From positions 1 to 34,471 of the forward strand of contig MEDY01000321.1 of NCBI GenBank assembly GCA_001724265.1: DNA of 34,471 nt. Direction: 5' to 3'. The DNA is from Rhizaria sp. SCN 62-66. Its lineage: Eukaryota. The notes below the pieces were generated by a model. That model did no database searches. It saw only the letters and a list, made by a program, of their open reading frames with translations, and had not been told where the DNA came from. Numbering within the stretch: position 1 is the stretch's first letter; every line of letters starts with the position of its first letter. The position numbers and the translations under genes are program-made. Below are positions 1-34,471 of the stretch, piece by piece.

Positions 1-398
1 TTTCAATTCACTGCTGTTTTGATTCATTCCTGATTTTAATACATTTTCTGACGAAACTTTCCGAAAAAGGGGGCGGAACTTTTTGAAAGTTACCTTACCC
101 TTAAAATGCCCAAAAACGACCCTAGTTGACATTCACAGCCCTACTGACTGGATTGATCATACCACATTGATCGATACAACGAAGTCGCAATGTAATTTGC
201 TCTTTTGTAAGCTCACGGGGACAAACTGAGAGTGTATTATGCACGAATTGTAGTCGTGATATTAGTATTAGATATTAAGTGGGTGCAGAAGTCGTGTCTC
301 CACAACTCCTGCATCCCTCGGACGACATGTGCTCACGTCGCCACGAGTCAAGTCATGGAGACTTCGACCGCGGGACACAGATAGCGCGTCGTAGGGGG

Positions 399-431
399 AC
401 TTAGACGGCGCGCCTACGTACTTAGACGGCG
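399..431. repeat. 12-bp direct repeat (acttagacggcg at 399-410 and 420-431) duplicating the nuclease stop-codon context
   Basis: Exact match at a period of 21 nt, read directly from the sequence. Confidence 0.8.
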
Positions 432-2000
432 GTGTATGGCTGCGAGAGCACGGCCTGCTGCTCCTGCGCCTGCTTGGCCTTGCGGTAGCTCACTACAGCG
501 ACGACGCATAGGGCCACCGAGAGCAGCGCGAAGACAACGGCGGCCGCGCGCCAGCCCTGCGACACGCCGCCGGCCTTGTCGTCGCCGTCGTGGGCGGGGA
601 TCTCGTGGTGCTGCGAGTAGTCAAGTTTGTTGAGCGTGTTGCCGAGGCGGTAGCCTGCCAGCGCGATGCGCTCGCGCAGCACCTTGCGCCACTTGGTGAT
701 GAACTCGGCCGACAGCGCACCCGCACCAGGGAGCGGCATGTCCGCGTAGGCCTCCTTGGCCAGCTCGAAGCTCTCCCAGGCCCAGCTCTTGACAGAGGTG
801 TCGAAGGTGGTGGCGTTCGTGAAGTTGGGCTCCAGCTGCTCGGCCGTGTAGGATGACGCGGGGAAGTCCTTCATGAGCTCGTCGGTCTCCTGCGCGATCA
901 GCGCCGCGTAGTCATCCGTCAGCGGGTGCGGCATGTATGAGCACCAGAGGCCCGCCACGCAGTCGAAGAGCAGGTGCGACTGCGAGTAGCGTGAGGAAGT
1001 GGGGTTAGGCGAACAAAATGGGGGATATAAAGATATTATAGTTGAGGGGTGAGCGGAAATGAGTAAATATAGATACAGTATAACTATATACACAATCAAA
1101 CCGAGATTAAGTCGATCCACCAACGATAAGTAGCTTCAAAACTTCTATGATGTCTCGTGAACCCATGCAATTTCTGAGCGACGTACCTGGACATATTTCA
1201 TGCCGGTCTCGGACGTGTACTCGACGGCGTACTTGTTGCCGCCCATGTCGCCGAGCGGGGGCAGAAAGTTGTGCTCCTTGGAGAAGAGCGAAACGGCGTG
1301 AAGCGGCTGGTGCATGTCGCCAATGAGGTGCAGCAGCATCAGCGTCGAGAAGCCCTTGCCCCAGATGCCCGTGTTGTCGGCCTTGGAGCTCATCGTCTTG
1401 TAGATGTTGGCCAGTCCGGCGAGCAGGTTGATCGACTCGGGCTGCGGAACGCCCTCGGGCGCGTCGTCGTCGCGCAGCGTATGCGGGAAGTCGATGAAGT
1501 GGTAGTTGTCGAACATGATGGTGTCACGCTTGATGTAGTCCATGAAGGTGCACGAGTACGGCAGCGACGTGATCTCCTCAGGGAAGTACTCCACGAACGT
1601 CTTGGTCGTGTCATCGACCTGCGTCAGCACGGCGCTCTTCATCGTGCGGCGGGCGATCTGAGCGCGCAAAGGAGAAAGTAGCGAAGTGAATGAGCGATCA
1701 GTTTCAAAATCGAGGAAAGAGTGGGGTCGTTGGGTGACACAAACAAGTTTGGGTTAGCATGACGGAGTGCGGTTCAAGTGATACTAACGTGTAGTGTTGG
1801 CTTAGGGTTGTTCCATAACACCAACGAGCTGTAGAGCTACTGATTGAAATCATGGTTCTGTAGGGCATCGTTTTAAAAGCGAGGAAAGAACAGGCGTGGC
1901 GACGTACCTCACCGACTAGAATGTGGCCAGTGTCGGCCCAGCCGAAAGCGCAGAGCGGAGCGGTCAGCAGAGCAGCAATGCACGCAAGGCGAATCAGCAT
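422..2000 (-). CDS. S1/P1 (class I) nuclease / 3'-nucleotidase-like, with signal peptide and C-terminal transmembrane anchor; exons 2000-1908, 1657-1187, 979-422; 373 aa
   Basis: Signal peptide MLIRLACIAALLTAPLCAFG followed by the mature N-terminal W-x3-GH (WADTGH). Further S1/P1 motifs: YHFID, LLHLIGDMHQPLH, GDMGGN, H-x3-D (SHLLFD), WAWESFELA, ERIALAGYRLG. Hydrophobic helix AAAVVFALLSVALCVVAVVSY near the end. Two GT-AG introns join three ORF-track fragments in frame. Stop is TAA. Confidence 0.93.
980..1186 (-). other. spliceosomal intron (207 nt, phase 0)
   Basis: CAG|GTACGT ... CCTAAC ... CGCAG|TCG. AT-rich, contains an in-frame TGA. Confidence 0.85.
1658..1907 (-). other. spliceosomal intron (250 nt, phase 0)
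   Basis: GAG|GTACGT ... pyrimidine-rich tract ... CTCAG|ATC. Joins GHILVGE to IARRTM, matching the S1/P1 pattern GH-x-x-V-x-x-IA. Confidence 0.88.
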
Positions 2001-2696
2001 GTTACTCTGTTGGGTGCACAGGAGAACGATTATATTGTGAGAGTAAACGCGCGAGAAGTGAGCCAAAGTGGTCAGGAATGACGGCATGTTCGACTGAAAT
2101 AGCAGATGGTGAATACGGCACTATATTCAGCACATAACACATCTGAAAAGCAAGGGTAGACTCCCCTAGTCATATATACTCCTATGCAAAACATGAAACG
2201 ACATAATAACGACGAGAAGGAGCACAGTTTGTCCTGTAAGTGGGACCAGCGACGTCACTATGCCGACAGACTAGCAGAGAGAGCAGGGCTGTGAGACTAA
2301 AAGGATTACTATTTCGGGGTGAGGTCGCAGTTTTGTGATGCAGATGCATGGGACATGGAACGGGCCCCAAGGTCTGCACGTAAATGACCCCATGCAATTA
2401 CCGTATCTTGTTTTGGTCTTTTGGTTGGTATTGTGGCTTCACGGCCTCAGTGTTGCATATCAATCGCACCTAGAAGTCTCGTCCCAGACTGTTTGTCTCA
2501 CCATAAAGGAGAGCTGCGACCAAAGTTCTCGTTTTTCATCGCGTGATGTCGCAGAAACGAAACACTGAGTTGATATATGATATAATGATATCTATAATAT
2601 TAGAAACCCGTGTTTATATGCTTGAATGCGATGTTCTCATCTCATTACTCTTCATGCCGCGACCTCTCCTGAATCGTTGTGAAGCCCGACACGCGA

Positions 2697-4935
2697 ATGT
2701 CGTCACCGCTGCCGCCCGGCTGGTAGACGCGCAAGGACGACTGGGGCCGCGACTTCTACATTGACCACAACACCGGCACCACGCACTGGCAGCCCCCGAC
2801 CGGGTCTACGTCAGCGGCCAAGCCTGACGCGCCTCCCGCCTACGGCGAGCAGTCGCCGCCGCCGCAGCCGCCCCAGGCTGCTCCTTACCCGTCGTCGCAG
2901 TCCTACGGCCCGCCCCCGCAGTCGCCACAGCCGATGCCGCAGCCGCAGTTTGCGTCGTCCCCGGCGATGGTGGGCTACGCGCCGATGCCGGGCGCCGTGT
3001 CGAACATGGGCGTCGTGATGGGGATCCCCGTCGTCATGTCGAGCCTGCCGCCCGCGGCCACACTGCCCGCCGAGGTTATGTACGCCAACGGCGCCGCGTG
3101 CCCCGAGTTCGACGCCATGGCCTCGCACAGCACGGCCTCTGCGCAGCCGATGGTGAACCCGAACTCGGCGTTTGACGCGCTGCACTTCTGCTGCAGCTCG
3201 ATGCCCTGCTCCTTCGTCATCTCGCTCATCCTGCTCGGGCTGCTCATCGTACTCATCTACTGCGCCAGCATGTACAACTCGATCCCCAGCGGCGACTTTA
3301 TCCGCCGCGGCGACTACCTGCCCGGCATTATTATCCCCGCCATGTTCGGTTTTATGATCTACCTCGTCAACTGCATCACCAACCTGGCGCAGCTCAGCTG
3401 CTGCCCGCTCTGCATCGCGCCCTCGGCCTCGCTCAAGCGCGGCGCCTTCCACACGGCCGCGGGCGCCACGACGCCCATGGGCGGCACCTCGGGCGACGTT
3501 ACCCACGCCTCCAACGCCACCGCGGGCCACCGCGCCAGCAGTAGCTTCTGCGTCATGCCCGCCGTGTTCCGCTCGGCCTACTTCACTGAGCGCGCGAGTA
3601 TGGACGACGTCGTGGCGCACTTCGACCGCATGCGCGTCGCGCCCGTCAAGCTCTCAATCAAGGTCAAGTGCGGCCACCGCGTCCGCAGGCGCAAGCACAG
3701 CCACTACGTTGTCACATACAGGTACGCACTCACGCGCTTCGTTTTGAGCAAGCATTAATGGATATTGTTAGTACAGTATTGTTCAAGCATTATTCCGCGC
3801 TATCTTAACTGTTTGTGACATACATGGACGCAAAAAAATGTATCATGATATGCCCGTGTTAAATTTACTTCTTTCTTGTTTATTTTCGTTTTCGTTGCCT
3901 TTGCTTTGTTTTGCTTCCTACGTCTGCGCCCGGCCTCGTCATAGCGCCGACATCCCGTACACGATCACGGCCGCGCGCGACACGTCGCACTCGTCGCAGG
4001 CGCTGCGCGACGCGGCGAACCAGGTCTTTGGAAACGCCTTCCTGGCCGAGTTTGACTCGGGCTACGAGCCGACGCCGGAGAGCGCGCGCGTGATCGACGC
4101 TCTGCGCGCGCACTACGAGAGTAAGTACGCCGGCATGGACACCGACGTCAACGTGTGGACCGAGTACGCCACCGGCGTCGTGCCAGAGGTCGCCTCCGTG
4201 TTCGTGCAAAAGGTACGCATCATCTCTATTCATCTGCAGTCAAGAAACTCTCCCAGCGATCTCGATCGCAATCCCGACATCTCTCACAATTCTTCGATTC
4301 CTCGTTTGTTCTCTCTGCTGCATGCTCTATCCGCACAGGACCAGGGCCTGCCGTGCGTGCACGAGTGCGTGACGTCGCCACTGTGCGTGTGCTGCTCGAT
4401 CCTGCTGGCGTGCTTCCCCTGCTACCTCTGCTTCTGGCGCTGGTGCACTCCTTCGCTGACCGTGCGGTCTCGCAAGCACCTGGTGGTGTCGCCGCAGATC
4501 AACGCGCCCAACGTCAACATCGGCTCCGTGGGCACCACGCTGCCGGGCTTCTCCAGCTCGCTCCCGCCCGGCCAGACGGGCCAGCCCACGCACGTGCTCG
4601 TCGTGCCACAGGGCTCCGCGCTGCAGGGCTCGCCCGTGGGCCAGGGCCAGTACGTGTCCGTGTCGGCGGGGCAGTACGCCGTCGCGCAGCCGTCGCCGCA
4701 GCAGCAGTACGCGACCGCGCCCGTGCTTGTGCCGCAGCAGCACGTGTATCCGCAGCAGGGACAGCAGCAGCAGCAGCAGGGGTATGCCAGTCTGCAGACG
4801 CCGCAGCAGCATTACCACCAAATGCAGCCGCAGCAGCAGCCGCAGGTACAACAGCAGGGGCCGCCGAGCTACGTGCCGCCGCCGTCGTCGCCGCAGCAGC
4901 AGCAGCAGCAGTTCTATCCGCCGCCGCCCAAGTAA
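2697..4935 (+). CDS. WW-domain, TMEM151-like membrane protein with Pro/Gln-rich tails; exons 2697-3721, 3945-4212, 4339-4935; 629 aa if the in-frame TAG at 2724-2726 is read as sense
   Basis: ATG at 2697 gives [33 protein letters not shown], a complete WW signature in frame with ORF 2934-3758. Two TM helices (FVISLILLGLLIVLIYC, IIIPAMFGFMIYLVNC). The segment FDRMRVAPVKLSIKVKCGHRVRRRK...ARDTS recalls the TMEM151 family (from memory). Cys-rich hydrophobic segment and a Gln/Pro-rich C-terminus. Stop is TAA. Confidence 0.82.
3722..3944 (+). other. spliceosomal intron (223 nt, phase 2)
   Basis: AG|GTACGC ... T-rich ... CATAG|C. Restores the frame between ORFs 2934-3758 and 3838-4935. Confidence 0.85.
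4213..4338 (+). other. spliceosomal intron (126 nt, phase 0, no in-frame stop)
   Basis: AAG|GTACGC ... C/T-rich ... CACAG|GAC. Abrupt drop in GC and codon bias relative to the flanks. Confidence 0.8.
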
Positions 4936-6126
4936 GCGGCTCTCGCCCATCGGCCAATGAGAGTTATATCCCTAGTAACCGGTAAGCTTATTCTTTAACA
5001 ACGCCGACCTCATCACAAACACTGTAACCATTGGTTACAGAGCTTGGGGCCCGCCAGTCGCCAGAACTAATATATTCTTTTTAATGTCATCTAGGACAGT
5101 CCTATCTTAATATTAGTTTTGTCTTTTGAAAATAAACAGCAGCTGTACTTGCTTTACGCTTCGAAATGATTTTACACGAAGGGTACTTTTCGTAATGGTT
5201 AGGCAGCCAGGGTAACTGCTGCCATAATAAAGATACCCTGAGAGCTAAACTGGAACAAGTGTATTGGTATGGTCACATCTCGTCTTCTGAGACAGCCAGA
5301 CTATTTTATTGGTCCAGCTGCACTTAGTCCAAGAAATGGCTCGATTTGGTCGACATCACGGACAAACTTTGAAGAGTGTGATGAGCATCATGAAAATCAG
5401 CAACAAGAACAGAAGCGAGAGCGAAAACAAAAGCAAGAACAGCAGTCAGAAGGGGAGTAGGAGCAAGAGAAGCCGCAGGAGCACGAGTAAACGATGAAGA
5501 CTGCATGACCAAAGCGAAGGTGACTCCGCAAATAGCACAGAACGTGTGTCATCATCCACTATCTACGTTCCTATTAATATTAATTTCCAAGCTATGTATC
5601 TACCACATATATGTGTTCCTCCTTTCATATTCATTCGTGTTTTGTGCCGCTAAATTTGTTTGAAAAGTTACTCTATTGTAAAAATACTGGTTCATCTCTC
5701 TAATAGAACAATGTCGGATACTAAGAATACGTACACAGACTAGAAATATTCATCTTCCCGAACTTAAAACAAACAATTGATGACCATTTGAAATATTTAT
5801 ACGTAGTAAGTAAGTGTTGTGAGGGAAACGCGATGGTTCTCACGACTCATGCTCATGTGAACATCGCGGCACAACAACATTTGGCCTTGACACAGATCGA
5901 AATGAAATTTACTTCGGACACACAGCAGTGCCAAAAGACAATAGTATCGACGAGAACTGATTATCTTACTGAGGCCTGCTTGTCTCACCGCATGATCCTT
6001 CTCCAAGCGCCACGACACAAAAACGTGAAACAATTCGGTGTTGCTCAAATATGTGTGTGATCCATACAACGACACCGATCGGGGGGCATCACGACACCAA
6101 CATCCAATGCAGTCGCGTCAGTGCTT

Positions 6127-9100
6127 TCACACGCCGACAAAGGCCGCGGCCACAGCAACGGCGGCGGCGAGCGCGAGTGCGGCGGTGGTCGCGTGCGCAG
6201 GCGCTGCGTTGTCGCGCGAGGAGACGCAGAGGCGGTGCGTGCAGTAGCCGGAGCCGCAGTCCGAGTCGGAGAAGCACATGTCGCCGACGGCGCATGCAAA
6301 ACAGGTGTTGCCGCAGTCAACGTCGGCCTCGTTCGAGTCGCGCTCGCCGTTGAAGCAGAGCTCGTCGTAGTCGCGGTAACCGCTGTAGGTGGTGGTGGTG
6401 GTACTCTTGACGATGCCGGAGATCTCGCTCTCGAGCACCGAGAGGCGCGTCTCGAGCGCGACCGACAGCGCGTCGCGCGAGGTGGCGCCTGTGCCCAGCA
6501 GCGCGACCGAGAGGACGACGCGGCCCGTCTTAGCGGAGAACTGGTGCGACGACAGGTGCGTCGTGAAGGTCACGCCTGTGAGCCGCAGCGGGTACAGACT
6601 TAGGATGGTCTTGACCTGGCCCTCGAGCAGCGCCGCGGTGGCCGCGAAGGTCGTCTCGTGCGTAATATAAAGCGTCAACCGCGGGCCCGTGATACCGGCG
6701 TATGCGCCCTGTGATGTCTCGATGAGCGTGTAGCCCGAGGCTGCATAGACGGCGATGCGGCGCGCCGAGTCAGCGGCCTGGCGGGCCGGGTAGATGACGT
6801 TGTCGCAGTAGAGCACGTAACTGTCAGCATCGCTGTCTGTGCGCACGGCTGTGGTGACGGGGACCGTGATGACGGACCCGGTGACGACGCTGCCGACCGT
6901 CACCAGCTCGTGCGTGGCCACAGCGATCATGACGGGCAGCGCCGAGCTGGCGTCCGGGTCGGCGTCAGGGTCGGACGTGACGTCCGCGGTGACATTGCCC
7001 AGCTCGTTAAAGAAGAGACGGCACTTGGTCGACAGCAGGTCCGTAGCGACGGTGAGGAACTCGCCAGGCAGCGAGAAGACAAAGCGCGAGCCCAGCGGGA
7101 GCGTGAGCTGCGAGTTGAGTCCGTCGAGCAGCACGGTCACGTTGGCCAGCCCGTCGGGGCCGCCGGGCGTGACGACCGTCTGCAGCGTGAGTTCGGAACT
7201 CGTTATCGCGGGCACGGGCTGCGACAGCACGAGGTTGTCCGCGTTGGCGGCGACCAGGCCCGGCGCAATGGCGCTCGCGCGGTAGGCGCGGACCGTCAGC
7301 GTGGGGGACTCGATCAGCAGCGAGTCGGACAGAGTGAAGTAGCCGTCGCGACGGCAGACCAGCTCGAGCGTGTCGAAGCGGTTCAGCGCAAAGGTGAGCA
7401 CGAACGAGAAGTATGAGATCTCAACAGAGCCGTCGGACAGTGCGTCAAGAATATAAGGGCGCTCCAGAGCAACGGTCTGGTTGTTGGCCTGTCGGAGAAA
7501 TAAAAATAAAGATAGAAGTAGAAAGCAAAGATGATGTGAGTGAGAAAGTAGCTTAACCACAACAGCGAAAAAAATTGTCAAAAATAAAGCACACATGTCG
7601 AACAAGAGATGTGCTTGTTCCCATCGCGATTGTACTCATTGAGTCACGTACCTTACAGTCGATGCTGATGGCTTCCGCGGCGGTGGCGTCGGCGGCCACG
7701 ACCATACGCGGCGGCAGCTCGATCAGCATCGAGTCTCCGGCAAGCAGGTCCGTGTTGGGGCCCTCGACCAGGAGGCGCAGCGCGGCCTTGGTGGTGCCGT
7801 AGGTGAAGGCGTCGGTCAGCGGCACGGATGGGTCGCGGATGAGCGCGAGCGTGACACCGACCTCATCGGTGGCGCGCGGAAACGGCACCGCGGGCGTGGC
7901 CGTGGTGAAGCCCATCGGCGCGGCCGCCACGGGGCTCGTGTTGGAGCCGTAGTAGGTGGAGACTGTGAGCCCCGAGCGCGAGTTGACGTGCGTGAAGCCG
8001 AGGTCGCCGAACCCCACGACAGGCTCCTGCGACAGCGTGATGTCGCACGCGAGCGTGATGTTGGCCGTGATTGAGTAGGAAATGACGCCGACGGGCTCGA
8101 CGCGCACTGTCTGGGTCGCCGACGCCGGGTTCGTCGTCACCGTCACGGCCTCAGCGTCAGCCATGACGTCGTTGTACCAGAAGGTGCAGCGGCCGCCGTT
8201 GGGGGGCACGCGCGCCTGCGCGGGCAGGTCGAAAATAAGGTACTCGGATGTCTGCGACAGCGAGGCCTGGTACGGCGCGAAGGAGATCTGCAGCGACGCC
8301 TCGGAGCCCGTGTACGGAAGATCGTAGAGGAACTGGCGGGAGAGGCCGCCGTAGTCGCTGGTGGTGATCATCGAGTACGAACCGAAGGCGGCCTGCGAGT
8401 CGGCTGACACGCGCACAAGCGTGTCAAACGACACGGCCGCGGCGGCCGCCAGTGAGGACGGCGCGCGGAAGGGCGAGATGGTGACGATGCGCGCAGTGAG
8501 TGCGTCATCGGGCAGGACGAGCGTGCACTGGAACGTGTAGGCCGTGTTGAAGGCGTAGGACGACTCGTGCTGCAGCTGCACGAAAAAGGACGAATGCGTC
8601 AGCACGAGCGTGGCGAGCGTGGTGACACCGTAGGTGCAGACGAGCCCCTTGGAGAGCAGCGAGAGGTCAAACTGCGTCGGCAGCTGCACGCGCAACGCGA
8701 CCGTGCTGTCGATGTAGACGTTGGCCGAGGACAGCGAGAAGTCGACCTTGGTGCTGAACGAGCTCAGCCCCGTGGAGGCGAGCACGGTGTTGAGCGCGAC
8801 GGTGCCCGTCTGCACCTCCGGGGCCGCGATCTGCGTGCGCCACACGGCGTTGCCGTCGCTGTTGTAGACCGTGAAGGCGACCAGGTCCGACGGCGAGTAG
8901 GCGATGGTGCGCGAGCGCAGGCCGGTGCACGACAGGCGCAGGATCGGGGGCAGCGTGGTGAGCTTGATCGAATACCGCGCGACCGAAACCTGCCCCGTGC
9001 CGTCCTGCTTCGACACCGGCTGCGCCTCGGCGGTCGTCGTGGGCACTGGTGCGTCCGTCTCGGTGGCCGTGCTGCGGGCGTAGAGCGCGCACTGCAGCGT

Positions 9101-10986
9101 CGCGTACTGCTCCGACACGGGCAGCGAGAAGGCCAGCACGTTGCCGACGACGTTGGCGATGTTGGCCGGCAGCGCGGCGGCGATCTGCAGCGTCGTGAGG
9201 TCTGAGCCCGCGGCCGGGTTGGGCGGCGTCAAGGTCACCGTGCGCGGCGCAGACGCGTCACCGGTGCCGAAGGACGACGACAGCGCGGGCATGGCCACGG
9301 ACGCGCGCGCGACGGCAACCCACGCGGCGGCGGCGTCGGGCGACGTGTTGTTGTTGTACACAGTGAGCACTGCGGTGAGGTCCGTGGGAAGGTAGGCCGG
9401 CATGACAAGGTTGGTGCACACGAGCTGCAGCGGCGTGGCCGCGGTCCACCCCGTCGTCGGCAGGTCGAACTGCCAGGCGTTGGTCTCGAGCGCTGACGCC
9501 GTGGTCGCAATGCCGACCTGCGCGGACGACGCCAGCGCAACCGTGCACGCGGGCGTGGCGCCCAGCGCGAACGCGGTCGGCAGCCGCAGGACCACGCGCG
9601 CGGTGGCCGTGGCCGACGTTGTGGGCGGTGCCACGCCGAGCGGGGTCACCGTGAGCGACATGGTGCTCGACGCTGTGACGGGCACAAGCGTGTTGCTAAG
9701 CGAGATGGCGAGCGTGTCCGCGCCGAGCGTGGGCGGCGCCGCGATGGCGAAGCGCACGGCGTCGATGACGGCGAAAGCGCGCGCGCCGCCGTCGCCGAGG
9801 TAGAGCCCCAGCTCGAAGGTGCGGCGCGGCAGCGAGGTCGCGATGGCAGGTGGCGTGACGCCGGGGCAGGTGATAACGAGCCGCGCCGAGGCCAACACAT
9901 GCGTATCAAAATCGAGCCTGACCGTGGGCATGGTCGAGCTGGACGAGACGAGGCGAGCGGTGCCCGTGACAGTGAGCGCGCTCGTGGCGAGGTTGCGCGT
10001 CGCGACGGTGCACGGCGTGTCCGTCGTTGAAGGGAAGGTCCAGGCGGCGGCGTCGTCCATGACGAAGTACGCGTTCGAGGCTTCGCCGAGCGGGAAGAGC
10101 GAGGCCGTGCCGGCGGTGTTAAGGACGGAGAACTCAAGCACGAGCGAACCCGGGACGCCGGCAACGCCCGCGTTGTGCGACATCTGCGGCACCGACGCGA
10201 TGACCTGCATCACGGGCGGGAAGATGAGCGCGCCCAGCGTTGTGGTGATGGCCGCCGTGTCGCGCAGCACGCGCGGCGAGATGTACATGGCCGCGATGGG
10301 CGAGAGCGGGTACGGCGCCGAGCATTGCAGTGACAGCGTCGCCGACAGCGTCGTCACGTCCGTCAGCGGGAGCGCCCAGCCGCCCGTCTCCGCCGTCACG
10401 GTGAGCGTAATGCGGTACTCGGTGCCCGTGGTCGAGGTCTGCACCGTGGGGATGGCCGCGCCATTCCACAGCAGCGCACACGCCGTAGTCGAGTCGGACA
10501 GCGCGGACGGCAGCAGAAAGTCGATCTCGTCGTTGGTGCGGAACGCAACGCCGCGGTTCGAGGCGGGGAAAGCCCAGGTCACGGTAACACGCGTGGTGCC
10601 CGAGGGTGCGGTGGCGTAGAGGTTGACCGGGGAAGTTGTGCGGACGACTTTGCTCATGTGCATGGGGCCGAAGTCGGGCAGCGCGGAAACGAGCGCGAAC
10701 GACGACAGCGACAGCAGCACGGCCGACATGAGGGCCACAACCGCCGCCATCTGCGCAGAAGCGGCACGCGCAGGAAGGGGGAAAGATGGTATGAGGTCAT
10801 GTCATGGTTAGAGTGTGAACAATAAGCGATACAGTTGTCAGGGCGGTGGATAGAGAGAGCGAAATGGGAGCACTTCAAATACGGTTGCGAGGAAAATACA
10901 ATGTGTACAAATGGCGGTATACGGCGGGGATATGACGTGATACGTACGGAAGCGGAGGACCGCAAGAAACTTGCGCTCCCTCGCAT
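6127..10986 (-). CDS. large secreted, probably GPI-anchored surface protein with ~8 degenerate two-Cys beta-rich repeats and a C-terminal Cys-rich module; exons 10986-10948 (tentative), 10750-7652, 7488-6127; ~1499 aa
   Basis: Signal peptide MAAVVALMSAVLLSLSSFALVSA. Thr/Ser/Val/Ala-rich repeats. Cys module CFNGERDSNEADVDCGNTCFACAVGDMCFSDSDCGSGYCTHRLC. Ends in small residues then a hydrophobic tail (DNAA...AALALAAAVAVAAAFVGV) with no cytosolic segment. Stop is TGA. The start could alternatively be the ATG at 10750. Confidence 0.85.
7489..7651 (-). other. spliceosomal intron (163 nt, phase 0)
   Basis: AAG|GTACGT ... long T/C tract ... GACAG|GCC. Joins ORFs 7553-10750 and 6127-7605. Confidence 0.88.
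10751..10947 (-). other. spliceosomal intron (197 nt) immediately before ATG 10750
   Basis: TCC|GTACGT ... TCTAAC ... CGCAG|ATG. An upstream ATG at 10986 gives 13 in-frame codons (MRGSASFLRSSAS). Confidence 0.65.
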
Positions 10987-11718
10987 GTGAAGGGGGGCTG
11001 TTTGAAGGAAAAAAAACAAAGTATGAGAGTCAAGGCAGGCGTAAGAGTGGGCGATTCAAAGGAGAAGAAAGAGGACGTTTGAACAAAAACGAAATGACGG
11101 CAGAGCACATCCAGTTAAACACGAGTATCGCTGGAATTTAGATATAGGTAAAATAGTAAACCAAATAATTTCATGGTTGGTATAATGTCCCGCTAGACGG
11201 AGACTGAACTGCATATGTTGCTCATGCAGACACACTTTGCACGGGCGGTTCGCCACACATCGACACACGACTGCTTTTTTCGGTACCCGCACAGATTTTG
11301 ACAGCAGTCAGTCAGATCGCAGTATTCATCGCGTGTATCATCCACATGTTTGTGAAACAATATAAATGTATTTGTTTAGAAATATATAGAAGCAGAATAG
11401 GATATTACGCGGAAAATCGCAGAAGCGCGCTTTTCATTCAAGTCGCGGGCGGGCCAAATAGGCCGTGATCACAGTAACAAACGGGACAAGCAGTGTCGCG
11501 CCAAGTCACACGAACGGGGAAACGGCGCTTTGGGGGGGGAAAAATCATTTGCATAGAGAGTGCACACTGGGGTGCGATACATGAGAGTTTCGACAGAGCA
11601 AAATGAACAACGGCAAGCGACGAAGCTCGGCAGCCTCATAGGTTCCCGAAGATGGAGTCGAGCTGTTGTTCGTGGATATACAGTGTTAGAAAGAATTGCT
11701 ATTTTAGGAGAATCTGAC

Positions 11719-12704
11719 TTAGTTGCTCAGGCTGAGGTACTCCTTGACGACGGAGATCATACTCTTGGAGCCGTCAGCAAGGCGCACGGTGCCACCGTTG
11801 CCCGAGATCAGCTCCTCGATGCCGTTGTCACTGCTGCGAGCAGGCGCATCGGGCGCGGCGCGCTGTAACAAATATAGAGTGGGAACACAACAACAAGGTT
11901 AAAAGAATGACACGTGTTAGGCTCATATTCAGACATGATTAAACAACAAAAAGCACAATAACTCAAACAAAAATGCAAAGATAGCAAAGGCACGCGACTC
12001 TTCTCGTACGAACTACAATAAGAGACTATTCGCCGACGTACGAGACCGGACGAGTCCGAGTTGTTGCGGTGGCCGACCCAGTCGAGCTCCATGAACTTAG
12101 CGACCGTGGCGACATCGATGGGCATCACACGGCCCAGGATGCCGCACGAGCAGCAGAAGGTGATGACGCTAAGGCAGCAGTTGGCGATGCACTCCCCGGG
12201 CCGAGAGTCGGGGCGCGAGGCGCCGCTGAGCACACCTGGCCGCACAAGCAACGCCTGCTCGAAGCCCAGTCCGCGCACGATCGCCTCGGTCTCGCCCTTG
12301 GTGCGGATGTACAGGTTCGAGCTCGCCGCGTCGGCGCCAACGGAGGAGACGAGCGCGAAGTACCGCACGCCCTTGGCCTTAGCGGCGTGCGCCAGGTCGG
12401 ACACGAACGTGTGGTCGACGGCGCGGAAACGCTCCTCGGAGCCCGCGGCCTTGATCGTGGTGCCCACGCAGCAGAAGACAGCGTCGACGTCGGTGGGAAA
12501 GCGCGCAAAGTCGTCGGCGTTGTTGCCGGTGAGGAAGACCTCGGTGACGCGGTCGCGCAGCTCCGCGGGGAGCGCGTTCTTGACAGCCGAGTCGCGGCGG
12601 GTGAAGGCGTACACCTTGGCCACGTCATCCCCGCGGGACGCCAGCGCAAGAACGGTCTTCTGGCCGATGGCGCCAGTGGCGCCGGCGACAAGAACGGTGG
12701 ACAT
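11719..12704 (-). CDS. TIP30/HTATIP2(CC3)-like atypical NAD(P)-binding SDR oxidoreductase; exons 12704-12042, 11862-11719; 268 aa
   Basis: Rossmann motif VLVAGATGAIG. Family-like motifs VFCCVGTTIKAAGSEERFRAVDH, SSVGADAASSNLYIRTKGETE (YxxxK) and RPGVL. The spliced last exon reads RAAPDAP...KEYLSLSN then TAA. Confidence 0.88.
11863..12041 (-). other. spliceosomal intron (179 nt, phase 0)
   Basis: CTC|GTACGT ... CCTAAC ... TACAG|CGC. AT-rich between GC-rich exons. Confidence 0.85.
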
Positions 12705-13535
12705 TGTTGAGGTTAGGGAAAACTGCGGCAGGAGAAAAGGTGATCGTCACACAGAGAGGAAGAATGGGGGGATTGGTGGTGAGGCGAGATCTTCGTTCTG
12801 CATCGGAGATATAGATTTTCTAGATGGTACAGCGTATTACATCAGGCGTCTACAGCGTTATCGTTACGTAAAATGTAAACTATTGCCGATGTGCGGGTCT
12901 GAACATGATATGAACTTTTTGTTACTGAAGAAATGAAGCTTCCGACAATTTGGTGGCTCAGTTCTTGGTGGGTGCCCAGGCTTCCTTCTACACTATCTCA
13001 ACCACCGTAAATACGCACCAGCATACGTGCAATGCAATAGACATAAGTTTAAAAATCAATTTTAATGTAGAAACACAAGTTTTCAACGCAGAACACGGTA
13101 GTCTCTTCATTGATCTATCCTCCAATTCGGGACGACCCCCCCCATCCCCACCATCTGCAGTGTCCATCCCCGAGACGCAGAAAAAGCTGTTTGTGGCTGT
13201 GCGTGATTTCATGAGATATGTTTCCATAAAACGCATTATCTTGGGTTCATTCAACAATATAAATTAGCGCCGCTTTTTATTACTACATATATACGTTGTA
13301 TTGTTGTGTTGCAGACAAACAACACTATGCGTGAAATCCTGACAGAGCTGCATGCAATCAAGTGCGATGCATTCTCTCATCGTAAGGATACTTCAACATA
13401 AAAATATGGCGCTGAAGAAAAATACAGTAACTTCTATGTACAAATAAGCTAAATAAGTGTCATATTATCTCTTCATTTTATGTGACCATCATTAACCGAC
13501 ATATATCTTATCGACAGTAAAGCATTATGTTAGGC

Positions 13536-16500
13536 TTACATCATATCCTTAAAGGACTTGCCGCGCTTGCCATTAGTCCGATCCCATGACGTTTTCGGTG
13601 TCGCTAAGCCCGCCTCCGCACCAGTAGGCAGCGCCCCTGTCTTCGAAACCGCAAAGGGGTTTGTATACTTTGCCTTAAGAGCGGTGCTGATGGGAAGCTT
13701 CGTTTCTTCGTTAATTGCAGTGCTCAAGCGCGCATTCAGGCCGAAGAGACGGGATAGCTTGCTCGGGACATTTCCACCGCTCGCAGTCGTGATGCTGTCA
13801 GTCTTGCTCTCTAAAACATGCGCACTGCGGCTCTCGTTACTCTGTGCAGTTGCACTCGCACTGCTGCTAATAGTCGAGCTACTTTTGCTGCTGCTCTCCG
13901 TGGTTGTCTTGCTGATGTGGTCTTTGAAAACGTCTTCGTCATGCAAACTCTGGAACGCACCCGCACCTGTCAGCATCTTGATCGGCGTAGTCGTTGTCGC
14001 TGCCGCTGCGACCTTGCGACTGCTGCTCTTGATCTTGCCCTCAGCAGCGGCAGCAGCAGAGGCAGGCTTGACCACAGGCGTGAGATTGCCAAGCAGAGTC
14101 GTTTGCACGCCCGCCAGCCCCATCGCAGCGCCCGTCTTGAAGATGTTGGCGCCACCCGCCACCACCAGCCCGCGCGCGCGCTCTTTGACACTATCCCGCG
14201 CCCCCAACGCCTCTGCCGCAGCCGCGGCCGACGGCTGAGCGACGGGCGCCGCGGCAGCGCGCTTGCGACGCACGGTCGTCTTGTTGTTCGCCGCACCTGT
14301 CGCGAGCACGGCGAACGACGACGGCACCACGGCGTGCGTGTTCATAAATCCGTGGCCGGGCGCCAGACCGCCGAGGCTCGCTGAAGCCGAGGCCAGCGAC
14401 GCGCGCAGGCCGGACAGCATGCGCGGGGCTGCGGGAACTGCGGGTCCGGTATGGCGACCGTTGTCATGGTCGTTGTCGCCATGGTCGTCGTCTACGCAGT
14501 CGAGGTCGCGGTCACGGTCGTCGTCTTGCATGTCGTTCGCGTCGATGTAGTTGTCATCACTATGAGCGTTGCGGCGGCTCGTCACGTGCGAGTTGAACCC
14601 GAGCGCGCGCATGCGCGCTGCGTAATCGGCCGAAATGAATGCGTCATCATCGAACTCGTTCGCAGCAGATGATGCGCCCGCACCATCGCTACTAAGGCGG
14701 GCGCGTTTCGGATTAAAGCCTGACGCGGTGCGGCCGTACATGTCAGCGTCATTGTCGCTGGCGTCGAGATCACGGTCGTCGTCGTAACTCTTAGCCTCAT
14801 TACTGCTGCTCTTCTGGCCGCTGCCGCCAAGCATTTGAGCAACCATGTCTTCGACGGTGAGAGTTGCCGCTGTTGTAGGCGCCACAGGAGCAGCCACGTC
14901 AATGTCTGCATGTGCGTCGAGGGTGCCCTGCTGTGTAAACGTGCCCGAAAGCATACTGTACGGAACTTGATGATTAGAAATGGGGTTTCTATAGCTAGGA
15001 TCGTGTTGATCCAAATCGTCACCGTACTCGTCGTCATCATGATCTTCGTGGTCTCCAGCGTTCGTCGACGCAGTTGCTCTGCTGTCATCAAAAGAGTCGG
15101 TAGCAGGCTTAGCCATATCGTTATTCTCGTTAACGTTGTTGCCATCAGGAAGACCTTTTGCAAGTGCTTCGGCGTCATCAACCGAGTCGGCGTTTTGATC
15201 AACCGAAGTACTTTCATCGCTACCCATAAAGCGAGTGATTAGCGCCAACGCTTTGCCATAATCAATCTCCATCGCGAGAGCAGAAGCCTTTCGACCATCA
15301 ACAGAGTCACCGCTCGCATCGACTTCGTTTTCGTTGTTAGTAAAACTCTTCTGGCTGCTGGTGCCGTTGATAATGTTGGCGGTGGCCGCGGGATTAAGGT
15401 CTTCCAACCGATCCGACTCGCTCTTCGGCTTCGCACTCTCGTCGCTATTTTCGTGGGTGCTGCTCATTCTATCTGTGGCTGCTAAACTGTCTAATGTTGC
15501 AGCTGCAGTCAGCGGCGGCGTTGCACCAGGCTCAGTCTTTATCAACGCATGAGAGTTGGACGATGCAGGGCGCTGTGGGGTGCGCTGTGGTGCATGCTGC
15601 GTTGCGTACTGTGTCGGTGCAAAGTGGCCCCGCTGCGATAAACCCTGAAGGTCATCGTGATCGTACTGGCTCCAGTTGCGAGCAGCGCTGCCGCTGTCAG
15701 AACTGCTACCAGCAGCACGGGCAGCAGCAGGCGTTCCTGACCGACTCGCGCCCTGACCAGCACTCGACGCAATGATCGGCCTCGTCGTCCTTCCTTGTGT
15801 CGGCGGTGTCTTAGTCGGTGTCGCGGTTGTCGAACTCTTCTGCGGCGTCGAACGCGCTGGTGAACGGTTGGTAGTTGCGCTCTGCGCTACACGCCGAGTT
15901 GCAGTCACTTCTTCTTCCATCATCTCCGTCAGCCACGTGAGCGACGCACCTTTGTTTGCGTCAACTCCATTACTCACATCAGCTTCGCTGTAATCATTAT
16001 CGTCGCCTGCCACAATCATATTGTGTTCCGCTAAGCTCGTGCTGCTATGCTTACTGTCGCTGTTCTTGTGCGTGTGCTTACTCGTGTGCTCGTCATCACG
16101 CCTATATGCAAATGAACGCAGAGCCTGGAGCGCCAGCCTGGGGTCAAGGTCGCTGCGCGGCACCGTCGCAGCCGCAACATCGTCGCGGTCATCGATGTGG
16201 CACAAACGGGCAATATGGTGAGCACTCTCTTGGGTGAGAGCAAACGCGCGCACACGTTCCGTTGCCCCAGGGGAAAGAGAGCCGTTTGATAACAAGGCAG
16301 CGGTGTCGGCGTCTGATAGAACGACACCCGGCTGCTGTAATGTTGCGGGAACACCAGGTACGAGGGCCGCCGCAGATTGCAAGCGCAAGAGCAGAATGGG
16401 ACGATAGTATGCATTGTCGTGTTTCGTAAGCCATGCAACAAACGCATCCGCAGCCTCTGCAGGCTTCAATTCGCGCTGCTGTTGCAGTTGCTCAGTGTCA

Positions 16501-19500
16501 AGACTAAGATCAGTGCGCCGACGATCATTGCGACTACGATCTTTGAGCGCGCGGTCACTGATATCGAGATCACCGGGCTCGTTGCCACCCGAGATCCAAG
16601 CGCGGTGCAGTGCAGCCTCTTGTTGCTCCGTGTTTAATGCGGCACCGCTTGCATCCGCGCTGTGGCTGGCACTACTATCGCTGCTGTTTGACACATTGTG
16701 GCCGTCACTTGCGTTATTGTTGTTGACGCTGTTGCGCTGAGCTGAAGCAAGCGTGCGTTTGTGTTCGCGCGCGCGGCGCCGGGTCTGACGTCCTTCCCAC
16801 TCGCGCACACACGCAATCGCGGCGGCAGCAGCAGCGGCAACGCTCATGCCGCCACTTGCTGCACCTGCTGGCGCGGCGCCCTCGTCGCCGTCACCGTCGG
16901 GCGCTGCCGTACCACTGTTTGACGCCGGCGCGCTGAAGCTAAAACCTCCGGCGCTACTGCCATTACTGTGACCGTTGTAGCTGCTTGTTGAAACGCCGAG
17001 AAGATCAAGCAGTTGTTTTGAGGCGGCGAGCTCGTCCTCACGCGCCCATACAGCCTCGGCAGCAAGAACTGCAGCCGCACGCGCAAGCATCCCACGCACG
17101 CACGATGTCGCGGCGCCAAGAGTAAGCCCCGTGGGCGCAACCGAAAACGGTGCTGCTGCAGTCACGCACTGTGCAATGAGTGGAGATTCAGATTCACGCG
17201 TAGATCCCGCCAAGACTACCGCGGAAGCAGATGTAGAGTTAGCCGTATCAGTACTCAGACGCGTGTTAAAAGAGAATCGCATGCGCTGCAGTGCAGGGTT
17301 CTGTGCGCGCACTCGTGCAGCCCTGGCCAACGCTAGCACAACTGTGGGGGCGCAGAAGTCGCTGGGGCCCTGCAACACCTTGTCAGTGCCGCATAACACA
17401 GGAAATGTCGTCAGTGCACCAGGTCTTGAGCTTGCACTCCTCTTGCTCGGCTTGCGGGAGCTCTTATTCGCAGTCACATCGTGGTGCTCCAAAAACGCGA
17501 CTGCGGCGGCCACGGCGGCGTCTGCGTCTGCTTCAGCTAGCACAGCAGAGTCGCCGTCCTCAGCGAGGCCGGCAACGCGCGACAGCGTGCGTGCGGCGCC
17601 AGCGGCGGTGGCTGCGGTGGCGAGGCGTGCTTGGGCGGCAATAAGTGCAAACAGCACAGCCGCAGTTGGAGGCGCAAAGCTACCGGCAGCATGACCGGTG
17701 GTAGCGCTAGTGCTGCTGCGGCTTACAGTCGCACCAACAGGGCGAACAGTGATGACGGTGGTGTTGTCCGCACTTGTAGCGTCGGCCCAGTCAAAAGCGG
17801 TGGCTGCAGCGTTGCTGGTAGTGGCACCAGCGCTAAAACCTGAGTTCGAAGTCGCCGAGAAGGCAACGTTAGCGTTGCTGTCTCCTGATGACAGAGAGTA
17901 AAATGTGCTGCATTGCGCAACCGTAAGAAATGGAAGCAGCTCACGGACACAGACATCGGATGCCCGGAACAAGTCGCAACGACGAGACTCGTGGTAGCTC
18001 TGATGATGCCGTGTCAGCGGCCGCTGCGACAACGCGTAAGGCATCGGCAGATTGTTGTAGGAATGAAAGTAAACACGAGCACTGTGACCGGGAGTGCGAG
18101 TGCTACTCTGAGTGCCCGAGTGTCCGTGAGCATCAACGTGGCCGCGAGCACGCGGTGACGAGAACGTGCTGATTGCCTCACCAGTTTGCAGAATCGAGAA
18201 GGCGGAAGAAGCAACTGTAAGCAATGGCTGAACCCAACCCAGTGCGAGCGCAATGTCTGCTCCAGTAAGCGGCTCGAGTGGAATTCCTGCTTGTACACTC
18301 CCGCCACTATTGAAGCTGCTATTGACATTTCTACTGTTGTTTGTCGTCAGATGCAGAAGCACGCAAGCCGCGAGCTCAGCCTGAGTCCGCGCCTTAGCGC
18401 CCGCAGCCGTGGCAGCGGCGAGCTCTGCGGCCGTCGCAAGCTCAGCCTTGCTCGTGCTGACAGCAGTGCCGGTCGTGCGTCCGCTCAGCACGTCCGCAAC
18501 CGTGCTCGCGCTCTGCTGCTGCTGTCTGTCGCTGCTGCGCTGCGCGTGGCTCGCCAGGATGCGCAGCATCGGAAGCTCAAGAGGAATAAGCGACAGCGAC
18601 ACGCCACTCCCGGTAGCCACAACGCCAGGCCCCGCCTCGTGCGCACTCGTATTGGCGCCGCCCGCAGTGGCCGCGGTGGCAGTTGATGTAGGCAGCGCCA
18701 GCAGCTGCAGCAGCGCCTTGCTCACGCCAAGTCCTAACACCGGCGGCAGAGCCGGCGTGCTGTGAGCTTGATTATGAAAAGAGGCAGAAGCGGAGTGCGA
18801 CTGTTGTTGCTCTGCAGCGCGCCAGTTGGCAAGCGCCCTGCGCAACCTCTCTTCGCGCTCGCGCTCACGAGCATCCGCGTCTGCAACCGCGGCAGCAAAC
18901 GAAGCGAGCGCACCAGCAATGTCAAAGCGCCCCATAAACCCCCTCGGCATGTGCATGTTGAGCGTGCTTTTGACGTGCGACTCGGGGGACTCGAACCGCA
19001 CGCGCCAAGCCTGTGCCGCTGCAAGCGCCTCGTCCTCCCAACGCGGCTGTAGCAGCAGTGAGCGCGGACACATCGCGCCCAGCAGCAGCGGCAGCACAAA
19101 AGCCGGCGGAAGGGGCGGGCCCAAAAAGCACAAGTCGCGCCGTGAGATACGATAAGTCTTGCCAGAAACGGGCGGGCCACCTGGCGCGGGTGCGTGGCCG
19201 TAAACAGAGTGGTTGTGGGTCGATGCCGACGTAGACGGGGATGCAGACACGGATGCAGCGGCGCCGTGGGCAGTTACTCCCATGACTGCAAAAGCTGGTG
19301 TCGGAGCATGAGCAGACAGTGCGGAGTAGGAGTGCGAGACGAACGGCAGACATGCAGCTGCAGCGGCAACAGCCTTAGAGCCTAAGTCTGGTGCCCCCAC
19401 CCATGGCAAAGCAGCGCCACCGCTGTGTGTGCCATGCTCGGCAGCTGCACATGAGTCTGACGTGGTGCAGTGTGAATGGAGATGGTATGTGCGAGCGGAA

Positions 19501-22500
19501 GACGGGGGCACGGGGGGCGGCGCCGTCGTCCAGAGATCGGGCGGGGGCGCGAAGATAACCGTGGCAGGGAACAGCAAGGATGCGAGTGATACAAAGACAC
19601 TCTGATCATTGTCCGCGCTAACTGCGTTGTCTTCGCCGCAGCAGACGCAAGTCACTGTACGCACACCGCTGTCGTTTACCACGCTAGCTCCAGTAGAGCA
19701 GTCATGTGCAAGTAGTGACACGGCCGCAGCAACAAGGCCGACAGGCGGGACGCTGTCAGTGTCATTCTCGCCCTCACACTCATTGCCGCATTTCCTCTGC
19801 ATCGCGACCTCAGACAGAATGCTCCTAGCGCCGCGCTGCTCTGAGTTACGCACGACATCCGCGAGGAACTGCCACGGTATCGCAGCGCGGCGGCCCGCAG
19901 CCTTAGCAGGCGCAATAGGGCGACCACCGCGACTGGCACCGTCGACAGTTATACCAGCGCCACCACTCTTGTTCATGCCACTCTTAGCACGCGCACCATT
20001 ACTGCTGTTGCTGCCATTGTACAACAAAGCGTTATTGTTGTTAGCGCTGAAGCTGGCGCTCAGCAAGCTAGCGTTTGAGATCGAGTCAGTAGATGAAGTG
20101 TGAATTGCAGCGGCGCACTGTGGGCACACAGGCAACTCCGGCACATTCACGGCTGCAGGCGCAGCAGAAGCGGATGAACCGTCGCTCATCGCCAATGTTG
20201 CTGTCAATGCGTTGTCGCCCAGCAACGAGTCCACCGCTGCACCGTCAGTTGCATTCGCACTCGCAGATGAGCTGCTGTTGCCCGCGTGCGCTGCGTTACG
20301 AGCAGAAGCGGCATCTGGGTTCCGATTACGTGAGTGCACAAACGCGTGGTTGTGCATGCGCAACCGGTAGAAGTCAACCGCTTTCGCGGGGCCCAAGCGC
20401 GGGTCCAGCGGCGTAGACCGCGACTGGTCCCAGAACGCCGCGTCCAGCGGGTTCAGCGACGACCGCGGCGGCACGCGCGGCGCCGCAGTCGCCAGCGTGT
20501 CCCGCCAGCAGTGACCGTGAGCAGCGCCCGAAGAGCCCAGCCCGGTGGGAGTAAACGGGAAACGGGCGTCAAGGCGCGGTGGTGAAGGCATAGCGGGCGC
20601 GATCGTAAGCGCGGCCAGATCGCCGACCATCGAGTGGCGAAAACCAAGGCGTGCGCGCGCGAAGGCGGCCACAAAGTACGGTGAACGCGCGGACAGATAT
20701 GGCACGGTTGTCGCGGTGGCTGCAGCGCTCGCAGCAGCGGCTGCTGCAGCAGCAGCGTAATATGGCGACGGCTGCAGCGTCGCGGTCGCCACAGAAGCGT
20801 ACCCACCGTCAGAGAGAGCTGCAGAGTCCGTGCTTGTAGCAGATGCAGCCGCGGCCTTAGCTGCACGCGTGTGCGCGGCCTCAGCCTCCTCAGCAGCCTC
20901 AGTCGCGGCAATCACCGCGAGCACCTCCTCGCCCGAGCCCGTTTCCGTCTCCAGAAACATGCGCAGCGCGGTCTTGACGCCCATGCGCGGCAGGGACGGC
21001 AAGTAATCGCAGCCCGAGAGCAGACACACGTCGATAAAGCGCGAGCGCGAAGCCGACGCGAGCGCCAGCAGCGCGGAGAGGTCGTGGCGGGACACGGACG
21101 GCACTGCGGGCAGCGGCAGCGCCTGGGGCGGCGCGGGCAGCGCGGGCTGAGCGCGCGGAGCGGCGGGTGCCGCGGCAGGCTTCGTGGTCACTTCAGCCAC
21201 TGTAGTCGCTGATGTCACCGCCGCAACTGCAACAGCGGCGTTGTTGTTGTTGCTAATGCCGCTGGTCGTATTGCTATTGTAGCCATAGTCTTGCTCAATA
21301 TCTGAGTCCCCATCGATATGGATATCGGGCTGCAGCCGACTCACATCACCGCCGTTCGCAGCAATGACGCCGAACAGCGACAGAGACGACTATGATGATG
21401 ACGACGACGGCAGTGACAAAGACGCAGGAACTGCTGCGCTGTCGGCCTCCGTTTCCTTCCCTTTGGCGGCTTTGGGCTTGCGACCCCGCTTCGCCGCAGC
21501 AGGCTTCATTGACACAGCATCGTCGCCGTCGTCGCCGTCAACAATTGCCGTTGCAGTCGCTATTGCGCCCTTCTTCCTCGCGCTAACCTTGCTCGACGCA
21601 GCGTCAGTGCTATGGCTGTTGTTAGCACCGCGTTTCATCAGCAGTGCAAAGGCATTAGTCTGCGGCGTCACGAGCGCGGTTGAAGGGGAAGATGAATCAC
21701 CCACCGGAGTGCTGAAGTCGATCGTGACGGTGTCAGGCAGCGCGGGTGTTGGCAGACCGCTGCCGCTCGCGCCACTGGCACCGCGGCGACCACGGCCACT
21801 TGCGCCAGTTTGCGCTAGGAGAGAAAGCGTCGAGATGTCATCACCCTCATCGCCATCGTTGCAGTTGCTTGCATCGGCTGCAGCGGCGTCTGCTGTCACG
21901 GTCGCAATGACAGCGCGCACACGCGCCAACAACGCCGCGTCGCGTGCACTCGCGCTCCCGCTCGCGTCCCCAGCCTGCTTCTGCAGTGCGTGCGACTGCG
22001 GGTACAGCAATGACTGCGGCTGCGCCTGTGCTTCCGCGTGCGTGAGCGCAGCGATAACGTGCGCGGCCCACTCGCGGCGCCACTGCCGCAACAGCACGGC
22101 AAGCCCCGCGCGCGCGGCGGCGTCGTCACGGTGGAACCAGAACGCCGCCGCGTCGTCCGCGGCGCCCGTGTTGACGTTGAGGCACGACCAGTCGTTCTCA
22201 TCATCAGCATCACTGCTGGCGTCGCCGTTGCTCTCGCTGTTGTTGCCAAAGATGCTCGCGATGAAGGCGACGACGCCCTCGGCGACCGCGACGCCGTCCG
22301 CGCCCCTGATCGCGCCCGCGCTGCCGGTCGCGACGCCGCCGTTGGCGCCGATGTTGGCCTGCGACATCGCGTCGACCTCGAGAGAGCGCGCTGCGAACCG
22401 CGGCTGCCCGTCCACAAAGCTCAGCCCGCGCACATCGTCGGCAGCACCAGAGCTTGGTCCGGCGCTGGCGCTGCTGCTGCTGCTGCTCGATTTGCTGGTA

Positions 22501-24351
22501 TTGGTGGCTGCGGAAGCAGAGCGCTGCTTCGCGCCGGCGCCGCGCTTTGAGGCTGCGGCGGCAGCGATTGATGCTGCCGTTGCGGCTGCGGTCGCCGACG
22601 CCAGCGGCAGCAGCGTTTGCGCAGTGGCGGCGAGCTGCGCGAAGTCGAAGTCGGCGCTCATGCTGTTCACAGTCGCGAGAAGTGAGTTTGTGTGACTGTG
22701 ACTTCGAGCAGTGCTGCTGCTGTTCTTGTCATTGTGAAAAGCAGTGTCAGTGCGACGGTGAGATGGATCCTTGGCGACATCCCAAGAGTTGGCACTCCTG
22801 CTCTCAGTGATGTTACCGTCGTTTGAAGCTGTTCCGTCCTGCTCCGGAGTGTTATCGTCGTCAGGATGCGGCCACTCCTCGAGTGAGTCGTAGAACAAAG
22901 CGACTGTGAGAGCGCCCACGCTGCCGACCCACGGGCCTAACGCGCGCCCACAGTCACTCTCGTGCCCACTCAGCCGACTGGGATCAGGACTGTGGCCATG
23001 ACCGAGACTGGGAGTGTATGCGAGATGTGGGGCATGCGCCTGCAGCCATACGTGGCGGCGGCGCCACTCGAGCAGCGCCAGCACGGCCGTGCGCGTCTGC
23101 ACCATCAGACCGCTGCCGCCGGCCCGGTCAGCACTGCGCTGGGATGAGCTGCTCACATCGGAGTGACTGTGCGCGGCGGTGAGGCTGATGCCGGTGAGCG
23201 ACAGTGGCAGTGCGCAGTCGCTGCCGAGACCAAGTCCAGCGGCAACGTTAGACAGGAGCAACTGTGGCGACTGACGTTGCTGACGCTGAAGAATGCTATC
23301 GTCGTTATCGGCGTTATCACCGTTATCAGTCATCAACACAACTGCGTTGTGGTCACTGTCGTTGTCCGCGGCAGTGACAGCTGTGGAGGCAGGCGTGGAT
23401 GCGACAGCGAGCCTGATCGCAAGCGCAGACGCTTCCTTCGTAAGCCTGGGGAAGCCGTGGCCAGTGATGCCCGCCAGGACCCTTAGATCCGCAAGCACCC
23501 CCTTGGACACGTCGACCCACTCGCCCCAGCCGTCGCCGCTCACGCCCGCGGCGAACCCGGCGTTGCCGGCGCCGATGCCGCTGCTGCTGTTGCTGCTGTT
23601 GTTGAGCTTCAGCAGTAACCGCGCGCAGCCGAACGCGAGCAGGTCCGAATCCTCCGTGACGGCTGCGGCGACGAGCCCGCGGTGGTAGAGGGCCGCGATC
23701 TGCGCGTCCGCCTCGTAGGGCGCGACGAGCCACGGCACGCCCGCGCGCGACAGCAGGCGCTGGAACGCGCGAGAGAGCAGCCGCGTCGGGCGCAACGACC
23801 GCGCCAGCGCCGTTTCCGCCTCCGCGGCCGCCGCGGCAGCGCTCGCGGCCGAGGCCTGCCCAGTGCCGGCAGCGCCAGTAGCGGAGGCGGAAGACGCGAG
23901 CGCGAGGCCGTGCGCGATAAGCGTGCGGCGGCGGTCCGCGCGCGTGGCGGCAACGGCGTCCTTAAGCGGGGGCGACGCGCCGTCGAAAACGAGCACGGGC
24001 AGCACGCCGTTGTGGAGCAGAGTGTCGAGCAGCGACTGCAAGAAGCGCAGCGGGGCCAGCGTGGGGAAATCGAACGCCAGCTCCAGCGAGGCCGTATACA
24101 GCGAGCGGTACAGCCAGGCAGAGGCGTCCACAGCCACACGCTTGCCACGCAGCTCGCGCACGTGCATGCTGAGTTGAATAAGGAGCCGTTACGAGAAAGA
24201 ACATGAAATAAGAGTGTGTGAGTGAAGAATGGGGCAAGAGTTGTTGCTGAGACAGTGAAGTCCGGGAGGGCGACGTGAGATAGAGAATCAAAATGTGAAC
24301 GTACGGGCGCGTCGCGGGGCGCAAAACAGAGAGTAAACCTTTAACACCCAT
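13536..24351 (-). CDS. EXO1: exonuclease 1-like XPG/Rad2-family 5' nuclease, greatly expanded by low-complexity insertions; exons 24351-24305 and 24168-13536; 3559 aa if the in-frame TAG at 21392-21390 is read as sense
   Basis: Spliced N-terminus MGVKGLLSVLRPATRPMHVRELRGKRVAVDASAWLYR. Motifs VFDG, APYEADAQIAAL and TEDSDLLAFG lie before the TAG. The H3TH motif FIDVCLLSGCDYLPSLPRMGVKTA, then FARARLGFRHSMV and DLCFLGPPLP, lie after it. ORFs 21390-24167 and 13536-21344 share one frame and are separated only by that TAG. Stop is TAA. Confidence 0.85.
24169..24304 (-). other. spliceosomal intron (136 nt, phase 2)
   Basis: CC|GTACGT ... CTCAG|C. Joins MGVKGLL to the rest of the XPG-N domain. Confidence 0.9.
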
Positions 24352-24878
24352 GGTGGTGCGAAGCGGAGAGCAGACGGTGCTGCTGTGTTCAGACGCGGAT
24401 CAGTGGCGAGGTGAGGTTGCGAGAACAGTGGTTGTCGACCTCAGTTTGTGTTATAGAGCTACGCGTGCAAGGATCCAAGATGCGAGATTTATAGAAATAT
24501 TACATAAGTACGCAATTCAAATCGTAGCAAACAATTATAACGAGTAAACAGTCAGTGGATATGTCGGGATACTAGTTGTGAATGAGGCGCCAAAGCACAG
24601 CGCGAGGCAAGGGTCGCGATGGAGTTCGGCAAGATACGCGTTTCGAGGAGAGTGATCTCCAGGTCAACATCCGTCAAACATCCTGGCGTCCCGCTATGGT
24701 ATTACCGCACATGTTTTGTATATTCTCTTAAAATTAAATCTTGATCTCTGCTCACCTTCCTAGTGAAATCGCCTCGTATCCAAACTTTCGCCCGACCTTC
24801 AAACGATAACTTCGCTTTACCTTCTCCCACACCCCTGCAGCTCGCCACCCCACTTGTCCTTCCGCCCGGCACCCCGTC
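24352..24878. promoter_or_regulatory. probable bidirectional promoter region between head-to-head EXO1 and APH-1
   Basis: 527-bp, more AT-rich spacer between two divergent ATGs. No specific element was identified. Confidence 0.4.
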
Positions 24879-25637
24879 ATGACTGCGTTGCTGTTTACGG
24901 GCTGCGCGCTGATTGCGTGGGCGTTCCCCGCGCTGGTGTTCCTGGCCTTCGTGGTACACCGTCCGCAGCTGCTGGTGACCTTCTTCTGTGCCGTCTTCTT
25001 CGCGCTGCTAGCCTTCCTCTTCGGCTCTTTCTTCTGGCTCTTCATCTCCCCCGCGCAGGAGTACACCGTGCTCCAGAGCCTCTTTTACGCTATTATTATT
25101 GAACTCGTCCGCTTCTGGTTCCTCTTCCTGCTCTCGCGCACGGCCAAGAACTTCGCGGCCGTGGGGACCAACTCCATCGGCCACCCCATGGTGCCCTTCT
25201 ACACCGCCATCGCCACCGGGCTCGGCTTCGGCGTCGTGCAGGCGCTCGTGCTCTACGGCGAGTTTATTATTGACGCCTACGGCCCTGCCGCCGTCTTTAA
25301 CACCAACGCCTGCTCGAACCGGACCACGTTCATCGACGCCGCCGTGATGTCCCTCTACATCGCGCTCTTCAACCTCCCCGCGACGATCGTCACGCAGGAG
25401 GCCTACGAGAACGCCGACGGGCGCGTCGCGGGCGCCGGGTACGCCGCCACGACGGTGCTGCACGGCATGGTGCTCTTTTCCCCCGCAATCTCCTACGGGA
25501 CTGACTTCTGCCTCGGCGTGTTCATTCTGCCAGCCGTGTTCATCGCGATGATCCTCGTGCCCGCCGTCTTCATCGCCACGCAGGACGAGTACGCCTCGCG
25601 CAAGCACGCCAAGCGGCCCAGGGACCTCACCGAGTGA
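24879..25637 (+). CDS. APH1: gamma-secretase subunit APH-1 homologue, intronless, 252 aa
   Basis: About seven TM segments. N-terminus MTALLFTGCALIAWAFP resembles APH-1 (FFGCxxxAFGP). ELVRF matches the QExxRF motif and TGLGFG provides the TM4 GxxxG. His in VLHG. Length is typical. Stop is TGA. Confidence 0.85.
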   Translation: MTALLFTGCALIAWAFPALVFLAFVVHRPQLLVTFFCAVFFALLAFLFGSFFWLFISPAQEYTVLQSLFYAIIIELVRFWFLFLLSRTAKNFAAVGTNSIGHPMVPFYTAIATGLGFGVVQALVLYGEFIIDAYGPAAVFNTNACSNRTTFIDAAVMSLYIALFNLPATIVTQEAYENADGRVAGAGYAATTVLHGMVLFSPAISYGTDFCLGVFILPAVFIAMILVPAVFIATQDEYASRKHAKRPRDLTE

Positions 25638-25883
25638 GCATGGAGAGTGGGGTGTATCCATGAGAAAGAAACAACGCAAAACATAGTGATACTACGATTG
25701 ATTGGTCGATCAAACCAGGCCAACAACAATTCGCAATACAGGTATCAATGCTTATCTATTCAATGCATTTATAATCGTATAACCACGAATATTACGTGCA
25801 AATTTTTGAATTAATCTCTCATGTATCGATTTTTAAAACAGACAACAAAAATATCGCGCAATTGATGAAGTTGCGTCTTTAAC

Positions 25884-27041
25884 TTAGTCCTTCTTAGCAA
25901 CAGGTGCAGCGGCCCCAGCAGCGGTCGCGGCCGCGGCAGCCTTAACGCGCTTGTCGTGGACGCTCTTGGCGATGCCGTTGTACATCCACACGTATCCTAT
26001 GGCGACCGCGCGCAGCACCGAGGCCGAAAGGACCTGGATCAACGCAGTGGCGCCGCCGTCGACCGGGGAGAAGCCGGCGGTGACGCAGCCCAGCACGTGG
26101 CCGTCGAAGCCGGTCTGGATAAAGAAGCGGTAGCGCTCGATGCCGGCGACGACGTCGCGCGCGATGTCGGCCGCGGGGAAGAGCCCGGTGCCCTCAGACA
26201 TGAGCTTGCATTCCTCGGGCTTATGGGCCATCTCGGCCGCGTACATCGGCGTGTCCACGTCGGGCGGGTTGCACACCGAAACCGCGATGCCGTGCGGACG
26301 CGCCTCCATGTGCAGCACCTCGGCGAAGCCGCGCACGGCGAACTTGGTCGGCGCGTAGGCCGAGTAACCGAAGATGCCCGCCTGGCCGGCCATGGACGAG
26401 ATGAGCACGATGCGGCCTGACTTCTGCGCCTTCATCGCCGGCAGCACGGCCTTGGTGCAGATCACCACGCCCAGGTAGTTGATGCGCACCATGCGCTCAA
26501 ACTCGCGCACTGGGATGTCGTCGATGTGGTTCGGCGTCGACACGCCCGCAGACGCGATCAGGCAGTCCACCGTGGTGTACTTGGCGGCGAACGCGGCGAC
26601 GGCGGCGTTGACCGCGGCCTCGTCGCTAACGTCCACCGAGTACGTCACAATCTCGGTCTTGGAGCCCGTCTGCGTGGCCAGCGCGGCGAGCTGCGCGCGC
26701 GCGGCGTCGAGCGTGGCCTGTGTGCGCGCCATCAGCGCGACGGCGCGCGCGTGTTTGCGTACCAGCGACTCGGCGATGCTCAGGCCGATGCCGCTGGAGC
26801 CGCCGGTAACGATGAACGTCTTGCCCGCAATCTAAGGGGGGCGCAGGGTTTAGGGAGGGAAAGCAGCGAGTGAGATATTGAATGTGACGGAGATAAGATG
26901 TAAAGCCGGAAGATAGATAGCGAAAGACAGATGTGTAAAACGAACCTTCATGTTGGGGATGCGCTCGCTAAGGAACTCGAGAGCAATGCCGAGGACGGCA
27001 ATAAAGGCGACAATGCCGCCAAGAACGTAGAGCCAGCACAT
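25884..27041 (-). CDS. KDSR: 3-ketodihydrosphingosine reductase (KDSR/FVT1/TSC10-like SDR); exons 27041-26946, 26831-25884; 347 aa
   Basis: N-terminal membrane anchor. TGGSSGIG, INYLG, LISSMAG, GYSAYAPTKFAVRG (YxxxK) and PPDVDTP motifs. C-terminal hydrophobic segment. Stop is TAA. Confidence 0.88.
26832..26945 (-). other. spliceosomal intron (114 nt, phase 0)
   Basis: AAG|GTTCGT ... CCTTAG|ATT. Contains an in-frame TAA. Confidence 0.88.
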
Positions 27042-27570
27042 TTAATCAGTAGAGAGCGCTGCGCTGCTTCTGTGTTAGCGGTACGAGGCAGAAGAGTGAG
27101 AGTGTAGCCGGAGATTAAGAAGGTGAGTCGGTGTGCTTGTTAAAGTGATTGCTAAGATAATTCAATTTAAAATAAAGATATCGATCCTATAATAAAATAC
27201 GACATGTTGCACCAGTGTCATCTTTACGAGCTATTGATGGTTTACTTTTGATATCAAAACTGGTGCAGCTTCGATGACGACCGCCTGAAAAGCTAGCGCA
27301 AAAGCTGTTTGTGGTGTGGCCATATCTAACTTGTTTTACGTCTGCTTAATGAAGTTATACGAGTGCATCTCCGCGATATGGTAAACAAAACTACCCTTTG
27401 TATCTTGAAATTGTGTTTTTATCGTCATTGTCAATCAACATAATATAGCAAAGCAAAGAAAAAAATAGCTATCCCTTCCTTCTTTCCTAGATAAACTAAA
27501 GTTAGCTCGCCGCGCGCTCAACGCGACACGACGCGCCTATTCGTGCACGTTGTGCCTCGCATCGTGGCGC

Positions 27571-28202
27571 TTAGACAACGCTGGAGAGACACTTCTTGAT
27601 CGCGGTGCGCGCGAAGGGGATGTAGGAGATGTTGTACCAGAAGCCTGCGATGAACTGCAGCAGGATCATGAGCATGATGGGGATGACCTTCTTGATGTAG
27701 ATAGCGAAGAAGATGGTGAGCGCGATGCACACCAGGTACACGATGGTAGCAACCACGCGCACGGGCTTGAACATGTTCTTGATCTGCGCCACGGGGCCCC
27801 AGAGGAAGCACGTCGAGATAAGAGCGACGATGTTGCCCAGCGTGTAGAGGATCGCGAACTTCTCGGGGCGGCGGCCGAGCTGGCCGACCGTGAGCAGCGA
27901 CAGGAACATGATCAGGTAGCCCAGCACAAAGCACGTCGCGCAGCCCATAAGGCGCGTCTTGTAGCTCAGCGTGCAGGACTTGTTGAAGTCCTCCAGGGCG
28001 GAGTCGCCGCCCGAGCTGTTGCTGTTGCTGTCGCCGCCAGTCACGTTGCTGACGCTGCCCTTGATGCTCTCGAAAAAACTGTGGGGCAAAGAAACCGCGA
28101 GGGAATTAGTATGAAATGAGCGTTACGTATCAGATAATAGTTGTGATATAATGAGAGATGCGGGAATAAGTGGACTGAAGTGGGAAACTGGACGAACCTC
28201 AT
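27571..28202 (-). CDS. SFT2: vesicle transport protein SFT2-like (Got1/Sft2 family); exons 28202-28198 (5 coding nt), 28078-27571; 170 aa
   Basis: CTLSYKTRLMG, KFAILYTLGNI, STCFLWGPVAQIKNMF, RVVATIVY and WYNISYIPFAR match SFT2D-type proteins. ATG AG|intron|T TTT gives MSFFESIK. Stop is TAA. Confidence 0.92.
28079..28197 (-). other. spliceosomal intron (119 nt, phase 2)
   Basis: ATGAG|GTTCGT ... ACTAAT ... CACAG|T. Supplies the otherwise missing ATG in the correct phase. Confidence 0.85.
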
Positions 28203-29370
28203 GAGGCTGGGTCGGGTGCGGACCGGGACGCGGAAAAGAGTGATTAGAGGAAAGAAAACAAAAGATGTAAGAACAACAAATAAAGGAAGTAGTTCAATTC
28301 AGTGTTTGAATTTTCAGAGTGTGGTCTGATTGTGACTTGACGGATGTGCGAATGCGCTTAAATGAAGTTTAGGGTCGTGGAGTCGACGTGCCCCACTGGC
28401 CCGCTGCGGTTAGACCCGACCACATATGTTATCACACGCACAAATTGACGCAGATAGTGCCCATAACTAAGTTTATTTGAGACAATAACGCGCCAGGTGA
28501 TAATTCAATGTAATTAATACACGATGAGCAAGGTTTGTTTACCTCATACAAAGTTACTATGTGCGTGCTCGTATGTTTGTGGACTACAGTTGCGATTGAA
28601 AAGCATGCATAAGAGGCTCTCTTGATGTCAGGTGACGTGTAACTGATGTAAAATCAAGCACGGCAAGTGAAATACCGCACATCAAGAGGTAATCTGCCCT
28701 CCTGTGCTCAAACACTCGTAGATGATGTTATCTTGGCACTTAAAGCTTCCTACTGCACGTCGATTGTGATCCCGACATCGCTCCTCTTAAATCTTGCCGC
28801 AGAGGAGCGCACAGAGCGACAACGCGTATTGCAGCAAAAACAGTCATACGCTGGTATCATAACACACAATGAGCATTGCTGCGGCGCTGTGGACAGAGCT
28901 AAAGACTGCGTTTCTGTCGCTCATGCGAGGAGTCGAGGCGGTTATGCAGACGGCAACTGGTCTCTTCAATGAGCATATCGAGATACACGCATATGACGCG
29001 GCAATCGGTGACTTTAGCTGTCACTGAAATATATTATAGAGAATGAGCACAATGAACTATCATCATAAAACCGTTATCCCTGTTGACGGACTCTAACGCT
29101 ATTTCTGTGTGGTTTTAGAAAAGTGTCGATCAGAAACGGTTCGCACGTCTCTATTCGTCGAACGCACAACCGCTCCCATAAGAGGGAAATACCGCCACCT
29201 ATAGAGATATTACGTCGCTCATCTTAAATTATGCCTTTTTTTCTTTTCGTCATTTGAATCACACTTACACATGCATTGTATACCAGCAACAGGAGCTCCT
29301 CGAAAGTTTCCTCCCACAGCTCTCCCTTCAAGAACACCCAACACTTCATCACCGCGCGCGCCCGCCCCGC

Positions 29371-29708
29371 ATGGCCACGCGCCCGCCCTCCGCGGGTCGC
29401 CCGCCCTCCGCGGGCCGCCCGCCGTCCGCACGCGTGTACCGGTCCGCGCGCGAGGGCCCCGACCCCGTGTCAGCGCTCAAGCGCCTCTCCCTCGACGCTC
29501 TCGCGCTCCCGCCGCCGAGCTCCATCACCGTTAACGCCAATGTCCCAGGTAGCAGCGGCAGTGGCACCGTTGGTGGCGGTGTTGTGAGTGGGCCGCCGCG
29601 CCCACCGTCTGCCTTCCTCTTGCGCCCGGCCTCCGCCTCAGTCTCAGCCTCTGCATCCTCTGCGGCGGGTGCTGGCTTTGGGGCCTCTGCCACTTGTGCT
29701 TACAATGA

Positions 29709-29778
<70 letters not shown>

Positions 29779-32700
29779 CTCGGGTCCGGTGTTGTGGGCG
29801 CTGGCGTGGGGCATAGGGCGACTGGCGCGCCCTCGGCCGCGGCCGCCGCGGCTGCGACTGCGCCCCTGCACCTCGCATTTGCCCACTACAGTGCCAGCGG
29901 CAGGGGCAGCAGCAGCAGCACCGCAGCGCTGGCCAAGGCCACCGAAGCGCTCTCGCGGCCGCAGTCGGCGCACTCTCGGCCACACTCAGCACACGCGCAG
30001 TCACAGTCACGCCCGGAGTCGCAGTCTCAACAGTCTCTGCAGCAGTTGCAGCCGCGGCGTCCCGAGTCCCCTGCCTCCGCGATGTCCGCGAGCGACCGGG
30101 CGCAGCTCGTCGACGCCGTGCTGCCGCCGCACGAGCGCGGGGACGCGGCCGCCGCGGCGCTCGTGCTCTGCGCGGCCGCGGGCGCGGCGGCGGCGGAACA
30201 GAGCGCGCGGCGCGACGGGGCGCGGCAACGGCTCAAGGCTGACATCTACGGCGATAACAACAAGAACAGCAGCAACAGCGCTGACGTGAACAACAGCAGC
30301 AACAACATCAACAGCAACAACAACAGCAACAATAGCAGCGGTGGCAGCGCCGCGGCGCCAGTTGTCAAGGCCAGGAAGACGGTCGGCTGGGCCAGCGACG
30401 CCAACATCGCCTCCACACGTGGGACCGCAGACACCGAGACTGCGGCTGCGGCGGCTGCGGCGGCTGCTGCCGCGACTCCGACTGGGCGGACGGCGGCGCG
30501 CGTGGGCGCGGCGCCGCCGGTGCAGCCCCCGTCGCTAAGAGCGCGCGCGGCGCACGCGATCATTGCCTCCGCCGCGGCCGCTCACGGTCACTTTGGGGCT
30601 GACTCAGCCCCTCACGGTCACTCGCCCCCTGCTGCCCACGGCGGCGACGGTCCTGCAAAAGCAGACGCCGCCACGCCCTCCGTGGGCGCGATGTTGCGCT
30701 CTGCGCCGGGCGGCGCGGCGCCCGGCGGCGGGTTCATGAGCGTGCTCAACGGCGCCGACGGCAGAGGCGGCAACTGGTCCAGGGCCGCGGTGGTTGCCGA
30801 TGCCGCCGTCAGAGCGCAGTCGCCGCTGCGCTCGCAGTCACCGTTGGGCACGCAGTCGCCGCACTCGCCGCGGGAGGCGCAGTCGCCGCTGCGGCCGCCG
30901 CCGCTGATGTTGCATTCGACCGCGCTCACGCAGTCGCAGGTGCACTCGCAATCACTCTTGCAAACCACCGGTATTGAGGCTAACGGCTCAGCCACGATGC
31001 CGAGGGCGGTGTCGCCGCGCCAGCTGACCGTGGCCGCTCTGTACACGCAGTACCCCTTTGTGGCGCCGCCGGTGACGGAGAGCAGCACGCGCCCGCTGCC
31101 GCCGCCGCCGCTGGGGTTTGGCGCGCGCCCCGTCAGCGCCACGGCCACCAGCGCCAAGAACACCGACGCTGCAGTTGACATGTTTAGCGATATCAGCGAC
31201 ATCATCGCGCTGCACAACAGAAAGATCAAGGCGGACGAGGCGGCTGCGAACAACGGCAACGGCAACGGCAACGGCGACCAGGATGGTGATGTCAGCGACG
31301 GTGAGCGCAAGAATGCCCGCGCGCGCAGCCCCCCGATGTCGCCGATGTCGCGCGAGCTGGCCGGCGCGATGAAGCGCGAGGCGGAGTTCCTGCAAACGGC
31401 GGCTGTGCTGACCAACAACGAGCTCGGTCCCCACAGTAGAAGCAGCAAAACGAACCACAGCATCATCCACGGCGATATCTGGGCAACTAGCGGCCCTGCT
31501 GCGAACGCGCCCAGCGACAACAACGACGGCGACCGCGACCGTGCTGACAGCGGGGCTGTCGATGCTGTGAGCACTCCGACGAGCGCGCAGAAGCAGCAGC
31601 AGCAGCAGGACAAGATGCGCAAGGGCAAGTTTTGGGCGAGTCCGCGGGCGCTGGTGTCGGCGCTAGCTACTGGTGCCGATGACGGTAACGAGGGCGATAA
31701 CGCGAAGAGCCACATCAATGCAGACGTCAGTGATGAGAATGATGCTGAAAACAAGGCCAACTCTGTCGACATTGACAACAACAGTACTGTCAAGCCTGGA
31801 GATGCCAGTAATGACAAAGACACTGCGAACGCGTCCTCTGCAGCTGATGACGCGAATGCGAAGCAGCAGCAACAGGGGCTGTGGCGTGTGCGCCCCGCCT
31901 CCGCGCGCCCTCTTTCCTCTGCAGTCCCAGTCAGCGCTCGATCTGGTGCTATTGGGAACACTGCTGGCGCTGCGACAACGCCGCGTCCAGCCTCGGCAAT
32001 CACCGCGACGCGCGCTCCTCATTCCGCAGCAAACAGCGAGCACAACCAGCACGGACAGCAGCAGCAGAGGCGGGTGAGGCGCGACGGCTCCACGTCGCTC
32101 AACACCGCGCTGGCGGCATCGCTGCTGCCGGTGCCGGCCCTGCCGCTCGACGTCAACGCACTGCTGCTCTCAAGCTCGAACTCGCACTCATTGTCGCAGT
32201 CGCGGAAGCAACAGCAGCAGCTGCTGCTCCAACAAGCAACACAAGGGAAGAAGCAGCTCAGTCAAAGGCCTGTATCTGCCTTTGCTCGCCTCAACTCCAT
32301 CCCAGGCACTCGCGGGGACGGCGTCAATGCGAGCGCAGCTGCCGCAGTGCACGCCACTGCGACCTCGGCTGCGCAGGCACTATCGGCGCCGCTGTCAACC
32401 GCGCTGGCGCGCGTGCTGCGCCTCTCCGCGCCCGCCGCGCCGCGCCTGCAGGCCCTCCTGCTCTCCGGCTCCTCGCAGTCGCAACTGACGCAGGCGCGCG
32501 AGCTGATTCCCGCCGGCCACAGTCACTCCGCCGCGGCGGCTGCAAGCGACTGCGAATGGGACCCCGACCTGGCGGCGGGCGCGCCCGTGCGGTTGTGCCT
32601 CTGCACGTGCCCGAACCACCCCGCGCTGTCGCGCCTGCCGCCGCCGCCCGCGGCCGACCTGCGCGCCGCCGGCCAGGCCGTCGTCGCCGGGCTGCTGTTG

Positions 32701-34471
32701 CCAGCGCTGCGCGCGCTCGGCCGCGACTGCGCGCACCAGGACGCCGACGAACGAGAGCGCCAGCGCGCGCGCGCCGCCGCCGCGGAGGCTGCTGCCGAGG
32801 CCGCGGCTGCTGCGGAGGCCGTTGGCGCGGCGGACGAGGCCGAGCGCGCGCGGCTGCTGCGGGCGAAAGAGCAGCGCGAGCGCGCCGACTGGCGGGTGCC
32901 GTTTCCCTGCCTCTGCCCCGCGAACAACAGCGGCGGCGGCAGCGGGGCGGCGGCGGACGACGCCGACTTCGGCGCGTCCAGCAGCGGCATCGCGAGCATG
33001 CGCGGCGCGGCGCCGGACGTAGCGCGCGGCGGCAGCGGCTTCCGCGGCCGCCCGTGCTCGTGCGCGGCGCAGTCGCCGAGCGTCACCGCGGGACAGGCCA
33101 CCCCCGCGGCCGCCGCAGCCGCGGCCGTGGCACCGCTTGTGAGCGCCCTCGCCTCGGCCTCGGCGCTGACCGCCGGGGGCGGCAGGGTGGGCGCGGGGGG
33201 CCCGGTGGCGTGGCTGGCTGCGCTGGCGCGGGAGGGCGTGCTGTGCGTGCCGCCCGCGGTGCTCACGGTCATCGCCACCGCGGCGGCAGCCAGGCTCTCC
33301 GCTGCCACGGACGCCACGGCGGCGGCGGCGGCGGTGACGACGACGACGACCATGACGACGACAACGACGACGATGCTGACGTCGGCAGGGATGGGGAGCG
33401 GCTTGGGCTCTTCCATGGTGTCGGGGCCTCCGTCGAACGGGCTGCTGCGTCGGCTCTCGCTGCCCTTCACGCCGCCGCCCGACTTCAGCCAGGGCAAGAC
33501 ATCCGTCCCGCCCGCGGGCAGAGGCGCGCGCTCGGGCCGCCCCGGCCCTCTGACCGGTCCCGTCGCTGGCGCCGGCTCTGTGGCAGACGACGACGAGAGC
33601 GGCGAGGGCGGCAACGGGCTGCAGCTGGTGCTCCAGGGGGAGCAGCCTGGCGACATCCAGTGGCTCTCATCCGTCGCGGCCGCAGCAGCGCCGCTCGCTG
33701 GACTCGCTCTCAACAACAACAGCAACAACGTTAACAGTGCGAACGCCAACAACAACGCCAGCGGCGTGCAGATGGTGTTCTTGTCGCCGCAAATGGTCGC
33801 AGACTCGCTGCTCACGCCCTCGCTGCTCGCGCAAGCCGCGCAACAGCAGAAGGACCACGGGTACGTCGACGGACAACAGTCCCAGCAGCAGCAGCGCGCG
33901 CTGGCCCGCAGCCGCCACGCCACGGCCTCCATCTCCGCCGTGTTTTCCGCGGCCACGTCTTTCCTCACTGCAGCATCGCACTTGCCTCCCGCGCCCGCGC
34001 CATCCTCGGCGCAGTCCGGCCGGCCCAGCGAGAGTGACGGCGACAGCGACACCGACGACGGCGCCGCGGCCGCAATCGGCAACGCGAGCGTGCGCGCCCG
34101 CGTGAGCGACGCCGCGCACCTCGCGTGGACTCGGGCTGTCGCAGCTTTACTCTTCTCACGCCTGCTCGCGGCCACGGGACTGCTGTCCAGCGCGCGCGCG
34201 CTCGCGCACAAGGCGCAGATCGAAGCCATGGCGCTGGCGCTGGGCCGTAGGCAGCAGCAGCAGCGCGCTGAGGAGACTGAGACGCGGCTGCGCAAGCAGC
34301 TCGCCACGGCCTCGGCCGCCGCGAGCGAGACGCGCACCGCTGAGGCCGCGCGCGAGGCCGCCGAGGCGCGCGTCGCGGAGCTCGAGGCGGAGCTGGCCGC
34401 CGTTACGCAGGCCGCAGCGGCGGCCGCGGAGACGGCGGCGGCCGCGGCGGCGACGAGCGCGGCCGAGCTGG
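29371..34471 (+). CDS. very long low-complexity Ala/Ser/Pro/Gln-rich protein with probable coiled coil at the window edge; 3'-partial, >1700 aa, function unknown
   Basis: ATG at 29371 (MATRPPSAGRPPSAGRPPSAR...) opens a frame that appears open to the window end: the ORF track lists no terminated ORF in this frame. Composition resembles the EXO1 insertions. The end reads ...RAEETETRLRKQLA...AEARVAELEAELAAV. Confidence 0.8.
29710..29775 (+). repeat. perfect (GCT)22 microsatellite encoding poly-Ala
   Basis: 22 uninterrupted GCT units followed by GCC, in the coding frame of the 29371 gene. Confidence 0.95.

Follow-up and report, generated by a model that had tools for sequence, protein, structure and literature searches.

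The window, meaning the whole stretch of 34,471 nucleotides that was analysed, is a eukaryotic contig, and its source organism is an uncultured wastewater protist. Nine genes were modelled on it in 13 exon pieces, giving 8,769 in-frame codons, and no frameshift was found in the modelled genes. TAG occurs twice among these codons, while TAA and TGA do not occur in frame. This recount agrees with the sequence-only reading, which had noticed two in-frame TAGs in roughly 8,800 codons and no in-frame TAA or TGA. TAG is rarer than every sense codon, including the two rarest, ATA (6) and CGA (7), and the modelled exons contain 265 Glu codons and 313 Gln codons versus the two TAGs. Frames of 850 or 2,617 codons would stay open by chance with P < 1e-12, which is too long for chance, so both TAGs lie inside true coding frames. 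No tRNA gene was detected in the window by ARAGORN or Rfam, Rfam gave no match of any other kind in it, and the eRF1 gene is not among the genes of the window. The positions of the features are given in Table 1.

Table 1. In-frame TAG codons, the exons and introns of the two genes that hold them, and the gene ends of the window
Feature	Position	Strand	Remark
TAA stop, S1/P1 nuclease gene	422..424	-	
Exon 1, WW-domain / PPxY / transmembrane protein gene	2697..3721	+	Pfam WW; orthologues P0129, P0130
TAG1	2724..2726	+	Codon 10 of the WW-domain gene, Glu position of LPxGWE
Predicted intron, WW gene	3722..3944	+	GTACGC...CATAG, 223 nt, GC 0.40; from sequence and frame, no RNA joint
Exon 2, WW gene	3945..4935	+	Ends in TAA 4933-4935
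TAA stop, WW gene	4933-4935	+	
TGA stop, large surface-type protein gene	6127..6129	-	Gene 10801..6127, intron near 7651
TAA stop, NAD(P)-binding protein gene	11719..11721	-	After removing intron 12041..11863
TAA stop, EXO1-like gene	13538-13536	-	
Exon 2, EXO1-like gene	13536..24168	-	Ends in TAA 13538-13536
TAG2	21390..21392	-	Codon 933 of the frame from 24188; Ser-codon run in the insert splitting the XPG-I region
Predicted intron 1, EXO1-like gene	24169..24304	-	136 nt
Exon 1, EXO1-like gene (MGVKGLLSVLRPATRP)	24305..24351	-	Splice CC/GTACGT...CTCAG/C, predicted from sequence and frame
TGA stop, Aph-1 gene	25635..25637	+	
TAA stop, 3-dehydrosphinganine reductase (KDSR-like) gene	25884..25886	-	
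TAA stop, Sft2/Got1-family gene	27571..27573	-	

TAG1 lies near the start of the WW-domain gene, and the ATG at 2697 is the sole in-frame ATG upstream of the WW domain. The Pfam WW match (PF00397) spans residues 5–34, the TAG included, with both signature Trp residues and an E value of 1.3e-6 when X is placed at the TAG. The conserved domain therefore runs past codon 10, as had been claimed from the sequence. The profile score is 28.7 bits with X and 37.4 bits with E at this codon, against a curated cut-off of 26.9. When the first 10 codons are taken away, only profile positions 14–31 are matched and the score falls below the cut-off (25.1 bits). The domain shares 24 of 30 residues with a 43%-identical orthologue and is colinear and gap-free with it across TAG1, which makes an intron model impossible at this site. 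TAG1 is exonic and interrupts a sequence whose translation a complete WW domain requires. The residue aligned with it is E in both orthologues, which represent the only orthologue lineage found, and E is also the best residue by WW profile score, Leu being 3 bits worse. Gene callers picked as the start an in-frame ATG at codon 80 (P0128). The end of exon 1 is predicted from AG/GTACGC and the frame. The TAA at 3756-3758 falls within the predicted intron and is thus not a gene end.

TAG2 lies in a frame of 3,550 codons (24188..13536) of the EXO1-like gene. Exon 2 encodes XPG_N and then XPG_I, which is divided into two halves by an insert of ~830 residues that carries TAG2. The latter half comes together with the helix motif, and a low-complexity C-terminal tail of ~2,400 residues follows. 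The Pfam scores are 43.6 bits for XPG_N and 60.2 bits for XPG_I. With these two domains and the helix motif in order, the protein belongs to the Rad2/XPG family and is EXO1-like, with its core split by the insert. XPG_N lies upstream of TAG2, as do 52 of the 89 profile positions of XPG_I, counted from the first. XPG_I positions 60–89 and the FEN1/EXO1 helix region follow TAG2, in line with the earlier claim of domain sequence beyond this TAG, and 2,617 codons after it are free of stops. Residues 2–195 and 1025–1084 are matched, in unchanged order, by two homologues, P0138 and P0285. The latter, from a relative, has an insert of ~380 residues at the same place within one uninterrupted protein. 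The best named EXO1 matches were MMETSP transcripts and a brown alga. Judged from the domain order, the predicted EXO1-type nuclease core is complete only if both sides of TAG2 are translated. The region around TAG2 is unalignable, and TAG1 is the one site informative on the residue. The neighbourhood of TAG2 is a run of TCG and TCA codons, and TAG2 resembles a plain C-to-A hit.

Eight of the nine genes end within the window. After re-modelling of the introns, six of them end in TAA, two in TGA and none in TAG, the same tally as in the sequence-only reading. If TAG made up 10–25% of stops, its absence among eight stops would have a probability of 0.10–0.43. The introns of the window are 114–223 nt long, the known ones have a GC of 0.38–0.50, and five have the donor pattern GT[A/T]CG[T/C]. 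The joint of intron 12041..11863 was seen in a cDNA contig. L003, the nearest relative for which a long contig is available (KDSR 56% identical), has a 1,933-codon gene that ends in TAG, with three further TAGs in the 56 codons past this stop and none in the 1,923 codons before it. Because this relative terminates with TAG, any reassignment would be limited to a narrow lineage. The best named match of the window KDSR was Guttulinopsis vulgaris (54–55%), and in the KDSR alignment the closest sequences of the window (62–65% identical) differ from those most similar to Guttulinopsis.

Both TAGs were found repeatedly. For each of two protein fragments, an EXO1 one of 925 residues that ends at TAG2 and a WW-gene one of 274 residues that starts after TAG1, exact matches lie on 7 contigs of the JGI, Logan and ENA assembly collections, and a fragment from 16 codons past TAG2 was found in two forms, 1 residue apart, on 4 and 2 contigs. 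Three runs dated 2015 to 2017 (X1–X3) contain 0.97–1.00 of the sampled words, and a probable source run has 0 differences over 2600..5276. Since the TAG-bounded fragments recur on 7 contigs of three independent assembly collections, the TAGs are not assembly errors. An error of sequencing or assembly at the two sites is extremely improbable, the only point in its favour being the general caveat of metagenome consensus contigs at modest depth (5–20x). Of the caveats raised earlier, that of base errors can be dropped, and that of nonsense alleles stands. The 7 contigs differ by at most 1 residue in 2,602, and they consequently represent one strain.

It is also very unlikely that either TAG, or both, is spliced out of the transcript and reflects an artefact of the gene models. 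The best in-frame candidate intron, 21587..21390 on the minus strand (AAG/GTTAGC...CATAG/TCG), would end with TAG2. It is 198 nt or exactly 66 codons long, which fits the lengths of the window introns, it shares the acceptor CATAG with the WW-gene intron, and an open stretch of 65 codons has a chance probability of 0.12. However, its codon-usage score is 0.345, which among EXO1 coding windows corresponds to the 47th percentile. All off-frame windows and all 258 intergenic windows score lower, and the five known introns score from −0.70 to +0.08 in any frame. Its GC of 0.605 exceeds that of the known introns, and its donor has no C at +4, unlike the donor pattern of the five introns. The candidate is coding-like, and by composition TAG2 is not intronic. 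Gene-specific recoding under the standard code, either programmed UAG read-through at these two sites or RNA editing to sense, is unlikely as well. UAG-CARYYA is a read-through context motif, but the downstream contexts here, TAG-ACG-CGC and TAG-TCG-TCT, have nothing in common, and the CARYYA type is seen in neither. The products of read-through are usually minor extended forms, but in this case one would need to be the main product. For editing, a contig from a cDNA-containing run (X6) covers 2694..3013 with 2 differences, neither among those listed, so that 2724 could be an edited or variant site. The X6 differences on the stretch include one T>G and one T>A, at unspecified sites within it. 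No system of U-to-G editing is known, and the protein collection had no protein of 59–189 residues with the WW N-terminus and a sense residue (7 candidates, none scored). Both TAGs are real and exonic and break needed coding sequence.

Two sites cannot tell a changed code from two recent gene-breaking mutations, and the two are about as likely. Under the standard code, a GAG and a TCG would each have mutated to TAG in recent times, and both nonsense alleles would have become fixed in a single clonal strain that was maintained in the reactors sampled. The WW gene would then be dead, or its translation would begin at Met80 and leave out the WW domain and the PPxY motif, and the EXO1-like gene would be a pseudogene so young that its long frame has so far escaped decay. 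TAG is the commonest outcome of one-step nonsense changes in the window genes (63%), and plain mutation would make both interruptions TAG with a probability of 0.39, so the occurrence of TAG at both sites is not significant in itself; with two sites and eight stops, we share the earlier caveat of a small sample. The single strain behind the 7 contigs, the TAG stop of the relative and the low usage of TAG also fit nonsense alleles. Both affected genes could be dispensable, which would speak against UAG as a sense codon: TAG1 stands at the extreme 5' end of the WW gene, where the downstream start can rescue it, and EXO1 loss is tolerated in other organisms. A further strain (X4) and its polyA RNA (X5) are 0.1–1.3% divergent from the window, and no X4 or X5 piece among the matches listed spans either TAG. 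In the frame after TAG2, the window and X4 differ by at least 30 substitutions. The 30 among those listed are near neutral (9 synonymous and 21 non-synonymous, with 25% synonymous expected), as fits an untranslated tail, and their density (26 in 2,048 bases in one X4 match) is at or above that of intergenic DNA. On the other side, the differences listed in this frame include no new stop and 0 indels, versus 3 indels to 3–4 substitutions in non-coding DNA (Fisher p 0.003–0.005). Two nonsense alleles in nine adjoining genes, with no frameshift, TAA or TGA, would be improbable, roughly 0.1–1% by an estimate that we infer rather than compute. Both genes are otherwise intact, the halves of the nuclease core on both sides of TAG2 still match homologues, and TAG terminates none of the eight genes.

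The explanation that we favour, with a probability of about 0.4, is that UAG is translated here, by a rare and young reassignment or by strong suppression, most likely as Glu, with UAA and UGA staying stops. The sequence-only reading had proposed that UAG encodes Gln or Glu. The residue can be narrowed towards Glu, most likely its meaning given the orthologue residue at TAG1 and the best WW profile score, whereas a change of code does not follow from two codons. Translation of both TAGs, the residue inserted, and the tRNA and eRF1 basis are what we infer from the observations above. UAG would already have been abandoned as a terminator, as expected in a UAA-preferring lineage. It would then be read by a CUA-anticodon tRNA, for which tRNA-Glu(CUC) would be the simplest source, or alternatively by near-cognate decoding together with an eRF1 that recognises UAG poorly. 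TAG codons could then arise by one G-to-T substitution each. On this view, the GAG-to-TAG change behind TAG1 would be silent, the conserved Glu being retained, and TAG2 would have put Glu in place of Ser, with almost no effect, in an insert that is disordered and rich in Ser. If real, UAG as Glu with UAA and UGA still stops would be a new variant code.

Reassignment of UAG with UAA kept as main stop has precedents (PMC5304391; PMC11687900; PMC10553269), and the examples named earlier, Iotanema spirale (Gln), an uncultured rhizarian (Leu; exLh in PMC5304391) and ciliates (PMC11687900), agree with the cited accounts. In exLh (Sainouroidea), also a non-ciliate protist, UAG encodes Leu and UAA and UGA are stops (Panek et al. 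2017, PMC5304391). As described there, its 71 genes contain 384 in-frame UAGs, and its true stops are UAA (56) and UGA (15), never UAG. The two in-frame TAGs and eight gene ends of the window show a matching pattern, with UAG as the only in-frame stop-type codon and UAA and UGA as terminators, and no organism with substantial sequence data is closer to exLh than Guttulinopsis vulgaris, the best named KDSR match. The window differs in having only 2 UAGs in nine genes and an informative site that points to Glu, not Leu. Given its closest KDSR sequences and best named EXO1 matches, the Guttulinopsis match does not by itself imply kinship. Iotanema spirale (Fornicata) has the UAG-only change proposed here, with UAA as stop, and low usage. 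However, its UAG encodes Gln and makes up about 8% of Gln codons (PMC5304391), far above the usage found here, and its lineage is unrelated.

Glutamate, the residue favoured here, is the meaning of UAG in the ciliate Oligohymenophorea sp. PL0344 (PMC10553269). Its suppressor tRNAs read UAG as glutamate, so such a meaning is biochemically feasible. In contrast to the window, where six of eight genes end in UAA as the main stop, PL0344 also reassigns UAA, to Lys, and UGA is its sole stop. Phyllopharyngean ciliates reassign UAG alone and keep UAA as the preferred stop, as is proposed for the window, and were found in metagenome-derived genomes (PMC11687900). They differ in lineage, in the residue (Leu or Gln), and in the widespread sense UAGs and identified suppressor tRNA genes described for them. 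The two TAGs also resemble ordinary loss-of-function alleles of natural strains, as single in-frame stops in otherwise intact genes, each one base change away from its presumed ancestral codon (GAG, TCG). Unlike such alleles, the two TAGs fall in nine adjacent genes with no frameshift, TAA or TGA, and with eight gene ends that never use TAG.

Two TAG codons stand in frame among the 8,769 modelled codons of the window, and no TAA or TGA does. TAG1 lies in the WW-domain gene and TAG2 in the EXO1-like gene. With the introns re-modelled, the 8 gene ends comprise 6 TAA, 2 TGA and no TAG; the TAA at 3756-3758 falls in an intron, and the true end of the WW gene is at 4933-4935. The observation behind the sequence-only reading, which proposed that UAG is sense while UAA and UGA remain stops, was borne out in every detail of its in-frame count, and its tally of gene ends was matched after the re-modelling. 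Third-position GC is 0.78 in the exons of the modelled genes, and GC is 0.38–0.50 in spacers and introns. Intergenic ORFs were considered as extra TAG-ending genes and rejected, none being coding-like (third-position GC does not exceed 0.62 in those longer than 58 codons).

The window is a eukaryotic nuclear contig with 9 recognisable genes. Its introns are short (114–223 nt), and the five donors are GTACGC at 3722, GTACGT at 7651, 12041 and 24304, and GTTCGT at 26945. The consensus GT[A/T]CG[T/C] is unusual, with C at +4, and the intron 12041..11863 was confirmed by a spliced cDNA contig. The gene for Aph-1, a gamma-secretase subunit, is apparently intronless in its matched part. About 24 GCT codons in a row (poly-Ala) occur at 29710-29782 (+) inside the low-complexity gene; this run and the CAG-rich WW-gene end at 4731-4864 are partners in an inverted repeat, and the run draws many foreign contigs in read mapping. 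When an organism-specific repeat probe was sought in the window, only low-complexity coding repeats were found. No tRNA genes or other RNA families were detected within the window, and eRF1 is absent from its genes.

In-frame TAG codons and recognisable genes of the window
Feature	Position	Strand	Remarks
TAG1	2724-2726	+	codon 10 counted from ATG 2697
TAG2	21392-21390	-	sole interruption of a 3,550-codon frame
S1/P1 nuclease gene			
Gene for a protein with WW domain, PPxY motif and transmembrane segments			contains TAG1
Large surface-type protein gene			
NAD(P)-binding protein gene			
Giant EXO1-like nuclease gene	13536-24351	-	about 3,559 codons; contains TAG2
Aph-1 gene	24810-25637	+	76.8 bits, profile 1-222 of 231
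3-Dehydrosphinganine reductase (KDSR-like) gene			
Sft2/Got1 protein gene			
Long low-complexity protein gene			1,763+ residues, continues past the window's end

The WW profile matches residues 5-34 of the WW protein and crosses TAG1. The 30 residues behind TAG1 alone score 25.1 bits, under the curated cut-off of 26.9, and cover only profile positions 14-31. The sole orthologue lineage found consists of two proteins (P0129 and P0130), near-identical to each other and 43% identical to the window's. The alignment is gapless across TAG1 ([27 protein letters not shown] vs [29 protein letters not shown]), and because the orthologue is colinear over the site, no intron model fits TAG1. A contig from the cDNA-containing run X6 is unspliced over 2694..3013, with 2 differences at unlisted positions. 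The orthologue carries Glu at the position of TAG1. Glu also gives the highest WW profile score there (37.4 bits), followed by Lys (36.7), Gln (36.0), Ser (35.9), Leu (34.4), Tyr (32.8) and Trp (26.9). The site favours Glu, though weakly over Lys, Gln and Ser, and lends no support to Leu, the meaning in the rhizarian exLh. Overall, the comparison speaks for Glu over Gln or Leu as the likelier meaning of UAG. Of the earlier guess of "Gln or Glu", the Glu half is the one favoured; Gln fared less well, by a small difference in bits. A PPxY motif, the classic WW ligand, sits 12 residues after the WW domain in the same protein (2697-2850), as PPAY in the window and PPSY in the orthologue, an arrangement suggestive of binding to itself or of chain formation. 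The WW domain and the PPxY are both lost when a gene caller halts at TAG1.

An insert of some 830 residues divides the EXO1-like nuclease core in the middle of XPG-I, and some 2,400 residues of low-complexity tail follow the core. XPG_N and positions 1-52 of the XPG_I profile are found upstream of TAG2, and XPG_I positions 60-89 together with the FEN1/EXO1 helix region are found about 90–150 residues past it. Two homologues match both sides of TAG2 in order, P0138 with residues 2-191 (E 2e-31) and 1044-1084 (E 1e-7), and P0285 with residues 6-195 (E 1e-38) and 1025-1075 (E 3e-13). At least two matched stretches occur in 147 of the 148 non-self hits listed among the best 150 of 5,173 in the representative search, the position of the second stretch being examined for P0138 and P0285 alone. 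P0285 (1,320 aa) carries about 380 inserted residues at this position and is predicted as a single continuous protein, so an insert at this point is a trait of the lineage and is translated. The context of TAG2 is TCG TCG TCA TCA TCA TAG TCG TCT; its ancestor would most simply be TCG (Ser). The site is uninformative on the meaning of UAG.

A splicing artefact, with TAG2 lying in an intron rather than an exon, is quite unlikely. The candidate is the in-frame 198-nt stretch 21587..21390, which shares its CATAG ending with the WW intron. By codon usage it scores 0.345, a coding-like value that falls at the 47th percentile for windows of EXO1 coding sequence and was reached by none of the 258 intergenic windows (maximum 0.277) and by no off-frame window; the five known introns, in whichever frame, score -0.70 to +0.08. 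This exon-typical score removes the candidate with fair confidence. No GTACG donor occurs in 24304-20802 of the minus strand, a test that is incomplete by itself since one known donor is GTTCGT. Both TAGs are treated as probably lying within coding sequence because homologue matches flank them and the intron candidate scores exon-like. The evidence shows that they interrupt sequence the cell apparently needs.

As DNA of a single strain, both TAGs are real. A 925-residue protein terminating precisely at TAG2 was found letter for letter on 7 contigs, and the 274-residue protein called from Met80 behind TAG1 was found exactly on 7 contigs, in each case from JGI, Logan and ENA assemblies. A 2,602-residue fragment that starts 16 codons past TAG2 occurs on 4 contigs, and a one-residue variant of it on 2. 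Sequence error is very unlikely indeed, since the TAG-bounded fragments recur exactly on 7 contigs in three assembly collections; the base-error caveat had been fittingly raised, and its assembly-error part is removed by this recurrence. The recurring contigs are near-identical, so assembly error is excluded, yet a single strain is represented. An uninterrupted full-length form was absent from the 4 listed hits of the homologue search, from the best 150 of 5,173 hits of the representative search and from 7 short-fragment candidates, none of which scored. For a sense allele at TAG1, short fragments of the WW N-terminus gave 7 candidates and none scored, in a collection that may omit recent runs.

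The run X4, from another study, represents a strain close to the window's but not identical with it; its listed contigs show 0 to 26 differences each. Past TAG2, its 30 listed in-frame differences comprise 9 synonymous and 21 non-synonymous ones (25% synonymous expected) and create no new stop. Protein-level change after TAG2 is close to neutral, which fits a disordered tail or an untranslated tail. No indel was found in this frame, in contrast to 3 in non-coding DNA (one at partial depth) beside 3–4 substitutions (Fisher p 0.003–0.005), so the reading frame has been kept. The kept frame aids the translation reading only on condition that X4 shares TAG2, and the listed pieces of X4 and of the polyA RNA run X5 span neither TAG. 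None of the listed read differences sits at either TAG. Divergence between X4 and the window reaches 26 of 2,048 bases (1.3%) in 14790-16837, against 0–0.4% in the other listed contigs; the changes at 14790-16837 fall mostly at codon position 2, several at CpG (TCG/TTG, GCG/GTG, ACG/ATG). X5 has three of the same variants as X4 (16102, 16221 and 16302). A 7-base deletion relative to the window at 4975-4981, just past the WW-gene stop, is common to X4 DNA and X5 RNA, and a 3-base deletion at 5051-5053 is present at partial depth in X4.

Four public runs (X1–X4) labelled as bioreactor or wastewater metagenomes contain 0.83–1.00 of the sampled window words, and a polyA metatranscriptome contains 0.40. 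The best named matches of KDSR are Guttulinopsis vulgaris (54–55%) and then Entosiphon (46%), and those of EXO1 are MMETSP transcripts and a brown alga; the two disagree, so the organism is left unplaced. A KDSR scan of metagenome contigs kept 80 loci, of which only L001 and L025 belong to the same organism, both tiny and inside the window's span. The same scan of prokaryote genome contigs gave 71 loci, all bacterial SDRs of at most 39% identity, and 6 pattern matches to surface-protein paralogues in viral contigs were all unrelated. One relative, L002, has a 65% identical KDSR on a short contig with no readable stop usage. Another, L003, covers 20.9 kb of a 332-kb contig and has a 56% identical KDSR, with no shared gene order around it. 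The KDSR neighbour in L003 (11576-17377, -) codes for a protein of 1,933 residues in which several CCCH-type zinc-finger-like motifs occur, and ends in TAG. From its likely start, 1,923 codons of this gene are free of TAG; a TAG then closes the frame, and two further TAGs follow inside the next 35 codons, ahead of the first TAA. TAG stands at 1 of about 7 apparent gene ends of L003 and is, as judged from these frames, a stop there. This contradicts a lineage-wide code change, and any change would be limited to the window's own narrow lineage. Such a limit is consistent with the low TAG usage and adds no support.

That UAG is translated, by a young, rarely used UAG-sense code or by general UAG suppression, is given a probability of about 0.42. 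About as likely is the alternative that, under the standard code, a single clonal strain has recently acquired two nonsense alleles. The "only TAG" pattern carries less weight than might appear: given the codon usage here, TAG is the outcome of 1,208 of the 1,927 one-step routes to a stop (63%), so two random nonsense hits would both be TAG with P 0.39, and 0 TAG among 8 stops has P 0.10–0.43 if TAG makes up 10–25% of stops. A reassignment used at 0.02% of codons is also rare a priori, and no such case has been described. In contrast, for nonsense alleles to arise twice among 9 neighbouring genes that are otherwise perfect, ordinary loss-of-function rates give an estimated chance of 0.1–1%. 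The small-sample caveats of the sequence-only reading were well placed, translation and nonsense alleles being inseparable on the present evidence. Read-through or editing specific to these sites is unlikely.

In its more specific form, translation of UAG would mean that an uncultured non-ciliate wastewater protist stands at the start of a code change, with UAG as Glu and UAA and UGA as stops, a tentative and rather doubtful proposal. UAG would have gone as a terminator and would now be decoded as glutamate, with UAA and UGA still terminating, and sense UAG would so far make up about 1 codon in 4,000. TAG1 would have silently replaced GAG at a conserved position, and TAG2 would lie in a freely evolving disordered region. 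UAG, unused as a stop yet very rare as sense, would then represent a living intermediate of "codon capture". If this is true, a UAG variant code has been caught unusually early, and the order of tRNA and eRF1 changes becomes testable. Gene callers that apply the standard code cut such genes short or break them apart; in the database records the WW gene lacks its WW domain, and the EXO1-like gene appears as two proteins. If the TAGs are plain nonsense alleles, the finding is an ordinary one, of a clonal reactor strain that has lost an EXO1-like nuclease.

UAG and UAA are nearly always reassigned jointly. To our knowledge, the few UAG-only codes give Leu or Gln, with Glu occurring only alongside UAA=Lys in a ciliate, and all of them were found mature and in frequent use. 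No description of a UAG=Glu code with UAA retained as a stop was found in the literature searched. The rhizarian exLh reads UAG as Leu, whereas the informative site of the window points to Glu. According to PMC5304391, known UAG-only codes use UAG often, with 384 UAG in 71 genes of exLh and UAG as about 8% of the Gln codons of Iotanema, in contrast to 2 TAG in 8,769 codons here; Iotanema also reads UAG as Gln and not as the Glu indicated for the window. Phyllopharyngean ciliates differ as well, with UAG as Leu or Gln (PMC11687900). The ciliate with UAG as Glu (PMC10553269) also has UAA as Lys, whereas the window keeps UAA as a stop.

Follow-up and report, generated by a model that had tools for sequence, protein, structure and literature searches.

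How does a cell read a TAG triplet that stands in the middle of an intact protein domain? The question is raised by a gene on the 34,471-nucleotide contig analysed here (we call this whole stretch the window), which comes from a GC-rich, intron-bearing eukaryote found in wastewater and bioreactor metagenomes. The frame that starts at the ATG at 2697 carries a TAG as codon 10, directly 3' of the codon for the first tryptophan of a WW domain. Past this TAG the frame remains open up to 3755, and its GC3 is 0.91. We propose that UAG is probably read in this organism as a rare sense codon, UAA and UGA being kept as stops. The gene is made up of the following features.

2697..3721, plus strand: exon 1, with the WW domain, a PPAY motif, two predicted membrane helices and a conserved C-terminal block
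2709..2798, plus strand: WW domain, residues 5-34, matching all 31 positions of the Pfam profile PF00397
2724..2726, plus strand: in-frame TAG, codon 10, identical in two other contigs (L001 and X4) and replaced by GAG in an orthologue (L002)
2832..2843, plus strand: PPAY (PPxY-type) motif, PPSY or PPAY in orthologues, with Y49 invariant
3722..3944, plus strand: intron 1 (GTACGC...CATAG), 223 nt, placed by the spliced protein of a relative (P0286)
3945..4212, plus strand: exon 2
4213..4338, plus strand: intron 2 (GTACGC...CACAG), 126 nt, open in frame, placed by a gap in the tblastn match of P0286
4339..4935, plus strand: exon 3, which encodes a Cys-rich membrane segment and a PPSY motif and closes with the TAA terminator (4933-4935)

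WW domains are characterised by two tryptophans spaced by about 20-22 residues, the second of them followed by a proline, together with an aromatic pair. All of these hallmark residues are present (W9, W31, F20-Y21 and P34) and are invariant in a three-way alignment with orthologues, against which the WW domain is the best-conserved part of the protein (25 of 30 residues, counted manually). Membership of the family was defined as a score above the Pfam PF00397 gathering cut-off of 26.9 bits over the whole profile. With X at the TAG, the full profile was matched above this cut-off both by the whole ORF (28.7 bits) and by a 40-residue piece (34.4 bits), and the latter rose to 37.4 bits when Glu was placed at the TAG. 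Since the match pairs residues 5-34 with the complete profile (positions 1-31 of 31), the TAG lies inside the domain at canonical spacing. The frame from ATG 2697 and the Pfam match thus bear out what a sequence-only reading of this DNA had claimed, namely an in-frame TAG inside an intact WW domain. That reading had also pointed out that the ORF call misses the part of the gene with the TAG; indeed, gene callers place the start at the Met at 2934, downstream of it, and a called protein that begins after the TAG (P0002, 274 aa) is recorded on 7 contigs.

The same reading had ended the gene at 3758, and here it has to be corrected, as two introns and two more exons follow, and the terminator is the TAA at 4933-4935. 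A donor, AG/GTACGC, follows directly after 3721, and three orthologues (P0003, P0012 and P0149) align along exon 1. The spliced protein P0286, which derives from transcript contigs and whose ORF begins within the PPxY motif, joins ...VVTY to ...EIPYSITAARD, in agreement with intron 1, and its tblastn match leaves a 42-residue gap at intron 2. Five introns can be defined in the window, with donors GTACGT, GTACGC or GTTCGT and, for the four of which both ends were read, lengths of 116-223 nt; none lies at or near the TAG of the WW domain, as expected from the earlier argument that no intron could remove it. Two other TAG triplets, at 3942-3944 and at 26832-26834 (in the KDSR gene), were considered as codons and rejected, each being an intron acceptor. 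As to the PPAY motif at 2832..2843, we take it to be a WW ligand of the PPxY type.

The TAG was also found outside the window. A metagenome scan returned the same sequence (L001), an orthologue of 3.6 kb (L002) and three unrelated WW genes (L003-L005). L001, a separate metagenome contig, is identical to the window over 261 aligned bases including the TAG, and X4, from a later and separate study of another year, covers 2000-2814 with 0 differences. Because both contigs are identical to the window there, the WW TAG is not an assembly slip, which answers the test for an assembly error proposed along with the original observation. Moreover, this TAG is present in samples dated 2015-2025 from several studies, and among the 40 of 66 differences listed none falls at either of the two in-frame TAGs of the window. 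At the RNA level, a contig from an RNA run (X7) covers 2694-3013 with 2 differences. It was not counted as bridging the WW TAG because only 30 letters lie upstream of the TAG and the two differences are unplaced. A polyA run (X5) gave no cover of 2000-2663 and some cover of 2664-3327; no transcript start was visible around the WW TAG in the contig cover of X7 or X5.

The second in-frame TAG occurs on the other strand, in a much longer gene with the following features.

13536..24167, minus strand: Exo1/XPG-like gene, a frame of 3543 codons that is interrupted by one TAG and ends in TAA
23589..23741, minus strand: first half of XPG-I, upstream of the TAG (profile positions 1-52 of 89, 61.4 bits)
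21390..21392, minus strand: second in-frame TAG, between PSSSSS and SSLSLF
21006..21095, minus strand: second half of XPG-I (helix-three-turn-helix, the C-terminal third of the profile, positions 60-89 of 89), 3' of the TAG and in frame with the first half

Both XPG_N (44.4 bits, cut-off 22) and XPG_I (cut-off 24.9) score above their Pfam cut-offs, and by this domain criterion the gene belongs to the XPG/Rad2 nuclease family (Exo1-like). XPG_N lies before the TAG together with the first half of XPG_I. In both genes, parts of a single Pfam domain stand on either side of the TAG. Taken alone, the second half of XPG_I gives 11.5 bits in Pfam (E 0.42); against the PDB, all 18 sequences found at E <= 1 are FEN1 or EXO1, matched at chain residues 199-250. 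The TAG follows 925 residues and precedes 2617 codons. In the approximately 830 codons between the two halves there is no other stop, and a non-coding stretch of this length at such GC would be expected to hold about 20 (an estimate from base composition, made without a dedicated tool). The called piece of this gene starts after the TAG on 6 contigs, in 2 sequence variants. The 33 strain differences in the tail gave no signal of purifying selection downstream of the TAG, since the 10 synonymous ones hardly depart from the neutral expectation of 10.1. Among 2,276 scored candidates no uninterrupted fused orthologue was found, the single match being the post-TAG piece of the window itself.

The use of stop codons in the window was then set beside these two genes. 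The nine gene ends comprise seven TAA, two TGA and no TAG, a zero that rests on nine genes only and that is expected anyway because the clade ends its genes with TAA. According to the codon model, neither TAA nor TGA occurs in frame within coding segments, and TAG occurs twice in 8,385 codons, once in each of two out of about 10 genes over 34 kb; this is about 10x below the rarest sense codons (18-24 each). The case for reassignment rests on two codons. That both of them are TAG was dropped as an argument, because TAG accounts for 60% of random nonsense mutations under the codon usage of the window, and the coincidence therefore has a p of about 0.36 if both are nonsense. A scan of the window found 0 tRNA genes.

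Which amino acid would UAG specify? The WW site is the informative one. The closest orthologue (L002) has GAG at the position of the TAG, and E is found there in two of the three orthologue lineages that have the WW domain, the third (P0149, distant) having S. Among 260 WW domains of the PxGW type, the equivalent position is E in 229, Q in 7, S in 4 and L in 0. E gives the best Pfam score, against 36.7 bits for K, 36.0 for Q, 35.9 for S and 34.4 for L, and Trp gives the worst (26.9). The sequence-only reading had favoured Glu or Gln over Leu and had suggested the comparison with orthologues; the comparison agrees with Glu, and Leu is disfavoured both by its absence from the 260 domains and by its score, whereas Gln fares no better than Ser or Lys. 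If UAG is read as sense, glutamate is then the residue that we would rather expect, bearing in mind that one informative site cannot fix it.

Within the proposal of a sense UAG, a share of the probability goes to another residue, Ser, Gln or Leu, which we regard as possible and on the whole doubtful. The TAG of the Exo1-like gene stands in a run of serines, its neighbours TCG and TCA are each one base from TAG, and S occupies four of the seven SS.SS positions in the window's own proteins; this site weakly suggests Ser and does not support Glu. The Ser of P0149 at the WW site would fit the same choice, and there the lead of E over K, Q and S is small (0.7 to 1.5 bits). Precedents exist as well: UAG is Leu in exLh, the only known recoded rhizarian (PMC5304391), and is reported as Ser in Scotinosphaera and as Gln in Iotanema and some ciliates (PMC11687900). 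Against these points stand the GAG of the nearest orthologue, the 229 E among the 260 domains and, for Leu, a score 3 bits under that of Glu; moreover, the serine run is of low complexity and offers no conserved column for alignment.

The remaining explanations keep the standard code or remove the TAG from the message. Under the standard code both TAGs could be nonsense mutations, in genes that tolerate them or are decaying, which we consider unlikely. In that case translation of the WW gene would restart at Met 80 (2934), which would rescue it at the cost of the WW domain and the PPAY motif, and the Exo1-like protein would be cut after 925 residues. As the first TAG is only 9 codons past the start, re-initiation at 2934 could indeed rescue a shortened protein; the large share of TAG among expected nonsense mutations, the neutral look of the strain differences in the Exo1 tail and the very low density of TAG point the same way, and the assemblies might all be one clone. 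However, this explanation requires that, of the roughly 10 genes on 34 kb, two have fixed a nonsense mutation, and that the 353 (WW) and 2617 (Exo1-like) codons downstream have stayed free of frameshifts and further stops. The WW domain is still perfect, a truncated nuclease would lose half its catalytic domain, and the TAG recurs across several studies over 2015-2025. Quite unlikely, too, is leaky or programmed readthrough of UAG by a near-cognate tRNA under the standard code, yielding some full-length protein. All the evidence that the downstream frames are meant for reading fits it equally, a clade that rarely uses UAG as a terminator may terminate weakly at this codon, and the eRF1 of exLh carries a change known to raise UAG readthrough (PMC5304391). 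Yet the 120 nt after the TAGs are no more structured than 200 shuffles (z +0.43 and -0.83), and nothing beyond the controls was found there. CARYYA is a readthrough context motif, and neither of the sequences that follow the TAGs, ACGCGC (WW) and TCGTCT (Exo1-like), fits it, nor do they have anything in common with each other, so that neither TAG has the stimulatory context or RNA structure of programmed readthrough. Furthermore, with a stop in the middle of the catalytic domain, readthrough would have to be efficient rather than occasional. Finally, the TAG might be removed in RNA, for instance if editing turned it into TGG or CAG, or be an artefact of assembly or sequencing common to all records. 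The two unplaced differences of the RNA-run contig X7 speak for this, and the agreement of separate assemblies, the absence of either TAG from the differences listed and, for editing to Trp, the lowest WW score of all residues make it very improbable.

Our preferred reading is that UAG is decoded as an amino acid, and it is to this decoding, not to glutamate specifically, that the word probably applies. On reaching codon 10 of the WW gene, the ribosome would add an amino acid, most likely glutamate, and continue to the end of a WW/PPxY membrane protein of 629 residues, and the one TAG codon of the Exo1-like gene would be decoded likewise. Translation of the TAG and its agents, tRNA and release factor, are inferred along the lines argued for codes in which UAG alone is reassigned: a tRNA whose anticodon is CUA would pair with UAG and not with UAA, and would be accompanied by an eRF1 that recognises UAG poorly. 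In the case of glutamate, this tRNA(CUA) would differ by one base from tRNA-Glu(CUC).

One marker makes it probable that the organism is a rhizarian allied to Guttulinopsis (Sainouroidea): the nearest named KDSR is that of Guttulinopsis vulgaris (55% identity, BLASTP), which a quick KDSR tree joins with the window in one clade (SH-aLRT 87). Searches of genome contigs with the KDSR alignment returned 76 loci, all in bacterial-titled records, and the same alignment found 0 loci in viral contigs; a search of genome contigs for Aph-1 gave 0 confirmed loci. As for the Aph-1 of the window, an atlas search confirmed a eukaryotic family, without useful taxonomy. A new nuclear code in which UAG means Glu and UAA and UGA are stops, used by a rhizarian from wastewater that belongs to Sainouroidea or lies close to it, is put forward tentatively, and we would give it somewhat less than an even chance.

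If such a code exists, different tRNAs would have captured this codon on at least two occasions in a lineage that had nearly given up UAG stops, and the window would represent an early stage of capture, with about 1 UAG per 4,000 codons. An abundant and repeatedly sampled wastewater protist would then be a natural early case of stop-codon capture, adjoining one relative in which UAG has another meaning and another that ends its genes almost solely with UAA. Standard gene calling truncates both genes and leaves in the databases a protein without its WW domain and a nuclease with half its Exo1 domain. The question can be addressed through public metagenomes and polyA metatranscriptomes.

To our knowledge, nuclear reassignments restricted to UAG are confined to a handful of lineages, and our literature search found no recoded cercozoan besides exLh. 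In exLh, a rhizarian of the Sainouroidea, nuclear UAG is Leu and the stops are UAA (56) and UGA (15); 384 UAG codons were counted in 71 genes, about 5 per gene at conserved Leu positions, and decoding is predicted to rely on a CUA-anticodon tRNA together with an eRF1 weakened for UAG (PMC5304391; Panek et al. 2017). Nearly all known transcripts of Guttulinopsis vulgaris end with UAA, which together with exLh gives the proposed reading a precedent in the clade; one gene of Rosculus, which tells against it, ends with UAG (PMC5304391). The window resembles exLh in that UAG is the sole in-frame stop codon, in the dominance of UAA among UAA/UGA terminators and in the broad clade, to which its nearest named relative Guttulinopsis also belongs. 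It differs in the density of UAG (about 5 per gene in exLh, 2 in 8,385 codons here), in its one informative site, which points to Glu where L is found in none of 260 WW domains, and in habitat, exLh living in an insect and the window organism in wastewater and bioreactors. Closer in the likely amino acid is the oligohymenophorean ciliate PL0344, in which UAG is Glu and is uncoupled from UAA (PMC10553269, PMC11687900); there, however, UAA is also sense (Lys), whereas TAA ends 7 of the 9 genes of the window and never occurs in frame. In peritrich ciliates and Blastocrithidia the amber codon is likewise glutamate (PMC11687900, PMC12153298), but UAA is Glu as well, and in the window TAA is a terminator only. 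The proposed change limited to UAG, with UAA as the main stop, would be shared with Iotanema spirale (UAG = Gln) and with phyllopharyngean ciliates (UAG = Gln or Leu), which belong to other lineages and differ in the likely amino acid; in Iotanema sense UAG is also rare, at about 8% of Gln codons (PMC5304391, PMC11687900).

The WW gene opens at ATG 2697 with MSSPLPPGW, followed in one frame by TAG (2724-2726) and the remainder of the WW domain, as the sequence-only reading had it. When X was placed at the TAG, residues 5-34 aligned to positions 1-31 of 31 of the Pfam WW model. The whole ORF scored 28.7 bits and a 40-residue piece 34.4 bits, both above the cut-off (26.9 bits). This check, proposed in the same reading, bore out its claim: the TAG therefore lies inside a complete WW domain of canonical spacing. 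The first exon frame has a GC3 of 0.91 and meets no further stop until 3755. The ORF track was also said to miss this frame, and the protein that databases record here (P0002, 274 aa, 7 contigs) does begin at Met 2934; no longer form containing the WW domain was found among the matches of the protein database search. The TAG recurs in separate contigs: a separately assembled metagenome contig (L001) was identical to the window at the site over 261/261 aligned bases, and run X4, which belongs to a different study and year, has a contig that covers 2000-2814 with 0 differences. The contig of run X7 (2694-3013) showed two differences somewhere along its length and reaches only 30 letters to the left of the TAG. 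The run comparisons were made with assembled contigs and with part of the difference rows only.

The 'WW ORF' and the ORF after it proved to be a single three-exon gene, whose parts are joined identically in the spliced protein of a relative (P0286). A frame end at 3758 was rejected on account of a splice donor after 3721 and an acceptor before 3945. The features of the window discussed here are the following (a slash marks the splice boundary).

422-1753, minus strand: S1/P1 nuclease gene, intron-split, with a C-terminal hydrophobic anchor
2697-4935, plus strand: three-exon WW gene
3722-3944, plus strand: WW gene intron 1, donor AG/GTACGC, acceptor CATAG/
4213-4338, plus strand: WW gene intron 2, in-frame
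6127-10750, minus strand: two tandem genes, 489 and 1065 aa, no Pfam match
11863-12041, minus strand: intron of the NAD-binding gene, GT..AG, 179 nt
13536-24167, minus strand: Exo1-like gene
KDSR gene: intron of ~116 nt

The WW gene ends with TAA at 4933-4935 and encodes 629 residues. The WW domain at the N-terminus is followed by a PPAY motif, also conserved, then by membrane helices, a conserved C-terminal block, a Cys-rich membrane segment and a second PPxY-type motif (PPSY). PPxY-type motifs are the usual WW ligand, and the product carries both the domain and its ligand. Gene structure and gene order are kept in relatives (P0286 and contig L002), and the L002 orthologue also ends with TAA. 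In a third related species (P0286/P0009) the called ORF begins at a Met within the PPxY motif, without the WW domain; its longest contig, of 2,702 nt, has space enough for one. Possibly an in-frame stop, which could be TAG, stands upstream of this ORF.

The second in-frame TAG (21390-21392, minus strand) is the only one in the Exo1-like frame; if it is read through, the frames 13536-21389 and 21390-24188 make one gene of 3543 codons. Upstream of it lie XPG_N (44.4 bits) and positions 1-52 of 89 of XPG_I (61.4 bits), and downstream, in the same frame, XPG_I positions 60-89, which score 11.5 bits alone. All 18 of the 18 PDB sequences matched by the post-TAG piece at E <= 1 are FEN1 or EXO1, and the matches fall on the helix-three-turn-helix part. 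The XPG_I halves are separated by ~830 low-complexity codons with no other stop among them, where ~20 would be expected in non-coding DNA of equal length and GC, as estimated from base composition. Intron signals of the window's kind are absent around this TAG (context PSSSSS-TAG-SSLSLF). The database copy of the protein consists of the post-TAG piece only (2602 aa, two variants, 6 contigs). Within its XPG-I domain the gene carries an insertion of ~830 low-complexity residues; its tail is ~2,500 residues long. Among 33 strain differences in the tail, 10 are synonymous (chance expectation 10.1), with no sign of purifying selection; they look neutral, yet the frame is still open.

Under a codon model trained with genes from the window, every in-frame TAA or TGA falls at a gene boundary or within an intron, and the two TAGs are the sole in-frame stops within coding segments. 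The nine gene ends use TAA (7) and TGA (2), never TAG. The TAGs at 26832-26834 and 3942-3944, considered as in-frame codons, were rejected, both being intron acceptors. The base after the terminator is G in 7/9 cases (TAAG or TGAG), and A and T after the two in-frame TAGs.

We consider it probable that TAG is read as a sense codon, a conclusion resting on two codons and weakened by several controls. TAG makes up 60% of the single-base nonsense mutations possible under the window's codon usage, and therefore two nonsense mutations would both be TAG with p ~0.36. The absence of TAG among nine terminators is expected in a TAA-biased clade: in parts of PMC5304391, all but one of the known G. vulgaris transcripts end in UAA, and UAG terminates one Rosculus gene. 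The rarest sense codons are ten times commoner than in-frame TAG (2/8,385 codons), and the neutral pattern of the Exo1 tail points the same way. Rescue of the WW gene by re-initiation at Met 80 is conceivable, because the TAG stands only 9 codons past the start.

Site-specific programmed readthrough might also account for the two TAGs. However, no RNA structure above shuffled controls follows either of them (z +0.43 and -0.83) and the bases downstream are unlike each other, and this explanation is therefore without support. For TAG as a sense codon, the most economical mechanism would be of the type argued, in parts of PMC5304391, for Iotanema and exLh, a sainouroid rhizarian with UAG as Leu, namely tRNA(CUA) plus a UAG-weak eRF1. 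By analogy, a tRNA with anticodon CUA would pair with UAG and not with UAA, and an eRF1 poor at UAG would accompany it.

Which amino acid is inserted can be approached through the WW site. Orthologue comparison, suggested beforehand, gave Glu (GAG) in the closest orthologue (L002; P0003, P0004), which is 41-43% identical to the window's protein (MAFFT) and otherwise shares 25/30 WW residues; in orthologues further removed, the residue is E (P0012) or S (P0149). In 260 PxGW-type WW domains, the residue after Trp is E in 229, D in 8, Q in 7, S in 4 and L in 0; this sample, drawn from the best 150 matches of a profile search, leans slightly to E, since two of the three rows of the query profile carried E. 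The general Pfam model separates the residues less sharply (E 37.4, K 36.7, Q 36.0, S 35.9, L 34.4, Y 32.8 and W 26.9 bits). The Exo1 site either gives no information or tends towards Ser: S occupies 4/7 SS.SS positions in proteins encoded by the window itself. Provided that TAG is read, Glu appears the likeliest residue, a best guess that draws on one informative site; Gln is improbable, Ser equally so, and Leu very improbable. The earlier preference for Glu or Gln over Leu is borne out for Glu; Gln fares no better than Ser or Lys.

The window is eukaryotic, with matches to Aph-1, Got1/Sft2, S1/P1 nuclease, XPG/Exo1 and a KDSR-type reductase. Its spliceosomal introns have GTACGT, GTACGC or GTTCGT donors; five were defined (starts 1185, 3722, 4213, 12041 and 26946), with CAG or TAG acceptors where read. 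The intron at 11863-12041 is missing from an X7 contig, from a run labelled metagenomic cDNA (wastewater), and that sample therefore contains spliced RNA of the organism. The tandem genes at 6127-10750 have signal-peptide-like starts and Thr/Ser/Ala-rich repeats, the first ending with a Cys-rich module and membrane anchor, and from sequence they may encode surface proteins. Among the matches listed, the stretch occurs in 16 public runs of 10 studies, sampled from bioreactor, wastewater, activated sludge and microbial fuel cell. The best named BLASTP match of KDSR is Guttulinopsis vulgaris (EukProt, 55% identity), followed by two euglenozoans, Entosiphon (46%) and Euglena (44%). A quick maximum-likelihood tree (38 rows, with Guttulinopsis as sole rhizarian row) places the window and two metagenome proteins in a clade (98), which groups with the Guttulinopsis group in an 8-row clade (SH-aLRT 87). 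A sainouroid rhizarian is thus a lead and not a placement, because it comes from one marker; the wastewater habitat fits, Rosculus and Guttulinopsis being described as prominent in wastewater plants in parts of PMC8827150.

No additional recoded rhizarian or cercozoan was found in the literature searched. If confirmed, the window would add a new lineage to a change of known kind, since parts of PMC5304391 and PMC11687900 already record UAG-only nuclear reassignments: to Leu in exLh and some phyllopharyngean ciliates, to Gln in Iotanema and other phyllopharyngeans, to Ser in Scotinosphaera, and to Glu in the ciliate PL0344, where UAA is Lys. If UAG were Glu here with UAA and UGA still stops, the code would be a variant for which we found no description in the literature searched, and it would differ from the Leu code of the apparent relative exLh.

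Follow-up and report, generated by a model that had tools for sequence, protein, structure and literature searches.

In-frame TAG codons in an EXO1 gene and a WW-domain gene of a GC-rich eukaryote from metagenomes are probably read as sense

An EXO1 gene interrupted by an in-frame TAG

The window analysed here, the whole stretch of 34,471 nucleotides, carries on its minus strand a long frame (24188 to 13536) whose sole in-frame stop is a TAG at 21390-21392, situated within a serine run. Over 13536..24188 the frame comprises 3551 codons with one TAG and the terminal TAA, and it is open far beyond chance because the remaining two minus-strand frames hold 73 and 184 stops over the same interval. 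An ORF of 925 aa (21390..24167) and one of 2602 aa (13536..21344) lie in this common frame; the sequence-only reading had joined them with an offset of 7854 nt, or 2618 codons, and recomputation (21389-13536+1) returns the same value. The TAG is residue 926 of the exon-2 product (TCA TCA TCA TAG TCG TCT), and the minus-strand letters around it, TCG TCG TCA TCA TCA TAG TCG TCT CTG TCG, agree with the join that had been given, in which SLSLPSSSSS precedes the TAG and SSLSLFGVIAANGGDV follows it.

The gene starts upstream of this frame, with an exon and an intron that the sequence-only reading had overlooked, as it had the spliceosomal introns of the organism. Exon 1 (24305..24351, minus strand) begins with ATG at 24351-24349, reads MGVKGLLSVLRPATRP and has its last codon split by the intron; it provides the MG.KGLL start, and the Pfam XPG_N match without it began at profile position 20. 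Intron 1 (24169..24304, minus strand) measures 136 nt (GTACGTTCAC...CAACTCAG), with a GC content of 0.46 and the 5' splice site GTACGT at 24304. The part of exon 2 before the TAG (21393..24168, minus strand) encodes the XPG-N region (~23925-24164) and the first half of the XPG-I region (~23589-23741), followed by a low-complexity insertion. This insertion of ~830 residues (21093..23582, minus strand), rich in Ala, Ser and Asp, lies between the halves of the nuclease domain and contains the TAG. The second half of the domain (20892..21092, minus strand) comes after the TAG and holds a helix-3-turn-helix (H3TH) with GVKTAL and with SGCDY, which is located at 21003-21017 and hence downstream of the TAG, as had been reported. 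Beyond the TAG, exon 2 (13536..21389, minus strand) runs for 2617 codons of mostly low-complexity sequence to the terminal TAA at 13536-13538, and no Pfam families were found in this product past its H3TH part.

A profile made from 60 EXO1 homologues was run against the read-through product, taking the place of a MAFFT alignment that failed to put the query H3TH under that of the homologues. Profile positions 17-193 matched residues 1-195 (159.6 bits) and positions 196-262 matched residues 1026-1092 (26.5 bits, E 1.8e-10 in a one-sequence search). Since the matches on either side of the TAG are collinear and abutting, the two ORFs belong to one gene, and the earlier proposal of a single EXO1 gene is borne out by these matches together with a split Pfam XPG_I match: positions 1-52 of 89 lie upstream of the TAG (residues 143-193, 60.2 bits), and positions 60-89 of 89 lie downstream of it (E 0.097, alone below the cut-off). 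Pfam XPG_N was found at residues 2-81 (42.2 bits vs a cut-off of 22). The nuclease N and I regions matched human EXO1 residues 17-192 with E 1.1e-28, the PDB search gave 103.6 bits for EXO1, 67.1 for RAD2 and 64.3 for FEN1, and named database matches were mostly EXO1. Against PDB chains, the post-TAG H3TH matched FEN1 residues 205-250 (E 0.014) and EXO1 residues 213-241 (E 0.043). The acidic motifs, previously described as intact, are all present upstream of the TAG (VAVDAS, VFDGA, PYEADAQ, TEDSDL), with VAPYEADAQ and TEDSDLLAFGC conserved in the alignment with human EXO1; we take YEADAQ and TEDSD to be the catalytic metal-binding residues.

EXO1 is most likely one gene of two exons and ~3559 codons, the TAG being one codon of the ~830-residue insertion. 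This protein shares its N and I regions, its acidic motifs and the H3TH sequence LSGCDYLPS with human EXO1 (PDB 3QEA and 5V09, among others) and with the XPG/FEN1 family. Unlike in human EXO1, however, the insertion parts the I region from the H3TH, and with a low-complexity tail of ~2400 residues the total length reaches ~3559 residues vs ~800-850 in vertebrate EXO1 matches. An EXO1 nuclease domain that tolerates an insertion of 830 residues is a curiosity for nuclease structure.

Occurrence of the EXO1 TAG in other assemblies and strain variation

The stop codon inside the EXO1 gene is real. The exact 925-aa TAG-terminated product occurs on seven contigs across three collections (JGI/IMG, Logan, ENA), and in runs X2 and X3, DNA contigs span the TAG site with 0 differences; these two runs are not independent because their numbers are identical, and X2 shares its study with the possible source. 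A contig of run X4 (21119-21867), which comes from a separate study ten years later, also bridges the TAG and carries five differences, with none of the three listed falling at the TAG. A change of TAG to TCG is excluded in X4, where T>G is found only at 16019. The polyA RNA run X5 has contigs to either side of the TAG (21658-22122, 20437-20691, and on to 13956-14186), with none bridging it among the pieces listed, although a gap between contigs is no proof of absence.

X4 and the window differ by ~0.3-1.3%. At least 38 differences fall inside the EXO1 CDS; of the 38 listed, 13 are synonymous and 25 nonsynonymous, and with 11.3 synonymous changes expected by chance, purifying selection past the TAG is not detected in this comparison of X4 and the window. 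The only indel among those listed for the X4 gene is an in-frame insertion of GCC, and the 38 listed substitutions include none that introduces a stop.

Relatives of the gene are scarce. Among proteins of 1948-6201 aa, the only match was the window's own 2602-aa ORF, and the nearest relatives, shorter proteins matched by query residues 1-240, were 26-41% identical across three quarters or more of the query; none came from a close species. The protein search with residues 720-1090, which span the TAG, returned the window's own 925-aa ORF only, and because this was the sole match, it yielded no variant fragment with another codon at the TAG position. Only two distant EXO1 loci (L001 and L002) appeared in the metagenome scan; L002 has a GC content of 0.44-0.50, its EXO1 ORF spans 685 codons, and its real genes show no sign of in-frame TAG. 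Scans of genome contigs and viral contigs turned up no more DNA from the organism or from relatives.

A second TAG at a conserved position of a WW-domain gene

The phenomenon extends beyond EXO1, a point missed in the sequence-only reading: a second in-frame TAG was found in a gene for a WW-domain membrane protein (2697..3758, plus strand), which ends with TAA. Here, the TAG (2724-2726) is codon 10 and lies inside the WW domain, directly after the N-terminal MSSPLPPGW. With X at the TAG, the Pfam WW match extends over positions 1-31 of 31 and, at 28.7 bits, exceeds the 26.9 cut-off, vs positions 17-31 and 20.0 bits without read-through. This TAG cannot be intronic because it is flanked by LPPGW on one side and by the remainder of the domain on the other. 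Two orthologues, P0097 and P0099, extend to the N-terminus, and both have a similar start, the WW domain and E at the TAG position. The residue following P.GW was counted in 314 WW-like matches, which came from 137 of 149 other best matches: E occurred in 285, S in 9, D and T in 5 each, Q in 2 and L in 0. Relatives of this WW-membrane family all derive from metagenome records.

Codon usage, terminators and introns

The trusted frames of the window comprise 8118 codons with two TAG, no TAA and no TGA in frame, corresponding to a TAG rate of ~0.25 per 1000 codons. The sample of gene ends in the window is small (n=9), with TAA at six, TGA at three and TAG at none, and the TAA at 422, with GTACGT directly behind it, is perhaps not a true end. 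ORFs that end in TAG and have a high coding score were either antisense frames or, at 1145..1753, an exon running into an intron. A Fisher exact test of the in-frame (2/0) vs the terminal (0/9) counts gave p = 1/55. The window contains neither tRNA genes nor a gene for eRF1.

All verified introns share the strict 5' splice site GT(A/T)CGT, and the S1/P1 nuclease gene has two introns with GTACGT, the same 5' site as in EXO1 intron 1. The intron of the SDR/KDSR gene ends in ...ccttAG at 26833-26832, i.e. with TAG as the 3' splice site. Introns of this organism are 114-250 nt long, which we take not to be ciliate-like. The EXO1 strand carries no GTA[CT]GT within the ORF, and of the ten in-phase GT candidates up to 600 nt upstream of the EXO1 TAG none fits GT(A/T)CGT. 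The 65 codons before this TAG have a frame-0 coding score of 0.369 vs an EXO1 mean of 0.381 (other frames -0.89 and -0.63). With regard to base composition, the earlier statement that there is no AT-rich intron-like segment at the TAG holds: GC is 0.56-0.61, and 0.61 in the stretch before the TAG, vs 0.42-0.48 in the verified introns, whose best-frame coding scores are at most 0.1. The two TAGs have no flanking motif in common, the next codons being TCG TCT in EXO1 vs ACG CGC in the WW gene, and RNA structure in the 100 nt after each TAG was no better than in shuffles (z -0.89 and +1.12).

Discussion

We consider it probable that this organism, an uncultured, GC-rich eukaryote with introns from bioreactor and wastewater metagenomes, uses TAG as a rare sense codon in its nuclear genes, with TAA and TGA as stops. 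Decoding of the EXO1 TAG, as already proposed in the sequence-only reading, is inferred from the second TAG in a WW domain, the lack of TAG at gene ends and the missing intron signal. Nuclear translation would then read UAG as a rare sense codon while UAA and UGA terminate, UAG presumably being decoded by a tRNA with the anticodon CUA and spared by the release factor. In-frame UAG is present in two genes, at one conserved site and one site in unalignable low-complexity sequence, and these are too few to settle the matter; that there are two codons in total, with one at a conserved position, counts against TAG as sense, as does a rate well below that of the reassigned lineages described so far.

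The EXO1 TAG, which a single C>A change in a TCG of the serine run would produce, looks just as a fresh nonsense mutation would. A recent change of TCG to TAG would cut EXO1 after 941 residues and leave it without the H3TH as a young pseudogene or null allele, with the WW TAG as an unrelated second lesion. The adjacent TCG serine codons, only one step away, fit such an origin, as do strain differences downstream of the TAG that are no more synonymous than expected by chance (13/38 vs 11.3). However, this scenario is unlikely, as it demands two independent TAG lesions in ~10 genes when the 8118 codons show neither a TAA or TGA lesion nor a frameshift, and the lesion in the WW gene would destroy a domain that still matches its orthologues almost perfectly. 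Moreover, the TAG is apparently kept in the X4 strain, ten years later and at ~0.3-1.3% difference, where the sole listed EXO1 indel (GCC) is in-frame and 0/38 listed substitutions make a stop. Read-through of UAG occurs in eukaryotes and their viruses, and if TAG were still a stop, leaky or programmed reading by near-cognate tRNAs at both sites would result in short and long EXO1 isoforms. The great rarity of the codon fits inefficient reading, but in the WW gene read-through must be efficient because termination at codon 10 gives a 9-residue peptide. With two sites that lack a common context or downstream structure, and TAG ending 0/9 genes, we rate this possibility as low.

Splicing could remove the EXO1 TAG if it lay in a small or unusual intron, e.g. 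one ending in ...catcatAG. The organism does have introns, the 3' splice site in SDR/KDSR is TAG, and an in-phase GT (aag|GTTAGC) lies 198 nt upstream of the EXO1 TAG. Yet this GT and the nine other in-phase ones miss the strict GT(A/T)CGT, and the segment has the coding score and GC content typical of coding sequence. Every contig joint has a shorter side of at most 26 letters in low-complexity DNA, and the mid-domain position of the WW TAG is not intronic either, making an intron a very improbable explanation. Hardly any weight can be given to a sequencing or assembly error, given the same product on seven contigs in three collections and the contigs of other runs that bridge the site, or to RNA editing that turns UAG into a sense codon, for which no precedent is known in nuclear mRNAs of such kind.

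If TAG is a sense codon, as we favour, the two sites disagree on the amino acid and roughly cancel each other. Glutamate appears favoured at the WW site, judging from 2/2 orthologues and 285/314 related WW domains, while the serine run would favour serine at the EXO1 site; of the seven other SSxSS contexts in proteins of the window, four have S as x. A code in which UAG means Glu and both UAA and UGA are stops, in a GC-rich eukaryotic lineage known only from metagenomes that leaves the codon almost unused (~0.25/1000), is a tentative proposal that we consider rather doubtful. To our knowledge, no code in the NCBI tables combines UAG as Glu with both UAA and UGA as stops, and the literature outside subscription journals yielded neither an account of this organism nor a UAG=Glu code with UAA kept as a stop.

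Reassignments of UAG only, as listed in these papers, are to Leu, Gln and Ser (PMC5304391, PMC11687900, PMC8271138). UAG is Leu with UAA as stop in the rhizarian exLh, where 384 UAG were counted in 71 genes, and Gln with UAA as stop in Iotanema spirale (PMC5304391), while phyllopharyngean ciliates use UAG as Leu or Gln and UAA as stop (PMC11687900). Our organism appears to resemble all three in having in-frame UAG in conserved genes, UAA (here also UGA) as terminator and no UAG terminator seen. It differs from exLh and its kin, with their abundant UAG, by having two in 8118 codons in a GC-rich genome, and the conserved WW site points to Glu rather than to the Leu or Gln of exLh, Iotanema and the phyllopharyngeans (L in 0 and Q in 2 of 314). 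In the green alga Scotinosphaera, TAG is Ser with TAA and TGA as stops, and TAG is found at conserved TCC/TCG serine positions (PMC8271138). Similarly, TAG alone would be reassigned here, and the EXO1 TAG, a single step from TCG, falls within an S5_S2 run; in contrast to a serine code, the WW site has E in 2/2 orthologues and S in 9/314 WW domains. The sole hint at a green-algal placement like that of Scotinosphaera is a weak lead, namely that the nearest Atlas cluster of the window's Aph-1 is commonest in Streptophyta. Glutamate, which is probable at the conserved WW site, is the meaning of UAR in peritrich ciliates and Blastocrithidia and of UAG in the oligohymenophorean PL0344, where UAA is reported to be Lys (PMC10553269, PMC12153298, PMC11687900). 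However, in these codes UAA is reassigned too, whereas TAA ends 6/9 genes in the window.

Standard-code gene calling has already truncated public proteins of this organism, with EXO1 split into products of 925 aa and 2602 aa and the WW protein called from Met80. Nuclear codes in which UAG and UAA differ in meaning have been described in few lineages, and each new case tests ideas on stop capture. If true, the present case is unusual twice, in its GC-rich genome and in the very rare use of the reassigned codon, a combination that is the expected look of an early or intermediate stage of reassignment. The reading of UAG as Glu, should it hold, would mean an early stage of codon capture that is not driven by AT pressure.

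Structure of the EXO1 gene

The 925-aa ORF (21390..24167) and the 2602-aa ORF (13536..21344) of the minus strand lie in a common frame, as a sequence-only reading had claimed. From 24188 to 13536 this frame runs for 3551 codons, with one TAG (21390-21392) and the terminal TAA (13536-13538) as its only stops, and the remaining two minus-strand frames hold 73 and 184 stops over the same stretch. An open frame with a single TAG is thus confirmed, far beyond chance. The TAG stands in the context CCG TCG TCG TCA TCA TCA TAG TCG TCT CTG TCG CTG TTC GGC, translated as ...SLSLPSSSSS-TAG-SSLSLFGVIAANGGDV..., with the acidic motifs VAVDAS, VFDGA, PYEADAQ, and TEDSDL all upstream of it and SGCDY at 21003-21017, exactly where that reading had placed it.

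Before the TAG, Pfam recognises XPG_N (residues 2-81) and, of the 89 positions of XPG_I, no more than the first 52 (residues 143-193), and this N-terminal part is nearest to human EXO1 (residues 17-192, E 1.1e-28), followed by RAD2 and FEN1. After the TAG, XPG_I positions 60-89 are found with an E-value of 0.097, weak if taken alone, and the same stretch aligns at E 0.014 with residues 205-250 of FEN1 and at E 0.043 with residues 213-241 of EXO1. A profile built on 60 EXO1 homologues, each represented by its first 400 residues, was run on the read-through product and matched twice, at product residues 1-195 (profile 17-193, 159.6 bits) and 1026-1092 (profile 196-262, 26.5 bits, E 1.8e-10 in a one-sequence search). 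The two matches, one on either side of the TAG, are collinear and abut in profile coordinates; therefore, the nuclease domain is split by an insertion of ~830 residues (21093-23582, minus strand), which is rich in Ala, Ser, and Asp and contains the TAG, and both ORFs belong to one EXO1 gene, as had been proposed. The XPG_N match of the exon-2 product begins at profile position 20, and the missing start is supplied by an unannotated exon 1 (24305..24351, ATG at 24351, MGVKGLLSVLRPATRP), joined in phase to ...MHVRELRGKRVAVD across a 136-nt intron (24304-24169, GTACGT...CAG). The true start is therefore upstream of the first ATG of the ORF (24167). In total, the gene has two exons and about 3559 codons. 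Its product is some four times the length of vertebrate EXO1 matches and ends in a tail of low complexity (about 2400 residues; 13539-20891, minus strand) without recognisable domain.

Origin and placement of the EXO1 TAG

The window sequence is a metagenome contig that recurs in runs of 2015-2025 on bioreactors and wastewater, and the exact TAG-terminated product of 925 aa is found on 7 contigs across JGI/IMG, Logan, and ENA. DNA contigs of two runs, X2 and X3 (3507 nt, 20896-24402), span the TAG with 0 differences; however, they are not independent, as their numbers are identical and X2 comes from the same study as the likely source. On file, the two have different studies and years, yet they share the same contigs at near-identical depths on this stretch and probably represent a single data set under two entries. 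A contig of run X4, from another study of 2025, also spans the TAG (21119-21867), with 5 substitutions, of which the three listed are at 21235, 21264, and 21593, and with GCC inserted in frame at 21761, a polymorphism common to X4 and X5, a polyA RNA run of 2025. Since the sole T>G change of X4 is at 16019, TAG>TCG is excluded there; strictly, this exclusion covers TCG and no other sense codon. An assembly error is thus a very unlikely source of the TAG. Strain divergence over EXO1 was uneven, with 26 differences in 2048 nt (14790-16837) vs 0-3 per contig elsewhere.

Introns of this organism have an unusually uniform 5' splice site: GTACGT opens EXO1 intron 1 and both introns of the three-exon S1/P1 nuclease (422-2000, minus strand; introns starting at 1907 and 1186 with GTACGTCGC), and one verified intron opens with GTTCGT. 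The latter, in the KDSR-like SDR gene (114 nt, 26945-26832, minus strand), ends in ...TTAG with TAG 26834-26832 as 3' site; the first exon of this gene, with an ATG at about 27040, encodes a membrane helix, and the ESM Atlas record begins at an internal Met (residue 34), losing the nucleotide-binding TGGSSGIG. Branch-like CTAAC motifs precede the 3' splice sites. On the minus strand GTACGT occurs at 24304, 12041, 10947, 7651, 5734, 1907, 1186, and 421, and the remaining sites likely mark further introns; a putative intron at 7651 would fuse ORFs 7553..10801 and 6127..7635 into a single gene.

On the EXO1 strand, GTA(C/T)GT is present at 24304 (intron 1) and absent within the ORF, and none of the 10 in-phase GT dinucleotides ≤600 nt upstream of the TAG fits GT(A/T)CGT. 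In frame 0, the 65 codons that precede the TAG score 0.369 for coding, where the EXO1 mean is 0.381 and the other frames give -0.89 and -0.63. Their GC content is 0.61, vs 0.42-0.48 in four verified introns, whose best-frame scores are ≤0.1. We therefore reject an intronic position of the TAG, and the earlier observation that no AT-rich intron-like segment surrounds it is upheld. Joints among aligned run contigs had a shorter side of ≤26 letters and all fell in low-complexity DNA.

A second in-frame TAG and terminator usage

The Pfam WW match of ORF 2727..3758 was partial (profile positions 17-31, 20.0 bits), which is why the upstream sequence was inspected. The gene (2697-3758, plus strand), encoding a membrane protein with WW domain and PPxY, starts with ATG TCG TCA CCG CTG CCG CCC GGC TGG TAG ACG CGC AAG, i.e. 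MSSPLPPGW followed by a TAG as codon 10 (2724-2726), located between the LPPGW start of the WW domain and its remainder. With X substituted at the TAG, the match covers all 31 positions and scores 28.7 bits instead of 20.0 (cut-off 26.9). Public gene calls begin this protein at Met80 (274 aa, 7 contigs), so that the WW domain is absent from databases.

Among all TAGs of the window, only these two lie in real coding frames, judged from the listed contexts, and the 8118 codons of trusted frames contain 2 TAG, 0 TAA, and 0 TGA. The nine gene ends are TAA in six cases (S1/P1 nuclease, WW protein, ORF 3838-4935, EXO1, KDSR-like SDR, Got1/Sft2-like protein) and TGA in three (6127 gene, NAD-binding protein, Aph-1), with TAG at none. 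This distribution (2 TAG and 0 other in frame vs 0 TAG and 9 other terminal) gave p = 1/55 in a Fisher exact test done by hand on a small sample. Those ORFs that end in TAG and score well for coding are an exon running into its intron, or antisense frames. The TAA of the S1/P1 nuclease (422-424) may be no true end because GTACGT adjoins it directly; a further intron or exon, or a 3' UTR intron, may follow.

Alternatives to decoding

Context-dependent read-through might act at both TAGs, but they have no flanking motif in common and the 100 nt 3' of each are no more stably folded than shuffled sequence (z -0.89 and +1.12). The EXO1 TAG is also a single step away from TCG and might be a fresh nonsense mutation. 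Consistent with this, purifying selection downstream of it is not visible among the 38 differences listed for X4 within the CDS (13 synonymous, 25 non-synonymous; 11.3 synonymous expected; 13 further differences lie beyond those listed). This speaks against decoding or is at best neutral, as disordered low-complexity sequence evolves likewise. On the other hand, a mutational origin requires two independent lesions, both TAG, among about 10 genes, one of which would fall in a WW domain still nearly identical to orthologues.

Candidate amino acids and known codes

Exhaustive searching with the WW protein as query gave two proteins that share its architecture and reach the N-terminus (45% and 34% identity); each carries E where the TAG stands. 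Across 314 WW-like matches (137 of 149 other best hits), this position is E in 285, S in 9, D and T in 5 each, V, G, Q, and A in 2 each, and R and K in 1 each. The EXO1 TAG lies within a serine run, and of 7 other SSxSS contexts in the window proteins, 4 have S as x. By these contexts, glutamate and serine would be the two leading candidates, between which two sites cannot discriminate.

Comparable codes are described in several sources. In the rhizarian exLh, UAG encodes Leu, with 384 in-frame UAGs across 71 genes, and in Iotanema it encodes Gln, both with UAA still a stop (PMC5304391). Phyllopharyngean ciliates read UAG as Leu or Gln (PMC11687900, where Scotinosphaera with UAG=Ser and a further ciliate with UAG=Glu and UAA=Lys are also cited). 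Scotinosphaera uses TAG=Ser with TAA and TGA as stops (PMC8271138), and Blastocrithidia UAR=Glu (PMC12153298). The literature outside subscription journals yielded no report of this organism, nor of a code in which UAG is Glu and UAA still terminates. The searched collections contained no close relative, with EXO1 relatives at ≤41% identity over at least 3/4 of the query and the WW-membrane family in metagenome records only.

The second in-frame TAG and the terminators, as independent evidence from the same window, support the earlier inference that the EXO1 TAG is decoded. The most likely mechanism, which we consider quite probable, is that TAG would be read organism-wide as a rare sense codon while TAA and TGA terminate. 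Should the lineage prove related to Scotinosphaera and read TAG as Ser, its code would be one already known.
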